Assembly (NCBI GenBank): GCA_041662125.1
Contig: JBAZTA010000001.1
Span: forward strand, 518,379-582,378
Length of the DNA: 64,000 nucleotides
Source: Candidatus Omnitrophota bacterium
GTDB lineage: Bacteria > Omnitrophota > Gorgyraeia > Gygaellales > Profunditerraquicolaceae
Direction of reading: 5' to 3'
Positions 1-64,000 of this stretch are shown piece after piece. A model generated the notes under the pieces. It saw only the letters and a program-made list of their open reading frames with translations. It was not told the origin of the DNA and searched no databases. How positions within the stretch are numbered: position 1 is the first letter of the stretch; every line of letters starts with the position of its first letter. Made by a program: the position numbers and the translations under genes.

Positions 1-24
1 CAACGCAATTCCTTTTAAGCGTTG
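1..24. repeat. GC-stem hairpin (caacgc-aattcctttta-gcgttg), a member of the conserved-loop hairpin family
   Basis: 6-bp inverted repeat around an 11-nt loop AATTCCTTTTA. The loop matches the AAT(A/T)CC(A/T)(A/T)TTA loops of the other family copies. Confidence 0.5.
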
Positions 25-35
25 GGTGTAGCAGT

Positions 36-73
36 AAGTGAAACACCCGCGCAATACCTATAAGCGCGGGGTG
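36..73. repeat. Dispersed hairpin repeat (agtgaa-ACACCCGCGC-aatacctataa-GCGCGGGGTG), copy A
   Basis: 10-bp perfect GC-rich stem with an 11-nt loop. The 37-nt segment is near-identical (1 mismatch) to 7794-7830 and it lies downstream of the dnaB stop. Confidence 0.6.
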
Positions 74-177
74 CTATCGTAAAAAACAGTAAACACTTTG
101 TAACCAGAAACCTACGTTCCTAATTTTATTTAATATATCACAATCTTTTCGAAATGCAAACTATTTTCTTTGCCGGG

Positions 178-1515
178 TTATTCCCCTTGAATGATATTTT
201 CGAACTTGGTATATTCCTTGATAAACGTCAGCTTCATCGAACCCACCGGGCCGTTACGCTGCTTAGCGATTATGACCTCCGCGATGCCCTGGTTATCCGG
301 CGTCGGATTATAATATTCTTCCCTTAAAAGCAAGACCACGACATCAGCGTCTTGCTCGATAGCGCCGGATTCGCGCAAGTCGGAAAGCTGCGGCCGGTGG
401 TCCTGCCGGGATTCGACGGCGCGGGACAACTGGCTGATAGCGATAAGCGGGACATTAAGTTCTCGCGCCAGCGCTTTTAAAGAACGAGAAATCTCTGAGA
501 TCTCAGCCTGGCGGTTATCGACGCCTAATTTGCCGCGCATCAATTGCAGGTAATCCAAGACAATAAGCTGTATATTATACTGTGATTTTAAGCGCCTGGC
601 TTTGGCGCGCAACTCCATCACTGAGATAGCCGGAGTATCGTCAATAAAGATCGGAGCCTCTGATAATTTACCCGCTGCCGCGGTTAGACGCGGCCAATCA
701 GACGTAGAAAGATACCCGGTACGCACTTTATGGGCGTCTACTTTCGCGTGAGCGCAGAGCATCCTCTGGGCCAGCTGCTCCTTGGACATTTCCAGGCTAA
801 AAAACGCGATCGGAACCTTTTCCACAATACCGGCGTATTCAGCCATACATAAAGCCAAAGCGCTCTTGCCCATTGACGGCCTTCCGGCGATAATAATCAA
901 ATCAGAAGGCTGCAGACCGGCAGTCTTCATGTCGAATTCTATAAATCCCGTCGGGATACCGGTGACATGCGCTTTTTTCTGATAAAGCCTGTCAATAGTC
1001 TCAATACTGTCTTTAATGATCTCTTTAAGATGAAGGCAGGCACCCTGGGCGCGGTGGTCCCTCACTTCAAAGATCAAAGTCTCTGCGGTATCAACCAGCT
1101 CATCGACATTACCTTCGTTCTCAAAACACATTGAAACGATTTTTGTCGCGTTATTGATCAAGCCGCGCAGCGTGTTTTTCTCTTTAACGATAGAAACATA
1201 GTGGCTGATATTGGCGGCAGTGGGGACAACGTTTACTAATTCTGTCAGGAAGCTGACTCCGCCGACCGCATCCAGCAGGCCTAAACGTTTTAATTCATCG
1301 GTCAAGGTGATCAGGTCAACTGCCCTATTTTCGCCGTAGAGGTCCGATATAACACCAAATATCCTGCGGTGCGAATCTTTGTAAAATGAAGTTTTATCTA
1401 AAGCTTCAACAGCCACAGCAATGGCCTCATCATCCATCAGCATAGAGCCCAAAACTGCCATTTCAGCCTCGAGATTTTGCGGCGGGAGTTTGTCTGCAGA
1501 TAATTCTTTAGGCAT
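178..1515 (-). CDS. dnaB: Replicative DNA helicase DnaB
   Basis: 445 aa with a DnaB N-terminal domain (EAEMAVLGSML), Walker A (GRPSMGKSA) and RecA-like C-terminal domain motifs. Confidence 0.95.
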   Translation of the reverse strand: MPKELSADKLPPQNLEAEMAVLGSMLMDDEAIAVAVEALDKTSFYKDSHRRIFGVISDLYGENRAVDLITLTDELKRLGLLDAVGGVSFLTELVNVVPTAANISHYVSIVKEKNTLRGLINNATKIVSMCFENEGNVDELVDTAETLIFEVRDHRAQGACLHLKEIIKDSIETIDRLYQKKAHVTGIPTGFIEFDMKTAGLQPSDLIIIAGRPSMGKSALALCMAEYAGIVEKVPIAFFSLEMSKEQLAQRMLCAHAKVDAHKVRTGYLSTSDWPRLTAAAGKLSEAPIFIDDTPAISVMELRAKARRLKSQYNIQLIVLDYLQLMRGKLGVDNRQAEISEISRSLKALARELNVPLIAISQLSRAVESRQDHRPQLSDLRESGAIEQDADVVVLLLREEYYNPTPDNQGIAEVIIAKQRNGPVGSMKLTFIKEYTKFENIIQGE

Positions 1516-1524
1516 GTTTTTTAG

Positions 1525-1968
1525 TTACTTCTTCACGATCCAAATCTTTATTTTTGTGGAGACCTCAGGATGCAATTTAACCATTACTTCATAAATGCCT
1601 AAAGCCTTGATCGGATCATCCAAAACAATAAGATTTTTCTCAACATTAAAGCCATCGTCTTTAAGAGCACGGGAAATATCTTGCGCCGTGACATTGGCGT
1701 ATAACTTCTCCCCTTCATGGACTAAAACAGGAAGCGTTAACGATACATTTGCCAATTTTTCTTTAAGCGCCTCTGCCTCTTGCTTTAACTTTTCCTGCTG
1801 AATATTCCTGCGCTGTATTTCCTGCTGAAGTTTATTGCGATTGGCATCGGTAGAGGCAACCGCTAATCCGCGAGGGATAAGATAATTCAAAGCATACCCG
1901 TCTTTGACTTTAACGACGGCACCCGCTTTCCCCGCTCCGGGAACATCTTTTTCTAGAATGACTTCCAT
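1525..1968 (-). CDS. rplI: 50S ribosomal protein L9
   Basis: MEVILEKDVPGAGKAGAVVKVKDGYALNYLIPRGLA is an L9 signature. The start is likely the MEVIL Met, since the ORF-track ORF begins 4 codons earlier. Confidence 0.9.
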   Translation of the reverse strand: MEVILEKDVPGAGKAGAVVKVKDGYALNYLIPRGLAVASTDANRNKLQQEIQRRNIQQEKLKQEAEALKEKLANVSLTLPVLVHEGEKLYANVTAQDISRALKDDGFNVEKNLIVLDDPIKALGIYEVMVKLHPEVSTKIKIWIVKK

Positions 1969-2037
1969 TGGCTCTCTCACTGGTTTATCCTTAAGGCGAG
2001 CGTATCCTTACCGCTCAACCCGCAGGCATTCTGTCAA

Positions 2038-2271
2038 TTACGCCTTGATATACGGCATAAGCCCCAGGAAACGGGCCTTTTTAATTTCTTGGGTGATCTT
2101 GCGTTGATGCTTGGCGCAATTGCCGGTGTTACGCGTCGAAATAATCCCCCCGCGCTCCCGCGCGAATAGTTCCAGCAATTTGATATCTTTATAATCTATA
2201 CTCTTTACTCGTTCTGCGCAAAACCGGCACGATCTTTTCCTCATCGGCAAAAAAGACCCCGGCCTTTTCAT
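2038..2271 (-). CDS. rpsR: 30S ribosomal protein S18
   Basis: CRFCAERVKSIDYKDIKLLELF...GLMPY is an S18 motif. The exact start is uncertain (candidate Mets at 2295, 2271 and 2247), so a start was chosen downstream of the ssb stop. Confidence 0.85.
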   Translation of the reverse strand: MKRPGSFLPMRKRSCRFCAERVKSIDYKDIKLLELFARERGGIISTRNTGNCAKHQRKITQEIKKARFLGLMPYIKA

Positions 2272-2284
2272 GATTTTCTTAGGC

Positions 2285-2719
2285 TTAATTCTCATTTGAT
2301 TTCTCCTCACTTTCGTCTACCCATGCTGTCTCTGTAGCATGCTCCTGTCGCGGTTCTTCAGATGACTCGACTGGCGCTGCTTTTCCGGAAGGCGCTCCTA
2401 TAAATTGCACGCGTTCCACCCGCACCTCAATGACGCTGCGTTTATTCCCCGCATTATCTTCCCATGAACGGGATTGAAGCCTGCCCTCGATAAAAAGAGG
2501 GCTTCCTTTATGTAAATACTGATTGCATGTTTCTGCCTGCTTATCCCAGACAACAGCAGTAATGAAACAAACCTCTTCTTTCAACTCCTGGTTTCTATCT
2601 TTGAATTTCCGGTTCACCGCCAGGCGCAGATTCGCCACAGCCGTACCCTGAGGAGTATAGCGCAACTCCGGGTCTTTCGTCAAATTTCCCATCAACAATA
2701 CTTTATTGAAACTGGCCAT
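2285..2719 (-). CDS. ssb: Single-stranded DNA-binding protein
   Basis: OB-fold N-terminus (VLLMGNLTKDPELRYTPQGTAVANLRLAVNR) and an acidic C-terminal tail. It sits in the rpsF-ssb-rpsR context. Confidence 0.95.
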   Translation of the reverse strand: MASFNKVLLMGNLTKDPELRYTPQGTAVANLRLAVNRKFKDRNQELKEEVCFITAVVWDKQAETCNQYLHKGSPLFIEGRLQSRSWEDNAGNKRSVIEVRVERVQFIGAPSGKAAPVESSEEPRQEHATETAWVDESEEKSNEN

Positions 2720-2837
2720 AATCCTCTCCTTTAAACCAATACTATCAAACTCGCCACAGATACGCGCGTATGTATCCCTGCGTCAATATCGGCAAACGAA
2801 ACTAACGATATCAACCAGACCAACGACATTAACGATT

Positions 2838-3131
2838 TTACGCTTTGCCCAAAACTGAAACTAAAAGCCTCAGGATATTTTCATTTAATTTATATATTTC
2901 TTTTATTTTTACGATAGCACCCGGGGCAACGCTGAAATTCATCAGGTAATAGACCCCTTCCGTCGATTTCTTGATCGGGAATGTCAATTTCCTTCGTTCT
3001 CCCCAAACGGCTGCCTGCGTAATCTCACCGTTATTCTTAATAACCGCATCCTGAATTTGAGCAAAAAGGCTTTTACGTTCTTCGTCGGATAAATCAGGTT
3101 TCGTTATAAACATCGCTTCATACTTATTCAT
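2838..3131 (-). CDS. rpsF: 30S ribosomal protein S6
   Basis: MNKYEAMFITKPDLSDEE...GVYYLMNF is typical S6. It lies upstream of ssb. Confidence 0.92.
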   Translation of the reverse strand: MNKYEAMFITKPDLSDEERKSLFAQIQDAVIKNNGEITQAAVWGERRKLTFPIKKSTEGVYYLMNFSVAPGAIVKIKEIYKLNENILRLLVSVLGKA

Positions 3132-3727
3132 TCCTGCTTTCCTTTCATTTGTTTTTTTTCTTTTTTGTTAAAGACGTTCATACTTACATCTATACCATCA
3201 CGAACCCACATTTGGCAACACTCTATCGCTTTTGCCGTTACTTCATCTAACTGTTTCTTCTCTGCCCTCGAAAAAGAAGATAACACATAATCAGAAACAA
3301 CTTTTTCTGACTTGCCGGGCCTGTCAATACCAACACGAAGGCGCGCGAACTCTTGGCTTTTGAGTGAGTCAATGATCGACTTAAGGCCGCGCTGGCCGCC
3401 AGAGGAGCCGCACGCTTTGATCCTGAGCCTGCCGAACTCCAGGTCAAGGTCATCGCAGACAATCAAAAGATCAGAGAGGTTAACCCGGTACTTACGCAGA
3501 AGAGCTCCGACGGCATTGCCCGATAGGTTCATAAAGGTACCGGGGACCGCCACGACCACGAGGTGCCCCTCAATATCGGCTTTTGCGCTTAATGCCGATA
3601 CTGCGTTATCTTTTTTTAACGCAAGCTTATAGTGCTGCGCCAAACCCTTTATTATCGAAGAACCAATGTTATGCCTGGAATGAGCATACCATATACCCGG
3701 GTTACCCAACCCCACAATTAATTTCAT
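3128..3727 (-). CDS. pth: Peptidyl-tRNA hydrolase
   Basis: MKLIVGLGNPG...HNIG...GHNGLKS-like motifs in a 199-aa protein. Confidence 0.93.
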   Translation of the reverse strand: MKLIVGLGNPGIWYAHSRHNIGSSIIKGLAQHYKLALKKDNAVSALSAKADIEGHLVVVAVPGTFMNLSGNAVGALLRKYRVNLSDLLIVCDDLDLEFGRLRIKACGSSGGQRGLKSIIDSLKSQEFARLRVGIDRPGKSEKVVSDYVLSSFSRAEKKQLDEVTAKAIECCQMWVRDGIDVSMNVFNKKEKKQMKGKQE

Positions 3728-3763
3728 GATGCTCCTACGCCAACCAATCGCCGGTGCAGCTTC

Positions 3764-4456
3764 TTATGCCGGTTTTTTCTCTTTACCTTCCGCCTCTTTA
3801 CCCTCAGGCAAGACTTCCTTCTTCTCTTTAATAACTTCAGGTTCTTTCTTCTCTTCGCCCTCAACACCTTCAACAGGAACTTCTTCTTTCATCGGAGCGG
3901 CAACTGAGAGAATGATCGAATCAGGGTCATTTAAAACTTTAATATTCGCGGAGAATACCACATCTTTAATATGGATAGCCTCACCTAATTTCAAATGGCT
4001 GACATCGACTTGAATATCTTCAGGCATCTCTGTCGGCAAACACTCAATTTCAATCTCCCAAAGGATATGTTCGAGTGAACCGCCTTCAAATTTAACACCG
4101 GGAGCCTCACCTTTGACCGTGACAGGGACACTCACCTTGATAGCTTTCGTCAAAGAGATCTCATGAAAATCGACATGGATGATATCGCCTTTTACCGGAT
4201 GATGCTGAATATCCTTGATCAAACAAGGCCGGTTTTTTGCTTTCTTATCATCTTTTATCTTAAGGGTAACGACCACATTTTCCAGCCTGTGCTCGTGCAG
4301 CAGGTGCAGCAATGCCCGATAGGCAACCTTCACCGGCTGGGCTTCTTTACCTTCTCCATAAACAACCGCCGGGATAAAATTTTTGAGGCGCAAATCTTTC
4401 GCTTTAACTCTGCCTGTTTCTTCGCGTAACTCTGCTTCCAAGACTATCTCTTCCAT
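3764..4456 (-). CDS. rplY: 50S ribosomal protein L25 / general stress protein Ctc
   Basis: N-terminal L25 domain (LEAELREETGRVKAKDLRLKNFIPAVVYG) and a Glu/Lys-rich C-terminal tail. It sits in the prs-ctc-pth context. Confidence 0.9.
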   Translation of the reverse strand: MEEIVLEAELREETGRVKAKDLRLKNFIPAVVYGEGKEAQPVKVAYRALLHLLHEHRLENVVVTLKIKDDKKAKNRPCLIKDIQHHPVKGDIIHVDFHEISLTKAIKVSVPVTVKGEAPGVKFEGGSLEHILWEIEIECLPTEMPEDIQVDVSHLKLGEAIHIKDVVFSANIKVLNDPDSIILSVAAPMKEEVPVEGVEGEEKKEPEVIKEKKEVLPEGKEAEGKEKKPA

Positions 4457-4526
4457 GGCTTCCTTTTTCCTTTCATACCTTGAATTACATTACCGTGATT
4501 TCTTAAGTTTTATGCTTTTGGTTACT

Positions 4527-5465
4527 TTAATCAAATAAAGAACTAACCGATTCTTCATTATGAATCCTCTTGATGGCTTCGCCTAAAAGGCTAGCCATTG
4601 CTAAAACTTTAATCCGGGGGTGCTTTTTATGGTCAGCGAGCGGTATACTGTCGGAAATAACCAGTTCTTTAAGGTCACAACACTGCTCTATCCGCTCAAG
4701 AGCCGGGCCGGAGAGGACACCGTGGGTTATCGCCGCGCTGATCGACTTACACTTTGCTTTCTTTAACGCCTCCACAGCTTCGATCAACGAACTGCCGGTA
4801 GCTACCAGGTCATCGACAATGATCGCGTTTTTATTCTCAACCTCGCCTAAAATATGCATTACTTCCGTCTTCTCGGGAGAATCCCGCCTTTTATCGATAA
4901 TGGCTAACCCCGCGCCAAACCTTTTGGCGTATGCGCGCGCCATTTTGATACCTCCGACATCAGGAGAAACGATAACGAGGTTATTGATCTTTTCTTTTGA
5001 AAAATAATCGACAAAAACACCAACTGCAAGCAAATGGTCTACCGGGATATCAAAAAAACCCTGGATCTGGCCGGCATGCAAATCTATCGTCAAGATACGG
5101 TCAGCACCAGCCGTCGTTAACAAATTGGCAACAAGTTTTGCGGTAATAGGCACCCGCGGCTGATCTTTACGGTCCTGGCGGGCGTAGCCGAAATAGGGAA
5201 TAACCGCCGTAATGCGGTCACTGGATGCCCTCTTTAAAGCATCGATAATGATTAAAAGCTCCATCAAATTATCATTCGTCGGAGGACAGGTCGGCTGCAC
5301 GAGGAAAACATCTTTCCCCCGGACATTATCATTTATCTTGACCCGGATCTCCCCCTCGCTGAATTTTGAAACAAACGCGTCAGACAAATTAACCTTCAGG
5401 TATTTGCAAATATCTTTGGCTAAAGCCGGATGGGCATTACCGCTAAATACTGCTAATTTATCCAT
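4527..5465 (-). CDS. prs: Ribose-phosphate pyrophosphokinase (PRPP synthetase)
   Basis: Full-length similarity to PRPP synthetase, including the PRPP-binding loop DLVATGSSL and the RQDRK flexible loop. Confidence 0.95.
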   Translation of the reverse strand: MDKLAVFSGNAHPALAKDICKYLKVNLSDAFVSKFSEGEIRVKINDNVRGKDVFLVQPTCPPTNDNLMELLIIIDALKRASSDRITAVIPYFGYARQDRKDQPRVPITAKLVANLLTTAGADRILTIDLHAGQIQGFFDIPVDHLLAVGVFVDYFSKEKINNLVIVSPDVGGIKMARAYAKRFGAGLAIIDKRRDSPEKTEVMHILGEVENKNAIIVDDLVATGSSLIEAVEALKKAKCKSISAAITHGVLSGPALERIEQCCDLKELVISDSIPLADHKKHPRIKVLAMASLLGEAIKRIHNEESVSSLFD

Positions 5466-5472
5466 AATGATC

Positions 5473-6744
5473 TCACTTTTTATGTATCTGTGCTTTTGCC
5501 TTCAAGGGTTGAGCAGGGACGCCGACCACAGTCTGCCCCGCAGCCACATGATGATTCCGCCTCACTACTGATCCGGCACCTGTCTTAGCCGCTTTCCCGA
5601 TACGCACGGGAGCGATTAACACCGTATCAGAACCAATAAACGCCCCATCTTCTATAACGGTGATATTTTTATGCGTCCCGTCGTAGTTGGCGGTAACCGT
5701 GCCTGCCCCAATATTAACTGATTTTCCGATACGGCAATCGCCGATATAAGAAAAATGCTTTGCTAAAGTTTTTGACCCTAATGCAGAACGGGAAATTTCC
5801 AGGAAGTTTCCTATGACAACTTCATCGTTTAAAACCGTGCCTTCGCGCAAACGGGCGAAAGGGCCGACTTTGCAGGATTTTCCAATTTTAACATTTTTTT
5901 CAATAACTGTAAAGGGATAAATTGTAGTATCCTGCCCTATTTTTACTCCATAACTGATAAAGGCCGAGTCAGGGTCAATGATACTTACCCCGGCTTTCAT
6001 AAATTCTTCATTAATACGCTGCTGCATGATTTTTTGCGCCTTGGACAATTCTAACCGGGAATTAACCCCCATAGTTTCAAGAACATCCGGTGAATCCACG
6101 CTTTCAATCACATCCCCCTGTTTATAAAGGATCCCGATAACATCGGTCAGATAATATTCTTTTTTACGGTTGTTCGGCTTAACTCTTTTGAGGGCACTCA
6201 CCAGCTTTTTCATATCAAAACAAATAATGCCGGTATTGATTTCTTTAATTCCCTTCTGGAAATCATCAGCGTCTTTTTCCTCAACGATCCCGTAAATACT
6301 GCAATACGCGTCCCTGAGGACCCTACCATACCCAACGGGTTTTTCAATTTTAGCCGTTAACATGGTAGCCGCGGCGCCAGAATCTGCATGGCGCTTGATC
6401 AATTTCGCGATCGTCTGCTTCTGTAATAACGGAATATCGCCATAGAGGACGATGACCGAACCGCTAAAACCTTTCAAAAGCGGCAAAGCTTCTTTCACGG
6501 CATCGGCAGTGCCTAAGAGTTTTTTCTGGATCACGGTTTGAGAAGCATTACCAATAAAATCCCTGACATCATCGGCCTTAAACCCCAAAACAGTAACGGT
6601 TTTCTTTATTCTTAAACTCGCGACCAGATCCAGGACATACCCAAGCATCGGCCTGCCGCAGACCTTATGCAAAACCTTAGGCACCTCTGATTTCATCCGG
6701 GTGCCTTTACCTGCTGCCAATATTATTGCTGCGATGTTTTTCAT
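5473..6744 (-). CDS. glmU: Bifunctional UDP-N-acetylglucosamine pyrophosphorylase / glucosamine-1-phosphate N-acetyltransferase GlmU
   Basis: AIILAAGKGTRMKS nucleotidyltransferase motif plus C-terminal left-handed beta-helix hexapeptide repeats. The start is likely the MKNIAA Met. Confidence 0.93.
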   Translation of the reverse strand: MKNIAAIILAAGKGTRMKSEVPKVLHKVCGRPMLGYVLDLVASLRIKKTVTVLGFKADDVRDFIGNASQTVIQKKLLGTADAVKEALPLLKGFSGSVIVLYGDIPLLQKQTIAKLIKRHADSGAAATMLTAKIEKPVGYGRVLRDAYCSIYGIVEEKDADDFQKGIKEINTGIICFDMKKLVSALKRVKPNNRKKEYYLTDVIGILYKQGDVIESVDSPDVLETMGVNSRLELSKAQKIMQQRINEEFMKAGVSIIDPDSAFISYGVKIGQDTTIYPFTVIEKNVKIGKSCKVGPFARLREGTVLNDEVVIGNFLEISRSALGSKTLAKHFSYIGDCRIGKSVNIGAGTVTANYDGTHKNITVIEDGAFIGSDTVLIAPVRIGKAAKTGAGSVVRRNHHVAAGQTVVGVPAQPLKAKAQIHKK

Positions 6745-6774
6745 AAGTAATAGCTGTCCTGCTACGCCCTTCAA

Positions 6775-6818
6775 ACGAAAAATTCCGGTGGGGCTTCGCA
6801 GAGACAGTTCTGCTTCGC
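6775..6818. repeat. Inverted copy of the ~57-bp repeat unit (ggtggggcttcgcag ... ttctgcttcgcc)
   Basis: Contains the reverse complements of ctgcgaagccccacc and ggcgaagcagaa, the unit ends of the tandem array at 7068-7272. It flanks the GIY-YIG gene on its other side. Confidence 0.6.
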
Positions 6819-7061
6819 CTAAAGAAACCTTCGTTTTAAAAATGCAAACCCTGAACCTGATTTAAGATATTTCTCAAATTCTTCTGCGCGGGCCTTACGC
6901 TTAAACGCAATATATGTCTGTAATCCCCACGGCATATAGCGTTTTGTGTATAACGAATCCCCACTATTGTGTTCTTGTATTCTACGCTCTAAATTCTGAG
7001 TAATGCCTATATAATATCTAAGGGGATATTTCTTACTTGTTAAAATATATACAATATACAT
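6819..7061 (-). CDS. GIY-YIG nuclease family protein (YhbQ/UPF0213-like small endonuclease)
   Basis: MYIVYILTSKK..YYIGITQNLERRIQEHN is a GIY-YIG core. The first ATG lies two codons inside the ORF-track start. Confidence 0.85.
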   Translation of the reverse strand: MYIVYILTSKKYPLRYYIGITQNLERRIQEHNSGDSLYTKRYMPWGLQTYIAFKRKARAEEFEKYLKSGSGFAFLKRRFL

Positions 7062-7067
7062 ACGCAA

Positions 7068-7272
7068 TTCCTGCGTAGCCCCACCGAGGTTTTACATTTT
7101 TAACGGCGAAGCAGAATTGTTCCTGCGTAGCCCCACCGCAGCTTTACATGTTGATGGGCGAAGCAGAAAAGTTCCTGCGAAGCCCTACCATCATTTAACT
7201 TATCAATGGGCGAAGCAGAAAAGTTCCTGCGTAGCCCTACCATCATTTAACTTATCAATGGGCGAAGCAGAA
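7068..7272. repeat. Four tandem copies of a ~57-bp repeat (ttcctgcgtagccccaccg-N18-ggcgaagcagaaaag) abutting the 3' end of tRNA-Gln
   Basis: Four units were read directly. Units 3 and 4 are near-identical, and units 1 and 2 share the conserved ends but differ in the central ~18 nt. Each unit starts and ends with near-inverted segments (cctgcgtagcc / ggcgaagcagg). Confidence 0.85.
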
Positions 7273-7343
7273 CTGGGACGCATGGACTCGAACCATGATA
7301 GCGAGACCCAAATTCTCGTGTCCTACCATTGGACGACATCCCA
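7273..7343 (-). tRNA. tRNA-Gln (anticodon UUG)
   Basis: Minus-strand cloverleaf TGGGATG-TC-GTCC/AATGGTA/GGAC-A-CGAGA/ATTTGGG/TCTCG-CTAT-CATGG/TTCGAGT/CCATG-CGTCCCA-G, with U1:A72 and G73 as in bacterial tRNA-Gln. CCA is not encoded. Confidence 0.9.
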
Positions 7344-7358
7344 AAATAACATTATAAT

Positions 7359-7775
7359 CTATAAGTCAGCATCCCCGAATTCACTGGGTTTACCGGTCTT
7401 TTTCTCTGTCTCATATGCTTCCAGGACTTTCTTCTGCAGAGATTCACGGAAAGCCTGTGTTATCGGATGAGCAATATCCTTATGTTCTGACTGAGCGAAT
7501 GCACCTGCATCCGGCCCCACAGGACGGGCCGGTACGCTTAACTGCCCTCCACACTGGTTGCAAAATTTCGAACGCGCTTCATTCTTAAATCCGCATTTCG
7601 AACAGGACTGCTTAATCTTACGAGAGGGCATGGCGATAAACAATTCGCTTGTCCCCTGAATAACCTTGATATTCCTCACTACAAATACATCATCAAAAGT
7701 AACCGTAGCGTATGCCTTTAGTTTCTTGTCGGGTGACTCCCTTAAGAAGATTTTAACTTCAGTTATATCCATAGT
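7359..7775 (-). CDS. spoVG: SpoVG family protein with an inserted zinc-ribbon segment
   Basis: MDITEVKIFLRESPDKKLKAYATVTFDDVFVVRNIKVIQGTSELFIAMPSRK...DIAHPITQ matches SpoVG. A ~45-aa insertion, CSKCGFKNEARSKFCNQCGG (CxxC...CxxC), sits between the AMPSRK and DIAHPI segments. The start is at the MDIT Met. Confidence 0.85.
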   Translation of the reverse strand, partial: TMDITEVKIFLRESPDKKLKAYATVTFDDVFVVRNIKVIQGTSELFIAMPSRKIKQSCSKCGFKNEARSKFCNQCGGQLSVPARPVGPDAGAFAQSEHKDIAHPITQAFRESLQKKVLEAYETEKKTGKPSEFGDADL

Positions 7776-7793
7776 AGCACCCCTTTCACAGAA

Positions 7794-7830
7794 AGTGAAA
7801 CACCCGCGCATTACCTATAAGCGCGGGGTG
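7794..7830. repeat. Dispersed hairpin repeat, copy B (agtgaa-ACACCCGCGC-attacctataa-GCGCGGGGTG)
   Basis: 36 of 37 nt identical to 36-73. It lies in the spoVG leader, downstream of ispE. Confidence 0.6.
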
Positions 7831-7834
7831 GCCC

Positions 7835-8758
7835 TTAAATCGTCCTTGTTACCGCCACACGTAAAAACTGATTTTCTCTCTTAAGCTGGCGAGAAAATAT
7901 TCGAGCTTCTTTTTGAGAAGGAACAAGAGCAAAAACCGACGGCCCGCTTCCAGACATTAAACTGGGCCGTAACCCTAAAAAAGCAAATCTTTTTTTCAGA
8001 AGGCTTACTTCAGGATAGACTTTTACCGTAACAAATTCTAAGCTGTTAAAGAGAGCTTTTCCAATCAAAGCAACGTCTTTTTTCTTTAATAATGAACACA
8101 ATATTGTAACATTTTGTTTAGGGATTGTCAACCTCAGCGGGCGCCCAAAATACTGATCCCATTTCTTATAAATAAGCGGCGTAGAAACATGCAAAGGCAG
8201 GACAGCCAAAACATGCCACAAACCCGTAGCTTTAAGCGAATGGACCGGTTTAATCTTTTCTCCGCGGCCGCTTCCTAAAGCAAAAGGGGAATCATACATA
8301 AAAAAAGGCACATCACTGCCGATATTTTTGGCTATAGCAACTAATTTATTTCGCGTAAGCCCAAGTTTCCAAAGGTGATTCAGCCCTAAAAGAACCCCGG
8401 CGGCATCACTTGACCCTCCGCCCATCCCGGCGCCTACAGGAATACGCTTGGTAATCTTTATCATAACCCCTTTATTGATATTCAAGCTCTCCTGCAAAAA
8501 TTGAGCGCTCTTATACGCCAGGTTTGAACTATCCTTAGGGATACCCGGATGATTTGATTTAATTTCTATTCTTTTGCCCGGCAAAGAAGATAAAATAAGA
8601 GTATCATGCAGGTCAATCCGCTCAAAAAGAGTCTTTATCTCGTGGTAATTATCAGGTCGTTTCTTAATAACCTCAAGAAAAAGGTTAAGTTTCGCGTAAC
8701 AACTGACCTCCACGCCTCTGGAACCAAGCAGTTTCAGCGCTGAATGTAATTGACCCAT
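7835..8758 (-). CDS. ispE: 4-diphosphocytidyl-2-C-methyl-D-erythritol kinase
   Basis: GHMP kinase motif PVGAGMGGGSSDAAGVL and an N-terminal AKLNLFLEV. It is adjacent to spoVG as in Bacillus. Confidence 0.9.
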   Translation of the reverse strand: MGQLHSALKLLGSRGVEVSCYAKLNLFLEVIKKRPDNYHEIKTLFERIDLHDTLILSSLPGKRIEIKSNHPGIPKDSSNLAYKSAQFLQESLNINKGVMIKITKRIPVGAGMGGGSSDAAGVLLGLNHLWKLGLTRNKLVAIAKNIGSDVPFFMYDSPFALGSGRGEKIKPVHSLKATGLWHVLAVLPLHVSTPLIYKKWDQYFGRPLRLTIPKQNVTILCSLLKKKDVALIGKALFNSLEFVTVKVYPEVSLLKKRFAFLGLRPSLMSGSGPSVFALVPSQKEARIFSRQLKRENQFLRVAVTRTI

Positions 8759-8784
8759 GGACGTATGATTATATTTAGATTATA

Positions 8785-9714
8785 TTAAGGAGAAATTATT
8801 TTAAAAACCGCTTTTTCTATATCGGCACTGGTAAGGTTGTATTCTTTCATAAGTTCAGCCGGCTGGCCGGATTGGCCAAACCTGTTTCTTACTCCAACGC
8901 GGATAACTTTGGTAGGATGATTCTCAGCCACCACTTCATCAACGCTTGAAGCCAGGCCGCCAATAACCGTGTGTTCTTCACATACGACGATCCCTTTGGT
9001 CTGGCGCGCCGCAGCTAAGATCGTTTCGGCATCCAGGGGGCGAATGGTATGAATATTGATCAAACGTGCCGAAATATTTTTCTTCAGCAGGCTCTCCACC
9101 GCAACTAAGGCTTCATGAACCATGATCCCGCAGGCAATGATCGCGACATCATTACCCTGGGTCAAAACCTGAGCCTGGCCTAACTGAAATTTCCCTTTAT
9201 TTTCAATGGTCGTAACTTTCGGCCTTCCTAAACGGACATAAAACGGCCCTTTGTTGTGAGCCGCGGCGATCACTGCTTCGCGTGTCTGAGGGCCGTCACA
9301 GGGAGCCAGGATATTCATATTCGGGATCACGCGCATAAGCGCGATATCTTCCAACGCCTGGTGGCTTGCCCCATCCGGGCCGACACTGACACCGGCGTGC
9401 GTAGCAACAATATTAATATTAAAATTATTATAGGCGATACTATTTCTGATCTGATCCCAGGCCCTGCCGGTAGCAAATATCGCGAAGGTAGAGGCGAATA
9501 CGATCTTCCCGCAGCTTGCCAGGCCGCTGGCAACAGCCATCATATTCTGCTCAGCAACTCCCATATTGAAAAAACGTTCGGGATATTCCTTGGCAAACAA
9601 GCCGGTACGCGTGGAACTGGATAAATCAGAATCTAAAACAACGATGTTTTTATTCTCTTTACCCAGCTCGACTAATGTCTGGCCGTATACATCTCTTTGG
9701 TATAATTGTTCCAT
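8785..9714 (-). CDS. Transketolase, C-terminal (pyrimidine-binding) subunit
   Basis: Split-type transketolase subunit B (FNMGVAEQNMMAVASGLA ... VATHAGVSVGPDGASHQALEDIA). Confidence 0.92.
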   Translation of the reverse strand: MEQLYQRDVYGQTLVELGKENKNIVVLDSDLSSSTRTGLFAKEYPERFFNMGVAEQNMMAVASGLASCGKIVFASTFAIFATGRAWDQIRNSIAYNNFNINIVATHAGVSVGPDGASHQALEDIALMRVIPNMNILAPCDGPQTREAVIAAAHNKGPFYVRLGRPKVTTIENKGKFQLGQAQVLTQGNDVAIIACGIMVHEALVAVESLLKKNISARLINIHTIRPLDAETILAAARQTKGIVVCEEHTVIGGLASSVDEVVAENHPTKVIRVGVRNRFGQSGQPAELMKEYNLTSADIEKAVFKIISP

Positions 9715-9719
9715 CTCAG

Positions 9720-10541
9720 TTATGCAAGTTCTCTTAACGCCTGTTCGGTTTCTTCTTTGGTGGGGGTACGGCCGTGGAAATCAACCACATTCTCCATAAA
9801 AGAAACCCCTTTGCCTTTAATTGTATGGGCGATGATAATAGACGGCTTTCCTTTTACGGACTGCGCCTGATCATACGCCTCTAAGACCTGTTGCATTACA
9901 TGGCCGTTTATTTCAATGGTGTGCCACCCAAATGCCTGCCATTTTGCGACAACCGGCTCCAGGTTCATAACATCTTTTGTCATACCGTCGATTTGATACC
10001 CGTTGTAATCCAGGATACCGCAGAGATTATCGCAATGGTAGTGGGCCGCAGCCATAGCCGCTTCCCAAATATTGCCTTCTTGTATTTCCCCGTCACCCAT
10101 CAAACAATAAACGCGGTAACCTTTCTTATCGATCTTTGCCGCCAGGCTCATGCCAACCGCAATTGATAACCCCTGCCCGAGCGAACCTGACGCGACATTG
10201 ATCCCGGGAGTACGCCGATCAGGATGCCCCTGCAACAAAGAACCCAGTTGCCGTAACGTCATAAGCTTTTCAAGAGGGAAATACCCCGATTCAGCAAGAA
10301 CCGCGTACAACAAAGGACAGCAATGCCCTTTTGACAAATGGAAACGGTCGCTATCCGTAGCCAATGGAATTTTAGGGTCATGACGCATCACCGCGAAATA
10401 TAACGCGGTGATCAAATCCGTCGCCGAAAGGCTGCCCCCCGGATGGCCGGAACCTGCCTTAGCAAGCATTGAAACGATCAATCTACGGACCTGCTTTGCT
10501 TTAGCTTCTAATTCTTTAATCTTAGTGTCGGAATACGCCAT
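9720..10541 (-). CDS. Transketolase, N-terminal (TPP-binding) subunit
   Basis: GHPGGSLSATDLITALYF and GSLGQGLSIAVGMSLA...CLMGDGEIQEGNIWEA TPP-binding motifs. Confidence 0.92.
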   Translation of the reverse strand: MAYSDTKIKELEAKAKQVRRLIVSMLAKAGSGHPGGSLSATDLITALYFAVMRHDPKIPLATDSDRFHLSKGHCCPLLYAVLAESGYFPLEKLMTLRQLGSLLQGHPDRRTPGINVASGSLGQGLSIAVGMSLAAKIDKKGYRVYCLMGDGEIQEGNIWEAAMAAAHYHCDNLCGILDYNGYQIDGMTKDVMNLEPVVAKWQAFGWHTIEINGHVMQQVLEAYDQAQSVKGKPSIIIAHTIKGKGVSFMENVVDFHGRTPTKEETEQALRELA

Positions 10542-10576
10542 CAGAATAATTATTTCTCAAACGCCCTGCGCTCATA

Positions 10577-11584
10577 TTATTGCACTACCGGCGCAGACCC
10601 ATTTTTAGTTATTTCCTGATTCAATTTATCCAATTTCTGCTTAATCTGCTCCTGCTTTGAATCTATGATCAAGGATTTTTCCCAGCTTGTTTTAGCGTTC
10701 TGACGGTCTTGGAGCTTCAAATAAGCATCCCCTAAATGGTCATAGATAACATGGTCTTCTAATAACGTGCTGGCTTTCTTTAATTCCTGGACCGCGTCGA
10801 TGAATTTGCCTTGTTTAAAATAAAGCCAGCCTAAACTATCAATATATGCCCCATTTTCAGGCTCAAGAGTCAGAGCCTTCCTTATCAACCCTTCAGCGAT
10901 ATCAAAATTCTTGTTTTCTTCAATATAAAGATACCCGAGATAATTTAACGCTTCGGCATAATCAGGGCGTAATTCAATAGCTTTCTTGAGCTCCGTGATA
11001 GTTTCATCCCGGTTCTTTAACTCATCATAAATATTTGCCATGTAAAAATGCGCTTCACTATCAGCAGGTGATAAGTCAAGTATCAGCCGATAGGTATTTT
11101 GAGCGTCTTTAAACTTCTTCTGACGCAGATAAACGATCCCTAAACTTTTATAAACGTCTATATTCTTAGGCTCGATCTTGGAGGCATTCTTAAGCGCGAT
11201 CTCATATTCCACGGTAGCCAGGTCAGGTTTGCCTTGAGAAAAATAAAGGAGCGCCAAAACAGCATGCGGCTCTATAGCTTCCTCATCATATTTAATGGCA
11301 AGGTTTAGCTCAAGCGTAGCTTTGGAAGCGTCGTTTTGCCTTAAATAACAAAGCGCCAGGTTTAAATGGATCAAAGCATTCCTGGGGTCTAAATCTAAGG
11401 CTTTTTTATACTCAGAAACCGCTTCTTCGGTATCGCCTGACTGCTCATGCATAGAAGCCATAATATAATGAGTCAGGGTCAGCGATAACCGTTTATCTAA
11501 CGCAAAAACGCTTGTCGAACTGCACAGCGCTATGGAAAGGCAACATAAGAATAAAGAAACGCGTCTTTTTAACTTAGGAAGCAT
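10577..11584 (-). CDS. TPR-repeat protein with an N-terminal signal peptide
   Basis: Multiple tetratricopeptide repeats (AL.LDP....A...LA..Y pattern). There is a hydrophobic N-terminus after the MLPKLKRR Met, but the start is uncertain. Confidence 0.7.
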   Translation of the reverse strand: MLPKLKRRVSLFLCCLSIALCSSTSVFALDKRLSLTLTHYIMASMHEQSGDTEEAVSEYKKALDLDPRNALIHLNLALCYLRQNDASKATLELNLAIKYDEEAIEPHAVLALLYFSQGKPDLATVEYEIALKNASKIEPKNIDVYKSLGIVYLRQKKFKDAQNTYRLILDLSPADSEAHFYMANIYDELKNRDETITELKKAIELRPDYAEALNYLGYLYIEENKNFDIAEGLIRKALTLEPENGAYIDSLGWLYFKQGKFIDAVQELKKASTLLEDHVIYDHLGDAYLKLQDRQNAKTSWEKSLIIDSKQEQIKQKLDKLNQEITKNGSAPVVQ

Positions 11585-11758
11585 ACTCAAGAACGCTTCA
11601 CCGGCACGCCAGTGATAGCGTATTCCCAACGAATTTTTATGATCCTTTTAGGCAAAAACAAAGTACCTAAGAAGAACAAAATATTTCTTCGAGAACCCGC
11701 GCTTTTAAGACAAACCTCTTGCCTTATCAGCTAAACGGGCGTTCTTTCGATCTACGAA

Positions 11759-11860
11759 TTAGCTCCAATTTCTCTTCTTCAAATGGCGCAGCTTGCGACG
11801 CATCTTTTTTCTTTTATGCGTCTTGATCTTCTGTCTTTTTCTTTTCTTACCGCACGGCAT
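11759..11860 (-). CDS. 33-aa highly basic peptide, bS22-like ribosomal protein candidate (MPCGKKRKRQKIKTHKRKKMRRKLRHLKKRNWS)
   Basis: The ORF is below the 60-aa track threshold. A perfect Shine-Dalgarno GAGGAGG sits 5 nt upstream of the ATG. Its composition and KRKR..HKRKK..RRKL pattern resemble bS22-family micro-proteins. Confidence 0.55.
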   Translation of the reverse strand: MPCGKKRKRQKIKTHKRKKMRRKLRHLKKRNWS

Positions 11861-11884
11861 TACTTCCTCCTCGATAATACAATC

Positions 11885-12766
11885 TTAATAAATTACCTTG
11901 TTCAAAGGATATTCAATGATCCCCTCTGCTCCGGCTTTCTTTAATTCGGGGATCAATTGCCTGACAACCTTTTCATCAATCACCGTCTCCAGCGCGAACC
12001 ACCCCGTTTCAGAAAGCCCTGAAACGGTAGGATTCTTTAAGGCAGGGAGAACAGCGATAACTCTTGCAAGGTCCTTTTTCCTGACATTCATCTTCAAACC
12101 GACTTTTTCTTCAGCAGCAATCGCCCCTTTTAATAAAACAGAGATCTGCTCCATTTTATCCTTCTTCCAGCTATCTTTAACCGCCGTCTTATTGGCGATA
12201 AATTGCGTGGTTGATTCACAGATAGTGGCGATTTCAACTAATTTATTCGCCCGCAGGCTCCTGCCGGTTTCTGTCAGCTCCACAATAGCATCGACGAGGC
12301 CAGAACTTACCTTGACTTCAGTCGCTCCCCAGCTAAATTCCACATCGACTTTAACCTTATGCTGGGCGAAAAAATCCCTGGTGACACCGACAAGCTCGGT
12401 AGCAATACGCTTATTATGCAGATCCCGGACCGTTTTCATCCCTGAATTCTCCGGAACTGCCAAAACCCAGCGGACCTTGCTTAAACTCTGCTTGGAATAC
12501 ATTAAATCGGTGATACGATAAACTGAAGACTTATTTTCCATGATCCAATCATTTCCGGTAACACCACAATCCAAAACCCCCTCCTGGACATACCGAGACA
12601 TCTCCTGTGCCCGCAATAAAATCGCTTCTATTTCCGGGTCATCGACCGAAGGAAAATACGAACGCTCAGACGATAAAGAAACATTAAAACCGGCTTTCTT
12701 AAACATCCTGAATGTCGACTCCTGAAGACTCCCCTTAGGGAGCCCGAGTTTTAATATTTTTTTCAT
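11885..12766 (-). CDS. hisG: ATP phosphoribosyltransferase, long form
   Basis: 293 aa with a HisG catalytic domain ([10 protein letters not shown]..., [17 protein letters not shown]) plus a C-terminal regulatory domain. Confidence 0.92.
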
Positions 12767-13018
12767 CGCATCCTACTGTTAGCCACAGGCGTGGGACTTA
12801 CTTAAAAGAGAATAAACCATCACCGGATAAAAACGCTCAATGATGCCAAATTTAACACGGCATGTTATTATACAAGGTGTGTAATAATTTGTAAAGAAAA
12901 AATTGCAAAAACTAAAATTTCCCTTATAATAAATCTTTATAGCTTTCAAGCGCTTAGAGGACACATAAGCGCACACTCATCTAAACTTCACGATACTTGC
13001 CCACAGGGAGGAATTTCA

Positions 13019-14434
13019 ATGTTTAAGCTGTTACGTAACAAGAAAACCCAGAAAACAATCTGGATTATATTAGCAATTATTATCGTTCCGGCGTTTATTT
13101 TCTGGGGCTCAAGCAGCATGGTGCGCAACCCCGGAGAAAACACAAGCTTCTCCCTTAAGATTTTCGGAAAGGACATTCCTTATGCCGCCTATCAGGATTC
13201 ACTGGCAGCGGTGCGCAACCAGGCACTGCTCCAATTTGGAGAAAGTTTTGACCAAATGCAGAAATTCCTGAATTTAGAAAGGCAGGCAATCGAACGGCTG
13301 GTCTTAATCAGCGAAGCAGGCAAACGCAAAATAAAGGTCAGCGACAAAGAAGTCGTCGATTTTATTCAGGCGTTTGCGCCTTTTCAAAACAAAGGACAGT
13401 TTGACAACCGGGCATACGCATACATACTGCAATATGTATTCCGCACCCAACCCCGGATATTTGAAGAACAAACCAGGCAAAACCTGACGATAGCAAAACT
13501 TTATGAAACTATTACGAAAAACGTAACCGTGAGCGATCAGGAAGTCAAAGACGCCTACGCGAAAGAAAACGAACAAATAAGCATCAGCTATATCGCCAGC
13601 CTATACGCTGACTTTACAAAAGAGGCCACAGCAACCGATGAAGAATTAAAGGATTATTTTTCAAAGAACTCGCTTTCTTTTAAGCAACCGCTTTCATTCA
13701 ACACCTCCTACATTGTTTTTGAGAACGAAAACCAGCAAAATGATATTACCACCAGGATCAACAAAGAGAAAAGCCTGGAAAAAGCTGTATCAGGATTAAA
13801 CCTTACCATCCAGGAAACAGGACTATTCAGCCAGGTAGACCCTATTCCGGGAATCGGCTGGAGCCCTCAGATTACTTCGATCATTTCAAAACTTGATCTA
13901 GGGCAAATCTCAAACGTCATCCCCTTCGATAAAAAATTCTATATATTCCAGCTTAAAGAGCGAAAAGACCCTTACATTCCCGATTTTGAAGCTATAAAAG
14001 AAAAGGTAAAAGAAACTGTTATTAAAAACAAGGCAAAGAATATCGCGAAAACAAAAGCTGAAAACTGCTTAACAATACTCCGGGATGCCGCGAAAATAAG
14101 CCTTAAAACAATCGATTTCGACAAGATCAGTAAAGACGCAGGGCTAAAATCAGGGACAACCGCCCCTTTTAAATTCAGCAGCTATATCGAAAACATAGGC
14201 GCCTCTGACGAATTCTATACCGCGGCGCAGTCATTAAAAGAAGACGAATTCAGCGCGGTCATCGATTCCCCGTCCGGGTACTTCATCATCAAGGCAAAAT
14301 CGAAGATACCCGTTGATGAAACAAAGTTTAAAGCAGAAAAAGAGGAATTTACGCAAAAACTTTTGTCGGGAAAGAAACAAAATGATTTCTCAAAGTTTGC
14401 CGAAGAATTAATGAAAAAGGCGCAGGCAGGATAA
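13019..14434 (+). CDS. Periplasmic chaperone PpiD-like (SurA N-terminal domain protein with a degenerate PPIase domain)
   Basis: N-terminal TM anchor (IWIILAIIIVPAFIFW), a SurA_N-like domain and a rotamase-like C-terminal region. GGGAGG RBS 7 nt upstream of the ATG. It is the only plus-strand gene in this part of the window. Confidence 0.75.
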   Translation: MFKLLRNKKTQKTIWIILAIIIVPAFIFWGSSSMVRNPGENTSFSLKIFGKDIPYAAYQDSLAAVRNQALLQFGESFDQMQKFLNLERQAIERLVLISEAGKRKIKVSDKEVVDFIQAFAPFQNKGQFDNRAYAYILQYVFRTQPRIFEEQTRQNLTIAKLYETITKNVTVSDQEVKDAYAKENEQISISYIASLYADFTKEATATDEELKDYFSKNSLSFKQPLSFNTSYIVFENENQQNDITTRINKEKSLEKAVSGLNLTIQETGLFSQVDPIPGIGWSPQITSIISKLDLGQISNVIPFDKKFYIFQLKERKDPYIPDFEAIKEKVKETVIKNKAKNIAKTKAENCLTILRDAAKISLKTIDFDKISKDAGLKSGTTAPFKFSSYIENIGASDEFYTAAQSLKEDEFSAVIDSPSGYFIIKAKSKIPVDETKFKAEKEEFTQKLLSGKKQNDFSKFAEELMKKAQAG

Positions 14435-14451
14435 ATCGGTTTAGAAAAAAG

Positions 14452-14502
14452 AAAAAGCCCTGTTTTCGTATCGGATCACGATATAAAACAGGGCTTTTTC
14501 TT
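14452..14502. terminator. Bidirectional rho-independent terminator between convergent ppiD-like and ferredoxin/por genes
   Basis: Hairpin aagccctgtttt...aaaacagggctt with T-tracts on both strands. Confidence 0.8.
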
Positions 14503-14512
14503 AAAACGGCCC

Positions 14513-14695
14513 TTAACTTACTTTTATGGAATTAACCGGGCACTGCTCGGCTATTTCGGCGAGATTATGAGTTGAACATACCTGGGCTTTCACATGAGCT
14601 ATACCATCACCCTGGACTTCAAAAACCTCAGGACAAGCCTGCTCACATAAACCACAACCAACACAAGTCGAAGCATCAACGCTAACTTTTGCCAT
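14513..14695 (-). CDS. 4Fe-4S ferredoxin (small single-cluster type)
   Basis: 60 aa with CVGCGLCEQACP plus a distal C....CP motif. Confidence 0.85.
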   Translation of the reverse strand: MAKVSVDASTCVGCGLCEQACPEVFEVQGDGIAHVKAQVCSTHNLAEIAEQCPVNSIKVS

Positions 14696-14729
14696 TGTAT
14701 TATCCCCCCTTGGAATGAATATAACCTTT

Positions 14730-15620
14730 TTAAGCCGCTGGCGGCACAGCTTCTATCTTAAGGTTATATTTTTTAATATTATTATCAGCGACTTCCTGGA
14801 TCTTCTTGACCAGGTCAACATTATTCAACAAATGCTTAAATCTTCCCTGCGTCTTCAAATATTCTTCCACCGGGAGACATTTGATCTGCCTTTTAGAAAC
14901 CAGAACCCCATTTTCATATTCAAAAATCGGATATAAACCAGTTTCGACCGCTAATTTCGCGATATCAAAAGTCCCTTTCGATTCATGGCGCCACCCCAAC
15001 GGGCACGGCACATGGATCTGGATATATTTCGGGCCTTTGATGGATAATGCTTTTTTCACCTTACGCTGAATGTCCTGGGGATAACCTACTGTTGCGGTAG
15101 CAACGTAGGGAATCCCGTGCGCGAGGACGATTTCAGGCATTGGTTTCTTAGGACGCAGATTCCCCACAGAATTACTGCCAATAGGGCTCGTTGATGTGTT
15201 CGCCTCAAAAGGCGTCAGGCCGCTACGCTGAACGCCGGTATTCATATATGCTTCATTGTCATAACAGACATACAAAATATCATGCCCGCGTTCCAGCATG
15301 CCGGAAAGCGCTTGTAACCCGATATCAGCTGTCCCGCCGTCACCGCCTTGGGCAATAACATTGATCCCCTCTTTTTTCCCCAAGTAACGTAAAGCTGCCT
15401 CTACCCCAGAAGCAACTGCGGCGCAATTTTCAAACAAAGAGTGGATAAACGGGACTCCCCAGGCAGACTCAGGATATTTAGTAGAGAATACTTCAAGGCA
15501 TCCGGTATTATTCGCTACGATAGTATTCGGGCCGCTGGCATCAACAACCAAACGCGCCGCTATTGACTGCCCGCAACCGGAACATGCGGTATGGCCACTG
15601 ACAAATAAATGTTTACTCAT
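14730..15620 (-). CDS. porB: Pyruvate/2-oxoacid:ferredoxin oxidoreductase, beta (TPP-binding) subunit
   Basis: GHTACSGCGQ and GGDGGTADIG TPP-binding motifs. Confidence 0.92.
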   Translation of the reverse strand: MSKHLFVSGHTACSGCGQSIAARLVVDASGPNTIVANNTGCLEVFSTKYPESAWGVPFIHSLFENCAAVASGVEAALRYLGKKEGINVIAQGGDGGTADIGLQALSGMLERGHDILYVCYDNEAYMNTGVQRSGLTPFEANTSTSPIGSNSVGNLRPKKPMPEIVLAHGIPYVATATVGYPQDIQRKVKKALSIKGPKYIQIHVPCPLGWRHESKGTFDIAKLAVETGLYPIFEYENGVLVSKRQIKCLPVEEYLKTQGRFKHLLNNVDLVKKIQEVADNNIKKYNLKIEAVPPAA

Positions 15621-16794
15621 ATTTTTCCTTTAATAACTCTGGTTTTAAATCAATAAATTCCAAACAACGCTCTTTCGGCGTAAGCAAACGAAAAACCTCT
15701 TTAATCGAATTCCTGGTAATATCGCGCCCGCCCAAACCAACCACAAAACTGCTGATCACCCCCGGCTGTTTCTTTTTTCCGAAAAACACAGCCTTGATCT
15801 CTGAAGAAAGCGGCGCATACGAACCTAAAGACAATGCCCGGTCCAGAACAGCAACTTTAGGGATATTTTTCAAAGCTTCATAGATCTGCGCTGAAGGAAA
15901 CGGACGATAGGAAGTGATCTTAAGCAATCCGACTTTTTTACCTTTTGCCCGCAATTCATCAACAACATCCTTAACAGTCCCGCAGACAGACCCCATTGCT
16001 ACGATCACCCGCTCGGCATCTTTCGTCCGGTATTCTTCGATAAGCCCGTTATAGGTACGGCCAAAAACCTTTGAGAATTCAGCGGTGATCTTCGGTATCA
16101 ATTCCAAGGCCTGCTTCTGCGTCTCTTGGATCGCGTAACGTGCTTCCGTATAATAATCAGGATCAGCCAATGGCCCGAGTGTCGCCGGATTTTCAACATC
16201 CAATTTATACAACGGCTTGTAAGGAGGCAGGAACTTATCAACCTGCTCCTGTGAAGGCATATCGACCGTTTCGATGCCATGCGTCAAAATAAACCCATCC
16301 ATACAAACCATAACGGGAAGCATGATCGATTTATCCTCAGCCAAGCGATAGCCGATAAAATGAAGATCAACTGCTTCCTGATTATCTTCCGCGTATAATT
16401 GTATCCAACCGGCATCACGCACGGAAATCGAATCCTGCTGGTCGTTCCAGATATTGATCGGCGCCGAAATAGCCCGGTTAGCGCACGTCATGACTAATGG
16501 CAGCCGCATACCGGCAATATTAAAAACCACTTCCGCCATAAGCAATAACCCTTGAGAACTGGTCGCGGTATACGCGCGGACTCCCGTCGCTACAGCCCCC
16601 AAAACAACCGACGCCGCTGAATGCTCTGATTCGACATTGACAAACTGCGTATTGAGTTCGTTGTCTGCCACAAATTGAGCTAACTCTTCAACAATATGCG
16701 TCTGAGGCGTAATCGGATAAGCAGAAATAACGCCGGGTTTACATAATTTTACTGCCTCTGCAACCGCTAATGAACCCTCTAGAAATTCTTTCAT
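15613..16794 (-). CDS. porA: Pyruvate/2-oxoacid:ferredoxin oxidoreductase, alpha subunit
   Basis: 393 aa of PFOR domains I/II. It lies between the delta and beta subunits. Confidence 0.9.
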   Translation of the reverse strand: MKEFLEGSLAVAEAVKLCKPGVISAYPITPQTHIVEELAQFVADNELNTQFVNVESEHSAASVVLGAVATGVRAYTATSSQGLLLMAEVVFNIAGMRLPLVMTCANRAISAPINIWNDQQDSISVRDAGWIQLYAEDNQEAVDLHFIGYRLAEDKSIMLPVMVCMDGFILTHGIETVDMPSQEQVDKFLPPYKPLYKLDVENPATLGPLADPDYYTEARYAIQETQKQALELIPKITAEFSKVFGRTYNGLIEEYRTKDAERVIVAMGSVCGTVKDVVDELRAKGKKVGLLKITSYRPFPSAQIYEALKNIPKVAVLDRALSLGSYAPLSSEIKAVFFGKKKQPGVISSFVVGLGGRDITRNSIKEVFRLLTPKERCLEFIDLKPELLKEKYE

Positions 16795-16796
16795 AT

Positions 16797-17096
16797 CTAA
16801 TCCTTTTCTTCCTCTTTTATCATTTCGATATCTTTTTTAGGGCAAATCACCGCGCAGCTTCCGCACCCTTTACAGTAAGCAAAATCACAGCGATACGTAT
16901 TCTTTTCTTCCCCTTCAATGCATGCCTCCGGGCAAATTAAAACACACAACTTACAGGCAATACAATTCTTCTGAAGGAATTTGGGGCGCACCTCAACCCT
17001 CCATGAACCTGTTTTGTTATTCTTACTTGAACCTGGCTTTGAAACAAGAGGACCAAACATGTCAATTCTCCTATAATTTTGCTTTGATAAACTCAT
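16797..17096 (-). CDS. porD: Pyruvate:ferredoxin oxidoreductase delta subunit (2x[4Fe-4S] ferredoxin-like)
   Basis: CIACKLCVLICPEAC and CKGCGSCAVICP motifs. Confidence 0.9.
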   Translation of the reverse strand: MSLSKQNYRRIDMFGPLVSKPGSSKNNKTGSWRVEVRPKFLQKNCIACKLCVLICPEACIEGEEKNTYRCDFAYCKGCGSCAVICPKKDIEMIKEEEKD

Positions 17097-17616
17097 AGCC
17101 CTGTTTCACAGCATCAATATTGCCTGCCTGGGCTTTACCCGCGAACCTCTTCTTTATTGCCTCAACTAAAGTATCTAAGCTAATTTCTCCGGTAGCAGCA
17201 GCATAAGCTCCAAGCAAAGCAGTATTACCTAACGGCCTGCCGATTGTTTTCATGGCAATCTCATTGGCGGAAATACAATAGACTTTCTGTGTTGCCTTTA
17301 TTTTAGGAAGTTGGAAACCTTCTTTAGCGTTAACAATAGCAATACCATTATCTTTCAACCCTGAAAAACAGTTAAAACCGCGCATCAAGGTAGAATCGAC
17401 AATAATCACATAATCAGGTTCATAAACCTGGCTTCGTAACCGCACCGGCTTAGAATCCACACGCACAAAAGCGTTCATGGGTGCGCCCATACGTGCCGCG
17501 CCAAAATGGGGAAAAGCGTAAGGGTAACTGCCCTGATGAAAATAAGCATACCCTAATAAAGATGCCGTGGTTATCGCACCTTGCCCCGCGCGGGCATGAA
17601 TGCGTATCTCTTTCAT
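17071..17616 (-). CDS. porG: Pyruvate:ferredoxin oxidoreductase gamma subunit
   Basis: MKEIRIHARAGQGAITTASLLGYA is typical of PorG. It is the first gene of the porGDAB order. Confidence 0.9.
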   Translation of the reverse strand: MKEIRIHARAGQGAITTASLLGYAYFHQGSYPYAFPHFGAARMGAPMNAFVRVDSKPVRLRSQVYEPDYVIIVDSTLMRGFNCFSGLKDNGIAIVNAKEGFQLPKIKATQKVYCISANEIAMKTIGRPLGNTALLGAYAAATGEISLDTLVEAIKKRFAGKAQAGNIDAVKQGYEFIKAKL

Positions 17617-17751
17617 ATCTAAACTCCTTTTCTCTTGCAGTGGAACCCTTACAAACGAAAGTCAGGGATTCCTTACTTTTTGCTTCTTAGAGCGAACCCC
17701 TCCGAAGCAACACCGCTACTTTACTTGTCGATTTGCGTAGGAGGGTAAAAA

Positions 17752-17790
17752 CAGATTTTTATCTTATTACTTTTGGATACACTTGTCAAT
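17752..17790 (-). promoter_or_regulatory. Candidate sigma70-type promoter for the por operon (TTGACA-N17-TAAGAT on the minus strand)
   Basis: The plus-strand ttgtcaa at about 17780-17786 is the -35 in reverse complement. Only hexamer matching was done, with no transcript data. Confidence 0.3.
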
Positions 17791-17794
17791 TGAT

Positions 17795-18020
17795 TTTTTG
17801 CTGCAGAAAGCAGCACACCGGCGCAATTCCAATTAGCGCCGGGTGTAAGCAGGAAGCCGTACACCCGCGCAATACCAATTAGCGCGGGGTGTTGCGCAGC
17901 ACCCCAGCTAAATAGGTATGCTGGGTGCGCCCTTTCTGGGCAGAAAGCCGCACACCTGCGCAGAAAGCGCGCACTTGGCATCCGATAAGCCAAAGTGCGG
18001 CGCAATTCCAATTACCCGCT
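17795..18020. repeat. Cluster of at least 8 consecutive GC-rich hairpins: three of the conserved-loop family (17815-17846 aattccaatta; 17861-17892 aataccaatta; 17999-18019) plus four small GC-AGAAA-GC hairpins (17800-17814, 17938-17951, 17957-17973, and another at 18143-18158) and two others
   Basis: The inverted repeats were read directly. Loop sequences are conserved and the stems differ by compensatory changes (acaccggcgc/gcgccgggtgt versus acacccgcgc/gcgcggggtgt). Confidence 0.6.
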
Positions 18021-18027
18021 TAAAAAA

Positions 18028-18160
18028 ACCCGGTCTTGACATGTAACTTTTAAGTTATAGATAAGACCGGGTCTTAAAACGATACTCTATTTCAAGACCG
18101 GGACTTATTAATAATAAAAAACCACATTTCAAGTCCCGGTCTTGCCGCAGAAAGCCGCCC
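18028..18160. promoter_or_regulatory. Array of four AAGACCGGG-type palindromic half-sites / long inverted repeats (cccggtctt...aagaccgggtctt; caagaccgggactt-N26-aagtcccggtcttg)
   Basis: There is a perfect 14-bp inverted repeat, and agaccgggtct is itself a palindrome. The array lies in the long por-operon upstream region, so it is a candidate operator. Confidence 0.4.
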
Positions 18161-18163
18161 ACG

Positions 18164-18358
18164 CTACCGCAAAAGCTTCCGGTCTTCCAAACTCAATTTC
18201 GTTTTCTTATCCCCAACCACATTACTGCACCTGGTGCACCAATACTCATACAGGTACCCATCGGGTAAAATCAAAAGTAACCTTTCCCGCACCGGCATAG
18301 ACTTGCCGCAACGGTCGCAATATAAAGAAGTAGCCTGTAAATCTTCGTATTGTTTCAT
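18164..18358 (-). CDS. Small zinc-ribbon protein (CxxC...CxxC), hypothetical
   Basis: 64 aa with CDRCGKS ... CTRCSN. Confidence 0.55.
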   Translation of the reverse strand: MKQYEDLQATSLYCDRCGKSMPVRERLLLILPDGYLYEYWCTRCSNVVGDKKTKLSLEDRKLLR

Positions 18359-18373
18359 TTTCTCAAGAAAAAC

Positions 18374-18670
18374 TCAGGTTGATCCGGGGAGGTTAAAACC
18401 GGCAACACTCTTCATTTTCTCAGCAGCAACCACCTGTGATTGCTTAATTGCTTTAGTAAAAACATCTTTCATCGCCTGCTCTAATGTCTCCTCCTGCATA
18501 TTCGAAAGGTCACCTGAGACTTTAATATCAGTAATCTCCTGGGCGCCATTCATGGTAATCTTGATCAAGCCGTTGGAACTCTGTACATCAAAAGTCGTAT
18601 TTTCCAGCTGTTTTTTCATTTCCTGCATTTTCTTTTGCATATCCATCAATGCTTTCATCTTATCAAACAT
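18374..18670 (-). CDS. ybaB: Nucleoid-associated protein YbaB/EbfC
   Basis: MMKQ..MQ..M.KMQEE...V.G..G.G.VKVT.NG and a C-terminal GFNLPG, typical of the YbaB family. Confidence 0.85.
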   Translation of the reverse strand: MFDKMKALMDMQKKMQEMKKQLENTTFDVQSSNGLIKITMNGAQEITDIKVSGDLSNMQEETLEQAMKDVFTKAIKQSQVVAAEKMKSVAGFNLPGST

Positions 18671-18692
18671 ATCCGTGGATCCTTTCTTCCTA

Positions 18693-19157
18693 TTATAAGC
18701 GCTCTTTTTTTAAATCGCCTTTCGGGCCGATCTCGGTAACTTCTTCAATTTTAATTTTAAATATAGCACATTTCTCAGGAATACCAATCTCAAAATTTTC
18801 ATGTTTCTGTCCCCGGTAAAGCCCTTCAATAATCCGTTTAGCCGAAAGGCTGACGATCCGTTCGCTTAATTCATGAACGATCTTATCATACTGGGAGCCT
18901 TTATAGAGTATCTCAACAGGGCCGTTGACCTGAAAGCCGCTCAGAGAATTAGTATCCACAAAAGAAAGAGAAACCTTAGGATTAATCTTAAGGTTTTCCC
19001 AGGTCTTACTGAGCGTATAATCAACCAGATAAATAAAATTGTTCTCGACTTTTAAAAGAAACTTTGGCGCAGCATTAGGATGGCCATCAAAATCACAAGT
19101 CGCCACGCTGATAAATTCACGCTTTTCCAGGAATTCGATTATTTTCTTGGTGATCAT
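18693..19157 (-). CDS. Pyridoxamine 5'-phosphate oxidase-like FMN-binding split-barrel protein
   Basis: FISVATCDFDGHPNAAPKFLLKVENNFIYLV is a PNPOx-like motif. Confidence 0.7.
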   Translation of the reverse strand: MITKKIIEFLEKREFISVATCDFDGHPNAAPKFLLKVENNFIYLVDYTLSKTWENLKINPKVSLSFVDTNSLSGFQVNGPVEILYKGSQYDKIVHELSERIVSLSAKRIIEGLYRGQKHENFEIGIPEKCAIFKIKIEEVTEIGPKGDLKKERL

Positions 19158-19158
19158 G

Positions 19159-19545
19159 CTATATATCCTTTATCACAATATCCCTGAACACATTGCCAAA
19201 AGCAGCCTCAAAATCGTAGACATCCTTAAAATCATCAAGGGAATCAGTCTCTGTCTTAGAAAGCATCTTCTGCTCAATCATACAATAGACAATATTACCA
19301 AAATCCCGGGTCTTGGTTATCCCCCAATGAGAAAACACTGTTTTTGCCATCGGGCCGTATTGCTCAATAACAAATTTACGGATGCCCTCTGTAAGTTCCC
19401 CGCCGGTAATGTGGCTCGTTTTTTTAAGGTCCTTCTGGGTGTAATATAATGCCTGCATGACAAATTCATAGGCGTCGGGCTTATAGCGCTTATCTTTTTC
19501 ACAAATCTCTTCTATCAACTTATAAAAATCCTTTTTTTCTTCCAT
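19159..19545 (-). CDS. Hypothetical protein (128 aa)
   Basis: ORF with good coding character in a tight operon context. No family is recognised confidently. Confidence 0.5.
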   Translation of the reverse strand: MEEKKDFYKLIEEICEKDKRYKPDAYEFVMQALYYTQKDLKKTSHITGGELTEGIRKFVIEQYGPMAKTVFSHWGITKTRDFGNIVYCMIEQKMLSKTETDSLDDFKDVYDFEAAFGNVFRDIVIKDI

Positions 19546-19553
19546 AGTAATAT

Positions 19554-20195
19554 TTAAAACCCCAAACTTTCATTAACCAAAATCACCTTTAACCTATCCG
19601 CAGCCACTTCCGCTTCAATAATTAGAAGCTGAGCGCACATACGCCTGTATTCCGGAGCAAGACAACGTTCTTGGCGGCAATTTCCGCTTTCTAAACAAAA
19701 GCTGTTCCAATTCAAGCGCTTACAATTAAGCGGCGTGGCATATTCCCGCGCGCGCTGAATCGCGCAAGGCAGATCATCCTTGAGTTTATTGATCCCGCAG
19801 ACAATAATGACGTTTTTGGCGTTGGCAACACCTGCGGTACGATTACCATAAGCGCTCAAGAAAACTAATTCGCCTGTTTTTGCTACCGCATTAGCGCTGG
19901 CAAGATAATAATCTGCGTTTGCCCCTAACCTTCTTAATTCTAAACTCTCCTGCCGGGAGATCCCCGGTTTATTCTGGTTAAAAACCTTCCTGCCGCCGGC
20001 TTCTAATTCATTTATAACCCCAAGCTGCTCCAACGTTTGCGACCCTGAAACTCCGACGGATACAACTGCAGGGACTAATGTTTTGATCATTTCCAGGGCT
20101 TCACGCTTATCCTCGCAAAAGAACCCGGCAATATTTCTTTGCTGCCATTGCGCAATAAGTTTCGCAATTTCATTTTTAATCGCAGGGTTTGCCAT
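19554..20195 (-). CDS. LUD domain protein (LutC/YkgG-like, DUF162) with a C-terminal Cys-rich segment
   Basis: 213 aa with central-region similarity to lactate-utilization LutB/C family proteins. The C-terminus carries CKRLNWNSFCLESGNCRQERC. Confidence 0.6.
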   Translation of the reverse strand: MANPAIKNEIAKLIAQWQQRNIAGFFCEDKREALEMIKTLVPAVVSVGVSGSQTLEQLGVINELEAGGRKVFNQNKPGISRQESLELRRLGANADYYLASANAVAKTGELVFLSAYGNRTAGVANAKNVIIVCGINKLKDDLPCAIQRAREYATPLNCKRLNWNSFCLESGNCRQERCLAPEYRRMCAQLLIIEAEVAADRLKVILVNESLGF

Positions 20196-20223
20196 GAATA
20201 TGCGTAATCAGGAAATAATCGCC

Positions 20224-20709
20224 CTATAAATAAAGTAACGCTTTATATTCCTTCTGCGGGAAAGAATTACTTTTCGATTTAACAACACCTTTCTTATCAA
20301 GAAGGATATACGTAGGTATTCCCATGACATTATAATTACCGGATAAAGAAGAATTTTCGTCCAAAAGGACGGGGAATGTAAAATTATTTTTTTTCACAAA
20401 AGCGCTGACCTTTGCCTGGTTTTCTCCCACATTAATCGGAAACACTTCTAATCCTTGATTCTTTAACGTGGCATATTCCGAATTTATTCGCCCTAATTCT
20501 TTACGGCAATACGGGCACCATGTGGTCCAAAATAATAACAAAACCGGCTTATCACCATTGCCGCTTATCGATACCATGGTACCATTTAAATCCTTAAGCG
20601 ATACACCGGCAGCTTCTACCCCCGGTTTCGATTGTAAAGGCTCCAAGCCGAAAATAACCCCCTGTATCAACACTAAAAACAAAAAAACAGACAAGATCTT
20701 TCTTACCAC
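20224..20709 (-). CDS. Thiol:disulfide oxidoreductase, TlpA/ResA-like thioredoxin-fold protein
   Basis: WCPYC active site within a thioredoxin fold. The ORF-track start overlaps ccdA heavily, so the likely start is GTG at 20709, preceded by GGGAGG. Confidence 0.75.
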   Translation of the reverse strand: MVRKILSVFLFLVLIQGVIFGLEPLQSKPGVEAAGVSLKDLNGTMVSISGNGDKPVLLLFWTTWCPYCRKELGRINSEYATLKNQGLEVFPINVGENQAKVSAFVKKNNFTFPVLLDENSSLSGNYNVMGIPTYILLDKKGVVKSKSNSFPQKEYKALLYL

Positions 20710-21377
20710 ATCAACCTCCCTGCTTGCAGGAGAAAATACTCTCCCGCGCCGATTAAAATAAAACCGCCAAGTTTTTTTATCCGAACTATCCAGGCTGCAG
20801 CTTTCGGAAAACTTAAAAACATGACTCCGAAAGTCCCCGCTAAAATCAATAAAAACCCCATGCCATAGGCAAAAACTAACAACAAAGAAACTCCATATAC
20901 TATATTTTGCCTGCTTGCGACCAAAGCCAAAATAGCGCCCAATGCCGGAGCTGTGCAAGGGCCGGCAATTAAACCCGAAGCTAAACCAAGAAGAAAAACA
21001 GCGATATAACCGCCTTTATTCTTTATTTTATTGTGCAACTGCAAACCGGCAAAATTAAAGTGCACCACATCCAAAAACGATAAACCGGAAATAATACAAA
21101 CATTGCCCAGGATAAAAGGCGAAAGAGGATGGGACGATACGCGGCCAAACAATTTACCGCTGAGCGCCGCAAATAAACCCAAGGTCGCATACGTAATCGC
21201 GATACCCGAGACATAAATCAGGCTTAAAAATAGGCCCCTCCAGCGGGACCCCTCTGCTTTAACCCCGATAAAACCCAGGGTGATCGGGATAAGCGGATAC
21301 ACACACGGAGAGAAACTGACAACGACTCCACCCAGGAAAGCGCTCACATACCCGATTGTATCACCGGAGAGATTCAT
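20703..21377 (-). CDS. ccdA: Cytochrome c-type biogenesis protein CcdA (DsbD-family thiol-disulfide transporter)
   Basis: Six TM segments and a conserved SPC.YPL.P motif (SFSPCVYPLIP). Confidence 0.88.
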   Translation of the reverse strand: MNLSGDTIGYVSAFLGGVVVSFSPCVYPLIPITLGFIGVKAEGSRWRGLFLSLIYVSGIAITYATLGLFAALSGKLFGRVSSHPLSPFILGNVCIISGLSFLDVVHFNFAGLQLHNKIKNKGGYIAVFLLGLASGLIAGPCTAPALGAILALVASRQNIVYGVSLLLVFAYGMGFLLILAGTFGVMFLSFPKAAAWIVRIKKLGGFILIGAGEYFLLQAGRLMW

Positions 21378-21681
21378 CGATCCACCTCAAATATTCTTTA
21401 CTGCCATCAATTATCGGCAACGCGATAATCTCAGGAACTTCATAGCTATGCAATGACTTTACTTTCTTAATCAATTTCTTGATGAGCGCTTTTTTTGTTT
21501 TAATCACTAAAAGTACTTCTTTACCGCGGTCAACTTTCCCTTGCCACCAAAAGACAGATTTTATAGCATCGATAATATTAACGCAGGCAGCAAGCCGGGC
21601 TTCAATTAATCCCGACGCTATTTCTCGCGCTTCTTCTTTATTTGAGGCTGTTACCAGGATTACGCAATACATAAAATTCAT
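21361..21681 (-). CDS. cutA: Divalent-cation tolerance protein CutA
   Basis: CutA1 fold signature EAREIASGLIEARLAACVNI...SVFWWQGK...E.LL..KT in a ~106-aa protein. Confidence 0.88.
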   Translation of the reverse strand: MNFMYCVILVTASNKEEAREIASGLIEARLAACVNIIDAIKSVFWWQGKVDRGKEVLLVIKTKKALIKKLIKKVKSLHSYEVPEIIALPIIDGSKEYLRWIDESLR

Positions 21682-21792
21682 AGTTACAATAAGTTCTATT
21701 TATAATATTTTACCATGAATTAAAGCTTCATTCAAGGAGTCTCAAACCTTTTGAAAGCTCTTTTTGATATACTTCTTTAATTTTTAAGGTGG

Positions 21793-22551
21793 TCATTTCA
21801 ACATGAGGACTGCCATCATCCTGCCGCAGGATGCGCCTTCCCGGCGATAAGAAAAATACCGGTCATTTTGGCACGAGGTACAGGAGCCGTTATCAAAGAT
21901 ATTAATGTCCCTGAGGCCCGAACGTACAAGCTGCCTGCGGTTTATTTCAGCTAAATCAAGATAATAACGGCTGCCTTTCTCTATGATATCATCAGGAAAG
22001 GAATCTTTAAATTCAACACCAACCTCGTAACAACATGCCCTGATTGACGGGCCTAACCCGGCATACAAATCCTGGGGCCGAGTATTAAATTTCTCTTTCA
22101 TTGCCTGCACTGTTTGAACGACGATTCTTTCTTGAGTGCCTCGCCAACCGCTGTGCACCAAACCAATAGCCGAAGCACAAGGATCATACAAAAATACAAC
22201 CTGACAATCAGCGCTCAAGATCGCCAGCGGCACATTACGATAATCGGTAATAAGCGCATCCGTATCCATAACTGAAGTCTGATACGATAACGCGCCACTG
22301 CCCTTATCCCAGGAATCAACATACCGGATACGGCTGGCATGGACCTGTTTTGTCGCCACAAGAGACTGATAATCAATCCCCAGGCGTATCAAAAACTCAT
22401 TGCGGTTCAAACACGCCTTTTCCCTGCCGTTGCCATACACGAAAGACATATTGCGGTGAGAGCGGTTGCTAAAGCCGCAAACAAGTTCTCCCCTGAGCAG
22501 GTCAGAAAATAAGTCGTATTCTTCTTCTTGAATAAAATCGTATGCTCGCAT
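21793..22551 (-). CDS. pgeF: Peptidoglycan editing factor PgeF / YfiH (DUF152) purine nucleoside phosphorylase-laccase family
   Basis: HSGWRGT motif and conserved C...H...C zinc ligands. Confidence 0.85.
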   Translation of the reverse strand: MRAYDFIQEEEYDLFSDLLRGELVCGFSNRSHRNMSFVYGNGREKACLNRNEFLIRLGIDYQSLVATKQVHASRIRYVDSWDKGSGALSYQTSVMDTDALITDYRNVPLAILSADCQVVFLYDPCASAIGLVHSGWRGTQERIVVQTVQAMKEKFNTRPQDLYAGLGPSIRACCYEVGVEFKDSFPDDIIEKGSRYYLDLAEINRRQLVRSGLRDINIFDNGSCTSCQNDRYFSYRREGASCGRMMAVLMLK

Positions 22552-22554
22552 TGC

Positions 22555-22791
22555 TTATAGGCAAACCCGGATAATCTTATTTTTAATTTTGTGGCCGCTT
22601 ATAATCTCAAGCTGATATTTTTTCACGTTCAAGAACTCAGCCAAGAGCTCGATCAACTGCCGGTTCGCTTGGCCTCCCTGAGCCGATTTAGTGAGATAGA
22701 CTTTTATATGATCATTTTCTTTTTTAACCAGGTTCCTGCTTGCTTTCGGGATAACACGGACATTAAGGGTAGGGGGAAGTATTGTGTTCAT
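22555..22791 (-). CDS. DUF167 (YggU) family protein
   Basis: V.V.PKAS.N.V......L.V.L...A..G.AN..L...LA..L.V signature. The start is probably the MNTIL Met. Confidence 0.75.
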   Translation of the reverse strand: MNTILPPTLNVRVIPKASRNLVKKENDHIKVYLTKSAQGGQANRQLIELLAEFLNVKKYQLEIISGHKIKNKIIRVCL

Positions 22792-22798
22792 GAAATAA

Positions 22799-23107
22799 TT
22801 ATTTCTTCTCAATTGCAACTTTATACGCATCATAAATACTAAAAATACCCACGACACAGATTAAAGACAAACCAACGATAAAAAGGCTTGTTCCCAGGAA
22901 CACGATCGCTATCCCTTTTACCTTACCCAATAACCACAGGCCGATAAGCAAGCTCCCCACAAAAAATACAAGCATATTGAGCGCTGAAATAAAGATAATA
23001 AAGAGCCCCTTACCTATCTGGCCATTATAGATCTGCCCTAACCCGTTAAAAATAAAAGAAAACACTGCCGCCAACCCCGGATGAGGTAAATTATTTTGCT
23101 GTGTCAT
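22799..23107 (-). CDS. TM2-domain small membrane protein
   Basis: Two TM helices and the NP.L..A..S.IF.GLGQIYNGQ motif. Confidence 0.65.
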   Translation of the reverse strand: MTQQNNLPHPGLAAVFSFIFNGLGQIYNGQIGKGLFIIFISALNMLVFFVGSLLIGLWLLGKVKGIAIVFLGTSLFIVGLSLICVVGIFSIYDAYKVAIEKK

Positions 23108-24083
23108 TTAACTCCTCAGTTTGCGCTTCTCCCTGCGGCCTCTGAGCAGTAGAAGCAAGCTTTTCAGTAAACTTCCCTAACTTCACCTTCGCGTCGTTAT
23201 ATTTCGTGGCAGCATTAGACAGATGGTTTCCCACGAGGTCAAAATCACCCTGGAATTTCTTAAAATCGATCTGAATACCGCCTAATTCAGCCAGGATCTT
23301 CTGGATATTACGCTGGATATTGACACCCCGCAACCCATGCAGGATAGCCTGCAAATAAGCGTAAAAAGTATTCGGAGAAACAAAAATCACCTTGCGCCCT
23401 TGAGCGTAGGCGCATAATTCCTCATCTTGGTTGATCTGGTAATAAACGGCTTCAGCCGGTATATACATAAGCGCAAAATCAAATGTCCCTTCTCCCGGCA
23501 AAATGTATTTAGAGGCAACCTCATCAATCCGTTTCTTTACATCCCGCACAAATACGCGATACACCGATTTTTTCTCATCCTCAGACGGGCTTTCAGAAAA
23601 TTTCTTAAAATTCTCCAGCGGGAATTTCGCGTCAATAGAAATAAAGTTGCCTCCGATAACAATCACCGCATCGGCAATATCGCCGCTTTTGAACCGGTAC
23701 TGCAGCTTGATATTTTCCTTAGGAAGGATATCTTCTAAAAGCCTCCCCAACAACGTCTCGCCTAACTCACCCCTGAATTTCGGCGCGCGCAGGAGGTCCT
23801 GAAGGCTTGAGATATCTTTACTGATCTCATAGATCTGTTTATGAGTCTCCTCCAGCCTTCCGAGGCTCTTCTGCACATCGCCAAAAACGCGCGTGGCAGA
23901 ATCAAGACGCTCTCCCACTGTCTTATGCGCATCCTGTAAGGCTTGCGCAGTCTCTTTTAAACGTTCATTGACCTGCTGGGTGACAGCATTCAACTGCTGA
24001 TTCATCTGCCCGGCGACCTTCATAAGCAAAGCGACGATCGCTCCCATACCCACAGCAACAACGACAATAACCACCCACATCAT
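23091..24083 (-). CDS. rmuC: DNA recombination protein RmuC
   Basis: N-terminal TM, long coiled-coil and a C-terminal RmuC nuclease-like domain (DFALMYIPAEAVYY). Confidence 0.8.
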   Translation of the reverse strand: MMWVVIVVVAVGMGAIVALLMKVAGQMNQQLNAVTQQVNERLKETAQALQDAHKTVGERLDSATRVFGDVQKSLGRLEETHKQIYEISKDISSLQDLLRAPKFRGELGETLLGRLLEDILPKENIKLQYRFKSGDIADAVIVIGGNFISIDAKFPLENFKKFSESPSEDEKKSVYRVFVRDVKKRIDEVASKYILPGEGTFDFALMYIPAEAVYYQINQDEELCAYAQGRKVIFVSPNTFYAYLQAILHGLRGVNIQRNIQKILAELGGIQIDFKKFQGDFDLVGNHLSNAATKYNDAKVKLGKFTEKLASTAQRPQGEAQTEELNDTAK

Positions 24084-24143
24084 AATCTTAGTCCTTTACG
24101 TTTAATTTTAAGGCTGCTTCAATACGATTATACCACTCTTTTG

Positions 24144-24863
24144 CTAAAGCAAATAATCCTCTTTTATCCTTTTGACACTGCGAAAGATATTCGTTTTTAC
24201 ATCAGGGCATATTTTTCTCAAGTTCTCGATAATAACACCCATTTTTGTGCGGTTAGAAGTGGCAGCATGAGGGCACAAGCAAGTTTCATGAGGGATTTTT
24301 TCTTCTTTGGCAAAACGTTTGATCATTTTTTCCTCAACATACGCCAGCGGACGGATAAGCGTGATCTTGCCGCCAAAAAGCTCTTGTTTGGCCGCCATCG
24401 CGGAAATCTCACCTTGGAAGAATAAATTCAACAAAATGGTTTCAATGATATCGTCTTTATGATGCCCCATGGCGAGCTTAGTGCAGCCAAAACGCTCAAC
24501 TACCCGAAAGAGCGCTTTCCGCCTGTTCCAGGAACACCAGAAGCAATTAATATCTTTACGCTTGGTTTTCTTAAGCACATCGACTTTCTCGATGTGGTAG
24601 GCAATACCGGCTTTTTTAAACAGCCTCTCCAATTTTTTCGCACAGGAGCGTGGATATCCCATATCAATATGTACTGCCAGAATTTCATATTTAATGGGGA
24701 CGAATTTCTTGCGGTCGTTTAAAACACGCAGCAAGCTCAAACTATCCTTACCGCCTGAGACTGCAACGGCGATTTTATCACCGTCGGAAAGCATGGCATA
24801 ATCCATAATTGCCCTGCCGATGCGCTTTGAAATATAAAATTCGGTTCCCTGCAATACGGCCAT
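24144..24863 (-). CDS. ttcA: tRNA 2-thiocytidine(32) synthetase TtcA-like PP-loop ATPase
   Basis: SGGKDS PP-loop plus CxxC...C cysteine motifs. Confidence 0.78.
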   Translation of the reverse strand: MAVLQGTEFYISKRIGRAIMDYAMLSDGDKIAVAVSGGKDSLSLLRVLNDRKKFVPIKYEILAVHIDMGYPRSCAKKLERLFKKAGIAYHIEKVDVLKKTKRKDINCFWCSWNRRKALFRVVERFGCTKLAMGHHKDDIIETILLNLFFQGEISAMAAKQELFGGKITLIRPLAYVEEKMIKRFAKEEKIPHETCLCPHAATSNRTKMGVIIENLRKICPDVKTNIFRSVKRIKEDYLL

Positions 24864-24921
24864 ATTACCTCATAACTAAACAAATCTTAGAAATTTCGGG
24901 ACCTGCGCCGTGGCTTCCAAA

Positions 24922-25740
24922 TTAATATCGGGGAATAAGAAAAATGTGGCTGATAATAGTATTTGCCCAGAACATCGACATGATCGCTGCCAGGGCTAAA
25001 AACGGCCCGTAGGGAATGGTATGGTCTTTTTTGACCAGGAGATTTACAACACCGATTATGGCGCCAAAGAAAGGTGCGAGAAAGAAGGTAATCACTGCTT
25101 TTTCCCAACCAAGAAACGCCCCGATCATCGCCAGGAGTTTAACGTCTCCGCCCCCCATAGATTCGGTTTCTCCCTGGATAGGGCCTTTTTTGAGTATTTT
25201 AAAATAAACCAGGTCAAAAAGAAACCCGGTTAAATAAATGATCCCCCCGCCGATGATTATACCGAGGAAAGACTGCAGAGCAGGATTAAAATCATAGGAC
25301 CAGGGATCCAGGTGTAATCCACGCCCCGCATTAATGAGAAAACCGACGACCAGCCCGCCCACAGATATCTCATCAGGAATGATCCGGTGCTGGATATCCA
25401 CAAATGTTGCCACAATTAGGCCTGCCACAAAAATAATATAGTAACCAGCTTGAAAACTAAATCCGTAGAGATTATAGAACCACAAGAAACTAAGCGCGGT
25501 CACAAGCTCAACAATCCAATACCGCAGTGAGATCTTTTTCCGGCAAAACCGGCATTTCCCCCCTAAAACCAGATAACTTATCAAAGGAACATTATCAAAC
25601 CAGGAAATAGGTTTTTTACAATTCGGGCAAAACGAACCCGGCACCACAATCGATTGCTCAAGCGGCATCCGATAAATGCAGACATTCAAGAAACTGCCGA
25701 CAATAGCTCCAAAAAGAAAGGTAAAGATCTGCTCGATCAT
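24922..25740 (-). CDS. pilD: Prepilin peptidase (type IV leader peptidase / N-methyltransferase, A24 family)
   Basis: N-terminal CPNC...CRFC zinc motif, multiple TMs and catalytic Asp-containing regions. Confidence 0.88.
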   Translation of the reverse strand: MIEQIFTFLFGAIVGSFLNVCIYRMPLEQSIVVPGSFCPNCKKPISWFDNVPLISYLVLGGKCRFCRKKISLRYWIVELVTALSFLWFYNLYGFSFQAGYYIIFVAGLIVATFVDIQHRIIPDEISVGGLVVGFLINAGRGLHLDPWSYDFNPALQSFLGIIIGGGIIYLTGFLFDLVYFKILKKGPIQGETESMGGGDVKLLAMIGAFLGWEKAVITFFLAPFFGAIIGVVNLLVKKDHTIPYGPFLALAAIMSMFWANTIISHIFLIPRY

Positions 25741-26585
25741 TTATGTTTTGCTATTTCATCAACCAGGGCTTTGCGCATTACTTCAACCGGTGGTTTCAGG
25801 CCTGTCCAATATTCAAATGATAACATCCCCTGGTACAGAAGCATACCCAAACCATTGGAATAACGGCAGCCTTTCGTCCGAGCCAACTGCAGTAATTTGG
25901 TCTGCTGAGGGTTATAGATCAAATCATATACAAAAGTTGACGGTGATAATTTATTTACATTCACTAAAAGAGGATCAAACTCATTCATGCCGACAGGGCT
26001 GGAATTAATTAACAGGTCAGGAACAGACTCAAGAAGCATATCTATGGTATCAACAACTTCAATATTGAAAACTTCGAAGTTCTCGGTAATCTTATTGACA
26101 ATGCTCTCTGCTTTTTCTTTTTGAATATCATAAATCAGGATCTTGCCCGCCCCCTCTGCAGCTAACGACTGTACGACCGCGCGCGCGGCACCCCCGGCAC
26201 CTATTACTGAGACGGCCTGATTATAAAGGCTTTTAGGATAAATATCCATCAAATGTTTCAGGAACCCTAACGCATCAGTATTATGTCCCATGGTACTGCC
26301 TGCAACTACTTTAACCGTATTGACCGCACCGATAATTCTTGCCTCTTCACTCAACTGATCCACATAATTAACCATTGTTTCTTTATACGGAATGGTAACA
26401 TTAAAACCGCGGATATTTTCTTTAGCAGTCGACTGCAAAAACGAACTTAACAATTCAGGCTGGACCTCAAAAAGCTTATATTTAGCATTAATGCGCAGTG
26501 CCTGAAAAGCCGCGTTATGCATCGCAGGAGAAACGCTGTGTTTTACCGGATACCCAAGTAAACCATATGTTTCAGGAACGCTCAT
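25737..26585 (-). CDS. aroE: Shikimate dehydrogenase
   Basis: GYPVKHSVSP.MHNAAF and a GAGGAARA Rossmann motif. Confidence 0.9.
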   Translation of the reverse strand: MSVPETYGLLGYPVKHSVSPAMHNAAFQALRINAKYKLFEVQPELLSSFLQSTAKENIRGFNVTIPYKETMVNYVDQLSEEARIIGAVNTVKVVAGSTMGHNTDALGFLKHLMDIYPKSLYNQAVSVIGAGGAARAVVQSLAAEGAGKILIYDIQKEKAESIVNKITENFEVFNIEVVDTIDMLLESVPDLLINSSPVGMNEFDPLLVNVNKLSPSTFVYDLIYNPQQTKLLQLARTKGCRYSNGLGMLLYQGMLSFEYWTGLKPPVEVMRKALVDEIAKHK

Positions 26586-28087
26586 CTCATCTCCGTTTTA
26601 TTAATTGCATCCAGATATGCCCGTATTGCTGCATCGATGATGTCAGTACTGGAACCTCTGCCCGCGACACTTTTAGCTTTTGCCTTCAAAGTAAGGCTGG
26701 CTTGCCCTAAAGCGTCTTTACCGGAAGTCACCGCTTCTAAGCGAAAATCCTCCAGTTTAAAGGTATTCTGCGTTATTTTATCGACTGCCTTGAAACACGC
26801 GTCCACCGGGCCATCCCCGATAGACACGCCGCTAAGCAACTTACCTTTCTTGTTTAAGGTCACCGTCGCCTCAGGAGTGACCTTGGTCCCGGAATTAACC
26901 ACGAAGCTATCCAGTTGCCATAAGGGTTTAACCACCCGTATCTGGTCCTCTACAATGGTCCGTAAATCATCGTCATAGATATCTTTCTTTTTATCGGCGA
27001 CTTCTTTAAAACGCTCAAAAGCCTTATTTAACTCCTCATCGCTTAAATGAAACCCCAAACATTTCAGGCGCTCACCAAACGCGTGGCGGCCGGAATGTTT
27101 TCCTAAAACGATCCCTTCACCGTAAAAACCGACATCTTCCGGTTTAATAATTTCATAGGTGGAACGTTCTTTTAGAATACCGTCCTGATGTATGCCTGAC
27201 TCATGCCTGAAGGCGTTGCCTCCGACAATAGCCTTGTTGGGAGCAATAACAAACCCGGTCAGTTTACTGACAAGGCGAGAGGTATTATACAGCTGTTTTT
27301 TATTGATGTTTGTTTGTAAATTTTTATAAATGTCTTTTCGCGTATCCAAAGACATAATAATTTCTTCAAGCGCAGCATTCCCCGCCCGCTCACCGATACC
27401 GTTTATGGTACATTCGACCTGACGGGCGCCATTCTTTATCGCCGCCAAAGAATTTGCCACCCCCAGCCCCAAATCATTATGGCAATGGACAGAAATGACC
27501 GCTTTATCAATATTCGGGACATTCTCCCTGATTGCTTTGATCAACGCGCCATACTCCTCTGGTTCAGTATAACCTACCGTATCCGGGATATTAACCGTCT
27601 TTGCGCCCGCCTTAATGACCGCTTCCACCACCCGGAACAAAAACCCACCTTCAGTGCGCGAAGCGTCTTCGGGAGAAAATTCAATATCAGGGCAATATTT
27701 CTTTGCGTAACTGACTGACTCTACCGCCAGGCGCAGGATCTCATCTTCTGCTTTCTTGAGTTTATATTTCATATGGATCTTAGAAGTAGCCAAGAACACA
27801 TGGATACGGGAGCGTTTGGCCTGGCGCGTAGCTTCATATGCTGCGTCAATATCTTTTTTAATTGCCCTGCTTAAACCGCAGATAACCGCACCCTTGACCG
27901 CTTTGGCAATTACCCGAACCGCGTCAAAATCTCCTTTTGAAGAAATAGGAAACCCCGCTTCAATAACATCGACACCAAGCAGCGCAAGGGCGGAGGCGAC
28001 CTCCAACTTTTCTTTTTGGTTCAAGCTTGCGCCGGGTGCCTGCTCCCCGTCACGAAGTGTTGTATCAAAAACTACTATCTTTTCCAT
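26582..28087 (-). CDS. leuA: 2-isopropylmalate synthase
   Basis: [29 protein letters not shown] and a C-terminal LeuA regulatory domain in a 501-aa protein. Confidence 0.93.
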
Positions 28088-28088
28088 T

Positions 28089-28718
28089 CTACCTCATCGT
28101 AAATGTCTTAATTGAAGTCTCAAACAATTTTATATTCTTATTAAAAGTTTCTGATTTATCTGCGCAAGATATCGTGAAACTAATGTTATTCTTAAAGAAG
28201 ATATATACTAAATACTTCAAATTAATATCCAAAGTCCCCATATTTACCGTTGATTCATACATAAACGTCACACCCGCGCACTTATTAATCGTGACTGGTT
28301 TTGGATTCCTTACCACTTTCATGTTTTTACCCATGACGTTTATGGTATTCAAATATTTCTTTGCATAATCCACTTTTGACTCTGTGCCTAAAGCATTAAT
28401 TAATTCCGCGACTAACGTTATGCTCGGATTCGATTTATTCTTTGTATTGAGAGGATACTGAGAGAATACGGTTAAGACCCCCATCCGTTGAGCGGCTTGA
28501 TCAGGGGTTTTTGTAATATCATCGATGGTTTTGGTGATCATACCCTGAAAAGTCTCTCCCGAGGTAGCTACCCACCCGTCAGGAGAACTAAAACTGATCC
28601 CCATCGTTTTATTATCATAAACGGCTGATTTCGCCTGAACAGGGACTAAACACGTTCCGCCGGAAAGGCCAAGAACAATCATTACTACTAACGATAATAC
28701 TATTTTCTTCAAACACAT
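28089..28718 (-). CDS. Secreted hypothetical protein (signal peptide)
   Basis: N-terminal hydrophobic signal MCLKKIVLSLVVMIVLGLSGG. No family is recognised. It is translationally coupled between ilvC and leuA. Confidence 0.55.
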   Translation of the reverse strand: MCLKKIVLSLVVMIVLGLSGGTCLVPVQAKSAVYDNKTMGISFSSPDGWVATSGETFQGMITKTIDDITKTPDQAAQRMGVLTVFSQYPLNTKNKSNPSITLVAELINALGTESKVDYAKKYLNTINVMGKNMKVVRNPKPVTINKCAGVTFMYESTVNMGTLDINLKYLVYIFFKNNISFTISCADKSETFNKNIKLFETSIKTFTMR

Positions 28719-28728
28719 GGCATATTCC

Positions 28729-29721
28729 CTATTTCTTCATCCAGGGCATCATTTCCCGCAGCTGTCTGCCTACTTTTTCAATCTGGTGGTCATCGCCTGC
28801 CTTTAATAAACCGTTAAAACGAACCCTGCCTGTTTCATTCTCCTTGATCCACTCTTTGGCAAATTTGCCTTTCTGGATCTCCTTAAGGATCTTCTTCATT
28901 TCTTTTCTGGTCTTCTCGGTAATCACCCTCGGGCCTCTCGATAAATCTCCGTAACAAGCAGTATTAGAAACCCGGCGGCGCATTCCTGAAATACCATATT
29001 CCTGAATTAAATCAGTAATGAGTTTTAATTCATGCAAGACTTCAAAATAAGCGATTTCAGGCTGATATCCGGCTTCAACTAATGTATCAAACCCGGCCTT
29101 GATCAATTCACTGACCCCTCCGCATAAAACAGCCTGTTCGCCAAAAAGGTCGGTTTCTGTTTCTTCTTTAAACGTGGTCTCAATAACGCCGGCTTTTGTG
29201 GCACGAAGCGCTTTGGCATATGCCAGAGCGATCTTCAAAGCATTGCCGGTAGCATCCTGGTATATCGCCACTAATGACGGGACACCTTTGCCTTCCTCAT
29301 ACATCCTTCTCACGAGCGCTCCCGGCCCTTTCGGAGCTACCATAAAAACATCAACGTTCTTCGGAGGCTTAATTTGTTTAAAATGAATGTTAAATCCGTG
29401 AGAGAAACAAAGCGCTTTACCTTTTTTTAAATTCGGCTTAATGGATTCCTGATAAACCTTTGCCTGAACATGATCCTGAGTTAATATTTGGATCACATCG
29501 CCGGTTTTAGCTGCTTCTTCCGCGGAAACAGGGCTGAACCCGTCTGACTTAGCCTGTTCGAAATTCGTGGTACCGGCCATTTCAGAAACAACGACCTTAC
29601 AACCGGAATCACGCAAACACAGCGCCTGGCCGCGGCCCTGAATTCCATAGCCGATAATCGCCACGGTCTTATCTTTTAACATATTCAGATCTGCATCGTT
29701 ATCATAATATACTTTAATCAT
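28729..29721 (-). CDS. ilvC: Ketol-acid reductoisomerase
   Basis: [21 protein letters not shown] Rossmann region and full-length KARI similarity. The start is likely the MIKVYY Met. Confidence 0.93.
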
Positions 29722-29809
29722 TTTTTTCCTTTCTGTACTCAGGCTCAAACAATTGTTAAGACAAACCTTATACCATGCATACCGTGTACGAACGAATTAA
29801 CCTTGTTTT

Positions 29810-31246
29810 CTATACTATTTCGGAAAATATTTCTACTATTCTCTTATCATAACGCACACCAATATATTTCCGTAATTCTTCTTTGGCGACATCAGCACTA
29901 AACCCTTTACGATACGGACGGTCAGTTGTCATCGCGTCAAAACTATCCGTCACCGCAAGTATTTTTGCCTCCAGAGGGATCTGGCTGTCTTTTAATTTAT
30001 CAGGATAGCCGCTTCCATCCATCCATTCATGGTGCCCCCGGATAATACTACAGAGACGGGCAAGTGAACGTACCGGCTTTACAATCCCCTCACCGATCAC
30101 CGGATGCTTGCGCATCATATCCATTTCTTCGTCAGACAAAGAACTTGATTTCCGCAAGATATCATCGGTAATTCCGATCTTCCCAATATCATGGAGTTCT
30201 GCCGCATCCTTTATATTCTTGATCGTATCAGCATCCAAACCCAATTTCTCCGCTATTTTAACCGAATATTGAGAAACCCGGTCGGAATGGCCACGGCTGT
30301 AATGATCCCGCGCCTCGACCGCCATTGCCAACGCAGAAATTGTTTCCAAATACGTCTTCTCCGCGTCCAAATGAAGCCTGTCATTCTCAACAGCGATCGC
30401 TGTCTGAGAAGCAAGGTTTGAGATAATTAATAACTCATCTTCCGCGAAACTTCCTCCCGTGATCCTGCCGGACACCAATAAAACTCCGATCACCCTGTCC
30501 TGATACAACATTGGCGAACACAGTAACGGAGGGCTAAAGATATCATCGTCAGACTGATTACTTATTTTCTGTAACGCAGGGACTAAAAGCGGCTTTTTAT
30601 GTTTTGCCACCCAACCAGGAACTTCTTCTCCGACTTTTAAACGGATGTCTTCAACATTTCTGCCTATTCCGGAAATATTTTTGAGGTATAACTCTTGTTT
30701 TTCTTCATCAAGCAACATCAAAACGCCAACCCGGGCATCTAAAGCATTAGCAGTTATTTCGACGATCAATTCTAAAAAAGTATCAATGGTCTGCAGCGAA
30801 GTCATCCCTACTGCCAGTTTTGACAACACATACTGCATGGTCCGCTTAGAAGCCTCAAGGCGCGTAATATTGCCTTCCAAATTCTTAGTAGCTTCGCTGA
30901 ATGCCCTGGTCAGTTGCGTGATCTCGTTTTCATCGATAGACGCAGGATTTGCCAACCCGGGAATATCTTTTACAAGGCTTTTGGTTGCCTGCTGCGTCAA
31001 CACCTGGATCTTCATGATTGATTTACGCATGGCAAAAAAACCCACTAATGCCCCCGGCCCAAGAAAAACAATAAGCATAAAAAATGTATTTTCATCCAGA
31101 GTAATCTTTCCCGTTGACCTAAACTGCCAAAACAAATAAACGATCACTAAAAACGGAACGAGAGACATAACGATAAAAAGGATCGAGAACTTATGTATCA
31201 AAGGGGCATTTTCTATCGATGAAACCAGCCTGATTTTCGCGCTCAT
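29810..31246 (-). CDS. Membrane-anchored GAF-domain HD-GYP phosphodiesterase (c-di-GMP)
   Basis: Two N-terminal TMs, a GAF region, and HD ... HHEWMDGSGYPD (HD-GYP signature). Confidence 0.85.
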   Translation of the reverse strand: MSAKIRLVSSIENAPLIHKFSILFIVMSLVPFLVIVYLFWQFRSTGKITLDENTFFMLIVFLGPGALVGFFAMRKSIMKIQVLTQQATKSLVKDIPGLANPASIDENEITQLTRAFSEATKNLEGNITRLEASKRTMQYVLSKLAVGMTSLQTIDTFLELIVEITANALDARVGVLMLLDEEKQELYLKNISGIGRNVEDIRLKVGEEVPGWVAKHKKPLLVPALQKISNQSDDDIFSPPLLCSPMLYQDRVIGVLLVSGRITGGSFAEDELLIISNLASQTAIAVENDRLHLDAEKTYLETISALAMAVEARDHYSRGHSDRVSQYSVKIAEKLGLDADTIKNIKDAAELHDIGKIGITDDILRKSSSLSDEEMDMMRKHPVIGEGIVKPVRSLARLCSIIRGHHEWMDGSGYPDKLKDSQIPLEAKILAVTDSFDAMTTDRPYRKGFSADVAKEELRKYIGVRYDKRIVEIFSEIV

Positions 31247-31247
31247 A

Positions 31248-31724
31248 CTACTCGACTCCGATCGCTAACCGCCCTGTCCTGACAAGTTCCTGTATGCCAT
31301 AGGGGCTTAATAACTCAAGCAACTGTTTAATCTGCACCTGATCCCCCACCGCTTCTATAATTGCCGTATTAGCTTTACCACGAACAAGTTGAGCGACAAA
31401 CTTATTCAAAACGGCTTCCAATTTATTCTTATCTTTTAAGGAATAGGTAATTCTCACTAAAATCAGCTCGCGGTCAACATGCTCTTTTTTGGTATAATCG
31501 GTTACCTTAACCACATCGATCAATTTATTAAGCTGCTTCTTGATCTGCTCTAAAACAGCCTCATCTTTGGCATCTACGATGATCGTCATATAAGAAGTCA
31601 ACGGATCAAGCGTTTCACTGACCGCTAAAGAAGCGATATTATATCCGCGCGCGCTAAACAATCCCGCCACACGCGCCAGGACTCCGAACTTGTTTTCGAC
31701 TAATACTGATATAGTGTGTTTCAT
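31248..31724 (-). CDS. ilvN: Acetolactate synthase small (regulatory) subunit
   Basis: ACT domain start ISVLVENKFGVLARVAGLFSARGYNI. Confidence 0.92.
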   Translation of the reverse strand: MKHTISVLVENKFGVLARVAGLFSARGYNIASLAVSETLDPLTSYMTIIVDAKDEAVLEQIKKQLNKLIDVVKVTDYTKKEHVDRELILVRITYSLKDKNKLEAVLNKFVAQLVRGKANTAIIEAVGDQVQIKQLLELLSPYGIQELVRTGRLAIGVE

Positions 31725-31750
31725 TCGCCGCTACCTCTCCCGTAAAACAA

Positions 31751-33415
31751 TTATGCCAAGCCTTCGATCATCCGATTAATCGCTTCACCCGCAGGAACCA
31801 TAGGGAAAACATTCTCTTCCGGTTCCACGACAAAATCAATAAAGACGGTATTATCGATAGAAATTGCTTTCTCAATTGCTTTACGCACATCTTCTTTTTT
31901 AGTGACACGAATACCTACCGCGCCATAACTTTCCGCCAATTTCACAAAATCAGGAGAACTAATACAAACATGAGAATAGCGCCTTTTATAAAAAAGCTCC
32001 TGCCACTGCCGCACCATTCCTAAATACCCATTGTTAAGGATAGCGACCTTCACATTTATTTTATTGTACACGCAGGTAGCCAGCTCCTGGATATTCATCT
32101 GGATCGAACCGTCACCGGCAATATCAATAACCGTTCTCTCAGGATTGCCCATTTTAGCCCCCATCGCCGCAGGGAATCCAAACCCCATAGTCCCCAGTCC
32201 GCCGGAAGAAACAAAAGTACGCGGATGGTCGTATTTATACCACTGCGCAGCCCACATCTGATTCTGGCCGACTTCGGTAGTAATGATCGCATCTCCCTTG
32301 GTAACCGCATAGATCTGTTCGACCACATATTGAGGTTTCAATTTACCATCATCCTTATAGCGTAAGGGAAACTTCTTTTTTAATGCCTCAATAGACTTAA
32401 GCCATTCTGTCGTATCAGGGAGTTTCTTAAGCTGTTCAACGATCTCCCCCAGTATATTCTTAGCGTCCCCTACGATCGGCACATCGACCCGTATATTCTT
32501 ACTGATAGAAGAAGGATCAATATCAATATGGATGATCTTTGCATGAGGAGCGAATGTATCAGTCCTTCCGGTAACACGGTCATCAAACCGAGCGCCCACC
32601 GCAATGATCAGATCCGAATCCATTACTGCGTGATTAGCGTAGGCGGTCCCATGCATGCCCAGCATCCCCAGAGATAATTTATGCGTCGCCGGGAATCCCC
32701 CGATACCCATCAATGTCCAGGTAACCGGCGCCTTGATTTTCTCAGCCAATGCCCGTAACACCAGATGAGCGCCGCTGGAAATAATCCCTCCGCCGGCGTA
32801 AATAAGCGGTTTCTTAGCTTGCGAGATCAATTGCGCGGCTTTCTTTATTTGTCCCGGGTGCCCAAAATACGTGGGCTTATAACTACGCAGATCCACCACC
32901 TCAGGCCAGACAAAAACTGAGTCCTGCATCTGAATATCTGATGGAATATCGATCACCACCGGCCCCGGCCTTCCGGTGGAGGCAATATAAAAAGCTTCCC
33001 GGACTATACGGGCCAAATCTAAAACATCCTTAACCAAATAATTATGCTTAGTGATCGGGCGTGTAATACCGGTGACATCGGCTTCCTGAAATGCGTCATT
33101 ACCAATAAGAAAAGATTTCACCTGGCCGGTAATAGCCACCAAAGGAATAGAATCCATATAGGCGTTAGCAATACCGGTAATCAGGTTTGTCGCGCCGGGG
33201 CCGGAAGTAGCCAAACACACGCCTGTTTTACCCGTGGCACGCGCGTAACCGTCAGCCGCGTGCACCGCTCCCTGTTCATGGCGGGTAAGGATAAACTTTA
33301 TATCAGCATCATAGAGTTTATCAAAAATAGGCAGCACCTGTCCTCCGGGATAGCCAAACATCACTTCTACCCCTTCACGTTTTAAACATTCTATTAATAT
33401 CTGGGCACCTATCAT
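31751..33415 (-). CDS. ilvB: Acetolactate synthase large subunit
   Basis: TPP enzyme with GYPGG...H and GDGSIQMNIQEL motifs, 554 aa. Confidence 0.93.
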   Translation of the reverse strand: MIGAQILIECLKREGVEVMFGYPGGQVLPIFDKLYDADIKFILTRHEQGAVHAADGYARATGKTGVCLATSGPGATNLITGIANAYMDSIPLVAITGQVKSFLIGNDAFQEADVTGITRPITKHNYLVKDVLDLARIVREAFYIASTGRPGPVVIDIPSDIQMQDSVFVWPEVVDLRSYKPTYFGHPGQIKKAAQLISQAKKPLIYAGGGIISSGAHLVLRALAEKIKAPVTWTLMGIGGFPATHKLSLGMLGMHGTAYANHAVMDSDLIIAVGARFDDRVTGRTDTFAPHAKIIHIDIDPSSISKNIRVDVPIVGDAKNILGEIVEQLKKLPDTTEWLKSIEALKKKFPLRYKDDGKLKPQYVVEQIYAVTKGDAIITTEVGQNQMWAAQWYKYDHPRTFVSSGGLGTMGFGFPAAMGAKMGNPERTVIDIAGDGSIQMNIQELATCVYNKINVKVAILNNGYLGMVRQWQELFYKRRYSHVCISSPDFVKLAESYGAVGIRVTKKEDVRKAIEKAISIDNTVFIDFVVEPEENVFPMVPAGEAINRMIEGLA

Positions 33416-33497
33416 TTTTCAACTCAAAAGTCAAAAGCCAACATACCTTGACTTTTTACTCTTGCTTTCTTGCCCCGAGCTTGTCGGGGGATCACTA

Positions 33498-35174
33498 TTA
33501 ACTTAAAACTGCGCCTTTATCCGCCGAACTGACCATCCGTGAATAACGAGAAAGATATCCTCGGGTAATCTTAGGCGGGACAGGTTTCCAAGACTTGAAC
33601 CGTTTTTCAATTTCCTGTTTACTTAATGCAACTTCTAATCTTCTTTTGGGTATATCAATAATTATTATATCATCGTTTTTCAGAATCGCAAGAGGTCCCC
33701 GTGCAGACGCTTCGGGAGAAATGTGGCCGATGCAGGGGCCTTTGGTCCCGCCGGAAAATCTACCGTCAGTAATAAGGGCAACACTATCCTCTAAGCCCAT
33801 GCCGACGATCGCAGCAGTCGGCGCAAGCATCTCACGCATACCCGGCCCGCCGCTGGGGCCTTCATAACGGATAACGATCACTTCTCCGCCTTTTATTTTC
33901 CCGTTAAGAATTGCCGCCATAGCCTCTTCTTCGCGGTTAAAAACACGGGCTTTTCCCTGGAACTGCATCATCGCCGGGCTTACTGCCGACTGTTTTACCA
34001 CGGCACCATTGGGTGCCAGATTCCCGAATAAGACCGCAATACCTCCCTGCGCATGATATGCTCGGTCAAAGGGACGAATCACTTCTTCATTAAAAATCTC
34101 AGCGCTGTCGGCAATACTGAATATTTTCTTGCCGCTTAATGTCAGCGTATTATTCAACTTGCTTTTTAAACGCTTCAAAACCGCGGGTATCCCGCCTGCA
34201 TATTCCACATCTTCCATGAAATACGGGCCCGCCGGCTCGAGGTTCGTGATGTGGGGAACTTCTTTGCTGATCTTATCAAACGCCTTCAACCCCAGAGGTA
34301 TTCCAGCCTCATGGCTTATCGCCATCAAATGCAAGATCGTATTACTGGAACCTCCCAGCGCCATATCAACAACGATGGCGTTATGGAGAGATTCTTCAGA
34401 AATAATATCCAACGGCTTAATATCTTTTTTCACCAGTTCTACGATACGCTCCCCGCTTTCACTTGCGATCCGTCGTTTCTTGGCGGAAACTGCCAAGGCT
34501 GTCGCGCAGCCGGGCAGCGACATACCTAAGGTTTCAGTAAGGCAAGCCATCGTATTAGCCGTATACAACCCCTGGCAGGAACCTGCTCCGGGGCATGCTT
34601 CCATCTCCAGGCAGCGTAACTCTTCTTGAGAGATATCGCCCTTCTTCGCGCGGGCTAAAGCCTCATACGTATCATGCACAAAAGCAAGCTTGCGTTGTTT
34701 ATAACGGCCTGAGATCATCGGCCCGGCAGTCACTATGATCGCCGGAATATTTAAACGCGTGATACCCATCAGCATTCCGGGAGTGATCTTATCGCAATTA
34801 GTCAGGCAGACAATACCATCGAGCTGATGCGCTTGACAGACCGTTTCAATCGTATCGGCGACGATCTCGCGCAGCGCCATAGGATAACACATCCCCAAAT
34901 GCCCCATCGCGATGCCGTCACATATACCCGGGACTCCGAAGAAAAACGGGACACCCCCTCCATAACAGATACCGCGTTCGATAAACCGTTCTAAATCACG
35001 CATGCCGATATGGCCGGGGATTAAATCGGTAAACGATGTCGCTACCCCGATAAACGGGCGCGCGAGGTCTTTTCTGCTCAACCCCGTCGCATGCAGCAGC
35101 GCGCGATGCGGGACCCGCTCTAAACCAACTTTGATTTTATCACTCCGCATAGGTATCTCCTGGTAGGTTACCAT
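33498..35174 (-). CDS. ilvD: Dihydroxy-acid dehydratase
   Basis: [10 protein letters not shown] and SGGTKG...HISPEA motifs in a 558-aa protein. The start may be the internal MRSDKIK Met. Confidence 0.93.
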
Positions 35175-35185
35175 GGAGGGGCCAA

Positions 35186-36511
35186 CTAATCGGCGCCTTC
35201 TCCATCATGATGCAATTCATCGCCTTGTTTACGCTTACGCACAATCACCCGCTTTAAGGTCACGTATTTATCGATCATTGACTTATTATTGACGGCGCCC
35301 AGCTGTTTAAACAGGAACTCAAACCTGTTCTCTATCTCGCCGGCGATCGCATCCCTGACGGCCTGAGGCAACCCCATGATATCCTTCTTAAACGGCCCTA
35401 ACGCTTTCTTGCGGCTGGTGTAAAAGAATTGCTCATCAGTCTGGCCTTCTTTTCTTTCTGAAGCGGCATTTACTTTAAGCCATTCATAAATTTTGGCTTT
35501 TAGTTCTTTCGGGAAATTTTTGCTGTCATAAATCATATTCTGGAATTCAGTCGCCAGATGCACTTCAGCGGCATCGCAATCCACGAATTTATGAAATGCT
35601 TCTGAAGGCAAGGTTGATGCCCCATGCTGAACAGCCCCTGCCATGTTAAATTCTTTGCGTGCCAGCTCAGAGAGAGTTTTAAGCGTATCAAAATCAAGTT
35701 TTACCTGCGCGATAGTCCCGTCAGGCAATACGACGCCGCCGTGAGAAGTCCCGGTCTGAATGGAGATCTTGCTGATCCCCGTCAGCCCTTTGCGCAAACG
35801 CTCGGTATATCCGTTCATGAACGCGCGCAGATCCTCAGGCGTAGAATTCTTATGGCCTACCTCTCCGATCTCTCCACCGACGGAGACCGTAATGCCTTTA
35901 GGTTCAATGCGGCGGATAAATTGCGTCAATTGAGCGCAAACCTCATAATTATAATATTGCTGTTTTTTTACATCCGCTTTTGAAAGGTCAACTACCGTCG
36001 AGGAGTCGATATCGATGTTATAGAATCCGGCGCCTATTGCGTCGGTGATCAACGACTGGAGGCCTTCGATCTCTTTTTCCTGGTTCTCCTGGAATTTCTT
36101 CGCGTTCACCTGGAAATGGTCGCCCTGGACAAATACCGGGCCGGCATACGACTCTTTGATCGCCGCTGCCAGAATAACCGCTGAATATTCTACCGGAGGC
36201 TGCGCGGTATATCCCATTTCAGACTTAGCTATCTCGAAAATAAACGCCCCCGCGTTATTCTTCTTAGCCACCCTGAATATCGCCCGCGCCAGGTCATAAG
36301 TCATACTGCGCAAATTGATCGCCGGCACGGTAAACCCGCTCATTTCCCCTTTTCCACGCGCCGCGTAAAATTCATGGATACTTGAAAGATAGATCCCTTT
36401 TTTATACGCAAGGTCAGATATTTTCTTTGCGACAACACGCTTGTGCGCCATGTCATCATTCATGATCAGATCCATTACAATTGTATCAATATTCAACGGT
36501 TTTCTTCCCAT
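35186..36511 (-). CDS. fba: Class II fructose-bisphosphate aldolase (long form)
   Basis: Zn-ligand regions [17 protein letters not shown] and VQHGAST align with class II FBA catalytic motifs. Confidence 0.75.
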
Positions 36512-36547
36512 GTATTCCTCCCTATTTTCACCTTTTTACTTTTTAAC

Positions 36548-37516
36548 TTATGTTAATACTTTAATTAAATTAACCAGCCGGTTAACTTTTAAATCTTTCT
36601 TGGCAATCGCACGCTTAAAGTCAATGGTACCAATTTCACCGTTATTGAGGCTTACTGCTTTATCTTTCTGGCCTTGTAACAAAGAATCAACCGCTGCTTT
36701 TCCTAAGATCAGTGCCAGCGTCCTGCTATAGGCGGTAGGGCGGCCCCCCCGCTGGATATGGCCCAAGACAACCGCGCGTGCTTCAAGGCTTGTGATCTGG
36801 TTTATTTGCTTTGCTATATCAGGAGCCGACCCTGCTCCTTCAGCAACAACTATGATCCAGCTTATTTTACCCCGTAAATTCCCTTCAACGATCTCATGGC
36901 AGATCTCCTCCAGATCAAATTCCTGTTCAGGGATCAAAGCCCTTTCACAACCGCCTGCCAAAGCAACCTGGAGAGCGATAAAACCGGACCCCCTGCCCAT
37001 AACTTCAACGACAAAAACCCGTTCCATAGAGGTCGCCGTATCACGGATATTATCAATCGCCAAAAGCGCGGTATTGACCGCAGTATCAGATCCTATAGTT
37101 ACATCAATGCCACGTATATCATTATCTATAGAAGCCGGGACACCAATACAAGGAACTTTATATTTTTTATAAAAACTGTGGGCCCCGGCAAATGAACCAT
37201 TGCCTCCGATAACAATAAAACCATCGATCTTATGCTTTTGAATAGTGTCATACGCCCGCTTCTGCCCACCAGAAGTATGAAACTCAGGGCAGCGCGCTGT
37301 CTTTAAGATCGTCCCCCCTAAATTAATGATCCCCGATACCGCGCGATGATCCATCATTTTGAGGTCATCATTGATCAACCCCGCATAACCGCGCGAAACA
37401 CCCACCACTTCCAAGTTTTTATTGAGCGCGCTGCGCACCACACTACGGATTGCCGCGTTCATCCCCGGCGCGTCTCCTCCGGTTGTTAAGACTGCGATCT
37501 TTTTTATCGGCACCAT
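36548..37516 (-). CDS. pfkA: ATP-dependent 6-phosphofructokinase
   Basis: KKIAVLTTGGDAPGMNAAIRSVV, MGR and GHIQRGG motifs. Confidence 0.93.
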   Translation of the reverse strand: MVPIKKIAVLTTGGDAPGMNAAIRSVVRSALNKNLEVVGVSRGYAGLINDDLKMMDHRAVSGIINLGGTILKTARCPEFHTSGGQKRAYDTIQKHKIDGFIVIGGNGSFAGAHSFYKKYKVPCIGVPASIDNDIRGIDVTIGSDTAVNTALLAIDNIRDTATSMERVFVVEVMGRGSGFIALQVALAGGCERALIPEQEFDLEEICHEIVEGNLRGKISWIIVVAEGAGSAPDIAKQINQITSLEARAVVLGHIQRGGRPTAYSRTLALILGKAAVDSLLQGQKDKAVSLNNGEIGTIDFKRAIAKKDLKVNRLVNLIKVLT

Positions 37517-37538
37517 TCCCTCCGATTACACCACTCTT

Positions 37539-39227
37539 TTATAATCCTTCAACCTGCATATCGCGCGGATGCTCGACGATGTAATTCGACAGTATTTCTT
37601 TCTTGGCTTTCGGCTCTAACTCCAACTCCCAGAGCCAGACACCTTTTCTGTCCTGCCAGTTCTTTTCTTTCGGCTCCGCTGAAACCTGCCCGAGCTTAAC
37701 CTTGATCCGGTCATCTTCAGAAACAGGCATCGCCTCGAACAATTTAACTTTTATTTTTTTCGATTTATAATTTTCTACTGTCAGCTTATATTTAAATGTG
37801 GTTTTACGCGTCGGCGACAGGATCCCTCCGATCATGGTCTCATCGACTTTTTTCTCAATCTGCTCGCGTTTTACCTTCACATTCTCATCAACACCCAAAT
37901 AAAGGTCAAATTCTTCCTGTGGCCCGGTAGCGCCCAAATTGGAAGTACCGACAAAATCACCATCTAAAAAAATATTTACTCTGCCGGCAAGGAGCTGCAG
38001 ATCCTTCGCATTCGTGACCCGGCTTCCCAAATAAGCAGCAGGTATACTACGCGGATAGGTGGAATATTCAAAATCCGCTTTCAACACTTGTGAAGAAACC
38101 GCCAATTTATGGTCTGAACCGTCGGATTTAATACTGGCTTTCTGGGGCAATGTATAAACCACTGCCACGCCTTTTTCTTCTGCCACGGCGTAAGCAACTT
38201 CATTCTTCATTTTTTGTAATCCCCCGACCGCACCATCTTCCCCTAATTTTTCATCGCTTTCAAAAGCGCTCATTTGCATCGTAGGAGCCATCGCATCCAT
38301 CTTTCTGGCGCGTTGTTCAAAATGCAGCTGAAGCGGCCGCAATACCCAAGGGCTCACATACGGAAGATTTCCTCCTATAGACGGCTTTGCCGTTGACAAA
38401 ACGATATCAACATCCTGCCAATCTTCCCCGGTATTCTGCTTAATGATCCCGAACGACACTAACTCTACTTCTGAGTTCTGAAAGTTTGCCCGAGCATCGT
38501 AAATCGGCTGCCAGGAAGCGCCATTGACCAAATACGACAAGTTTAGAATAACAACCCCCTGTTTCAAAACCTGGACATCAACCACGATCGAACGCTTCAG
38601 TTTTTGCACCGGCCCTGCTATCTGCGCCAATTCTCTCTTTAAAGCATCGATCTTCAAAGAAACATCCCGCAGTTTGATCTCGCAATCCATGACCAAAGAA
38701 ATGTTTTCTTTTAACTTTATATCAAGGAACTTTAAGGTATCATCTAAATCTTTAACCGAAGGCATTTTAGTGATCAGATCTTTCGGCAATTGCTCCCGCG
38801 AGAAAAAACGCAACGAATCCAGAAAACTTTTTTCTTCCTGGAAGACATTTTTAAGGTCAGCTACCCCTGCACGTTCATCTTCTAACTTTTGGATTTCATC
38901 CTGCAGTTGTTTTATCCGCTCGGAAGGAGTTTCTTTAAGGAATTCTTTCTTAAGCTGAGCGCCTAATATCCTGACCGTAGCTTTTCCCTCTTCGGTGATC
39001 CTGAGAGAATTTTCATCGACGTTGGGAATGATATTAGGGAATACGACTTTGTATTCTCCGGGATTTAAGGAAAGCTGTGCCTGACGGGTCAACAAGGCCT
39101 GCCCGGGATAAATCATTACCCGGGTAATCCGGGAATCCGCTTCAATTTCAGCGGCAAAACAATAGCCTGTAAAGACAGACATGAGTAAAGCGAGTATCGC
39201 TACAGAAATACCCTTTTGCTTGCGCAT
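37539..39227 (-). CDS. Secreted DUF4140/DUF4139-like (MuiA-family) protein with a central coiled coil
   Basis: Signal peptide MRKQKGISVAILALLMSVFTGYCFA and a coiled-coil middle. The family assignment comes from recalled architecture and carries only moderate confidence. Confidence 0.55.
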   Translation of the reverse strand: MRKQKGISVAILALLMSVFTGYCFAAEIEADSRITRVMIYPGQALLTRQAQLSLNPGEYKVVFPNIIPNVDENSLRITEEGKATVRILGAQLKKEFLKETPSERIKQLQDEIQKLEDERAGVADLKNVFQEEKSFLDSLRFFSREQLPKDLITKMPSVKDLDDTLKFLDIKLKENISLVMDCEIKLRDVSLKIDALKRELAQIAGPVQKLKRSIVVDVQVLKQGVVILNLSYLVNGASWQPIYDARANFQNSEVELVSFGIIKQNTGEDWQDVDIVLSTAKPSIGGNLPYVSPWVLRPLQLHFEQRARKMDAMAPTMQMSAFESDEKLGEDGAVGGLQKMKNEVAYAVAEEKGVAVVYTLPQKASIKSDGSDHKLAVSSQVLKADFEYSTYPRSIPAAYLGSRVTNAKDLQLLAGRVNIFLDGDFVGTSNLGATGPQEEFDLYLGVDENVKVKREQIEKKVDETMIGGILSPTRKTTFKYKLTVENYKSKKIKVKLFEAMPVSEDDRIKVKLGQVSAEPKEKNWQDRKGVWLWELELEPKAKKEILSNYIVEHPRDMQVEGL

Positions 39228-39263
39228 ACACTCCTCCCCTTTTTTTTAAACCCGACCCGTCAC

Positions 39264-40520
39264 CTACGTCCCCATCTCCCAGCTTGATAAATATTTCTTT
39301 TGCTCTTGAGTCAAAGTATCAATCCTGACTCCCATTGACTTTAATTTCAACCGGGCAATATTGGTATCGATATCTTGAGGGACCCCATAAACTTTATTCT
39401 CTAATTTCTTATAATTTTTGCTGATATATTCAGCGCTGAACGCCTGATTGGCAAAAGACATATCCATGACACTTGCAGGATGGCCCTCTGCTGCCGCAAG
39501 ATTAATTAACCGGCCTTCCCCCAAAAGATAAATCCTGCGCCCGTCTTTAAGCGTATATTCATCAACAAAATCGCGTATCATCCTTTTGTGCTTCGCGAGG
39601 CTTTCTAACCCGGGGATATCGATCTCAACATTAAAATGCCCGGAGTTAGAGACTATCGCCCCATCTTTCATGGTTTGGAAATGTTCTTTACGGATAACAT
39701 TAATATCGCCGGTGACCGTCACAAAAATATCTCCGATCTTAGCAGCATCTTTAATAGGCATGACCCCAAACCCATCCATGACAGCTTCAATAGCTTTTAA
39801 CGCCGAAACTTCCACCACAACAACATTGGCACCCATGCCTTTGGCGCGCATGGCAACACCTCTGCCGCACCAACCGTAACCGCTGACCACGACCGTACTG
39901 CCGGCTATTAATTTATTGGTCGCGCGGACTATGCCATCGATGGTCGACTGTCCCGTCCCGTAACGATTATCAAAAAAATGCTTAGTCTGGGCGTCATTAA
40001 CGGCGATGATAGGATAACGCAGCTTTCCTTCTTCTGCTAACGCCCTCAGGCGGATGACACCGGTTGTCGTTTCTTCGGTCCCGCCGATAATATTGCTATG
40101 CACCGCAGGATCACGCTTATGAATAGAACTGACAAGGTCAGCCCCGTCATCCATGGTCATCTCAGGTTTTATTCCTAAGGCCGCTTCCATATGTTTATAA
40201 TACGTCGAGGTATCTTCCCCTTTAATGGAAAACACAGCGATCTTAAGATCTTGCGCTAAAGAAGCAGCGACATCATCCTGTGTCGATAATGGATTAGACG
40301 CGCAGAGAGCAAGCTGGGCACCTCCGGCTTTTAAGACTTCCATTAAAACAGCAGTCTCGGTAGTCACATGTAAACAACAGGCGACTTTTAATCCGGCAAG
40401 CGGCTTTTCTTTCTTAAAACGCTCGGCAATAAGCTTTAAAACAGGCATATTGTTACGCGCCCATTCAATCCGTAACGCGCCTTTTTTCGCCAACTTCATA
40501 TCTTTAACATCATATTTCAT
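39264..40520 (-). CDS. ahcY: Adenosylhomocysteinase
   Basis: 418 aa with an NAD-binding [14 protein letters not shown] motif and full-length SAHH similarity. Confidence 0.93.
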
Positions 40521-40585
40521 ACGAGCTCCCTTTTAAGTATAGTATTAGAATGATACGGGTTAATGGTCAATGGACCCGGAATTCT

Positions 40586-41764
40586 TTATAAGCGCGCTGC
40601 CTGTTTCTTCAATACAGCTGATTTATCCGTTATTTCCCATTTAAATTCCGGCTCATTCCTTCCAAAGTGGCCGTAACAAGCTGTCTTGCGGTATATCGGA
40701 CGCAGCAGGTCTAATGTTTTAATGATCCCACCGGGAGTAAGGTCAAAATTCTCACGGATAAGCTTTACGAACTTCTCATCAGAAAGTTTTCCCGTGCCAA
40801 AAGTATTGACAAAAATTGACAAAGGATCTGCATAGCCGATAACGTAGGATAACTGCACCATGAATTTATCCGCCAGGCCTGCGTCAACGATATTTTTGGC
40901 AACATAACGGCACATATAGGCCGCGGAACGGTCAACTTTAGTCGGATCTTTTCCTGAAAAAGCCCCTCCGCCATGCGGAACAACACCGCCATAGGTATCA
41001 ACGATGATCTTTCGCCCCGTCATCCCGGTATCTGACTGAGGGCCGCCGATAACAAATTTCCCCGTCTGATTCACATAATACTTCGTATGCTTATCAATTA
41101 ATGCGGTCAAAACCGGCTTGGCGATCACCTCGATCATTTCCTGCCGCGCTTTATCAGTAATATGCTGGCCTGTTTTATCTAAAATATCTTCGGTGTGCTG
41201 GCAGGCAAGAACGACCGAATCAACGCGCAGCGCCTTATCATTTTCATATTCGACGGTAACCTGCGATTTGCAATCCGGGCCTAAATATTTCAAAGTCCCG
41301 TTCCTGCGCACATCAGCCATGCGTTTCACCAATCTATGCGATAGCATTATAGGAAGAGGCATAAGCTCTTCAGTTTCACGGCACGCATAACCGAACATTA
41401 TACCCTGGTCACCGGCTCCTCCGGTATTAACCCCTTGCGCGATATCAGGAGACTGGCTATTGATCGTATTAACTATAGCGCAGGTTTCATAATCAAATCC
41501 ATACTTGGGATCAGTGTAACCGATTTCCTGGATTATCCTGCGGGCGAGCTTTTGTATATCCACATACGCGGTCGTGGTAATTTCTCCTCCAACGATCAAA
41601 AGCCCCATGGTAACATACGTTTCACAGGCAACCCTGCTTTTTTCTTTATCTTTATCAGACGTTAACACCTGGTCCAAAACAGCATCGGATATCTGGTCGC
41701 AAACCTTATCCGGATGGCCTTCGCCGACCGATTCTGAAGTAAAATAATGTTTTTTCATCGTCAT
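40586..41764 (-). CDS. metK: S-adenosylmethionine synthetase
   Basis: [51 protein letters not shown] upstream of the first ATG. Confidence 0.95.
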
Positions 41765-42004
41765 AGCTACTCCTTAATAAGCAGATACCTTACCAAGCCT
41801 TTTTTAAAACGCGATAAGCACCGTTAAAAGCCGTAAGATTACCTGCACCTGCCGTTACTGTAAAGCAGGATTGCTCCCGATACGTATAGAAATGAGTATC
41901 AAGATATTATTATTAAACAACCTTCCTTCGACCCAGGTTGTGACAAAAACCCCCTTAAAGCCTCTGTATACCGGTTCCAGGCCAAACCTTAAGGGCACCT
42001 TTCA

Positions 42005-43735
42005 TTATCCCAGGATTTCACGTAATTTTGACTGGCTGTATTCCTCAACTTCTTTTCCGGTACACAACTCTAAAGCACGGCGGGAAATTTCCTGCACTTT
42101 CTTTACCGTGATCAACCGAATGATGTATTTTATTTCCGGGATCGCCAGAGGCGGCATACTAAACTCATCTAAACCTAATCCCAACAATATAAGCACAGAT
42201 GCCGGTTCACTGGCCATTTCACCGCACATCCCTACTTTGATATTTGCCGCATGAGAGGCGTCAATAACGTTCTTAATCAAGCGTAACACAGCAGGATGCA
42301 TCGGTTCATAGAGATAGGCTGCTTTTTCGTTGGTCCGATCCACTGCCAGCGCATACTGGATCAAATCATTTGTCCCGATACTGAAGAAATCAGCTTCAGT
42401 CGCGAGAATATCAGCCGTCATTGCCGCCGAAGGCACTTCGATCATAGCGCCTACTTCAATATCTTTATCAAAACCTATATTTTTGGAGCGTAATTCTTCT
42501 TTAACTTCTTCTAATATTTTCTTTGCCTGACGCAACTCTTCAATACCGGAGATCATCGGGTACATAAGCTTTAATTTCCCGAACACAGAAGCCCGCAATA
42601 TCGCCCGCAGCTGTAATTTAAAAACATCCGGCCTGGCAAGGCAGAACCGGATCGCCCGCCAGCCTAAAAAAGGGCGCATCTCTTTAGGGATCTCAAATTG
42701 CGACAAAAACTTATCGCCCCCCAAATCCAAGGTGCGGATAATAACCGGATGAGGCGCCATATGCTCTGCCACATACTTATACGCCTGAAAATGCTCCTCT
42801 TCCAACGGTAAATCTTTTCTATTCATATAAAAGAACTCAGTGCGGTACAACCCGATACCCTGGCCGCCGTGCAGCCTTACCGAAGGGACCTCGTCGGGAA
42901 ACTCTATATTACCGCTTATCTGAATGGCCCTGCCATCAAGAGTAACCGCCGGCAGGTCTTTGACGGTATAAAAACGTTCAATGATCCCTTTTAATTTCTG
43001 TTCTTCCTGCTGGTAAATCCGCAGCGTTTCTTCATCGGGATTGACAATAACAATCCCCATGCTGCCGTCAACGATCAACATATCGCCGCTTTTAATCTTT
43101 GCCATCGCTTCTACCGCTCCGACAACCGCGGGAATTTCAAGCGATTTAGCCATGATCGCCGTATGAGAGGTCTTGCCGCCGATATCGGTAACAAAAGCGC
43201 TGACCAGCTGCTTATGCATCGCGGCAGTATCTGAAGGAGAAAGATCATGGGCGATAACAATCATGCGTTCTTTCAAATCCTGCAAGCCTTTTTGCTCTTT
43301 TCCCAGAAGATTACGCAGGATCCGCTTGCCGACATCATTAACGTCTGCAGCGCGCTCTTTGAGATACTCGTCTTCTATTTTAGAGAAAACATCGATGTAT
43401 TTCTTTAAAACCTCGGAAAAGATATACGCCACATTGATATATTCTTTCTTAAGGCGGGAAATAACTTCTTCGATGATCATGCGGTCTTCCAACACAAGAA
43501 GATGCGCATTAAAAATATCGGCTTCCTGCTGCCCGATATCATTGGAAATCTTAGACTGCAGACCCATGATCTCTTTACGAGTCTGTATCAATGCTTCTTC
43601 GAAAAGCTGAATCTGAGAGGGGATTTCTTCCGGCGCTATACTTTGCTTGGTAATAGCAAATTCTTCCTTGCCTATTTTATAGGCGGGGCCAATACTAATG
43701 CCGGCAGCAGCGGGAATACCTTGTAATTTTATCAT
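42005..43735 (-). CDS. ptsI: Phosphoenolpyruvate-protein phosphotransferase (PTS enzyme I)
   Basis: 576 aa with a conserved His domain (GGKTSHTAI) and a PEP-utilising C-terminal domain. Confidence 0.93.
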   Translation of the reverse strand: MIKLQGIPAAAGISIGPAYKIGKEEFAITKQSIAPEEIPSQIQLFEEALIQTRKEIMGLQSKISNDIGQQEADIFNAHLLVLEDRMIIEEVISRLKKEYINVAYIFSEVLKKYIDVFSKIEDEYLKERAADVNDVGKRILRNLLGKEQKGLQDLKERMIVIAHDLSPSDTAAMHKQLVSAFVTDIGGKTSHTAIMAKSLEIPAVVGAVEAMAKIKSGDMLIVDGSMGIVIVNPDEETLRIYQQEEQKLKGIIERFYTVKDLPAVTLDGRAIQISGNIEFPDEVPSVRLHGGQGIGLYRTEFFYMNRKDLPLEEEHFQAYKYVAEHMAPHPVIIRTLDLGGDKFLSQFEIPKEMRPFLGWRAIRFCLARPDVFKLQLRAILRASVFGKLKLMYPMISGIEELRQAKKILEEVKEELRSKNIGFDKDIEVGAMIEVPSAAMTADILATEADFFSIGTNDLIQYALAVDRTNEKAAYLYEPMHPAVLRLIKNVIDASHAANIKVGMCGEMASEPASVLILLGLGLDEFSMPPLAIPEIKYIIRLITVKKVQEISRRALELCTGKEVEEYSQSKLREILG

Positions 43736-43740
43736 TATAT

Positions 43741-44004
43741 TTACTCTTGGCTGGCAATATGCTTTTCTAATTCTTCAAGCGCAAGCTCCGCGTCAGTTCC
43801 TTCAGCTTCCAGTTCGATGACACTTCCCTTTTCAGCGCCCAACATAAGGATCCCCATAATAGACTTACCGTTAACTTTCTCGTTATCGCGAATAACATTA
43901 ATCCGGGAATCAAACTTGTTGGCGATCTGAACAAAAACTGCCGCAGGGCGGGCATGTAACCCCTGGCTGTTCTGAACCACAACTTTTTTTCTAATAACTG
44001 GCAT
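43741..44004 (-). CDS. ptsH: Phosphocarrier protein HPr
   Basis: 88 aa from MPVIRKKVVVQNSQGLHARPAA (His15 region) and GKSIMGILMLGA (Ser46 region). The ORF-track N-terminal extension was rejected because an RBS precedes the ATG at 44004. Confidence 0.9.
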   Translation of the reverse strand: MPVIRKKVVVQNSQGLHARPAAVFVQIANKFDSRINVIRDNEKVNGKSIMGILMLGAEKGSVIELEAEGTDAELALEELEKHIASQE

Positions 44005-44050
44005 ACTCCCCGCCCTCTCGCTCTTGATCAAAAAGAAACATCGAAAAAGA

Positions 44051-45313
44051 TCAAAGTTCTTCTTTAAAATTAAAAATAAACTTAGCCAATTTAACCGGAT
44101 CATGACGGATCACGTCGTTGGTGGCGACAATATCTTCTTCTATGATCCGATACCCCATACTTTCAATATTCTTTTTATCAACGACGACCGGATACGCATT
44201 GTCCGCTTCATAGCGTTTCAAAAGCGAAGCGGGGATCTTCCCATTATTAACGAGGCAATAATCAAAGACTTTCGGATGGCTATGCTGTAAAAGCATATTG
44301 ACATGGGTAGACGCGGCATAGCCGTCAGTTTCACCGGGTTGAGTCATAACATTACACACATATATCTTTGTCGCCTTGGCACCCGCGATCGTTTCGGTTA
44401 TTTCCCGTATCAGCAGATTAGGAATGATACTGGTAAACAATGAACCAGGGCCCAAGACAATAATGTCTGCTTCTTCGATGGCCCGTATCGCTTCAGGAGT
44501 TGCCTCAGGATACCCGGGCTTCAAAAAAACTTTTTCAATAGGTTTTAAAGCCTTGGGGATCTTAAATTCTCCTTCAGTAATAGAGCCGTCCTTATGCCGG
44601 GCAACGAGAGTGACATTGTTTAACGTCGAAGGTATAACCTGCCCGCGTAATGCCAGGACTTTGCTGGTTTCTTTGATCGCTTTCTCAAAATCTCCGGTCA
44701 AACGGGTCATAACGGTAATAAAAAGATTGCCGAAATTATGTCCCTCGAGTTCTGAACCCTGCGCAAAACGGAACTGGAACAAATCCTGCATCAAGGTCGA
44801 AGCATCAGCCAGCGCCACCAGGCAGTTGCGGATATCACCGGGAGGCAGAATATCAAACTGCTGACGTAACCTGCCGGAAGACCCTCCGTCGTCGGCGACC
44901 GTCACAATAGCGGTAATATTAGACGTGTATTCTTTAAGCCCGGACAAAAGGACCGCAAGCCCGGTCCCGCCACCTATCGTTACAATCTTAGGGCCGTGCC
45001 CTAAGAATTTACGCTGGTATAAAACATCCACCAGTTCTTTTTCTTTAAACGATGGGATGAAAGCCGTTATAAAAGAACGAAGCAGCCGCTTAATCGCTAA
45101 TACTAAAATAACAATACTTGAAACAACAACGATGATATCTAATGCCTGGATAATCCAGAGTTCTTCACTGCGCAAATGGCTTGAACTGATGATCAATAAC
45201 AGTATTCCAAAAGCCCCTAACCCAATCCACCGCTTAATTCCTATACCCGGATACAACCACTTGATCGCACTTTTAATCCTTAAAGTCAGCCACTTGACCT
45301 TAGAGTTTATCAT
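44051..45313 (-). CDS. YvcK/CofD-family gluconeogenesis factor with an N-terminal TM extension
   Basis: IVTIGGGTGL...TVADDGGSSGRLR (UPF0052 signature) preceded by ~90 aa containing two hydrophobic segments. The start is uncertain (45313 or 45373). Confidence 0.8.
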   Translation of the reverse strand: MINSKVKWLTLRIKSAIKWLYPGIGIKRWIGLGAFGILLLIISSSHLRSEELWIIQALDIIVVVSSIVILVLAIKRLLRSFITAFIPSFKEKELVDVLYQRKFLGHGPKIVTIGGGTGLAVLLSGLKEYTSNITAIVTVADDGGSSGRLRQQFDILPPGDIRNCLVALADASTLMQDLFQFRFAQGSELEGHNFGNLFITVMTRLTGDFEKAIKETSKVLALRGQVIPSTLNNVTLVARHKDGSITEGEFKIPKALKPIEKVFLKPGYPEATPEAIRAIEEADIIVLGPGSLFTSIIPNLLIREITETIAGAKATKIYVCNVMTQPGETDGYAASTHVNMLLQHSHPKVFDYCLVNNGKIPASLLKRYEADNAYPVVVDKKNIESMGYRIIEEDIVATNDVIRHDPVKLAKFIFNFKEEL

Positions 45314-45767
45314 CTTCTTGGGTAATGATTTTAATAATAGCCTTATCGTCAGTACAGGCACGCAGGCTATCACGGAAATATTTATCTTTAAACAAGCGCG
45401 AGATACGCGCGAGCGCCTTGAGGTGCGGGCCAGCAGAATCCTGAGGCGCGACTAATAAGAAGAAAATATAGACCGGCTCTCCGTCTAACGAATCGAAATC
45501 GACCCCTTTTTTTGCAAGAGAGAACGCGCCCACCAATTTACTGACTGCCTCTGATTTCGCGTGAGGAATAGCTATCCCCTGCCCGATTGCCGTAGACCCT
45601 AACGATTCGCGTTCCATGAGCGCGTCAACGATCTTATTGCGATGGTTTTTCTCGATATCACCGGCATTAATCAAAGCGTCGACAAGTTCACGCACGACAT
45701 CTTCTTTTTTCACCGATTTGAGATCGGAAAGGATAGCTTTTTTAGATAAGAAGTCCAAAATCTTCAT
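45300..45767 (-). CDS. ptsN: PTS EIIA-Ntr (nitrogen regulatory IIA, PtsN)
   Basis: 154 aa from MKILDF, with the EIIA-fructose/Ntr family active-site region GIAIPHAK. The ORF-track extension runs into tRNA-Gly and was rejected. Confidence 0.85.
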   Translation of the reverse strand: MKILDFLSKKAILSDLKSVKKEDVVRELVDALINAGDIEKNHRNKIVDALMERESLGSTAIGQGIAIPHAKSEAVSKLVGAFSLAKKGVDFDSLDGEPVYIFFLLVAPQDSAGPHLKALARISRLFKDKYFRDSLRACTDDKAIIKIITQEDDKL

Positions 45768-45839
45768 CATTACTCCTTTTGTTTTAAAATTATAAACGCG
45801 TTTTATGCAAAGCGGTTTTAGGTCGATTATAAGAAAAAA

Positions 45840-45912
45840 AGCGGGAGACGGGGATCGAACCCGCGACAACTACCTTGGCAAGGTAGCGCTCTACCAACTG
45901 AGCTACTCCCGC
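45840..45912 (-). tRNA. tRNA-Gly (anticodon GCC)
   Basis: GCGGGAG-TA-GCTC/AGTTGGTA/GAGC-G-CTACC/TTGCCAA/GGTAG...CTCCCGC-U is a canonical cloverleaf. Confidence 0.92.
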
Positions 45913-46135
45913 GTCATACAACATAGATGATGTTATTAGGTTTAGAGCGATTCCTCTTCTCAACGCTATCACGATACTATCTATGAATTCTTAAATTTTC
46001 CCGTCGGGGAAACATTTTTATTTCCACGAAAAAATAATGGAGCCAAACTCCTTCCTTATGTGTTACTTTTACTGCTTATCCTGCCGCAAGAAAAACTCAG
46101 GCTAAAATCAAAAATATCGATCCCGGGCATAGTTA

Positions 46136-46217
46136 TGGGCGGAAGAGGAGTTGAACCTCCAAGGGTTGCCCCAATAGCTCCTAAGGCTATCGCGTATGCC
46201 AATTCCGCCATCCGCCC
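46136..46217 (-). tRNA. tRNA-Leu (anticodon UAG), type II with a long variable arm
   Basis: GGGCGGA-TG-GCGGAATTGGCATACGCG-ATAGC/CTTAGGA/GCTAT-long variable arm-GGAGG/TTCAACT/CCTCT-TCCGCCC-A. Confidence 0.88.
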
Positions 46218-46321
46218 GCAAGAAAATGTAACGAGTAACCAGTAACACGTAACGAGTAATTAACAGTTAGTCCGGGCGGAAACAATCTTTACCTTCCCCT
46301 GCGTAGCACAGAAAAAATTAG

Positions 46322-46394
46322 TGAGCCTCCCGCGGCTCGAACGCGGCACAACCACATTAAAAGTGTGGTGCTCTACCAGATGAGCTAGAGGCCC
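46322..46394 (-). tRNA. tRNA-Lys (anticodon UUU)
   Basis: GGGCCTC-TA-GCTC/ATCTGGTA/GAGC-A-CCACA/CTTTTAA/TGTGG-TTGTG-CCGCG/TTCGAGC/CGCGG-GAGGCTC-A. Confidence 0.9.
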
Positions 46395-46411
46395 GAATTT
46401 ATCTTTAAAAC

Positions 46412-46972
46412 TTAAAATTCAGTTATTTCTTTTTCTTTACTCTTAAGCACTTCATCTACGCGCGCGATATATTTATCAACAATTTTCTGAAGTTCGTCTA
46501 TACCTTTAAACTTATCGTCTTCTGATAAAATCTTATCTTTTTCAGCCTTTTCTAACAATTCTTTTGAATCACGCCTGATCGTGCGCAGGGAAACCCTTCC
46601 TTCTTCAATGATTTTATGCACCAATTTTACCAGATCCTGGCGCCTTTCTTGTGATAACGCAGGAACTGAAAGCCGGACAACTTTCCCGTCATTCATCGGC
46701 GTAATCCCCAGTTTAGATTTTTGGATCGTTTTTTCAATCTCTGCGATTACAGAAGGATCCCATGGCTGTATGACAATCATATGAGCATCAGGGACAGAAA
46801 TTGAAGCTAATTGCTTGATCAAGGTAGGAGTCCCGTAATAATCAACATGCAGCCCTTCAACCAAATGGGGGCTTGCCCTGCCGGTACGTATTTCAGAGAA
46901 TTCACGCATCACAAAATCGATAGCTTTCTTCATTTTATCTTCGCTTCCATGCAAAATTTCTCTGACAGTCAT
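46412..46972 (-). CDS. frr: Ribosome recycling factor
   Basis: 186 aa with full-length RRF similarity (VRTGRASP.L...V.V.YYG..TPL). Confidence 0.93.
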   Translation of the reverse strand: MTVREILHGSEDKMKKAIDFVMREFSEIRTGRASPHLVEGLHVDYYGTPTLIKQLASISVPDAHMIVIQPWDPSVIAEIEKTIQKSKLGITPMNDGKVVRLSVPALSQERRQDLVKLVHKIIEEGRVSLRTIRRDSKELLEKAEKDKILSEDDKFKGIDELQKIVDKYIARVDEVLKSKEKEITEF

Positions 46973-47009
46973 TGTAAGCCCCCTTATTTTAAATTCTTCG
47001 AGCCTAAAA

Positions 47010-47735
47010 CTAATCCCTTACCACGGTCCCGATCTTCTCTCCCAAAACAACCCTCTTGATATTGCCTTCTTTATTCAGGTTAAACACCACAATGGGCAAT
47101 TTATTATCCATGCACAGGCTGATTGCTGTCGCATCCATAACTTTCAAACCTTTTTTCAACACATCGATATATTTCAATTGGACGAATTTCTTGGCATCCT
47201 TAACCTTCACGGGATCAGCGGAATATACCCCGTCTACTTTGGTGGCTTTTAATATCGCGTCAGCGTTAAGTTCCATTGCGCGCAGTGCCGCGGCGGTATC
47301 CGTCGTAAAATAAGGATTCCCTGTCCCGGAAACAAAAATAACCACCCGCTTCTTTTCTAAATGACGGACTGCCCGGCGCCTGATATAGGGTTCGGCGATC
47401 CGCTGCATCTCAATAGCCGTCATGACACGGGTCGGGATCCCGATCTTCTCCAACACATTCTGCAAAGCCAAGCCATTGATCACCGTCGCCAACATCCCCA
47501 TATAATCAGCTACCGACCTATCCATATCCAGGCCTAAAGAAGCGGTATTCTCCTGGCCGCGGAAGATATTTCCTCCTCCCAGGACTAACGCGACATCGAC
47601 ATTTAAATCGCGTATCTCCTTTATCTGGCGAGCAATAGCCACAAGGACTGTCTGATCGATACCGTGCAGCTTCTTGCCCTGCAAGGCTTCGCCGCTGATC
47701 TTTAAGACTATTCTTTTATAGATAGGATGAGACAT
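47010..47735 (-). CDS. pyrH: UMP kinase
   Basis: [20 protein letters not shown] and [21 protein letters not shown] motifs. Confidence 0.93.
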
Positions 47736-48265
47736 TATTCGGCAACGCCAACTTTATAACGCACAAACCTGCGGATAAGGATATTTTCTCCAATCTTACC
47801 GATCAAACTCGTCAGGTAATCTTTTATGGTAAGGCTGGGGTCTTTAACAAAGGGCTGTTCTAATAAACAGCTGGTTTTATAAAACCCTTCTTTATCGGCC
47901 TGCTCTTTCAAAATATCTTCGGGGACATCTTCCCTTTTGATATATACAGGATTACATGCCGCGATCTGCATGGCAAGGTCTTTAGTAAACTGGCAGAATT
48001 CACTGCTGCGAGCCACAAAATCGGTCTCACAATCAACCTCCACCAGGACACCGATCTTACTGCCTAAATGGATATACGCTTCAACCCGGCCGTCTTTGGC
48101 TAACCTGCCCTGCTTATTTGCCGCAATCTCCATGCCGCGTTTACGTAATAACTCAACTGCCCTCTTTAAATCTCCCGAGGCTTCCTGCAACGCTTTCTTA
48201 CAATCCATGACGCTGGCATTCGTTAAATTCCTTAATTCTTTAATTGCTTCAACCGGTATTCCCAT
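47735..48265 (-). CDS. tsf: Elongation factor Ts (short form)
   Basis: N-terminal UBA-like segment [19 protein letters not shown] plus a dimerisation domain, ~176 aa from the MGIPVE Met. Confidence 0.88.
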
Positions 48266-48269
48266 TTTA

Positions 48270-49166
48270 CTATACCTTCCTTTTACTTCTGGCCTTATCA
48301 TCTACGGGCTTACTGCGAACTTTCTTGCCGGCTTTCTGATCATCTTCAGGCTTTTCTGTTGTTTCAACAATTTCTTCGATCTCTTTTATTTTTATTTCCT
48401 CTTCGGGGGCAACCACAGGAGCTTCCGCAACATCTTCTTTTTTAGCCTTGATAGCCACACCGCTTTCTGAAAGATATGACAGGAATTTCTTGCGCCCTTC
48501 AATGATGCTATCGGCAAGTAACCGGGCAATTAAACCGATCGACTTGGTCGCATCATCATTACCCGGGATAGGATAATCAACAAGATCAGGGTTGGAATTG
48601 GTATCGATAAACCCGATAACCGGAATTCCTAACCGGCGCGCTTCTCTGACCGCAGTTTCTTCTTTCTTAGTATCGACGATAAAGACGGCTTTCGGCATCC
48701 GCTCCATCATGACAATACCGGAGAAATTTTTCTTTAATTTTGCTAATTCTTTCTCAAGCAATGCCACTTCTTTCTTCGTCAACTTTTGGAAAGTCCCGTC
48801 TTCTTTCATTTTTTCAATTTCTTTAAGACGGTTAATACTTTTCTTGATGGTCGCAAAGTTAGTCAACAAGCCTCCCGGCCAGCGTTCCGTAACATAATAC
48901 ATACCGGCACGGATTGCTTCCTGCAGGATGACTTCCTGAGCCTGTTTCTTAGTCCCGACAAACAGCGCTACCTCGCCCTTAGAGGTTATATCCAGCAAGT
49001 AATCCCTGGCTTTATTGAAACATTCCTCTGTCTTTTCCAAATCAATAATGTAAATACCACTGCGCTGGCCAAAGATAAATTTCTTCATCTTAGGGTTCCA
49101 CCGTGAAACTTTGTGGCCAAAATGGACCCCTGCCTCCAAGAATTGTTTAATTAGTTCTGATGGCAA
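48270..49166 (-). CDS. rpsB: 30S ribosomal protein S2 with a Lys/Glu-rich C-terminal extension
   Basis: AGVHFGHKVSRWNPKMKKFIFGQRSGIYIIDL is the S2 core. It is followed by a ~60-aa charged tail. Confidence 0.93.
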   Translation of the reverse strand: MPSELIKQFLEAGVHFGHKVSRWNPKMKKFIFGQRSGIYIIDLEKTEECFNKARDYLLDITSKGEVALFVGTKKQAQEVILQEAIRAGMYYVTERWPGGLLTNFATIKKSINRLKEIEKMKEDGTFQKLTKKEVALLEKELAKLKKNFSGIVMMERMPKAVFIVDTKKEETAVREARRLGIPVIGFIDTNSNPDLVDYPIPGNDDATKSIGLIARLLADSIIEGRKKFLSYLSESGVAIKAKKEDVAEAPVVAPEEEIKIKEIEEIVETTEKPEDDQKAGKKVRSKPVDDKARSKRKV

Positions 49167-49332
49167 AATAAACCCCCCTGTTAGAGTTAATAAATTGTTA
49201 ACCTAAATTAATTTTATAAGTATAACATACTTTCCTTAAGTTGCAAACTCTTTTTACAGCTGAATAAAGATAGTAGTATACTTATTTTACCCTTTAAAAG
49301 CAATAAAATTGTGCATACGGCTTCCTCTGGCC

Positions 49333-49917
49333 TTATCCTCTATTAAATCGTCTTTCTTGAGGGTTATTATACATTTGCCACAAAAGCCACGCGCCTGAAC
49401 CCAGGCATACCAGCATGACCATAACCGCAATAATCCTCAATCCCCCGGCAAAAACCGCGTCAAACCGCAAAACTCCCAAACGAGTCAATAAATAATTCCA
49501 ATCATGGATAATAGGATTATCACTGCCAAACGGACTTACCAACGGCAAATCCATAGCACGAGCGTCACCCAAATATGTGGCAACTCCGAATAGATTTATC
49601 GCAAGCCATCCAAAAGATAACGAAATAGCAAAAAAGTCTTTTTGACGGTAGAAATTAAACACAGCAAAAACCGGGACTAAACACTGAGCGAGAGTCCCTC
49701 CCCAAACACCTATAAATTCGCCTAAGAAAGCAAAAATCATGTGCCCCAATTCATGTATCCCCAGGTTTAACAGGTCAAAAACAGAATGATACAAAGGGTT
49801 CATGAGATAACGGGCCAGGCAATACGCAAACCAAACCAAAAGAGGCAAACGGATCAGCCAAGACCTCCCCTTGCACCACTCAAAAGCTTCTTGACGCAGT
49901 AAATTCAAGAATTCCAT
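49333..49917 (-). CDS. Polytopic membrane protein with an HExxH motif (HELGHM), putative metalloprotease-like
   Basis: 194 aa with 5-6 predicted TMs. The HELGH sits at a TM boundary. No family was recognised confidently. Confidence 0.5.
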   Translation of the reverse strand: MEFLNLLRQEAFEWCKGRSWLIRLPLLVWFAYCLARYLMNPLYHSVFDLLNLGIHELGHMIFAFLGEFIGVWGGTLAQCLVPVFAVFNFYRQKDFFAISLSFGWLAINLFGVATYLGDARAMDLPLVSPFGSDNPIIHDWNYLLTRLGVLRFDAVFAGGLRIIAVMVMLVCLGSGAWLLWQMYNNPQERRFNRG

Positions 49918-50061
49918 CGAGATTCAATCAATAGCTCTCAAGGCTGACATTTACCTTAAGGCATTTGGTTTCTTAGGGTTATAACCCTTGAACAAAACAA
50001 CCCTTTTGCTCAAAGGCCCTTATGAGGATAAACTTAAAACGGAAGGCTGATTAAAAAAGTC

Positions 50062-50442
50062 TCACCATTGTTCTTTGATTCTCTGAGCTATTTTCATTGC
50101 TAGTTCGGGGTTCGGTTGAAGATTCTTTCCGGCTTTTATTTCTATCCGTATTCTCTGAGGCTTTACTTGGCTTACCTGAACAATAACATCGGTATCTTTA
50201 ATCAATGCTTCGATCCTACCGGCGCTCTCTTCCTGCAAGCGAATGAGCCCCATGCCATATATAACCTTGTAAGTAACACGCCAGCTTTCCTGGAAAAAAG
50301 CACGTTTTTCTAACCTCAACGTACCACTCTCTGCGTCCATGATTCTGGCATTACCTATACGGCTACTTCCCCGAACGCTCATGCAGCCGTTTAAGAATAT
50401 CGCAACAACAACAAACCAGAATAATCCCTGAATTTTCTTCAT
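50062..50442 (-). CDS. Lipoprotein (lipobox LNGC), hypothetical
   Basis: Signal peptide MKKIQGLFWFVVVAIFLNGC, 126 aa. Confidence 0.6.
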   Translation of the reverse strand: MKKIQGLFWFVVVAIFLNGCMSVRGSSRIGNARIMDAESGTLRLEKRAFFQESWRVTYKVIYGMGLIRLQEESAGRIEALIKDTDVIVQVSQVKPQRIRIEIKAGKNLQPNPELAMKIAQRIKEQW

Positions 50443-50516
50443 ATCGCCACTTTTATTTTATCACAACCGCAAAAATATAACTGATTGGATGTTCTTTTTT
50501 CAATAATAATTATCAG

Positions 50517-51827
50517 CTACTTACACGTTGTCAAATCTTTAATAACCGTAACTACCCTTGCAACTTTACCGCCTTCTAAAATAGGGATCTTTCTTGTTTC
50601 CGTAGAAAACTTCTTATTTTTAATCTTAATCTTTTCTTTCGCAACCATGATCTTGCCGGTTTTAAACACTTTTTGATAGTCTTCACGCACGCTTTCAGAT
50701 AAGAACGGGTAAACGTCAAATAAGTGCTTGCCAATAACATGAGATTTTATCTTAAAATTCTTATTCCACTGCGTAAAAACCTTATTAACTAAAATAATAC
50801 GCAGTTGGCGGTCTACAACATAGACAGCCTCCCCCATAGAATCCAGCGTCATACGATATTGCAACTCCGATGATTTTCTTTTTTCCTCAGTAAGCTTATA
50901 TGCTGTAATATCATTCACATGGCCGTGATAATGAGTAATCCTTCCGTCACTGTCCCGGGGAACAACAATAAAAACATGCACCCATTTATACAGCCCGTCA
51001 GCGCAACGGATACGGTATTCCTCATCAAAACAGCCTGATCCCTCTTTACTATGCCCTTGGACATCTTTTTCCAATTTTTTGCGGTCATTCGGATGGATAA
51101 GGCTAGCGTAAAGTATCTTACCTTTCATAAAATCAGCCGGTTCATAGCCGAATTGCATTAATACATTTTCCGATACATATTCCACAGGCCAGCCTTCTTG
51201 AGCTTTCCACTTGAATACGACGGTCGGCCCGCTGATAAACAACTTCCTTTCAGCGTCTAACTCTTCCTGAACCCTGATACGCTTGTCAATTTCAAGATGC
51301 AGGTCTTCATTAGCTTTGCTGAGTTCTGCGGTGCGTACTTTTACCCGAATTCCCAATTCAGCCCGGGAGTTCCGTAAAGCTTCTTCCATTTTCTTGCGCT
51401 CGGTAATATCAAAAATAACTCCCACTAATCCTCCGGTAAGGCCTTCTTCATTCAGGAATGTCTCTTTATAAAAGACCACATTATGCCTGATTCCATTTTT
51501 AGAAGCAACATAGCTCTCATATTCCTGAATACCGCCTTCTTTAAATAATTCCTGGTCTTTCTTATGATAAATCTCAGCTAAATCCTTTGGGAAAAGATCG
51601 AAAACCGACTTACCCATAAGCTCATCTTTTGACAATCCGACATAACGCTCAAACTCAAGATTACACCCTAAATACCTGCCATTTGTATCTTTATAAAAAA
51701 TAGGAATGGGGATCGCATCAATAATAACCTGCAGGAAACGGAGTTGTTCCTGTGAATCAATCCGGGATTGTTCTGCATTACGCGGATCTGGCTCCGGTCC
51801 CTGGCCTGATTGTTGGTTATTCTGCAT
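50517..51827 (-). CDS. Triple-PAS-domain sensor protein without a recognisable output domain
   Basis: Three repeated PAS-like blocks (IPIPIFYKDTNGRYLGCNLEFERYVG...; VVFKWKAQEGWPVEYVSENV...; EAVYVVDRQLRIILVNKVF...) in 436 aa. Confidence 0.75.
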   Translation of the reverse strand: MQNNQQSGQGPEPDPRNAEQSRIDSQEQLRFLQVIIDAIPIPIFYKDTNGRYLGCNLEFERYVGLSKDELMGKSVFDLFPKDLAEIYHKKDQELFKEGGIQEYESYVASKNGIRHNVVFYKETFLNEEGLTGGLVGVIFDITERKKMEEALRNSRAELGIRVKVRTAELSKANEDLHLEIDKRIRVQEELDAERKLFISGPTVVFKWKAQEGWPVEYVSENVLMQFGYEPADFMKGKILYASLIHPNDRKKLEKDVQGHSKEGSGCFDEEYRIRCADGLYKWVHVFIVVPRDSDGRITHYHGHVNDITAYKLTEEKRKSSELQYRMTLDSMGEAVYVVDRQLRIILVNKVFTQWNKNFKIKSHVIGKHLFDVYPFLSESVREDYQKVFKTGKIMVAKEKIKIKNKKFSTETRKIPILEGGKVARVVTVIKDLTTCK

Positions 51828-51931
51828 ATTTACCCTTAGCTCTTCAGCCGCCTTCTTTACCTATATATGTAGCTGAGAGCCTATTATATAGTATCTTAAA
51901 TTATTATAACATTCACCTTAAGCCTGTCAAC

Positions 51932-53035
51932 CTAGATTTTAGCTCTTTTACCGGGAATCAGTGACGGATAATCTAACTTGAGCTCAAAAGGATATTCATG
52001 ATAATAATGATCCAATTTAAAGAAAAGGCTGTCTTGAGCCATTTTTTTAATGATTTTACTTAATGGTTTATCTTGCGCAGACAGAAAACCGGTATTATTC
52101 CTGACTTTTAAATATTGCGTATCAATCCCCGGGCAGATCATGGCAAGGCTGCATTTCAGGCATTCTTTATGATTATGAGCATTCTGGTTATAATTCACCG
52201 TAGGCCCTGGTTTAAAAGATGTATTTTTTCCCAAGAGCTGATTATTATTAAAAAACATCTTGTTTTTTCTTAGTTTCAACGGCAGCTCAAGGCAGAGATG
52301 TTCAAAACCGCTATACAAACAAAGCGGGAAACGGCTTATGACAACACCAATGCCGTTATTCAACGCGTATTTGAGAGCTCTTTGAAGGTAACCAGCAAAC
52401 TCATTGTAATCCGGCATAAGCCCCGGATTTTCAAAGACTCGCCCTTCAAGATTAAGCGTCTTTATATGCACCAGAAAATCCCTGCTTCCCAAGAGCTTTT
52501 TCAACAGCTTAAAAACTGCAAGTATTTTAGGAAAATTAACCGAATTTGGAATAAAATTAAAGAAAATAACCATCGTACTGCTATAATCCCTGATATTTTT
52601 TATCCCTTGGATCAATTCTTCAAATGCATCCACGCCCATAAGGGCGCGAAACATCGATCTATCATGAGCATGCACGGAAATTTCAATAGAATCAAGGTAT
52701 TTTAATATCCGGCGCGCGAATACCCGGTCAGCGAACTTAATGCCATTGGTGACTAAATACGTCTTTATACCCTGACGATGAATAAACCTCAAGATCTCCT
52801 CAAGGTCTTCCCGCAGCGTCGTCTCCCCCCCCATGAAATTGATCGCTTCAATACCCATCGATTTAAGTTTCAGCACCGTTTGCTTGATAACACTCAAATC
52901 GACATTAACCGGATGCGTATGCCGGCCTTCTGAACAAAACAGGCAAGACGCATTACAAAATGAAGTCACATTCAGGATCGCGGTCTCCCCCTTGATTTTC
53001 CTAACGCCGGTCTTGAGATCAGGTAATATGCTCAT
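51932..53035 (-). CDS. Radical SAM protein with a C-terminal SPASM/twitch-like Cys motif
   Basis: CNASCLFC (CxxxCxxC), GGETTL, and C-terminal CLKCSLAMICPG. Confidence 0.8.
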   Translation of the reverse strand: MSILPDLKTGVRKIKGETAILNVTSFCNASCLFCSEGRHTHPVNVDLSVIKQTVLKLKSMGIEAINFMGGETTLREDLEEILRFIHRQGIKTYLVTNGIKFADRVFARRILKYLDSIEISVHAHDRSMFRALMGVDAFEELIQGIKNIRDYSSTMVIFFNFIPNSVNFPKILAVFKLLKKLLGSRDFLVHIKTLNLEGRVFENPGLMPDYNEFAGYLQRALKYALNNGIGVVISRFPLCLYSGFEHLCLELPLKLRKNKMFFNNNQLLGKNTSFKPGPTVNYNQNAHNHKECLKCSLAMICPGIDTQYLKVRNNTGFLSAQDKPLSKIIKKMAQDSLFFKLDHYYHEYPFELKLDYPSLIPGKRAKI

Positions 53036-53064
53036 AATATTTTAAGGCTTCGGCCTTGGTAAAA

Positions 53065-54717
53065 TTATTTATCGGGCAGCACCCGTATATACGGTTTGTT
53101 AAGTTTAACAGAAATATCCTTGCCGATAAACTTTCCTGCCGCGTGATCACGGGTCTTAATAATAAGGGACGCGGAAGAATCACGGAATAATATAAATTTG
53201 CTTTGCATGGTATGGATTGCCTGGCCGCAATCGATAAAACAGGTTGCCGGATATTGCCTTCTCAGGCTTCCTGACGCACCATGCCCATGCACCCAGATCT
53301 CAGGCATTAACTGCCGAGGTAAAAGCTGAGTAAGCGGCAAACCGGCTTTGCCGACTTTTATCAAATCAATACGGTAATGAGAGAAGACAATCCTGATAAA
53401 ATCAACTTTCTTGTTCAAAATACTCATCAGCTTCTTAAACGTCTCCTCTGTTATCGTATCCGCAGCAACCAATTCTCTATGAGAGGGAAAAGCGTCTATC
53501 GGCAAAATAATGGAACAAATGTTGCCGTCCTCAAAAGACGAGAACAGATTATTTGAAAGATATTTACGAAAATACGCAATTTGAGGTTTCTTGTTTTTAT
53601 AGACATACTCATGATTTCCCAAAACATGTGTGATCTTTCTTCTCTCTGCACAATCGGAAAAGGCTTTTTTATACGCTGCATACGCTTTTGGCCCCTGATC
53701 GCCTTCCACCGTATCACCCACAAAGAAGCCTTTTGACCAGAAAATCGAATTACTGTCCCGCAATATCGCCCTTACCTTACCTGAATTGGTGAGCCCGGCA
53801 TGTAAATCAGCAAGGCACCAGAAAACCAGATATTTACGAGCAGCATTTATAGTATGCAACTCTCCATCACAGCCTAAGGCATCCTTGCAACCAGCACACT
53901 CATTCTTCTTACTCACCATTTTTTTAATAAGTGGAGCCAATCGTTTCTGTTTCCCGTTTTCAAAGACAAGCCTAATGTTCCCTAAATTTGCGTTTCCTGT
54001 GATTTTAAATTTATGTAAGCCTCTCACCAGGCACGGGGGGATAAAACGAAGCGCCCCTGAAGTAAAACGGGTTAAAGAAAGGTTCCTCCCTAATCTGCGG
54101 ATATCGTTATAGTCAAGCATCCTGTCCTTATCAATAACGATTTCGTTTGTAAAATCAAGATTTGAAGGCACTACCGGGCTTACCATAAAAAAATGAAGCC
54201 CTCTGGCAGCGAAGAAATCGAGCGTTTTATGGACACCGGTAATGTTATAGCGGTGGACCAGAAGGCTCCCCCCCAGCTCAACTTTTTTTCCGCGAAGGTT
54301 CTTAATACCCTGCAGGAGTTCTGCGAAACTTCCCTTTACCCCGGTAATTTTTTCATAACTCTCTTGTTTATGCGAATGAAGAGAAAAAATTATCTTGGTC
54401 AAGCCCGCCTCAATGATCCTCTCGCAGAAATCACGATAATAAAACATCCTCCCGTTGGTAAAAAGCGTTATGTTCGTAAAACCATGCCTTTGGGCCTCGC
54501 GGACATACTCGAATATATGGGGGCTAATGGTAGGTTCTGCCCCGCTCAAATCAAGGCTCTTATATCCACGCCCGGCAGCAAGCCTGATTTCTGCCAATAC
54601 AAACTTTTTGTTACTATAGCCCTGAGGAGCAACCTCACAGAAAAAACACGCATTGTTACATGCATGGGTGAACTGAATGATGATTATTTTCTTTCGGTTT
54701 TTTTCCTGAATCAACAT
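53065..54717 (-). CDS. Radical SAM - metallophosphoesterase (calcineurin-like) fusion protein
   Basis: N-terminal CNNACFFC plus SGAEPT. The C-terminal half carries all MPE motifs: ADLHAG, GDTVEGDQG, GNHEY and HGHG. The start is probably the MLIQEK Met. Confidence 0.8.
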   Translation of the reverse strand: MLIQEKNRKKIIIIQFTHACNNACFFCEVAPQGYSNKKFVLAEIRLAAGRGYKSLDLSGAEPTISPHIFEYVREAQRHGFTNITLFTNGRMFYYRDFCERIIEAGLTKIIFSLHSHKQESYEKITGVKGSFAELLQGIKNLRGKKVELGGSLLVHRYNITGVHKTLDFFAARGLHFFMVSPVVPSNLDFTNEIVIDKDRMLDYNDIRRLGRNLSLTRFTSGALRFIPPCLVRGLHKFKITGNANLGNIRLVFENGKQKRLAPLIKKMVSKKNECAGCKDALGCDGELHTINAARKYLVFWCLADLHAGLTNSGKVRAILRDSNSIFWSKGFFVGDTVEGDQGPKAYAAYKKAFSDCAERRKITHVLGNHEYVYKNKKPQIAYFRKYLSNNLFSSFEDGNICSIILPIDAFPSHRELVAADTITEETFKKLMSILNKKVDFIRIVFSHYRIDLIKVGKAGLPLTQLLPRQLMPEIWVHGHGASGSLRRQYPATCFIDCGQAIHTMQSKFILFRDSSASLIIKTRDHAAGKFIGKDISVKLNKPYIRVLPDK

Positions 54718-54730
54718 GTGTAACCCTGCG

Positions 54731-55858
54731 CTATTGTGCTCTCTCCGCATAATGATAAAAACACCCCTTACAACCGGGAGAAAGGCTCTTGGAAAACAAG
54801 GCTCTTACCTTTTGCGCCTGCCTGCCATTCCAGATTTCTGAAAATGAATGCTCCTTGATATTTCCGATAAAAACATCGTGACAGACATAAATATCGCCAT
54901 TAGGCATAACGTTGACCTGATGCCAGGGAGCTGTACAATACCGGCAATAATGCAAGGCTCCCCGGTTATCTTTATAATACGGGATTATCTCATCCGGATA
55001 CAGGTCAGGGCTAAAAGATACCGCGCGGAGCTTTTTAACTTTCCTGATCTCGGCAATAAATCGGGAGAAATCAATATACCCCGGAGAATAGGTATATCCC
55101 GGCCAAAGCTCAAGCGCCGTAATATTAAGTTTATCACGCAAGAACTTTTCTTGCATTTTCAATGTCTGCCGGTTTATGAACATCAAATGCTGAAAATGGT
55201 AATTGTCAACCGCAATGCCGGCATTCTGCATGAATGCAATGAACTCTCCCATATGCGCATAACTCAGGTCTGAAATAGTATATAACATATTTAAACGCGG
55301 GCGGTTTGCATGCTTTTTCTTATACAGCGTAAGGGCGGCTAAGCCCTTTACAATCGTCTTAAAATGAGCGGGAGAATCTTCCCTGATCAGATGAAGGATC
55401 GACGGCGGCCCCCCCAGGGAGAGGCTAACCTGGTCTAATACCCGAACAGCCTTATCCATGTTTTTTAAAAGATAGACTCCGTTTGTGGTAACAGAAACCC
55501 GCACCCCTTGTTTTTTGAAACACTGAGCCAGATTGTACCAGTGCGCAGACAACAATGGTTCCCCTCCGGAGAAAGTCACTGTTTTAGGATGAAACGCCAT
55601 TACTTCTTGTGCGAATCTTTCCAAATCTTCCTGGCTTAAAGAAGCTTTATATTTGTTAAGAAACCCTTTTTTTCTGCACGGCCCTTTGATCCCCCACCAT
55701 GAGCAAACTTTACAGCGCAGGTTACAGCGAAGCGAGAACATGATGTAAACTTCCCCTACAGAGGTAGCCTTCAACAAGTCACTACTGGCTCTTCCCTTAA
55801 GCGATAAAGCCAAGGCTTGTGTATCTACTGTTAAATCAAGCATCGCGCCTCCTTGCAT
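54731..55858 (-). CDS. Radical SAM / SPASM-domain protein
   Basis: CNLRCKVC, SGGEPLL, and C-terminal CRYCTAPW...CHDV...GCKGC SPASM-like cysteines. Confidence 0.82.
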   Translation of the reverse strand: MQGGAMLDLTVDTQALALSLKGRASSDLLKATSVGEVYIMFSLRCNLRCKVCSWWGIKGPCRKKGFLNKYKASLSQEDLERFAQEVMAFHPKTVTFSGGEPLLSAHWYNLAQCFKKQGVRVSVTTNGVYLLKNMDKAVRVLDQVSLSLGGPPSILHLIREDSPAHFKTIVKGLAALTLYKKKHANRPRLNMLYTISDLSYAHMGEFIAFMQNAGIAVDNYHFQHLMFINRQTLKMQEKFLRDKLNITALELWPGYTYSPGYIDFSRFIAEIRKVKKLRAVSFSPDLYPDEIIPYYKDNRGALHYCRYCTAPWHQVNVMPNGDIYVCHDVFIGNIKEHSFSEIWNGRQAQKVRALFSKSLSPGCKGCFYHYAERAQ

Positions 55859-57822
55859 CCCGGCTGCTTAATCGGAAAATACATTTCTGAGTGAAAAAAT
55901 TCCCGGAACAATTCCTCTCGCATAAGGCTATTCACGACAATTTCTTTTTTCCGCGAGCCGCGCTTATATACATTGATGACACGCAATAATGCGGTGTCAA
56001 GATCACACAGAAAAATCTTATTGTGACGCAACCAACCAACATCGCCGATAAGACTGGCTTCTTTGAGCCTTCGGAAACGTTTAGAAAAAACAAGGTTGCC
56101 GCAGAGATACACCTTTCCTTGCCCATCAACGGTAATATCAGTTGAGGCAGCTCCAAAAACGCCGGGGATTCCACAGTTCAATATCGAAACGCCCTTACGA
56201 AAATAAAGGTCTCTGCTTATTTTAAAAAGAGATACCAGGGCGCAGGCTACAGAAGAAGCATCATACAAGATACCGGGATCATAAGAAAATCTTATTTTCC
56301 TGACCCCCTGCTTGATCAAAAAAGAAATATCTTCCTCAAAACCCTCAAGATGCAAAAAAGGCACGTCCTGTATAACCCCAAAATCACTGCCGTTTTTCTT
56401 CAAAAGTTTTATTAATCCCGATATCTGCCGCTTAAAGGCGATATTCTTTACTGATGCGTGGATACCCCCACCTATTTTCAAAAGACATAAAACACGGTGC
56501 CGCAACAGGAAATTAATTTTATCTTCGTCTAAAAACAACCCCCCAGTAACCAGCGTACAAGAAACCTGCTTACGGGAAGACTTCTTTTTTTGCTGAACAT
56601 AACTAAGAGCTGCCTTGATCATTTCAAAATGCGCCAGCGGCTCTGCTCCGGAAAACTCCAGTTCAAAGCTCTCTTGCGAAGAAGTAAAAAGCATATCAAT
56701 AGACTTCTTCAAAACATCTTCACGCATACCCGGGCCGATCATCAGAGAAACTTTACCGAAAGAGCGATACCAGCCGGCATGGATACTCTGAGCGCGAGGC
56801 TGTTTTTCGAAAAGGGAATATTCTTGGCGCAAATGATTGAATTTATATAAAAACTCTGCGGCAATACCCATATACAGAATATGCATAAATTTCTGATGCA
56901 AACTCCGGGCGTATCTACGGATTATCGCTGCCTGCTTACCTTTAGTCATTTTTAAAGCTGTCAAATCCTTACAGTCATCGAGCTTGCCAAAATAAAAAAT
57001 ACGGTTTAATTCCGGGTATGCCCTCTCCAATACCAGCGCACACCCGATATATATCGATCCTGAGGCAGTTATGCTGATCTGAGGGCAATAAAAAACCGGT
57101 TCGCAATCTACGTCAAAATTTATGATCCGCGCGGTATGTCCATGCACTGATTTTAACAAAAACCCGAGCTCTGTAATATATCCGAGAAAATCCTGTCGCG
57201 AATATTTCTGCCCCAACGCATACGCTATCCAGATACGCCGTATCCCTTTTTTGATGAGAAAATCAATATTTTTACGCATAAGCGGGATATCTTCGCTCAA
57301 AACCACCATACTGACAAAATACCGGGCTTTATGCTTATTCAACAGGCCGATATTACGCAGTACCGTATTGAAATACTCTTTATTGCCTCCTATCATCGGC
57401 CTGTTCTTTAACTGCGTCAGCCGCGCGCCGTCGATACTGACCATGATCTCGACTTTTTCCCGCGTCAAAAAACCGATCTTCTCTTCATCCAAGAGCAGGC
57501 CATTAGTAGTGAGTAAATATGTAATTCTTTTACCGGTAGCCCTTTTTCTTTGGCCCGCATAATACAGTGCTTTCTGGATCAGGTCGAACCGCATAAGAGG
57601 CTCGCCGCCAAAGAACTGCAGTTCAACTTTTTTCTCAGGAGAAGTAAACAACAGATCAATAGACTTCTTCAAAACATCTTCCGGCATATCCGGCTGAGTG
57701 CGGTTAAGAAAACAATACCGGCAGGACAGCGGACAGCGGGTAGTAAGCAATAAAGCAACATTACGGATGCTTGACGGCTCTTTAAAGCGCGTGAAATTCA
57801 CGGGTTCCATATTTACGGGCAT
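55831..57822 (-). CDS. Internally duplicated radical SAM (anSME/SPASM-twitch-like) protein. The first half has CPLSCRYC; the second half has a degenerate cluster motif.
   Basis: Halves align (PEDVLKKSIDLLFTSPEKKVELQFFGGEPL versus REDVLKKSIDMLFTSSQESFELEFSGAEPL). A 27-nt identical DNA segment, atcaatagacttcttcaaaacatcttc, occurs at both ~56690 and ~57655. The start is uncertain because the ORF-track start overlaps the upstream gene by 188 nt. Confidence 0.78.
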   Translation of the reverse strand: MPVNMEPVNFTRFKEPSSIRNVALLLTTRCPLSCRYCFLNRTQPDMPEDVLKKSIDLLFTSPEKKVELQFFGGEPLMRFDLIQKALYYAGQRKRATGKRITYLLTTNGLLLDEEKIGFLTREKVEIMVSIDGARLTQLKNRPMIGGNKEYFNTVLRNIGLLNKHKARYFVSMVVLSEDIPLMRKNIDFLIKKGIRRIWIAYALGQKYSRQDFLGYITELGFLLKSVHGHTARIINFDVDCEPVFYCPQISITASGSIYIGCALVLERAYPELNRIFYFGKLDDCKDLTALKMTKGKQAAIIRRYARSLHQKFMHILYMGIAAEFLYKFNHLRQEYSLFEKQPRAQSIHAGWYRSFGKVSLMIGPGMREDVLKKSIDMLFTSSQESFELEFSGAEPLAHFEMIKAALSYVQQKKKSSRKQVSCTLVTGGLFLDEDKINFLLRHRVLCLLKIGGGIHASVKNIAFKRQISGLIKLLKKNGSDFGVIQDVPFLHLEGFEEDISFLIKQGVRKIRFSYDPGILYDASSVACALVSLFKISRDLYFRKGVSILNCGIPGVFGAASTDITVDGQGKVYLCGNLVFSKRFRRLKEASLIGDVGWLRHNKIFLCDLDTALLRVINVYKRGSRKKEIVVNSLMREELFREFFHSEMYFPIKQPGCKEARCLI

Positions 57823-60013
57823 ACGCGGACCAGACTCCTTCGCACCAGCCATTTTCTTTGCATGATGCGCAAAATTTAAACTTGCGTTTCTTTGACAAAC
57901 GTTGTTTAGAACACTCACGCAAGGCACTCCCAAGCGTAATGACTTCGTCAAACGGACGATATGGCTCAAAAGCGCGCGCGCGTAATTGAGCTAATGAGCA
58001 TAAAGGAAACCCTTCAAAATACAATTTCTGGATGAATTCCGGCAGCTCAACGCATATCCGCTGGAGCTGACGCATAACTTCCGATATCGCAGGAAGAGCG
58101 TTTTTTGGAACCTGAATATGGCCTAATGAATTGCTTACGAAAACCAGATGTAATTCATCAACACCCAGCTTGAGCAAAACCGAACAACATTCAAACAACG
58201 AGTCAAGATTAGCGTTAGTGATAACGATATCCGCCTGGATAGAAAGGCAACGCGCGTTTTCCCTGATATTCCTGATCCCGGTAATTGCCTGGCGGAAAGA
58301 ACCGGGGACTCTGCTTATCTGATCATGGACAGGCCCCAGCCCAAAAAAAGGGATGATAACTTTTTCTAAAGAAGTAAAACCGTTCAATACTTTAACCAGT
58401 CCCGGATACGATAACATACGCGCATTGGTGTATAAGAAAAGGTTATGCATTTCCAATTCGTCGCAATAGCGCAATATATCCCTCATATCTTTTCTTAATA
58501 ACGGCTCTGCGCCTGCCAAAACAACATACTCCCCCCTGCTCTTAACAAGCTCTAACTCAGATTTTATCTGCTTGAGGCTTTTTTTCACCCGGCGGCTTTC
58601 TTTAACCAACGAGCAAAACGCGCAATTATTATTACAGGTATTTGAAATTTGGATGATACTCATCCGGGGCTTTATCATGTTAGATAGTTCTTTAAGCTTT
58701 TTTTCGCTATGCTCAAGGGTAAAAGCAGGAGGACAATGGTTGGAACCTAGATAATACTTTTTCGGGAGCAAACCTCTTTCTTCAAAGATATCATGGATCC
58801 GCGTCATCGGATAGACCTTGACAATATTCACTAAAAGGTTGTCCGGATTACAATCACGCACATAATAGGCGGTTTCCCTTATCGTCTCCTCTGTTTCACC
58901 CAAATTCCCGACCATAAGCATAAGCACGGTACGTATCCCCGCTCGCGCGGTAAGCTTTAAAGCCTTTTTCGACTTAATTAAATCGAGGTTCTTGCCAATT
59001 GAACGTTGAATCTCTCCCGATGCGCTCTCTAAACCATACGATATCTCAAAACAGCCGGCCTGCGCCATAAAAGCAAGTAAGGGCGCGTCAACCGAATCAG
59101 AACGTGTCATACACGTCCAGCTTATGGTAAGCCCTGCTTGCATGATCCCTTTACATATTGCGATAACTCTGCGCCTGTCCCGGGTAAAGAAATTATCCCC
59201 AAAGACAAAATTCTTAATCTTGAACTTTTTATGGAAATAAGCGACCATCGCGACAAAATACTCAGGGCTATGAAACCGCATTTTGTCCTGGATCACCTTA
59301 CTCATCGGGCAGAAATTACAGCTATACACACAGCCGCGGGAAGAAAGCAATAAAAGGGCGTTGCGGAAGCTCGTGCAACGTTTCCCCAGGATAAAGTTCC
59401 TTTTGGCTGAAATAGTATCCAAACAGTTGATCTTATCCTGAAATCCGCTAAAAAGATGAAATGCCGGGTATGGCAGGGAATCCAGGTCGGTAATACCACG
59501 CCGATCTTCGGTGCGTAACACTTTTCTGCCCTGCCGATACGCTATCCCATCAATAGCGCTGATATCCCCTCCTTTTGTTTTAAGGCAGCAGACTAATTCA
59601 AGAAAGGACTGCTCGCCTTCTCCGATAACGATATAATCAACCGGAAAATGCTTCAGGAGAAACTCATATTTATCTGTCGCAAACGGCCCACCGAGAATAA
59701 TGATTGCCAGGGGCGCGGCATCTTTTATCGTTTTGATCAACTCATAGACCGGTCCGCGCGTGCAGCTTTGAATGGTGATACCGATATAACGGGGCCTGGT
59801 TTTCAGTATCCGCCTGAAGCTTTTAAGCATCACCGGCACCGGCTCAAGGTCAAAATCATAGACACTGACAGGGATATGATTTTTAAGCAAAGAGGCGGCA
59901 ATCAAACTGATCCCATACGCAGGGCCGAAGTAATTTGGCGCCGGGTCCGGGTTCGTCGGGTTTACGAGGACTATTTCATGCTTAGAAAATTTATTTCGCA
60001 GGCTCATGATCAT
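57782..60013 (-). CDS. B12-binding-domain radical SAM fused to a second radical SAM domain (743 aa)
   Basis: N-terminal B12-binding-like Rossmann region, first cluster motif CVYSCNFC and a second CNNNCAFC with AGAEPLL in the C-terminal half. Confidence 0.82.
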   Translation of the reverse strand: MIMSLRNKFSKHEIVLVNPTNPDPAPNYFGPAYGISLIAASLLKNHIPVSVYDFDLEPVPVMLKSFRRILKTRPRYIGITIQSCTRGPVYELIKTIKDAAPLAIIILGGPFATDKYEFLLKHFPVDYIVIGEGEQSFLELVCCLKTKGGDISAIDGIAYRQGRKVLRTEDRRGITDLDSLPYPAFHLFSGFQDKINCLDTISAKRNFILGKRCTSFRNALLLLSSRGCVYSCNFCPMSKVIQDKMRFHSPEYFVAMVAYFHKKFKIKNFVFGDNFFTRDRRRVIAICKGIMQAGLTISWTCMTRSDSVDAPLLAFMAQAGCFEISYGLESASGEIQRSIGKNLDLIKSKKALKLTARAGIRTVLMLMVGNLGETEETIRETAYYVRDCNPDNLLVNIVKVYPMTRIHDIFEERGLLPKKYYLGSNHCPPAFTLEHSEKKLKELSNMIKPRMSIIQISNTCNNNCAFCSLVKESRRVKKSLKQIKSELELVKSRGEYVVLAGAEPLLRKDMRDILRYCDELEMHNLFLYTNARMLSYPGLVKVLNGFTSLEKVIIPFFGLGPVHDQISRVPGSFRQAITGIRNIRENARCLSIQADIVITNANLDSLFECCSVLLKLGVDELHLVFVSNSLGHIQVPKNALPAISEVMRQLQRICVELPEFIQKLYFEGFPLCSLAQLRARAFEPYRPFDEVITLGSALRECSKQRLSKKRKFKFCASCKENGWCEGVWSAYARKYGTREFHAL

Positions 60014-60035
60014 CTCTTATGTAATCAGCACGCTC

Positions 60036-63000
60036 TCATCCCTCAAAAAAACATGCTTTACAGGTAACATTCAAGTGCCGGCAGCCGCGGCAAAACTTTC
60101 TGCCGGGAACATTCTTACCTCTTTTTTGACAAGTGATCTTTAAACAATAGTCGCAATCACGCGGCACATAATAAGTATACCAAGACTCGCCGAAATCCAA
60201 CAAACATTTCGGTATAGGCTTATAGACTAAAAACACACCATGCCGGCGCCGCAAAGACAAATAGCGCCTTATTTGTTTAAGCGCGGCAAGGTCAATATCC
60301 TCTTGCCTTATCTTAAAGTCAATCACTTCAAAACCACATGTTTCTTTTTTCCGGGCCTTGATCGCATGCATATCCGCGCTTATATCTTTAAAACTGACCG
60401 GCCTGACATACGGCGCTAACGCCGATTTAAATTCTTTCAGCAAAAACTTAGATTTCGACTCAAAAAAAGAACTGGTATAGTTATACGTAAAAACCTTTTC
60501 AAGAAAATCAGTAGTCAACTCGGGGCTTGCGCACGGCCATACAGAAGGATGAAGTTCGCTCAAACTACGAGAGGAAAACTCAGACTCATATTTCCTAAAT
60601 ACCCCGGTATTCGGAATAGGAGTAAAGGCATTAAACTTAACCGCTACCGCGCATTTCCATAACTCGATAATGGTATTAATTATTTCCTGCCGGCTCTGAT
60701 CCGGCAAGCCGATAAGCACAAATGCCGAAAGCTGATTGTCGCGCAAATACATGCGCGGCCTCCTTTTTTCAGCTTTACGCAGAGACATCCCCCGCAGCGC
60801 AGGATTATACCAGCCAACACTCTTTAAATTTGAAACCGCCGTATAGAACCCCGTATTCCCTCGGGGCCGCAGGTATACTTTCGGGAACGAACGGGCAGAA
60901 ACCTCAAAAGCAAGACAAACTTGTTTTACATGCGCACGCAACAACTTCCTTGCCACACCTTTAGAAATAAAATCTGGCTGTAGCCCCTCAGGAAATTCAA
61001 TTTCCATTTTGAACTTGAGATCAATAAGCCTTTGCAGAAAATCATCAAAATAGGTATTCTTGGCCCCGAAAACATTGGATTCCCAGAAAGTAAATGTGCG
61101 GACACCGTACTTCTCATACTTCTGCCTGATCTCATCCATAACAAGGTCAAGAGAACGAAAATATGTTTTCTTGCCTTCAATAAAGGGAACCGCGCAGTAG
61201 GTGCATGAATTAACACAGCCGCGGCTGAATTTGATCACTGCCATTTTCTTAGAAAAATTGGCAAGCAAATTAAAACTAGCCTGATAGTTATCAGCGTGAT
61301 AAAAGACACCCACAAACACTTCAACCCCCAATTTCCTGACAAGAGGAGCGCATAAAGACGCTAAAATCCCTCCCACGCAGATAACCGCTCCGGGAAACTT
61401 TTTCTGAGCTGCCGTAACAATCTGGCGAACAAAATCATATTCATAAGTGAATTGCGAAGTAATAAAGATCTCATCAGGCTCACCTGCCGCTTCAAGACGT
61501 TTTAAGAATTCTACCAAAGGGGTACCCCGGCGATACAATTTCTTTTTTCTCTTCTCTTGCGCAAAATTACCGCATTGCACCGATTTAAAAAAGTAGGATT
61601 CCTTTAAAGTATCCTCCCAACAGTCTGCCAAACAATCAATAAGGCTAATCCGATGCCCGCGATCTTTTAGAAAAGCCCCGATTTTAAGTAAACCAGCGGG
61701 TTCTTCAGAATAGAGATCAGCCATCCCTTCCCCTTGCATTGTAGGAGGCCTGATTAAAAGATATTTCTTGTTTTTGGAAGATACGATCCTTTTCGTGATT
61801 TCGTAATTATCCCGCTTCTCATTGAATTTATCCGCATAGGCAATGCTTAAGCTGATAAATTCATCATAAAGCATTCCGCCTTCAGAAGAATACGGCAAGG
61901 AAAACGACCGGGTATCATACGCGTTTGTCTCCGGCTGCCTCAGCCTGAAGCCTTTTTGATGAGAATAAATAGAGGTATTCCTGCCAAAAGCGAAATACTG
62001 AGGAATAATACCGGATATTTTCTCCCTCCGGAACAATACATATTCCCATGTCTCAATATATTCCCTTTTTTCCTGGAATGGATAACTCATAATAAATAAA
62101 TCAATCTTCATGCCTGCCTCAAGGGCGGAATCAAGGAAACGGTCTAATGCAAGAAGGTCAATGCCTTTACGCAGCGTATTCAGGAATTCCTGGTTTGAAG
62201 TTTCAAGACCAACAGCCATAAAAGTAGCGCCCGAGCGTTTCAACAATAAGAACTCCGCAGGTGTTATCGGGTAATCCGCGCGGATCAAACAATCCCACTG
62301 AACCTTGATTTTACGTTTTATGATCTGCTCAGCGACTTTCAATAAAAGCGGTACAGGCGTTGAGGAATCAGCAAACGTAAAGGCCTTCAGGGAATACCTT
62401 TTTTGCAGGCTTTCGATTTCATTGATAATCCTCTCAACACTCTTCTGACGCATGATCGTCTTATCATTGATATGGTGGCAAAACCTGCACTTATGCCAAT
62501 AGCAGCCTTTTGTGGTCGATACCGGTAACGCACGAGAAACATCGTGTTTGGAGATACAATGGTCAAAATCACCCAGCGGCAAATCATTGAGAGGAACTAT
62601 CTCTGCATCTCCGGTATCAATAAGTGATCGGCCTGAAAGGAAAACTAACCCCTTAATCGATCTTAATTCTTGAGGCGGCGCGCCTTTTTTTAACGCATTG
62701 ATCAAACTCAATAAAGGGACTTCTCCTTCCCCGTTTACGACGAAATCGACAAAATCAAAGATCTGCTTGAAATTTGACAGCTCAGCCCTCGAACAAATAC
62801 ACCATGCCCCGCCTATAACAATACGGGTTGCGGGAAAACGCTCCTTTATTTTTCTGGAAAAATACAGCGCGCTGCCTAACTGTAACGGCGTTAACACGGA
62901 AAATCCCACAACCGCTGCCTTTTGCGCCAAAGCAAAAACATGGTGTTGGAGAAAAAAATCAAACAAGGGGTCATCCTGCTTAAGAAGAACCGCCATTTTC

Positions 63001-63431
63001 CTTATATCGTATTCATTATTGGTAATACTGACTAATTCACCCAGCAGCCGCATGCTTTCTTCTTGGATAAAATTATAGGTATTAAGAAAACACCGTTTAA
63101 AATCAAGCTCAATAAAAGTTTCCTTATCGATAGAACGAAACAGTGGATGGCCGCCTCGGGAAGCAATACGGGAACTAACCCGGTCTGAAAAAAGCTTTTT
63201 GTAACGAGGGAGGAATTCATTCATAAAAACAATGTTGAGATCGAACGCTTCGGCTGCCACGCCATTCTTCTTCAGAAAACCGCTCAACTGCGGAAGGCCA
63301 AGTTCGGGAATAGTAAATTGAAATCCGGGAGGAGGAAACAACAAAAGACAATCAAGCGTATGCGCTACATCCATATTTTCCCCTTCATTATTCCTACTTT
63401 TCCCTACCTGCATAAATACACAAACGGGCAA
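60036..63431 (-). CDS. Tandem B12-binding radical SAM didomain protein (1131 aa) with a Cys-rich C-terminal tail
   Basis: Two B12-binding-like modules, each followed by a radical SAM core: CYWHKCRFC (Cx4Cx2C spacing) and CVNSCTYC. The C-terminus carries CDYC...C..RG....C.GC....C.AC. Confidence 0.8.
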   Translation of the reverse strand: MPVCVFMQVGKSRNNEGENMDVAHTLDCLLLFPPPGFQFTIPELGLPQLSGFLKKNGVAAEAFDLNIVFMNEFLPRYKKLFSDRVSSRIASRGGHPLFRSIDKETFIELDFKRCFLNTYNFIQEESMRLLGELVSITNNEYDIRKMAVLLKQDDPLFDFFLQHHVFALAQKAAVVGFSVLTPLQLGSALYFSRKIKERFPATRIVIGGAWCICSRAELSNFKQIFDFVDFVVNGEGEVPLLSLINALKKGAPPQELRSIKGLVFLSGRSLIDTGDAEIVPLNDLPLGDFDHCISKHDVSRALPVSTTKGCYWHKCRFCHHINDKTIMRQKSVERIINEIESLQKRYSLKAFTFADSSTPVPLLLKVAEQIIKRKIKVQWDCLIRADYPITPAEFLLLKRSGATFMAVGLETSNQEFLNTLRKGIDLLALDRFLDSALEAGMKIDLFIMSYPFQEKREYIETWEYVLFRREKISGIIPQYFAFGRNTSIYSHQKGFRLRQPETNAYDTRSFSLPYSSEGGMLYDEFISLSIAYADKFNEKRDNYEITKRIVSSKNKKYLLIRPPTMQGEGMADLYSEEPAGLLKIGAFLKDRGHRISLIDCLADCWEDTLKESYFFKSVQCGNFAQEKRKKKLYRRGTPLVEFLKRLEAAGEPDEIFITSQFTYEYDFVRQIVTAAQKKFPGAVICVGGILASLCAPLVRKLGVEVFVGVFYHADNYQASFNLLANFSKKMAVIKFSRGCVNSCTYCAVPFIEGKKTYFRSLDLVMDEIRQKYEKYGVRTFTFWESNVFGAKNTYFDDFLQRLIDLKFKMEIEFPEGLQPDFISKGVARKLLRAHVKQVCLAFEVSARSFPKVYLRPRGNTGFYTAVSNLKSVGWYNPALRGMSLRKAEKRRPRMYLRDNQLSAFVLIGLPDQSRQEIINTIIELWKCAVAVKFNAFTPIPNTGVFRKYESEFSSRSLSELHPSVWPCASPELTTDFLEKVFTYNYTSSFFESKSKFLLKEFKSALAPYVRPVSFKDISADMHAIKARKKETCGFEVIDFKIRQEDIDLAALKQIRRYLSLRRRHGVFLVYKPIPKCLLDFGESWYTYYVPRDCDYCLKITCQKRGKNVPGRKFCRGCRHLNVTCKACFFEG

Positions 63432-64000
63432 TATTCACAGTAACGGCTGTCTTCTTCATCCGCCTTAAAGGCGACTTCGGGGTCAAAGATTTCCTGGATA
63501 ATAAAATCCAGCGCCGAAATATAAGCCCCCATTATTTTATTTTTAGACAAAAGCTGTTCTTCATTCTTAAAAAGCATACGCAAACCATGATCTTTTCCCA
63601 GTTCCTTGATCAGATAAAGGCAGGCATTGGTCGTCTTCCTTTTATATTCCTTATTTTCTTCAACCAGAAAAAGATATAACGGCAGCTGTATTGATTTCAG
63701 GATATGCTTAACCGTAAGCCTGCTCCAAAGCACCTGCTGCGCCACATGCTCATCCAAAGAAGGCAGAATATCAGCACTACCGGTCTTATAATCAAGCACA
63801 AGTATAGTACCATCTGCGGTAACATCAATCCGGTCAATAACCGCTTGAAATTTAACCAGCCCCGAAGAGAGTCGAATTGCCGTCTTAAAGGATTCTTCCA
63901 ACCCGATAATTCGCTGGATGTCTCTTTTTCTTTCATTCTCCAGGAAGCGTTCCAAGCGAAAAATAAGGATCTCTTTGATAAGGAAGGCGTCAGATTTCAT
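63404..64000 (-). CDS. PD-(D/E)XK nuclease, Cas4/RecB(AddB)-like with a C-terminal Fe-S Cys cluster. It is partial, with the N-terminus beyond the window end.
   Basis: IDRIDV...VLDYKTG (RecB-family motifs II/III) and a C-terminal CEYCPFVYLC, a CxxC-x5-C as in Cas4/AddB. The ORF runs off the 3' edge of the window. Confidence 0.7.
   Translation of the reverse strand: MKSDAFLIKEILIFRLERFLENERKRDIQRIIGLEESFKTAIRLSSGLVKFQAVIDRIDVTADGTILVLDYKTGSADILPSLDEHVAQQVLWSRLTVKHILKSIQLPLYLFLVEENKEYKRKTTNACLYLIKELGKDHGLRMLFKNEEQLLSKNKIMGAYISALDFIIQEIFDPEVAFKADEEDSRYCEYCPFVYLCR

Follow-up and report, generated by a model that had tools for sequence, protein, structure and literature searches.

Among the short repeats described so far, the closest to the one reported here are the REP/BIME elements (REPINs) that RAYT proteins mobilise in Proteobacteria. 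These imperfect palindromes are short, GC-rich and extragenic and have conserved recognition features; their many dispersed copies are often clustered and co-transcribed, and vary in number between relatives. A REP family is usually limited to one species or genus, has GT(A/G)G at the 5′ foot of the palindrome and lies after gene ends, while BIMEs and REPINs are inverted pairs. A second group comprises the IS200/IS605-derived PATEs and the "peel and paste" elements IS608 and ISDra2, with imperfect hairpins, an extrahelical base as the likely recognition feature and, in IS200/IS605 types, a fixed 4–5-nt target. ERIC/IRU sequences of enterobacteria, Correia/NEMIS of Neisseria, BOX/RUP of pneumococcus and MIRUs of mycobacteria are intergenic, often intra-operon and gene-oriented, are transcribed into stable stem-loops and are polymorphic between strains. 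The Omnitrophota, which are uncultured and mostly ultra-small, are essentially uncharacterised with respect to gene-expression signals and mobile DNA.

In a stretch of 64,000 nucleotides from a Candidatus Omnitrophota contig (hereafter, the window), a sequence-only reading had pointed to a dispersed family of GC-rich hairpins with a conserved 11-nt loop, and had listed REP-like elements, RNA stability or processing signals and binding sites for a dedicated protein as options. Our analysis established that these hairpins are genuine copies of a repeat spread through many uncultured Omnitrophota genomes. This two-hairpin repeat is previously undescribed, with no counterpart in Rfam 15 or in the literature searched. 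The first of the options is supported: the hairpins probably represent a family of small non-autonomous REP/MITE-like insertional repeats, co-transcribed with genes and restricted to Candidatus Omnitrophota. An RNA stability or processing signal, or a site for a dedicated protein, is not needed to account for the data.

The unit shares the REP/BIME traits listed above, and single-copy, vertically inherited Y1 transposase genes likewise occur in the host clade. It differs in lacking GTAG, in place of which its 5′ flank has the consensus A-A-G-A (A in 61% at position −1, G in 52% at position −2), in being composed of two dissimilar hairpins, in lying against the Shine-Dalgarno sequence, and in spanning at least 55 species. 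Its copies are mostly in one orientation, tandem or nested (both strands carry copies in only 6 loci, and the window has one inverted neighbour pair, E/G). With PATEs, IS608 and ISDra2 it has in common the imperfect hairpins with an extrahelical base and a purine-rich 5′ flank (AAGR) resembling the sequence past the 3′ end; the lack of an obvious target-site duplication and a strong strand bias, compatible with a lagging-strand template, may be further points of likeness. On the other hand, no fixed target tetranucleotide was seen, the end hairpins differ, the total of ∼48 nt is far below that of typical PATEs, and no cognate TnpA was found. The intergenic, often intra-operon, gene-oriented and polymorphic character of ERIC, Correia, BOX/RUP and MIRU sequences recurs here; their length range (40 to over 150 nt), terminal inverted repeats, defined target duplications (e.g. 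TA) and genus specificity do not. To our knowledge, none of them systematically abuts a Shine-Dalgarno sequence or nests in its own loop.

Architecture of the unit and its copies in the window

Read on the gene strand (minus in the window), the unit is ∼45–50 nt long and consists of two hairpins with a predicted stability of −22 to −25 kcal/mol per unit. It opens with a brief purine-rich lead (often AAGA) and continues with the big hairpin, a GC-rich helix of 10 bp (CACCC-N5 / N5′-GGTGT) with a one-base bulge (a bulged C), an asymmetry constant in all copies. Its 11-nt loop has the consensus TWAWWGGWAWT. Directly 3′ comes the small hairpin, 5 bp of free, variable sequence closed by a tetraloop. 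The earlier reading had taken the big hairpin alone as the unit and had described it on the other strand; the hairpin itself is real, the adjoining small hairpin also belongs, and the minus (gene) strand is the informative one. The motif CAGAAAG/CTTTCTG of the small hairpin adjoining each unit occurs 9 times (2.5 expected). A second subfamily (CACCCGGCC, a TATCGGAT-like loop, GGCCGGTGT) is present in five other loci (L023, L027, L049, L058 and L106; loci are given as L numbers).

The window contains five intact units, one unit cut by its edge and one fragment, and a covariance-model scan of the remaining 46 kb gave no more copies. The loop pattern is found 11 times (3.3 expected) and GCGC-N11-GCGC six times (1.08 expected), four of the six being family members. 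Compensatory stem differences, proposed from the outset, were seen as CGCGC/GCGCG, GGCGC/GCGCC and AACGC/GCGTT. The big hairpins of units B (43–73), C (7800–7830), D (17815–17846) and E (17861–17892), all located correctly by the earlier reading, belong to a 42-nt direct-repeat family of 76–95% identity; its report of a single mismatch in a 37-nt core holds for B and C.

Unit A (1–29, minus strand; ACACCCAACGC / TTAAAAGGAATT / GCGTTG...) has the stem AACGC/GCGTT, a 12-nt loop and an nhmmer match at 2–30. Previously given as a hairpin at 1–24, it is a big hairpin cut by the window edge whose 5′ arm reaches 29; in the related locus L040 the unit is complete, and behind it come a small hairpin, the Shine-Dalgarno AGGGG and the start codon (ATG) of a bamA-like gene. 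Unit B (30–73, minus; CACCCCGCGC TTATAGGTATT GCGCGGGTGT; covariance-model score 50.8 bits) stands in tandem with A, downstream of dnaB, and its linker at 30–42 is a degenerate small hairpin (TTCACTTACTGCT). The copy number of this tandem varies among relatives, from one unit in L109 to two in L040.

Unit C (7785–7834, minus; 49.5 bits) has the lead GGGC at 7831–7834 and the small hairpin TTCACTTTCTGTGAA at 7785–7799. It occupies the spacer between the stop codon of ispE (7835–7837) and the AGGGG Shine-Dalgarno of spoVG (7780–7784; ATG at 7770–7772), and in its predicted RNA fold both hairpins form while the main Shine-Dalgarno run, GGGG (7781–7784), stays unpaired. Unit D (17800–17846, minus; stem GGCGC/GCGCC, loop TAATTGGAATT, small hairpin GCTGC-TTTCT-GCAGC at 17800–17814; 61 bits) has the POR operon promoter, TTGACA-17-TAAGAT (17789–17761), just downstream of it and is in tandem, with a 46-nt period, with unit E (17847–17892, minus; degenerate small hairpin at 17847–17860; 46.9 bits).

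Unit G (17899–17941, plus strand; GCACCCCAGC TAAATAGGTAT GCTGGGTGC and the small hairpin GCCC-TTTCT-GGGC; 19.7 bits, E = 0.004) is an inverted copy missed by the sequence-only reading and recovered by the covariance-model scan; its stem is a further variant, CAGC/GCTG, and both hairpins appear in its predicted fold. The hairpin formerly placed at 17999–18019 retains the exact loop TAATTGGAATT (18004–18014) between flanks that lack complementarity. What remains is a fragment, F (17938–18014, minus), that keeps the 3′ arm GCGCC (17999–18003) and has lost the 5′ arm. The 3′ arm is split by a nested unit of the second subfamily (GCACTTTGGC-TTATCGGAT-GCCAAGTGC at 17971–17998, small hairpin GCGCTTTCTGCGC at 17957–17969), past which follow GGTGT (17951–17955) and the small hairpin (17938–17950); the covariance model aligns only the loop (8.9 bits).

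Distribution and covariation

A pattern that leaves the inner stem free was scanned against contigs from one genome per species. This wider search, set beforehand as the refutation test of the family, matched at least 112 stretches and, with chance matches removed, at least 109 loci in at least 55 assemblies, and the loops were not random. Among the matches listed, a single locus carries a label other than Omnitrophota/Omnitrophica or "uncultured Planctomycetales" MAG, so labelled loci are nearly all from Omnitrophota; the few matches outside this group have non-complementary stems. The covariance model gave 139 matches in 729 kb of seeded loci. A crude ORF caller placed 14 of 151 copies inside ORFs, among them cases that overlap spurious ones. 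Searched against Rfam 15, the window yielded only tRNAs at gathering score and no family for the hairpins; at E values up to 10 there were sub-threshold matches only, mostly to eukaryotic miRNA precursors.

The proposed selection on structure plus loop is borne out by strong covariation in 114 distinct copies and by loops that stay near the consensus even in copies not picked by the search pattern. The big helix is paired in 97.7% of cells, with CG 56, GC 43 and AU 8 at position 10/30 and GC 86 and AU 24 at position 11/29; the covariation score was reached by none of 500 shuffles, and slid registers collapse. Among wobble pairs neither strand is favoured (G·U 10, A·C 9).

Filled, empty and nested sites

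Recent mobility, suspected earlier from the near-identical core, is evident from filled, empty and nested orthologous sites. Among 64 orthologous-site comparisons, 35 sites were shorter by at least 35 nt, 13 longer and 16 equal, and in 48 one of two close orthologues has the unit and the other does not. Where filled and empty sites were aligned, the indel measures 44–52 nt and always comprises both hairpins together. The spoVG site, for example, holds a single unit in the window, is empty in L115 (SpoVG 94% identical) and carries a ∼230-nt nested array in L116, and ∼78 of 80 spoVG orthologous loci are without the unit.

The window itself includes empty sites on the minus strand: the 9-nt rplI-dnaB spacer CTAAAAAAC (1516–1524; filled in L040 and L109), a spacer from a stop codon to AGGAGG-ATG (11861–11882; filled in L113), and the position immediately upstream of the porB start, AAAGGAAAAAT-ATG (15621–15632), where L074 has a 48-nt unit and L018, L046, L075 and L102 have none. 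Nested copies are inserted in the loop of existing ones, after GG; the numbers of 5′ and 3′ halves match, covariation tracks the nesting, and the nesting is seen in the predicted fold. Tandem arrays run head-to-tail, and fragments and nested copies are common. At the junctions of 14 filled/empty alignments, A/G-rich microhomology of 0–4 nt and variable filler were found, the left flank being AAGA or AAGG in ∼25%, with no fixed target-site duplication or target tetranucleotide.

These comparisons bear on the idea that the hairpins are double-stranded DNA operators of a dimeric regulator or nucleoid protein, or chance GC-rich palindromes, which we regard as highly improbable. The copies are indeed palindromic with an AT-rich centre, and some lie near promoters or near oriC/dnaA (L042). 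However, the half-sites change in compensatory pairs and do not keep their sequence, the asymmetric bulge is fixed, and the palindrome comes and goes in one piece with a second, unrelated hairpin; covariation and filled/empty sites effectively refute this reading. Shuffle controls exclude chance, as does the confinement of at least 109 loci to one phylum.

Gene context and orientation

Tabulated against genes, the copies proved Shine-Dalgarno-anchored and ∼90% co-oriented with the flanking genes, with ∼10% antisense (same strand versus opposite: 107 versus 11 for the downstream gene, 116 versus 13 for the upstream one). The preferred locations are very short, A/G-rich spacers that separate a stop codon from the Shine-Dalgarno of the following gene, and in 63 of 117 copies this Shine-Dalgarno begins at the foot of the small hairpin, 9–15 nt after GGTGT (most commonly 12–13 nt), followed by the start codon. 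The downstream genes are mutually unrelated (groES, ferritin, SHMT, metK, purB, PBP, L20, spoVG and others) and represent 82 different Pfam families, none in more than 2 of 52 proteins. A gene-specific leader or riboswitch was rejected on this diversity and on the absence of the unit from most spoVG loci.

The unit usually begins 0–40 nt past the stop codon of a co-directional upstream gene, which, together with the stable hairpins, would suit U-tract-less terminators or 3′-end stabilisers of the upstream gene, comparable to E. coli REP acting against 3′ exonucleases. We find this improbable, since the anchor is the downstream Shine-Dalgarno and not the upstream stop, a conserved 11-nt loop and fixed bulge are not terminator features, and units occur inside obvious operons (e.g. 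porA-porB in L074). As the earlier reading had remarked, no T-run follows the hairpins; a terminator scan does not call them, and the D/E/F cluster is already preceded by a separate, classical terminator with a T7 tail.

The conservation over at least 55 species and the tight Shine-Dalgarno adjacency could, against the mobile reading, reflect host selection on RNA function. The unit would then be a host cis-acting RNA module. Its loop and bulge would be the contact for a dedicated protein of Omnitrophota (RNA-binding or a nuclease) or for the ribosome, and its mini-hairpin, stacked on the Shine-Dalgarno, would help to set the translation of many mRNAs, often highly expressed ones, or their processing or 5′ stability; duplication-driven spread would be secondary. 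In favour of such a module are, besides the anchoring and orientation given above, the single-stranded Shine-Dalgarno in predicted folds, the many downstream genes that are typically abundant, and the groES loci L097 and L107, where the unit is transcribed, since it lies between the CIRCE operator and the Shine-Dalgarno. We nevertheless consider it rather unlikely. Presence differs among close orthologues at most sites compared, spoVG included; units D, E and G of the window lie between a terminator and a promoter, outside 5′ UTRs; antisense copies, fragments and nested copies occur; insertions in L074 and L092 part the native Shine-Dalgarno from the start codon; and G·U is not in excess over A·C.

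CsrA/RsmA hairpins and lambda boxB offer a similar picture: upstream of the Shine-Dalgarno, a stable stem carries a conserved loop that contains purines (GGA/GGU). In contrast to these, the repeat occurs outside leaders and in antisense and is insertionally polymorphic, and GGU is as acceptable as GGA: ∼40% of loops have GGT (e.g. TAATTGGTATT, TTAAAGGTATT), so that the invariant GGA of CsrA-type recognition is lacking and this candidate was rejected.

Proposed mechanism and search for a mobilising enzyme

Under the preferred reading of an insertional repeat, a trans-acting enzyme would bind the folded single strand in the manner of HUH/Y1 transposases (RAYT, IS200/IS605 TnpA). Its recognition features would be an outer stem that does not vary, the bulge and the conserved loop, combined with an inner stem that covaries freely. 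The strand bias would be compatible with action on the lagging-strand template; it could come from replication or from transcription, because the genes of these genomes are almost all co-oriented and follow the GC skew. Once inserted, the unit would be transcribed in a 5′ UTR or intercistronic RNA and fold into two stable hairpins that leave the Shine-Dalgarno free, and copies would therefore be tolerated; they may even make the downstream message more stable or buffer it. A more elaborate version, doubtful at present, is a "standard 5′ UTR cassette" that propagates itself by aiming at the purine tract in ribosome-binding sites. It would be kept by a dedicated Omnitrophota nuclease or RNA-binding protein reading the bulged stem and the UAAUUGGAAUU loop, for polycistron processing or downstream stability or translation. 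A related and likewise doubtful version is that insertion follows a new, hairpin-guided mechanism, which would choose Shine-Dalgarno-like sequences, including the GG of the unit's own loop.

Y1 transposase genes are present in element-bearing MAGs, and two Y1_Tnp genes were found (L080 and L085), the latter from a single-copy family adjoining tyrS in the loci examined. Whereas RAYT genes are flanked by their own REP, both of these genes, in partial genomes, are without flanking two-hairpin units, and nhmmer detected no such unit in six tyrS-adjoining Y1_Tnp loci. Each gene is flanked by its own, different inverted repeats: CTAACCAGGTTA... hairpins in L080 and the 16-bp repeat TAGACAGTTTACGTAA in the tyrS-adjoining family.

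Implications

A 48-nt unit that can be made out in at least 55 species, while near relatives gain and lose it, is a marker of recent genome dynamics and a handle for finding the mobilising enzyme, e.g. by phyletic profiling over the complete genomes now available. It also sets up an experiment in nature, since one and the same gene exists both with and without a pair of stable hairpins right before the ribosome-binding site. If the placement reflects target choice, it would give the first known case of a small repeat homing both to Shine-Dalgarno-like sequences and to its own loop; synthetic hairpin insulators, which are put in front of ribosome-binding sites, would have a natural counterpart in the cassette, if real. 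On the practical side, the repeats will cause trouble in Omnitrophota for sequence assembly, the calling of gene starts and the discovery of non-coding RNAs.

Anatomy and conservation of the two-hairpin unit

The sequence-only reading of this stretch described a family of GC-rich hairpins with a conserved 11-nt loop in at least six copies, for which a REP-like nature was one of the options offered. The hairpin sequences are indeed found, as described, at the window positions it listed. Four of the copies (43-73, 7800-7830, 17815-17846 and 17861-17892) form a 42-nt repeat family of 76-95% identity, and family members make up four of the six occurrences of GCGC-N11-GCGC in the window (1.08 expected); there are 11 matches to the loop pattern AWTWCCWWTWA (3.3 expected). 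The other two are incomplete: the copy at 1-24 does belong to the family but is truncated by the window edge, and the one at 17999-18019 has an exact loop but non-complementary flanks; on the minus strand it reads as a fragment (F) in which a further small hairpin unit interrupts the 3′ arm (GCGCC ... GGTGT). A covariance-model scan added an inverted copy (unit G, 17896-17949, plus strand, 19.7 bits, E = 0.004) and found no more copies in the remaining 46 kb of the window. The suggested comparison with Rfam gave no match to the hairpins, with nothing relevant either at the gathering threshold over the window or in a permissive search of 17600-18400.

On the minus strand the unit reads (A)CACCC-N5-TWAWWGGWAWT-N5′-GGTGT, a 10-bp helix containing a single bulged C, directly followed in each copy by a second, small hairpin (NNNNC-TTTCT-GNNNN in the window genome), whose CAGAAAG motif (nine copies vs 2.5 expected) had been overlooked. 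Pairing holds in 97.7% of the big-helix cells over 114 distinct copies; at the two least constrained stem positions, CG/GC/AU occur in 56/43/8 copies and GC/AU in 86/24. The observed covariation was reached by none of 500 shuffles, and sliding the register by 1-3 columns makes the score collapse. In the small hairpin every one of the five pairs covaries, and its sequences form classes common to several genomes (TGTCTAGGTAGACA, GCGCTAGGTAGCGC, TCGCCAGGTGGCGA and others). The structure of the element is thus under constraint. The conservation of the loop is partly imposed by the choice of copies, since those used for the covariance model had been picked by the pattern; copies outside this choice still have loops near the consensus (e.g. 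TTAGCGGAATT, TAATCGGAATT). A second subfamily, CACCCGGCC-(T)TATCGGAT-GGCCGGTGT, has the same architecture.

Distribution

A search of one genome per species with the pattern ACACC-N5-AWTWCCWWTWA-N5-GGGTG, the inner stem being left free, returned at least 112 stretches, with ∼9 chance matches expected. Canonical base-paired copies are present at no fewer than 109 loci in at least 55 assemblies, labeled, with one exception among the matches listed, as Omnitrophota/Omnitrophica or “uncultured Planctomycetales” MAGs. The stems do not pair in the three other genome matches listed (Methanolobus, Kriegella and Flavobacterium) or in the only two matches from viral contigs, both attributable to chance. 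This distribution places the window in an Omnitrophota genome. Loci were compared as 8-kb blocks around the matches; the genomes closest to that of the window are those of loci L040/L116 and L109 (flank DNA identity 86-92%).

Placement between genes

The genes beside the window copies (dnaB, rplI, an ispE-like gene, spoVG and the pyruvate:ferredoxin oxidoreductase (POR) operon) are all on the minus strand. Copies A and B (1-29 and 30-73) separate dnaB from a bamA-like gene, copy C (7785-7834) occupies the entire spacer from the ispE stop codon to the spoVG Shine-Dalgarno AGGGG, and copies D (17800-17846) and E (17847-17892), with G and F, have a classical terminator on one side and the POR operon promoter TTGACA-17-TAAGAT on the other. 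Just before this cluster, a repeated motif (AAGACCGGG/CCCGGTCTT) forms the basis of two long hairpins (18022-18145, minus strand), the second being followed by T7 and representing a classical intrinsic terminator of a 64-aa zinc-finger ORF (18164-18358). Clusters of the element upstream of the POR operon occur in two genomes (window 17793-18019; L102:5382-5500) in differing orientations, and in locus L074 a unit lies between porA and porB. The SpoVG protein of the window (7362-7772, minus strand) carries a zinc-ribbon segment inserted within the SpoVG domain (Pfam DZR/Zn_Ribbon matches, approximately residues 70-92 of the long ORF); its orthologs, at 45-94% protein identity, align over the full length, this segment included.

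An AGGAG-type Shine-Dalgarno starts 9-15 nt past GGTGT in 63 of 117 copies, most commonly at 12-13 nt, which places it at the base of the small hairpin or right next to it, and 52 of these 63 have, 3-13 nt farther on, a start codon that opens an ORF of 40 codons or more. The downstream proteins are unrelated (82 Pfam families in 52 proteins), including GroES, ferritin, SHMT, MetK, PurB, phosphate-binding proteins, L20 and SpoVG. By crude ORF calls, the element is co-oriented with the downstream gene in 107 cases vs 11 and with the upstream gene in 116 vs 13, and it usually starts 0-40 nt past the upstream stop codon. At the groES locus the element stands after the promoter and the CIRCE operator and before the Shine-Dalgarno; it is therefore transcribed. 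The −10 boxes (TATAAT) that can be seen are located upstream at distances varying from 8 to 41 nt; it is therefore the Shine-Dalgarno, rather than the start of transcription, to which the element is anchored. In predicted RNA folds both hairpins form while the Shine-Dalgarno stays open. In some copies (L030:2575-2590, both copies of L065, L012:3940-3955) the small hairpin is CCTCC-NGGT-GGAGG, its 3′ arm being the GGAGG Shine-Dalgarno of the downstream gene paired with an anti-SD-like CCUCC; such hairpins could mask the ribosome-binding site instead of leaving it free.

This anchoring argues against two readings. The element fails as a terminator or 3′-stabilizer of the upstream gene, since it is tied to the downstream Shine-Dalgarno and, as a terminator, is missing a U-tract. 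It likewise fails as a double-stranded DNA operator, given the same anchoring and the compensatory changes between its half-sites. Promoter readings (a sigma-70 −35/−10 pair spanning loop and small hairpin, the sigma-54 spacing GG-N10-GC, and ECF-type GGAAT, each compared with the consensus by eye) were rejected because the would-be −10 falls in the freely covarying small hairpin and the distance to TATAAT is not fixed. A CsrA-type GGA loop was rejected as GGU is frequent, and by inspection the loop could pair with the 16S 3′ end over at most 3-5 bp, in some variants only.

Insertional gain and loss

Comparison of orthologous sites identifies the element as inserted DNA rather than a conserved leader. 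Among 80 orthologous spoVG loci from metagenomes, the site is empty in L115, the closest relative (94% protein identity; TAA-AGGAGGGGCGCT-ATG), holds one unit in the window, and is expanded to a ∼230-nt array in L116 (92%), where further units invade the loop of the orthologous outer unit; the element is absent from nearly all other orthologs. An all-against-all comparison of flanks yielded 64 orthologous comparisons; the other genome was at least 35 nt shorter in 35 of them, longer in 13 and of equal length in 16. Base-level alignment of 14 filled/empty pairs revealed indels of 44-52 nt comprising the big and small hairpin together, located in the purine-rich spacer directly 5′ (occasionally 3′) of the Shine-Dalgarno, with A/G-rich microhomology of no more than 0-4 nt at the junctions, some of which also contain a few filler bases. 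A strict target-site duplication was discarded as a general feature, AAGA/AAGA being exact in a single pair (L074 vs L018). Three sites empty in the window are filled in other genomes, and tandem copy number varies in the dnaB-bamA spacer (one unit in L109, two in L040 and the window).

Nested arrays (L057, upstream of acpP, with n = 3; also L043, L049 and L077) are organized as (5′ arm + TWAWWGG)n ... (small hairpin + WAWT + 3′ arm)n and are predicted to fold as nested helices. They contain as many 5′ as 3′ halves, and the covariation of the arms tracks the nesting, the outcome expected of repeated insertion after the loop GG. A palindrome CCTGCCTGCCGGCAGGCAGG of 20-22 nt, perfect or near-perfect, is found inside the small hairpin and is polymorphic at orthologous positions (L104:2150-2172 vs L098; L109:3120-3150 and L040:1545-1580 vs window 30-42); apparently this is a second insertional palindrome, smaller still.

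These data bear on the possibility that the element is primarily a host RNA module (a protein site, or a translation or stability element). The juxtaposition to the Shine-Dalgarno and the breadth of conservation speak for an RNA role, whose standing as the primary explanation is nevertheless weakened by the presence/absence polymorphism, by fragments and copies in untranscribed or antisense positions, by insertions that displace the native Shine-Dalgarno, and by the GGA/GGU alternation in the loop. A host RNA function may instead be an exaptation of the inserted element.

Relation to known repeats and search for an enzyme

In its behavior the inserted element resembles REP/BIME elements as well as miniature elements derived from IS200/IS605 or of the ERIC/Correia type. 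Of the REP/BIME hallmarks, however, the GTAG motif is missing, inverted doublets are few, and the Y1 cases seen include no cognate RAYT flanked by the repeat. The two-hairpin unit, its placement against the Shine-Dalgarno, the nesting in its own loop and the spread over at least 55 species also set it apart from known systems. No description of it was found in Rfam 15 or in the literature searched, including Omnitrophota genome papers.

The element is gained and lost block-wise with a strand bias, favors short purine-rich spacers and its own loop, and is transcribed in leaders. Wobble pairs (10 G·U vs 9 A·C) reveal no RNA-strand preference, which fits DNA-level maintenance or mutational noise better than RNA-specific selection. 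A trans-acting enzyme presumably recognizes the folded single strand in the manner of RAYT or IS200/IS605 Y1 transposases, in which case the fixed outer stem, bulge and loop would be the recognized features, leaving the inner stem free.

A phmmer search of all ORFs of the fetched loci with E. coli RayT revealed two Y1_Tnp genes in element-bearing MAGs. One encodes a 228-aa IS200-like family (L085:368-1051, minus strand; L196-L201, gene 3001-3687), widespread in Omnitrophota, single-copy and located in a tyrS - Y1_Tnp - PQ-loop - rmlA neighborhood in all loci examined. This behavior is that of a RAYT-like, domesticated gene; 16-bp inverted repeats (TAGACAGTTTACGTAA) flank the majority of its copies. 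The other, a 191-aa Y1 transposase (L080:4174-4748), is bracketed by two direct copies (4108-4150 and 4727-4775) of a long hairpin CTAACCAGGTTA...TAACCTGGTTAG and looks like an IS200/IS605-type element. The two-hairpin element was found neither around these two genes, which are flanked by inverted repeats of their own, nor in six syntenic loci, and a RAYT link through these genes was rejected on this ground. Between inverted copies of the element there are no transposases but housekeeping genes (dnaA, the POR operon, phoU, nadE, pstS).

A distinct repeat family is present directly after tRNA-Gln (7272-7344), as a tandem array of roughly four 52-nt units (7068-7272, minus strand), each hairpin-like (CTGCTTCGCCC ... 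GGGCTACGCAG); the array is followed by a small GIY-YIG nuclease ORF (6819-7067).

What the first reader, a model, noticed from the sequence alone, without database searches (positions are those of the whole stretch)
51932..64000. Operon of six consecutive radical SAM genes (about ten radical SAM domains) with exotic fusions, flanked by a Cas4/RecB-like Fe-S nuclease and a triple-PAS sensor
Seven tightly packed minus-strand genes run from 64000 or beyond down to 51932. In order they are a Cas4-like nuclease, a 1131-aa tandem B12-radical SAM didomain, a B12-radical SAM plus radical SAM fusion, a duplicated anSME-like radical SAM, a radical SAM-SPASM, a radical SAM-metallophosphoesterase fusion and another radical SAM-SPASM. 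Start/stop overlaps (for example 54731/54750, 55831/55858, 63404/63431) suggest translational coupling and a single transcript. Eight canonical CxxxCxxC motifs, one Cx4Cx2C variant and several SPASM/twitch Cys clusters are visible directly. B12-radical SAM enzymes typically methylate unactivated C or P centres (PoyB/C in proteusin RiPPs, Fom3/PhpK in phosphonates, GDGT ring synthases). SPASM radical SAM enzymes make thioether or C-C crosslinks in RiPPs. No precursor peptide, protease or ABC exporter is present in the window, and the two intergenic gaps of 22-29 nt leave no room for a hidden small ORF. The substrate is therefore unknown and could be a RiPP encoded beyond position 64000, a membrane lipid, or a phosphorylated metabolite given the phosphoesterase fusion.
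Basis: partly seen in the sequence, partly recalled or inferred. Interest (0 to 1): 0.88.

Follow-up and report, generated by a model that had tools for sequence, protein, structure and literature searches.

The report
Orphan multi-radical-SAM operon related to Hxs
Six tightly packed genes in an uncultured Omnitrophota bacterium carry eight radical SAM domains, and related gene clusters sit beside His-Xaa-Ser repeat peptides, so the operon most likely modifies a peptide that is not encoded anywhere in this window.

Summary
Window 51932-63431 (minus strand) carries six contiguous radical SAM (rSAM) genes. They contain eight Pfam-supported rSAM domains: seven CxxxCxxC motifs and one Cx4Cx2C. There are also three B12-binding domains (one weak), one SPASM domain, an intact metallophosphoesterase fusion, and one degenerate duplicated rSAM module.

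Four details need correcting. The "Cas4-like nuclease" is the C-terminal domain of an AddB-type repair protein. The PAS gene has its own consensus promoter. The last gene has no detectable SPASM domain. The start/stop overlaps depend on which start codon is chosen.

None of the six proteins reaches a curated NCBIfam cut-off. The rSAM-phosphoesterase protein (P2) and its partner (P1) are extremely rare. An exhaustive search of 1.84 billion representative proteins with the phosphoesterase domain gave 13 hits.

Four of the eight related lineages with usable context carry curated His-Xaa-Ser (Hxs) parts. These are HxsD, HxsB and HxsA4 repeat peptides; a fifth lineage has only an A24-type leader peptidase. 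One related locus has at least 15 consecutive rSAM genes. Another places orthologues of P2-P5 beside an HxsA4 gene.

The window has no HxsA, HxsD or peptidase. I read it as a new, orphan, B12-enriched variant of an extended Hxs-type peptide-maturation system. Its substrate is unidentified.

The parts
60036..63431 (-). P6. Two unrelated B12-binding/radical SAM modules fused, plus a Cys-rich C-terminal tail. Probable start is ATG 63374, giving 1112 aa. The N-terminal module has the variant CYWHKCRFC (Cx4Cx2C). The C-terminal module has CVNSCTYC.
   Evidence: Pfam scores per half are rSAM 40.8 and 37.5 bits and B12 20.7 (below cut-off) and 33.3 bits. The two halves are not similar to each other. 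The best NCBIfam hit is TIGR03975, a RiPP C-methyltransferase, at 146.8 bits against a cut-off of 281.85. GAAGGGG lies 6 nt before ATG 63374. The only orthologue found is in L001, at 76% identity.
57782..60013 (-). P5. A B12-binding/rSAM module (CVYSCNFC) fused to an HxsC-like rSAM module (CNNNCAFC) that ends in CxxCx5C.
   Evidence: Pfam gives B12 51 bits and rSAM 67.8 and 52.1 bits. NCBIfam gives BchE 151, ApyD 137 and HxsC4 87.7 bits, all below their cut-offs. A full-length orthologue in L104 scores 536 bits and is there fused to a P1-like domain. There is a partial orthologue in L015.
55831..57969 (-). P4. A PapB/CteB/HxsB-like rSAM module (CPLSCRYC) followed by a degenerate duplicate of itself without the Cys triad. 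The probable start is at or after 57852.
   Evidence: NCBIfam gives PapB 176 bits (cut-off 340) and HxsB 148 bits (cut-off 370). The closest solved structure is CteB 5wgg, E = 3e-21. The internal duplication is 31% identical, E = 4e-32. The C-terminal half has no Pfam hit. The L104 orthologue keeps both triads. dN/dS is 0.21 for the N-terminal half and 0.31 for the C-terminal half.
54731..55858 (-). P3. A radical SAM plus SPASM/twitch protein (CNLRCKVC). The probable start is 55843.
   Evidence: Pfam gives rSAM 51.3 and SPASM 51.7 bits. Orthologues are present in L015 (38% identity) and L104 (258 bits).
53065..54750 (-). P2. An HxsC-like rSAM domain (CNNACFFC plus a 4-Cys auxiliary site) fused to an intact metallophosphoesterase domain. 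The probable start is 54717 (550 aa, as annotated in the public record).
   Evidence: The motifs DxH, GD, GNH[ED], H and GH are invariant in the orthologues. All 6 orthologues hit PF00149, best E = 3e-13. The phosphoesterase domain has only 13 hits among 1.84 billion representative proteins. The AF2 model has pLDDT 84.6.
51932..53035 (-). P1. An HxsC/MoaA-like rSAM protein (CNASCLFC) with four further invariant Cys (239, 292, 295, 301) and a conserved C-terminal extension. It always lies next to P2, or is fused nearby, in the relatives.
   Evidence: Pfam rSAM is 75.8 bits. The family has 7 members among 5.8 billion proteins.
63404..64000 (-). Upstream neighbour, not part of the system. It is the C-terminal PD-(D/E)XK nuclease/Fe-S domain of an AddB-type protein, truncated by the window end.
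   Evidence: PDDEXK_1 scores 68.9 bits over profile positions 96-247. It is 84% identical to residues 751-948 of the 948-aa L001 protein, which follows a UvrD-type helicase.
51903..51930 (-). Consensus sigma-70-type promoter (TTGACA, 16 nt, TGtTATAAT) directly after the P1 stop. It marks the 3' boundary of the rSAM operon.
   Evidence: 12 of 12 matches with an extended -10 element.
50517..51827 (-). Downstream neighbour. A PAS-only protein with three PAS domains and no output domain. It is probably a separate transcription unit.
   Evidence: Pfam and NCBIfam PAS hits. It has its own promoter. It is present only in the window and L001, not in the other related clusters.

Best explanation
The six genes form one operon. 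They encode a multi-enzyme machine for radical post-translational modification of a ribosomal peptide or small protein. The machine is evolutionarily derived from an extended His-Xaa-Ser (Hxs) maturation system.

Proposed roles:
- P4 is the HxsB/PapB/CteB-type module.
- P1, the N-terminal domain of P2 and the C-terminal domain of P5 are HxsC-type modules.
- P3 is a SPASM/twitch enzyme.
- The three cobalamin-type modules in P5 and P6 would add C-methylations or other B12-dependent radical steps.
- The phosphoesterase domain of P2 would hydrolyse a phosphoester on the substrate or an intermediate.

The likeliest substrate is an HxsA4-type peptide. Such peptides have a basic N-terminus, an 'EEGK' leader motif, a hydrophobic segment and C-terminal (His-Gly-Ser)n repeats. 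It would be encoded elsewhere in the genome, because the window has no precursor, HxsD or leader peptidase.

Shown:
- Domain content and intact catalytic motifs.
- Purifying selection on all six genes.
- Rarity of the P1 and P2 families.
- Physical linkage of orthologues to Hxs parts in other genomes.

Inferred:
- That the substrate is a peptide.
- The chemistry of every step.
- Action in trans on a substrate encoded elsewhere.
For: 1. There are eight intact rSAM motifs and domains and five invariant phosphoesterase motifs.
2. The whole operon is syntenic in L001 with dN/dS of 0.10-0.26.
3. Family similarity points to peptide maturases. P4 scores PapB 176, CcpM 156, nif11 152 and HxsB 148 bits, and its closest structure is CteB at E = 3e-21. 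P1, P2 and the P5 C-terminal domain have HxsC/HxsC4 among their top hits. P6 is closest to the RiPP C-methyltransferase TIGR03975.
4. The P2-P1 pair recurs in about 10 lineages. Of the 8 with at least 3.5 kb of context, 4 carry Hxs parts that pass curated cut-offs:
   - L015 has HxsD at 67.5 bits (cut-off 50), HxsB at 493.6 bits (cut-off 370) and an HxS-repeat peptide.
   - L018 has an HxsD-like gene fragment, identified by local phmmer only.
   - L019 has HxsD (PF27806 annotation) and an HxsB-like gene (466 bits by phmmer against the L015 HxsB); neither was run against the curated models.
   - L104 has an HxsA4 peptide at 55.7 bits (cut-off 55).
5. An A24-type leader peptidase is present in L016, L018, L019 and L020.
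6. L104 holds orthologues of P5 (536 bits), P4 (247 bits), P3 (258 bits) and P2 (191 bits) and a P1-like domain (137 bits). They lie within 10 kb of the HxsA4 gene.
7. Different loci fuse the module types in different combinations: B12+HxsC-like, B12+P4-like, P4-like+HxsC-like, and P5+P1-like. This argues that the modules act on one substrate.
8. The closest paralogues of P1 in metagenomes lie in clusters containing true HxsB, several HxsC-like genes, an A24-like gene, HxsD and HxS-repeat peptides.
Against: - No HxS-repeat ORF, 'EEGK' leader, HxsD or A24-like ORF exists in the 64-kb window. None was found within +/-10 kb in L001/L021.
- An HxsD profile search returned no hit on a contig of the window's length (646,436 bp). 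This test is weak, because the L015 HxsD itself was not listed either.
- No window protein reaches the HxsB, HxsC or HxsC4 cut-offs.
- P6 has no orthologue in any Hxs-linked cluster.
- The smallest relative, L013, has only P2, P1, one other rSAM gene and a TPR protein.
- A phosphoesterase has no known role in Hxs or RiPP chemistry (from my own knowledge).
- No chemistry has been demonstrated for any member.
Confidence: 0.5

Rival explanations
1. The operon builds or tailors a small molecule, such as a membrane lipid, a cofactor or a phosphorylated or nucleotide-derived metabolite. In this reading the phosphoesterase removes a phosphate from an intermediate.
For: - There is no precursor, protease or exporter in 64 kb.
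- B12-rSAM and SPASM/twitch enzymes do modify lipids. Omnitrophota are reported to carry Mss and Hbs homologues (bioRxiv 10.1101/2023.10.20.563219).
- P1 and P2 score similarly to MoaA, viperin and HxsC models.
- The structure search gives BlsE, GDGT-MAS, viperin and DesII alongside peptide maturases.
- The minimal cluster L013 has no Hxs part.
Against: - All lipid and cofactor models score far below their cut-offs: Tes 40 against 450, ladderane B12 115 against 360, HpnJ 116 against 578, MoaA 74 against 325, viperin 61 against 180.
- Orthologues are repeatedly adjacent to HxsD, HxsB, HxsA4 and a leader peptidase.
- P4 is clearly closest to peptide maturases.
Confidence: 0.22
2. The operon modifies a ribosomal peptide or protein that is not HxsA-like. 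The Hxs-derived enzymes would have been re-targeted to a new substrate, for example a larger protein encoded elsewhere.
For: - The operon has lost HxsD, true HxsB and the leader peptidase.
- It has gained the lineage-specific two-module protein P6, and its P4 duplicate is degenerate.
- Some rSAM maturases act on full-length proteins. Examples are the anaerobic sulfatase maturase and the methyl-coenzyme M reductase methylases (established knowledge).
Against: There is no candidate substrate. Orthologues of four of the six genes coexist with an HxsA4 peptide in L104.
Confidence: 0.18
3. The cluster is a decaying or non-functional remnant of a larger rSAM array, or a chance juxtaposition of unrelated rSAM genes.
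For: - The Hxs accessory parts are missing.
- The second half of P4 has lost its Cys triad.
- Some P2 relatives (P0020, P0021) have lost theirs.
Against: - All six genes are under purifying selection (dN/dS 0.10-0.26), like their neighbours.
- All eight cluster motifs and all phosphoesterase motifs are conserved in L001.
- Gene order is identical in L001.
- Fusions link the module types.
Confidence: 0.05

Closest known systems
His-Xaa-Ser (HXS) system: HxsA/B/C/D (TIGR03976-03979; antiphage function shown in E. coli, Li et al., Nat Commun 2026, PMC13128918)
   Same: It pairs a PapB/HxsB-type SPASM rSAM enzyme with HxsC-type rSAM enzymes. Orthologues and paralogues of the window genes lie next to bona fide HxsD, HxsB and HxsA4 genes in other genomes.
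   Different: - The window has no HxsA, no HxsD, and no protein reaching the HxsB or HxsC cut-offs.
- It has eight rSAM domains instead of two.
- It adds three B12-type modules, a SPASM enzyme and a phosphoesterase.
- Canonical HXS is 99.7% Pseudomonadota with four genes in the order D-B-C-A. This cluster is in Omnitrophota.
- An antiphage role has not been tested here.
HxsA4/HxsC4 variant of the Hxs system (NCBIfam NF038313, NF038332)
   Same: The precursors linked to related clusters pass or approach the HxsA4 cut-off: L104 55.7, L039 70.2, L051 52.7, L015 37.4 bits. P2 and P5, and several relatives, have HxsC4 as their best or near-best hit.
   Different: HxsC4 scores are 72-158 bits against a cut-off of 500. 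No HxsA4 is present in the window.
Multi-rSAM RiPP pathways such as the proteusins (PoyB/PoyC/PoyD of polytheonamide) and ranthipeptide/SCIFF maturases (PapB, CteB)
   Same: They combine cobalamin-dependent rSAM C-methyltransferase-like enzymes with other peptide-directed rSAM enzymes. P4 is closest to PapB and CteB, and P6 to TIGR03975.
   Different: - There is no nitrile-hydratase-like or Cys-rich precursor.
- No RiPP recognition element (PqqD-like domain) was detected.
- All scores are below the family cut-offs.
- There are far more rSAM domains per cluster: 8 here and at least 17 in L015.
Lipid-tailoring rSAM clusters (Tes, Mss, GrsA/B, Hbs, Hgm; ladderane candidates)
   Same: They mix B12-rSAM and SPASM/twitch rSAM genes and have no precursor gene.
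   Different: The family models score far below their cut-offs. The genomic associations of the orthologues are with peptide-system parts, not lipid genes.

Membership tests
Radical SAM superfamily (PF04055) | Pfam domain above the gathering score, plus a CxxxCxxC-type [4Fe-4S] motif | tested here: met
   Eight domains score above 29.5 bits in P1-P6. There are 7 CxxxCxxC motifs and 1 Cx4Cx2C, all conserved in L001. The ninth module, the P4 C-terminal half, fails both criteria.
Class B (cobalamin-binding) radical SAM | B12-binding domain (PF02310, at least 32.1 bits) N-terminal to the rSAM domain | tested here: met
   P5 scores 51 bits and the P6 C-terminal half 33.3 bits. The P6 N-terminal half scores only 20.7 bits, so it is inconclusive for that module. 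Cobalamin binding itself cannot be tested with these tools.
SPASM/twitch radical SAM | PF13186 domain, or a C-terminal Cys cluster for auxiliary Fe-S | tested here: met
   P3 has SPASM at 51.7 bits against a cut-off of 21.5. P1, P2 and the P5 C-terminal domain have no Pfam SPASM hit. They share a conserved Cys plus CxxCx5C arrangement, a twitch-like 4-Cys site.
Metallophosphoesterase (PF00149) | The five metal-binding motifs DxH, GD, GNH[ED], H and GH, plus a Pfam hit | tested here: met
   The Pfam score is 21.5-23.6 bits against a cut-off of 21.5. All 6 orthologues hit, best E = 3.1e-13. All five motifs are invariant. The model's C-terminal half matches purple acid phosphatase 7ov8.
Hxs system | HxsA His-Xaa-Ser repeat protein encoded in the cluster | tested here: not met
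   No ORF in the window has 3 or more H-x-S in 30 residues, apart from one 29-codon stretch at 5252-5338 that I judged to be chance. There is no His/Gly/Ser-rich stretch. The best leader-HMM hit has E = 18.
Hxs system | HxsB (TIGR03978, at least 370 bits) | tested here: not met
   P4 scores 148.4 bits. For comparison, the L015 HxsB scores 493.6 bits.
Hxs system | HxsC (TIGR03977, at least 267.9 bits) or HxsC4 (NF038332, at least 500 bits) | tested here: not met
   HxsC and HxsC4 scores are 69 and 59.7 for P1, 74.6 and 72.1 for P2, and 59.6 and 87.7 for P5.
Hxs system | HxsD (TIGR03976 / PF27806) | tested here: not met
   phmmer with two HxsD sequences against all window ORFs gave no hit. The profile search found none on a 646,436-bp contig, which is a weak test.
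RiPP biosynthetic gene cluster | A precursor peptide gene next to its maturases | tested here: not met
   No candidate lies in the window or in L001 +/-10 kb. The feature is met in the relatives L015, L104, L039 and L051.
Cas4 | TIGR00372 at 65 bits or more; a stand-alone protein of about 180-220 aa | tested here: not met
   It scores 20.6 bits. The ORF is the C-terminus of a 948-aa AddB-type protein in L001, next to a UvrD-type helicase.
PapB / SCIFF / anSME maturases | NCBIfam equivalog cut-offs: 340 for PapB, 425 for SCIFF, 349 for anSME | tested here: not met
   P4 scores 176, 139 and 98 bits for these three models.
Lipid, cofactor or nucleotide rSAM families (Tes, ladderane B12, HpnJ/R, BchE, MoaA, viperin) | NCBIfam cut-offs | tested here: not met
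   Scores against cut-offs are: Tes 40 vs 450, TIGR04072 115 vs 360, HpnJ 116 vs 578, BchE 151 vs 481, MoaA 74.5 vs 325, viperin 60.7 vs 180.

The most novel reading that the evidence does not exclude
The operon and its relatives would define the most radical-SAM-dense peptide maturation pathway known. The relatives have up to at least 15 consecutive rSAM genes and at least 17 Fe-S motifs in 20 kb. The pathway would convert a His-Gly-Ser repeat peptide into a heavily modified product through eight or more distinct radical steps. These would include three cobalamin-type steps and one step catalysed by a unique rSAM-phosphoesterase fusion. In this genome the machinery has been separated from its precursor, HxsD and leader peptidase. 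It would therefore act in trans or have been re-targeted to a new substrate.
Probability: 0.35. Interest if true: 0.8.

Novelty: new variant of a known kind. Interest (0 to 1): 0.62.

Why it matters
Hxs systems were only recently given a function: an rSAM-matured periplasmic effector that blocks phage DNA entry in E. coli. Even there the chemistry, a +8 Da change, is unresolved.

This window and its relatives show that uncultured bacteria, including Omnitrophota, have expanded the two-enzyme Hxs core into arrays of 6 to more than 15 rSAM genes. These arrays carry cobalamin-type modules, Rosetta-stone fusions and a phosphoesterase fusion found in only a handful of sequences worldwide.

If the peptide reading is right, these clusters are a source of new radical peptide chemistry on His/Gly/Ser repeats. 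They also give a defined experimental entry point: the L104 cluster with its 88-aa precursor.

If the reading is wrong, the operon is an unassigned eight-domain rSAM pathway under purifying selection in a genome-reduced, little-known phylum. That would still be worth resolving.

Tried and rejected
- Exact-sequence look-ups of window proteins (P6 with two different starts, P5, and P0001) found nothing on record. The window's own contig could therefore not be extended.
- The metagenome scan with the P1 alignment used generic rSAM patterns. It mostly returned paralogues. These were useful for the broader Hxs picture, but the scan yielded only one new P2-P1 locus, L024.
- A PDB profile search with the phosphoesterase domain gave no meaningful hit.
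- The Foldseek search of the P2 model gave only generic rSAM and purple-acid-phosphatase matches.
- PADLOC gave only generic viperin-model hits for every rSAM protein. I rejected these as evidence for a viperin-like role, because the NCBIfam viperin model scores 61 against a cut-off of 180.
- No relative was found in viral contigs.
- No tandem repeats or Rfam elements other than tRNAs are present.
- Literature searches for Omnitrophota rSAM clusters or rSAM-phosphoesterase fusions found nothing specific.
- I considered and rejected a functional link to AddAB or the PAS protein. Both adjacencies occur only in the window and L001.
- I labelled the roughly 460-500-aa rSAM proteins in L013, L019 and L104 as HemN-like only from their CxxxCxxCxC motif, from memory. 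Pfam gave only Radical_SAM, so this label is unverified.

Full report
**1. Observation**

I number the six rSAM genes P6 to P1 in the direction of transcription.

Pfam results, for whole proteins and then for each half, are:

| Protein | Coordinates | Pfam support (bits) |
|---|---|---|
| P6, N-terminal half | 60036-63431 | rSAM 40.8; B12-binding 20.7 (below the 32.1 cut-off) |
| P6, C-terminal half | 60036-63431 | rSAM 37.5; B12-binding 33.3 |
| P5 | 57782-60013 | B12-binding 51; rSAM 67.8; second rSAM 52.1 |
| P4 | 55831-57969 | rSAM 55.6 in the N-terminal half; nothing in the C-terminal half |
| P3 | 54731-55858 | rSAM 51.3; SPASM 51.7 |
| P2 | 53065-54750 | rSAM 67.5; Metallophos 21.5-23.6 |
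| P1 | 51932-53035 | rSAM 75.8 |

- A motif count gives seven CxxxCxxC and one Cx4Cx2C (P6 N-terminal module, CYWHKCRFC). That is eight cluster sites, not nine.
- The C-terminal half of P4 is a genuine duplicate of the N-terminal half (31% identity over 244 residues, E = 4e-32). The alignment starts just after the position of the Cys triad, which the copy lacks.
- The two halves of P6 are not similar to each other, so P6 is a fusion of two different B12-type modules rather than a tandem duplication.
- P1, P2 and the C-terminal domain of P5 share a C-terminal CxxCx5C motif plus one upstream Cys. In the P1 and P2 families these four Cys are invariant.

**2. Corrections to the flanks and junctions**

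The 198-codon ORF at 63404-64000 matches only profile positions 96-247 of PDDEXK_1. It is 84% identical to residues 751-948 of a 948-aa protein in the related locus L001. That protein follows a 1059-aa UvrD-type helicase. The ORF is therefore the C-terminal nuclease/Fe-S domain of an AddB-type repair protein, cut by the window end. Cas4 scores 20.6 bits against a cut-off of 65.

The addB stop (TAG, 63404-63406) is followed by GAAGGGG and then ATG 63374. This is the likely P6 start and leaves a 29-nt gap rather than an overlap. The public annotation of P2 starts at 54717 (P0001, 550 aa, 100% identical). The L001 orthologues support starts at 55843 for P3 and 57852 or later for P4. With these starts the junctions are gaps of 11-29 nt plus one P5/P4 overlap that is conserved in L001. 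Packing is still tight enough for a single operon.

Directly after the P1 stop lies a perfect TTGACA-16-TGtTATAAT promoter (51930-51903), ahead of the PAS gene. The PAS-only protein is probably its own transcription unit.

**3. Source and surroundings**

P0001 and P0008 are 100% identical to P2 and P1. They come from a 646,436-bp contig labelled "MAG: Candidatus Omnitrophota bacterium".

The rest of the window is housekeeping:
- dnaB, prs, glmU, ispE and transketolase;
- PFOR, ilv/leu genes, pfk and ptsI;
- metK, ahcY, rpsB, tsf, pyrH, frr and tRNAs.

It contains no exporter, protease or precursor.

L001 (JBAZKL010000004.1, another Omnitrophota MAG) has the same six genes in the same order at 66-85% amino-acid identity. 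Upstream it has ArgRS, RecJ, ribosomal protein L28, AddA and AddB. Downstream it has the PAS gene, a DUF3568 lipoprotein and a membrane protein.

- All eight Fe-S motifs are conserved in L001.
- dN/dS is 0.10-0.26 for the six genes, similar to their neighbours at 0.11-0.17.

The genes are therefore functional.

**4. Family assignment**

No protein reaches any NCBIfam curated cut-off.

- P4 is closest to peptide maturases: PapB 176, CcpM 156, nif11 152, HxsB 148, QhpD 144 and SCIFF 139 bits. Its closest solved structure is CteB at E = 3e-21.
- P1, P2 and the P5 C-terminal domain score about equally to HxsC/HxsC4, archaeal MoaA and other twitch-type enzymes.
- P6 is closest to the RiPP C-methyltransferase subfamily TIGR03975 (146.8 against a cut-off of 281.85).
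- The P5 N-terminal module is closest to BchE and ApyD.
- Lipid, cofactor and viperin models all score far below their cut-offs.

**5. Rarity**

- P2 had four real homologues and P1 had six (seven family members counting the window's own sequence) in the 5.8-billion-protein index.
- An exhaustive HMMER search of 1.84 billion representatives with the phosphoesterase domain alone returned 13 proteins at E <= 1e-3. Eight of them have the same architecture of about 513-551 aa, and two are stand-alone secreted phosphoesterases.
- The five metallophosphoesterase motifs are invariant, and all six aligned orthologues hit PF00149.
- Two lineages (P0020, P0021) have lost the rSAM Cys triad but keep the auxiliary Cys and the phosphoesterase motifs. 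The phosphoesterase/auxiliary-cluster part therefore seems to be the constant function.
- The AF2 model (pLDDT 84.6) matches generic twitch-type rSAM structures and purple acid phosphatase.
- No relative was found in viral contigs.

**6. Genomic context of relatives (the decisive evidence)**

The P2-P1 pair is the conserved core of clusters of very different size.

- **L013** has a TPR protein, another rSAM gene, P2 and P1.
- **L015** (Candidatus Omnitrophica, GCA_003451585.1) has 15 complete consecutive rSAM genes plus a sixteenth cut by the locus end (at least 17 Cys triads), running off the locus.
  - The array starts with HxsD (67.5 bits, cut-off 50) and HxsB (493.6 bits, cut-off 370).
  - These are followed by a secreted Cys-rich protein and a 95-aa peptide ending ...HASHPSHTSHGSHGQW.
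- **L016** has at least 10 rSAM genes including P2 and P1, then a Peptidase_A24 protein (34.6 bits, cut-off 26.5).
- **L017** has at least 10 rSAM genes.
- **L019** has at least 9 rSAM genes, then an A24-like protein, P2, P1, HxsD and HxsB. **L018** has an A24-like protein, P2, P1 and HxsD.
- **L104** (GCA_964395775.1) is the closest in content to the window.
  - It carries a P5 orthologue (536 bits, full length) fused to a P1-like domain (137 bits).
  - It also carries P2 (191 bits), a P4 orthologue with both Cys triads intact (247 bits), and P3 (258 bits).
  - Adjacent on the other strand are an HxsC-like gene, a secreted Cys-rich protein and an 88-aa peptide.
  - The peptide reads MAELPKIKKRVGSFLLNEEGKV...HCS(HGS)7HGQW and passes the HxsA4 cut-off (55.7 bits against 55).

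Different loci fuse the module types in different combinations. This links the B12-type, P4-type and HxsC-type modules functionally.

In metagenomes, the nearest paralogues of P1 sit in clusters with true HxsB, several HxsC-like genes, an A24-like protein, HxsD and HxS-repeat peptides. These peptides share an "S/N-EEGK" leader.

**7. What the window lacks**

Six-frame searches of the window found none of the following:
- a convincing HxS-repeat ORF (the regex found one 29-codon stretch at 5252-5338, which I judged to be chance);
- a His/Gly/Ser-rich stretch;
- a leader-HMM hit (best E = 18);
- HxsD;
- an A24-like ORF.

Nothing was found within +/-10 kb in L001/L021 either. A profile search for HxsD returned no protein from a contig of 646,436 or 365,851 bp. 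The test is weak, because the L015 HxsD itself was not listed. P6 has no orthologue outside the window and L001.

**8. Interpretation**

The Hxs system is known. In E. coli, HxsB, HxsC and HxsD mature the HxsA effector. Maturation includes N-terminal processing and a +8 Da change in an SHRSS motif, and the mature protein blocks phage DNA entry. Canonical systems are four genes and 99.7% of them are in Pseudomonadota (PMC13128918).

The window fails every membership criterion for that system. Even so, its enzymes belong to the same enzyme lineages, and their orthologues are repeatedly wired to Hxs parts. I therefore read it as a B12-enriched, phosphoesterase-bearing, orphan variant of an extended Hxs-type peptide-maturation cluster. 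Its substrate is probably an HxsA4-type peptide encoded elsewhere.

My confidence estimates are:

| Reading | Confidence |
|---|---|
| HxsA4-type peptide substrate encoded elsewhere | about 0.5 |
| Any ribosomal peptide or protein substrate | about 0.65-0.7 |
| Small-molecule or lipid pathway | about 0.22 |
| Non-functional remnant | about 0.05 |

The chemistry of each step, the role of the phosphoesterase and the biological purpose are all inferred. Possible purposes include defence, as in HXS, or metal binding by His repeats, among others. None has been shown.

**9. Novelty**

The held literature contains no description of Omnitrophota rSAM arrays, rSAM-phosphoesterase fusions or extended Hxs clusters. 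NCBIfam does curate HxsA4 and HxsC4 models. I classify the finding as a new variant of a known kind.

Noticed in passing
L015 1-21074 (GCA_003451585.1, DMEU01000006.1): Fifteen complete consecutive same-strand radical SAM genes, plus a sixteenth cut by the locus end (at least 17 Cys-triad motifs), lie in about 20 kb. The run follows HxsD, HxsB and an HxS-repeat peptide and continues past the locus end. It includes a MiaB-like (UPF0004) methylthiotransferase-type gene.
   Followed up: partly
P0020 / P0021 (L019 10001-11623; L018 433-2058): These P2 orthologues have lost the CxxxCxxC triad. They keep the four auxiliary Cys and all the phosphoesterase motifs, so they are natural pseudo-rSAM forms of the fusion.
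   Followed up: partly
L104 15078-16112 (-) and L015 2834-3607 (+): In two unrelated arrangements, a secreted Cys-rich protein with no detectable family sits directly beside the HxsA4-type peptide gene. The two proteins show no significant sequence similarity to each other.
   Followed up: partly
L104 547-1740 (+): A 397-aa protein with no Pfam or NCBIfam hit heads the cluster. From memory, its C-terminal ...GGSLHCVTLDV resembles the catalytic Cys region of amidinotransferase/arginine-deiminase-type enzymes. This was not tested.
   Followed up: no
L019 17303-18945: A full-length bacterial 16S rRNA gene (1363 bits) lies 0.5 kb downstream of the rSAM/Hxs cluster. It gives a direct taxonomic handle for that lineage.
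   Followed up: partly
window 51903-51930 (-): A perfect sigma-70 consensus promoter with an extended -10 element lies in the 104-nt gap between P1 and the PAS gene.
   Followed up: yes
window 39264-41764 (-): SAM synthetase (metK) and SAH hydrolase (ahcY) are adjacent, about 10 kb downstream of an operon that would consume large amounts of SAM. This is probably coincidental housekeeping.
   Followed up: no
window 49333-49917 (-): A 194-aa membrane protein with an HELGH motif has no Pfam family. It is conserved in L001 (76% identity) two genes downstream of the PAS gene, and no relative of it was noticed in the other related clusters.
   Followed up: partly
window 37539-39227 (-) and L013 11203-12867: A DUF4140/DUF4139 protein occurs both in the window and near the minimal P2-P1 cluster of L013. 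This hints that L013 comes from a related genome with partly shared synteny.
   Followed up: no
L017 7204-7773 and 12790-12903: A 5-formyltetrahydrofolate cyclo-ligase gene and a 37-codon ORF are embedded among the rSAM genes. The small ORF is not conserved in the other loci.
   Followed up: partly
L002-L012: The nearest genome hits to the N-terminal B12 module of P6 outside Omnitrophota are at about 25% identity. They come from Candidatus Delongbacteria and Gastranaerophilales/Vampirovibrio MAGs. Some loci (L006, L011) carry several such genes.
   Followed up: no

Follow-up and report, generated by a model that had tools for sequence, protein, structure and literature searches.

A rare fusion of radical SAM and metallophosphoesterase domains in radical SAM gene arrays of Omnitrophota

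Here we describe a gene of Candidatus Omnitrophota bacterium that encodes, in one open reading frame (ORF), a radical SAM core, a linker with four invariant cysteines and a metallophosphoesterase (MPE) domain. It lies in a 64,000-nucleotide stretch of DNA that we analysed as a whole and call the window. This is a new domain architecture assembled from known superfamilies; it is rare, all its taxonomically named carriers are Omnitrophota, and in every fusion locus with flanking sequence it adjoins one type of second radical SAM enzyme. In our best explanation, which taken as a whole we hold at about even chances, the product of the gene is a single bifunctional protein that has three predicted metal centres and would couple radical chemistry with the hydrolysis of a phosphoester, both reactions taking place on the same intermediate. 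Our literature searches on radical SAM–MPE fusions returned nothing relevant and no description of these two chemistries coupled in one polypeptide, and the Omnitrophota papers they covered do not discuss the radical SAM arrays in which the fusion is found.

Domain architecture of the fusion

The 561-residue ORF runs uninterrupted on the minus strand (Table 1), bearing out the single-polypeptide fusion of a radical SAM core and a metallophosphoesterase that had been proposed, with no strand given, from the DNA alone (the sequence-only reading), and the CNNACFFC motif on which that proposal relied is present in the core. A 100% identical database entry, titled ‘MAG: radical SAM protein [Candidatus Omnitrophota bacterium]’, has 550 residues, the same length as the protein that would start at M12. 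The scans recommended by the same reading, with PF04055 and PF00149, both match the window protein: the former at 67.5 bits, which passes its Pfam gathering cutoff of 29.5 bits, and the latter at 21.5 bits (E = 3.4e-4, profile positions 3–104 of 191), which exactly equals the cutoff of 21.5 bits. A confident AlphaFold model of the full-length protein has two domains (pLDDT 85.6, pTM 0.78).

Table 1 Features of the fusion gene and its surroundings, in window coordinates.
Feature	Coordinates	Strand	Residues or size	Basis or conservation
Fusion gene	53065..54750	-	561 aa	Longest ORF (ORF list)
Probable true start, M12	54717	-	550 aa	Start-region sequence; orthologue N termini align to M12
Radical SAM core	54214..54678	-	25-179	PF04055, E 2e-18, 67.5 bits
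CNNACFFC, CxxxCxxC motif for SAM-binding [4Fe-4S] cluster (C31, C35, C38)	54637..54660	-	31-38	Coordinates verified by translation
Linker with four cysteines, C240 and C285-x2-C288-x5-C294	53869..54033	-		Invariant in 9/9 aligned members, including two without CxxxCxxC
MPE domain	53086..53838	-	about 305-555	PF00149 in relatives, AlphaFold, Foldseek
MPE motif I, D315-L-H317	53800..53808	-	315-317	D and H invariant in 9/9 fusion members
MPE motif II, G345-D-T-V-E349-G350 (GDxxE for canonical GDxxD)	53701..53718	-	345-350	G, D, E and G invariant in fusion members
MPE motif III, G378-N-H-E381	53608..53619	-	378-381	GNH invariant in 12/12 relatives; fourth position E or D
MPE motif IV, H458	53377..53379	-	458	Invariant in 12/12 relatives
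MPE motif V, reduced to G489-H490, without second His	53281..53286	-	489-490	GH invariant
Family-specific R534-D-H536 near C terminus	53143..53151	-	534-536	R and H invariant in 12/12 relatives
Obligate partner w367, radical SAM enzyme	51932..53035	-	367 aa	CNASCLFC and C-x2-C-x5-C
Six-gene co-directional radical SAM array	51932..63431	-	1131, 743, 712, 375, 561, 367 aa	About nine radical SAM-fold modules (Pfam, NCBIfam)

Distribution of the fusion family

Searched exhaustively, a set of 1.84 billion representative proteins yielded 13 relatives of the MPE domain, and nine of these are the same fusion. These nine are 513–551 residues long and the match ends at their C terminus; the MPE domain is therefore used almost only in fusion with radical SAM. 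At 50% identity, the fusion family amounts to roughly ten clusters among these representatives, and a pattern-based scan of 185,579 GTDB species genomes, built from six sequences, found it in two species (two true loci and one false positive). A metagenome scan returned solely a contig already in our set. The fusion thus does occur in other genomes, where it had been suggested to look for it, and is indeed uncommon, as had been supposed. The false positive of the genome scan, L012, is a generic phosphoesterase–exonuclease fusion in a high-GC deltaproteobacterium, and the standalone relatives of the MPE domain P0015 and P0018 sit in unrelated gene contexts that gave no lead.

The radical SAM half and its linker

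A CNNACFFC-type motif is kept in seven of the nine aligned family members, and through the [4Fe-4S] cluster that it is expected to bind, the fusion would cleave SAM reductively to a 5'-deoxyadenosyl radical. The motif is deleted in the other two, P0012 and P0013, whose radical SAM cores have drifted to 26% and 20% identity while every phosphoesterase residue and the linker cysteines are retained; selection therefore acts on the phosphoesterase site. Having kept the auxiliary cysteines and the remainder of the fold, these two members resemble pseudo-SAM proteins (for example, TIGR04347), whereas the window fusion has an intact CxxxCxxC and reaches only 37.3 bits against that family's cutoff of 525.

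In a profile search of PDB sequences, the radical SAM half has its two closest solved matches in BlsE (8.9e-12) and AbmM (4.6e-10); MoaA ranks behind them, and viperin-like enzymes match more weakly than all three. DesII appears in that list only at E = 0.024, yet is among the top structural matches. Foldseek, given the full-length model, matched BlsE, SkfB, DesII, GDGT-MAS, viperin and MoaA, with a probability of 1.00 for the radical SAM fold, a partial TIM barrel like that of the solved members, against BlsE, SkfB, DesII, viperin and MoaA. By profile and fold together, residues 1 to about 290 have BlsE (7vob), AbmM (8wm2), MoaA (1tv7), DesII and viperin among their closest solved structures, but at an identity of only 13–20%, and the matched radical SAM chains (253–479 residues) all leave the C-terminal half of the fusion model unaligned. 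The fusion also stays far below the curated cutoffs for the BlsE cytosylglucuronate decarboxylase (TIGR04466, 43.3 versus 400), even though BlsE is the closest solved structure, and for the GTP 3',8-cyclase MoaA (TIGR02668, 68.3 versus 325.25; TIGR02666, 48.1 versus 284.05). BlsE, AbmM, MoaA, DesII and viperin-type enzymes act on nucleoside, nucleotide or nucleotide-sugar substrates, as indicated in part by PDB molecule names and the literature (PMC12691670).

Between the two domains, the linker has a cysteine spacing of C-x44-C-x2-C-x5-C, the second part of which (C-x2-C-x5-C) recurs in two other array proteins: the partner, w367, and w743, in whose C-terminal module it lies. It is probably a SPASM/twitch-like site that holds a predicted auxiliary Fe–S cluster. 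The SPASM profile (PF13186) has no match in the fusion, although the neighbouring w375 matches it at 1.1e-13, and the seven-cysteine SPASM motif is absent from the fusion, where only the four spaced cysteines are found. MoaA carries a C-terminal auxiliary cluster, and the phosphate chain of its product is processed by a second enzyme; the cluster predicted for the fusion would be a point of likeness between the two. The linker had gone unmentioned in the sequence-only reading.

Partner gene, arrays and possible HXS-type maturation

In Omnitrophota, the pair of fusion and partner is all that stays constant in large radical SAM arrays of otherwise variable content. Orthologues of w367 (44–84% identity) come directly after the fusion in each of the eight distinct loci that have this layout and extend beyond the fusion gene, and in L018 and L019 a 28%-identical w367-like module lies directly upstream of it. 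In a word-index search, every contig found to have a member of the w367 family was also a carrier of the fusion. The earlier proposal, which made no mention of this obligate partner gene, had suggested that the fusion may be pathway-specific, and this holds insofar as the fusion always adjoins one partner radical SAM enzyme and, where flanks are long, lies within radical SAM arrays.

All loci with long flanks are such arrays, in which as many as 14 or more radical SAM genes follow one another, and each array has PapB- and HxsB-like modules. In the window, the gene junctions are tight or overlapping, with no intergenic space within the operon, and the gene at 55831..57969 contains a second module without CxxxCxxC. 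Two related contigs from Omnitrophota have this array as well, and its flanks, an AddB-like PD-(D/E)XK nuclease gene on one side and a PAS protein followed by rpsB-tsf-pyrH-frr on the other, are syntenic across the three genomes. No kinase, nucleotidyltransferase or substrate gene is conserved beside the fusion–partner pair, which counts against our best explanation, and tblastn of the window with proteins from other loci (HxsA, HxsD, A24-like proteins, 5-FTHF cyclo-ligase and an amidinotransferase-like protein) returned only radical SAM cores.

The composition of the arrays bears most directly on the alternative that survives best, although we consider it unlikely. Here the fusion and its partner would tailor a ribosomal peptide as enzymes of an expanded system for peptide or protein maturation, of the HXS (His-Xaa-Ser repeat) type; the MPE domain would either act on a residue that is phosphorylated or nucleotidylated for a time or bind the His-rich peptide through its metal site. 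The top NCBIfam matches of the radical SAM half, and its best similarity to any curated family, are HxsC (TIGR03977, 74.6 bits) and HxsC4 (NF038332, 72.1 bits), non-SPASM radical SAM enzymes that modify protein and work beside a second radical SAM enzyme, and this counts against the mechanism that we favour. So does the presence of bona fide HXS parts in three related arrays, as phosphate is not known to figure in HXS chemistry: curated cutoffs are passed by HxsA4 in L019 (55.7 versus 55), by HxsB in L007 (493.6 versus 370) and by HxsD in L007 and L003, and HxS-repeat peptides with an HGQW ending occur in L007 and L019. Homologous polytopic membrane proteins in L003 and L016, with a Peptidase_A24 match in the L016 copy, point the same way, as do the PapB-/HxsB-like modules common to all arrays and the experimental demonstration that HXS is a radical SAM protein-maturation system (PMC13128918). 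These peptide-maturation parts were not considered in the sequence-only reading.

However, the scores of the fusion fall far short of the cutoffs for HxsC (267.9) and HxsC4 (500), and no HxsA, HxsD or HxS-repeat ORF is seen in the available sequence of the window, of the two relatives syntenic with it, or of L001, L002 and L016. The 64-kb window specifically encodes none of HxsA, HxsB and HxsD together with the fusion; these components occur at the related loci L003, L007 and L019. A search of the window for a precursor peptide found no HxS-rich ORF. There is also no kinase able to make a phospho-peptide. Canonical HXS is an antiphage system of four genes, 99.7% of it in Pseudomonadota, with no phosphoesterase reported (PMC13128918).

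The metallophosphoesterase domain

The fused domain is genuinely of the phosphoesterase fold and family beyond chance, as judged from relatives and models, because all 12 of 12 relatives match PF00149 (best E 1.2e-14) and its predicted structure matches the fold. The lack of any PF00149 match had been named as grounds for giving up the proposal; the match is there, but for the window protein only at the cutoff, so that it is the relatives and the fold that exclude chance. Taken alone, the domain reaches 23.6 bits against PF00149, and its AlphaFold model (pLDDT 91.9, pTM 0.92) is matched by Foldseek with a probability of 1.00, the best hit being the purple acid phosphatase 1ute (E = 2e-8), alongside GpdQ, Rv0805, Lmo2642 and Mre11. 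A profile search of PDB sequences gave no significant phosphoesterase match for the whole fusion and only marginal ones for the domain, to 2nxf (E = 0.004) and purple acid phosphatases.

The sequence-only reading had credited the domain with every canonical MPE motif. Of these, DLH (315–317), GNHE (378–381) and the lone H458 stand, and are invariant across nine members that share 24–78% identity; the other two depart from the canon, as GDTVEG has Glu for the second Asp and there is no GH.H but only G489–H490. The context of motif V is V-H488-G489-H490-G-A, with H488 replaced by Ser, Tyr or Phe in relatives, and no fusion member has a His at the +2 position of this motif, which reads GHTH or GHAH in standalone relatives. 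Of seven canonical metal ligands, six are nevertheless kept (D315, H317, D346, N379, H458 and H490), together with the catalytic His380, and this reduced set is that of PPP-type phosphatases. With these ligands conserved, phosphoester hydrolysis is the most reasonable chemistry for the domain, although none of our results identifies as its substrate a nucleotide, a phospholipid headgroup or a phosphonate intermediate, the examples given in the sequence-only reading. The missing second His of motif V and the Glu of motif II weigh against our best explanation, as they could mean altered metal binding, and so does the PF00149 score of the window protein, which only equals the cutoff.

Among binuclear PF00149 enzymes, purple acid phosphatase (1ute), GpdQ (3d03), Rv0805 (2hy1), Lmo2642 (2xmo) and the 2nxf dimetal phosphatase have the fold in common with the domain, as well as motifs I to IV and, in motif V, the first of the two His. 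With TM-scores to them of only 0.54–0.63 at 10–15% identity, the domain falls outside every solved subfamily, and the fusion differs further in its GDxxE, the lack of the second GHxH His, an extra invariant RxH and the attached radical SAM half.

The same departures would fit a domain that is a catalytically silent scaffold and only binds protein or substrate in a multi-enzyme radical SAM complex, like Vps29 or GAP50, non-enzymatic members of the MPE fold that both appear among the Foldseek structural matches. Together with the marginal Pfam score, the reduction of motif V to GH and the Glu for Asp in motif II favour such a role, which we nonetheless consider improbable: scaffold members such as Vps29 have lost their metal-ligand and catalytic residues, whereas here six of seven ligands, and with them the GNH catalytic His, stay invariant in members with as little as 24% overall identity, even where the radical SAM motif has decayed, and active enzymes are the top structural matches.

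Proposed mechanism and remaining alternatives

In the mechanism that we favour, the fusion would work as a unit with the adjacent radical SAM enzyme; the pair would use radical chemistry to tailor an intermediate that is phosphorylated or linked to a nucleotide, and the fused phosphoesterase would then hydrolyse the phosphate or nucleotide group on the same substrate. The invariance of the metal-ligand residues and the four linker cysteines among members at 24–78% identity is consistent with this, as is the proximity of the radical SAM half to enzymes with nucleoside, nucleotide or nucleotide-sugar substrates (BlsE and AbmM). A radical step combined with phosphoester hydrolysis would be similar in logic to MoaA followed by MoaC and to PhnJ followed by PhnP. 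The occupancy of the predicted metal and cluster sites, like the activity itself and the coupling of the two reactions, is part of what this explanation predicts.

A viperin-like step on an NTP followed by dephosphorylation would instead make the pair a source of a modified nucleotide that serves as an antiviral or toxic effector, and the array a defence island. PADLOC pVip models match the radical SAM cores weakly (fusion 44.7 bits, partner 69.6 bits), viperin structures are among the Foldseek matches, and HXS, parts of which occur in some arrays, is itself antiphage. But the pVip similarity is confined to the generic radical SAM core and seen in all six array proteins, so that we rejected the PADLOC assignment; the fusion reaches 32.7 against a cutoff of 180 with the NCBIfam model of prokaryotic viperin (NF038283), and the array lies in the core chromosome, syntenic across three genomes, rather than in a mobile or defence island. 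We regard this alternative as very improbable.

That the fusion is an artefact, either because an error of sequencing or assembly joined two genes or because the phosphoesterase motifs arose by chance, has the marginal Pfam score of the window protein as its sole support and can be dismissed with near certainty: neither a stop nor the frameshift near residue 300 that was to be looked for is there, the same continuous architecture recurs in orthologues of 513–569 residues on independent contigs from NCBI, JGI, ENA and Logan assemblies at identities from 24% to 100%, and the PF00149 matches of the relatives and the modelled fold rule out chance motifs.

Implications

The function of radical SAM enzymes can usually not be read from their sequence, and fused domains are among the few clues to their substrates. 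A covalently attached phosphoesterase with an intact and strongly conserved active site suggests a phosphate-bearing intermediate in an otherwise almost all-radical-SAM pathway, and the lineages with an inactivated radical SAM site but an intact MPE domain amount to a natural experiment. Tentatively, and with low confidence, the pair may be the catalytic core of an undescribed Omnitrophota pathway, in which 9 to 16 or more radical SAM modules would build one heavily modified product (an HxsA4-related peptide or a new cofactor or metabolite) by way of a phosphorylated or nucleotide-tagged intermediate, with the tag removed by the fused phosphoesterase within the radical step.

Arrays with so many consecutive radical SAM genes are unusual and apparently uncharacterised, and the fusion–partner pair, as their sole constant, is a natural entry point for biochemistry. 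Through HxsA4, HxsB and HxsD, which occur in some of them, they are linked to a recently characterised antiphage protein-maturation system, and HXS-type chemistry may be far more elaborate outside Proteobacteria.

A radical SAM core fused to a metallophosphoesterase domain

The fusion gene is a single, uninterrupted 561-aa open reading frame (ORF; its residue numbering is used throughout), so that one polypeptide carries both halves, as a sequence-only reading had claimed. A 100% identical database copy of 550 aa, on a 646-kb contig, places the start at M12 (window position 54717), 13 nt past the upstream gene's stop codon and with AGGG upstream, and orthologue N-termini agree with this start. 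The Pfam scan proposed by that reading returned Radical_SAM at residues 25-179 (E 2e-18) and Metallophos at residues 310-420, the latter at 21.5 bits, equal to the gathering cutoff and covering only the first half of the profile. The CNNACFFC, DLH, GNHE and lone His motifs that it had listed are all present, and two others needed correction: motif II, given as GD..DxG, is GDTVEG, with Glu replacing the canonical second Asp, and the final 'GH.H' had relied on the non-conserved H488, the motif being only G489-H490 with a His at +2 in no fusion member.

The C-terminal half is a real metallophosphoesterase domain. Searching residues 296-561 alone exhaustively against 1.84 billion representative proteins (E up to 0.001) recovered 13 relatives. 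Had the motifs been a chance match, as the sequence-only reading had allowed, PF00149 should find nothing here; it singly matches all 12 of the 12 aligned domains (best E 1.2e-14; window domain 23.6 bits). An AlphaFold model of the domain from the 12-domain alignment (pLDDT 91.9, pTM 0.92) matches, at Foldseek probability 1.00, the purple acid phosphatase 1ute (E 2e-8), GpdQ, Rv0805 and Lmo2642, as well as plant purple acid phosphatases, Mre11/SbcD, Vps29 and PP5. Solved metallophosphoesterases reach TM-scores of only 0.54-0.63 against it, at 10-15% identity, and the domain thus fits no solved subfamily. Sequence-profile matches to the PDB are weak enough to be marginal (2nxf 0.004, purple acid phosphatases 0.04, then Mre11 and Dbr1) and fall within the superfamily save for a few at chance level, such as Lrp and capsid proteins.

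The nine fusion proteins compared (24-78% identity) all have D315, H317, G345, D346, E349, G350, G378, N379, H380, H458, G489, H490, R534 and H536. We take D315, H317, D346, N379, H458 and H490 to be six of the seven canonical superfamily metal ligands, and H380 its catalytic His. The seventh, which would be the second histidine of GHxH, is missing, as it also is from PPP-type protein phosphatases; given the residues retained, the site is plausibly active.

For the N-terminal half, a full-length AlphaFold model (9 sequences; pLDDT 85.6, pTM 0.78) gives Foldseek matches to BlsE, SkfB, DesII, GDGT-MAS, viperin, MoaA, SuiB, anSME, PqqE and AbmM, and the nearest solved chains by sequence profile are BlsE (8.9e-12), AbmM (4.6e-10), MoaA and SkfB. 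The halves are separated by a module of roughly 110 residues in which four cysteines never vary (C240 and C285-x2-C288-x5-C294). We infer this module to be a SPASM/twitch-like auxiliary cluster site; the Pfam scan gave no SPASM match in the fusion. The C-x2-C-x5-C pattern recurs in w367, the neighbouring 367-aa radical SAM protein, and the 743-aa neighbour has it too, in its C-terminal module. The fusion belongs to the radical SAM and metallophosphoesterase superfamilies; membership of the HxsC, HxsC4, MoaA, viperin or BlsE families was rejected, as it scores far under every curated cutoff.

A very small family

Nine of the 13 domain relatives are 513-551 aa long with matches running to the C-terminus, and a tenth (P0016) is the same fusion, truncated. 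Two standalone relatives match more weakly, are secreted or membrane-anchored, differ in motif I, possess a canonical GHxH, and lie in gene contexts that have nothing to do with radical SAM genes; in P0017, a far longer protein of 893 aa, a similar domain lies at the C-terminal end. Among 5.8 billion clusters, word-indexed searches returned only the relatives P0001-P0004 and P0020. The rarity supposed from sequence held when other genomes were searched: of 185,579 species genomes screened by pattern, two proved to be true carriers, both Candidatus Omnitrophota MAGs, and a metagenome scan added none to those already found. The fusion family is therefore very small. No curated family covers it, the identical database copy being named merely 'MAG: radical SAM protein [Candidatus Omnitrophota bacterium]', and we found no paper describing a radical SAM-phosphoesterase fusion of this kind. 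It is best classed as new in domain architecture and family, the component superfamilies being already known.

An obligate partner within radical SAM arrays

Six co-directional genes form a tightly packed array, with the fusion in fifth place, and this arrangement is syntenic in two related Omnitrophota contigs. Flanked by an AddB-like PD-(D/E)XK nuclease gene on one side and by a PAS protein followed by rpsB-tsf-pyrH-frr on the other, the array lies in the core chromosome.

Features of the window and of loci on other contigs (L numbers); window array genes were assigned by family scans
Feature	Locus	Position	Strand	Remark
Whole array	window	51932..63431	-	
Double B12-binding radical SAM protein, 1131 aa	window	60036..63431	-	
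B12-radical SAM + HxsC-like radical SAM module, 743 aa	window	57782..60013	-	
Tandem PapB/HxsB-like protein, 712 aa	window	55831..57969	-	
Radical SAM/SPASM protein, 375 aa	window	54731..55858	-	
Fusion, 561 aa	window	53065..54750	-	
w367, radical SAM protein, 367 aa	window	51932..53035	-	
Sigma-70-type promoter match	window	51903-51930	-	12/12 consensus: TTGACA, 16 nt, TATAAT, extended -10 TG
PAS-domain gene	window	50517..51827		
Polytopic membrane protein, 194 aa	window	49333-49917	-	HExxH-like 'HELGH' motif
SAM synthetase metK	window	40586..41764	-	
S-adenosylhomocysteine hydrolase ahcY	window	39264..40520	-	
DUF4140/DUF4139 protein	window	37539..39227		
DUF4140/DUF4139 counterpart	L001	11203-12867		
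HemN/HemZ-like enzyme	L001	3875-5269		
HemN/HemZ-like enzyme	L003	14767-15846		
HemN/HemZ-like enzyme	L019	7677-9179		
P0012	L003	10001-11623		also L004-L006; four independent contigs
P0013	L017	433-2058		one contig
His-Xaa-Ser repeat peptide	L007	5276-5563	+	HGQW C-terminus, beside radical SAM array
His-Xaa-Ser repeat peptide	L019	16122-16388	-	HGQW C-terminus, beside radical SAM array
Cys-rich secreted protein	L007	4501-5274		adjoins peptide; no family match
Cys-rich secreted protein	L019	15078-16112		adjoins peptide; no family match
Polytopic membrane protein	L003	8862-10004		directly upstream of fusion
Polytopic membrane protein	L016	13758-14933		precomputed Peptidase_A24 match
5-formyltetrahydrofolate cyclo-ligase-like protein	L002	7204-7773		directly upstream of fusion; 61 bits, below cutoff 84.9
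397-aa protein, also in L019	L018	4418-5611		operon start; 'GGSLHC' C-terminal motif, no family match

Among the neighbours, the 1131-aa protein has two B12-binding and two radical SAM stretches with one canonical CxxxCxxC (residue 739). The 712-aa protein is a tandem duplication of a PapB/HxsB-like module with CxxxCxxC in the first copy only (residue 79); the same homologues align to the second (approximately residues 413-668), which looks like a pseudo-radical SAM module. The promoter match directly follows the w367 stop codon, upstream of the PAS gene, which suggests that 51932 marks the end of the radical SAM operon and that the PAS gene has its own transcription. The 194-aa membrane protein has no Pfam or NCBIfam match, and a gene of the same size is kept between the PAS gene and rpsB in the syntenic contigs. 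The placement of metK and ahcY, about 10 kb downstream of the array, and of the DUF4140/DUF4139 protein, which has its counterpart in an unrelated locus, may be coincidental synteny.

More distant members sit in larger arrays, of differing make-up, with 10 or more radical SAM genes in L002, 13 or more in L003, 14 or more in L007-L009, 10 or more in L016 and 8 or more in L018/L019. Immediately after the fusion comes a w367 orthologue in the window, L010, L001, L002, L003, L007, L016 and L017, and the short contigs L014 and L015 show the same order as far as they extend. These orthologues are 44-84% identical to w367, exceeding the fusion's own identity at the same loci. In L018/L019 the w367-like module (28% identity) is instead found directly upstream of the fusion, joined to a B12-radical SAM protein. 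Every contig on which the word-index search found the w367 family carries the fusion too. Given this constant adjacency and exclusive co-occurrence, the two behave as an obligate pair and the conserved core of the arrays. HemN/HemZ-like radical SAM enzymes lie near the pair in three otherwise unlike arrays, with none obvious in that of the window.

Loss of the SAM-cluster motif

In P0012 and P0013, deletion has removed CxxxCxxC and identity in the radical SAM core is down to 26% and 20%, respectively. In both, the linker cysteines and every phosphoesterase residue survive, and the phosphoesterase domain is still 31% and 28% identical. This pattern suggests that selection acts to preserve the phosphoesterase and auxiliary sites. 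For the radical chemistry an enzyme acting in trans apparently suffices, the partner being the most plausible source.

Two lines of evidence on the substrate

One line would point to a peptide. Genes for His-Xaa-Ser repeat peptides that end in HGQW are present in L007-L009 and L019; the L019 peptide passes the NCBI HxsA4 model, and bona fide components of the His-Xaa-Ser maturation system (HXS) are present, namely HxsB in L007 and HxsD in L007 and L003. In HXS, an antiphage system characterised by experiment, HxsB, HxsC and HxsD mature the HxsA effector through N-terminal processing and a +8 Da modification (PMC13128918). The known system has four genes, is 99.7% Pseudomonadota and includes no phosphoesterase. 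The L007 and L019 peptides have similar leaders ('EEGK[IV]SKK'), and each adjoins a Cys-rich secreted protein. A polytopic membrane protein with an '(A/S)AGDAKLF' motif is common to L003 and L016 (26% identity, E 2.5e-21); no window counterpart was found.

The other line would favour a small molecule or nucleotide. Neither HxsA, HxsD nor space for a precursor gene was found in the window, its syntenic relatives, L001, L002 or L016. A phosphoester is required by any phosphoesterase. Among the solved structures nearest to the radical SAM half are BlsE, AbmM, DesII, MoaA and viperin, whose substrates are nucleosides, nucleotides or nucleotide-sugars (PDB names, PMC12691670 and biochemical background). 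Enzymes of a small-molecule type also adjoin the pair at some loci: a cyclo-ligase-like protein precedes the fusion in L002, and the 397-aa L018/L019 protein looks, by eye, amidinotransferase-like.

The fusion would carry three centres: the [4Fe-4S] cluster that cleaves SAM, an auxiliary cluster and a binuclear metal site. It and w367 would jointly tailor a phosphorylated or nucleotide-linked intermediate, whose phosphate-containing group the fused domain would hydrolyse. A comparable logic links MoaA to MoaC, which acts after it, and likewise PhnJ to PhnP. That the fusion is real and its phosphoesterase site functional is, in our judgement, highly probable; for the coupled mechanism we see the scales evenly poised. 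The finding itself is real and its function putative, and the context adds interest: an obligate partner, giant radical SAM arrays, a connection with HXS components and lineages whose radical SAM half is dead.
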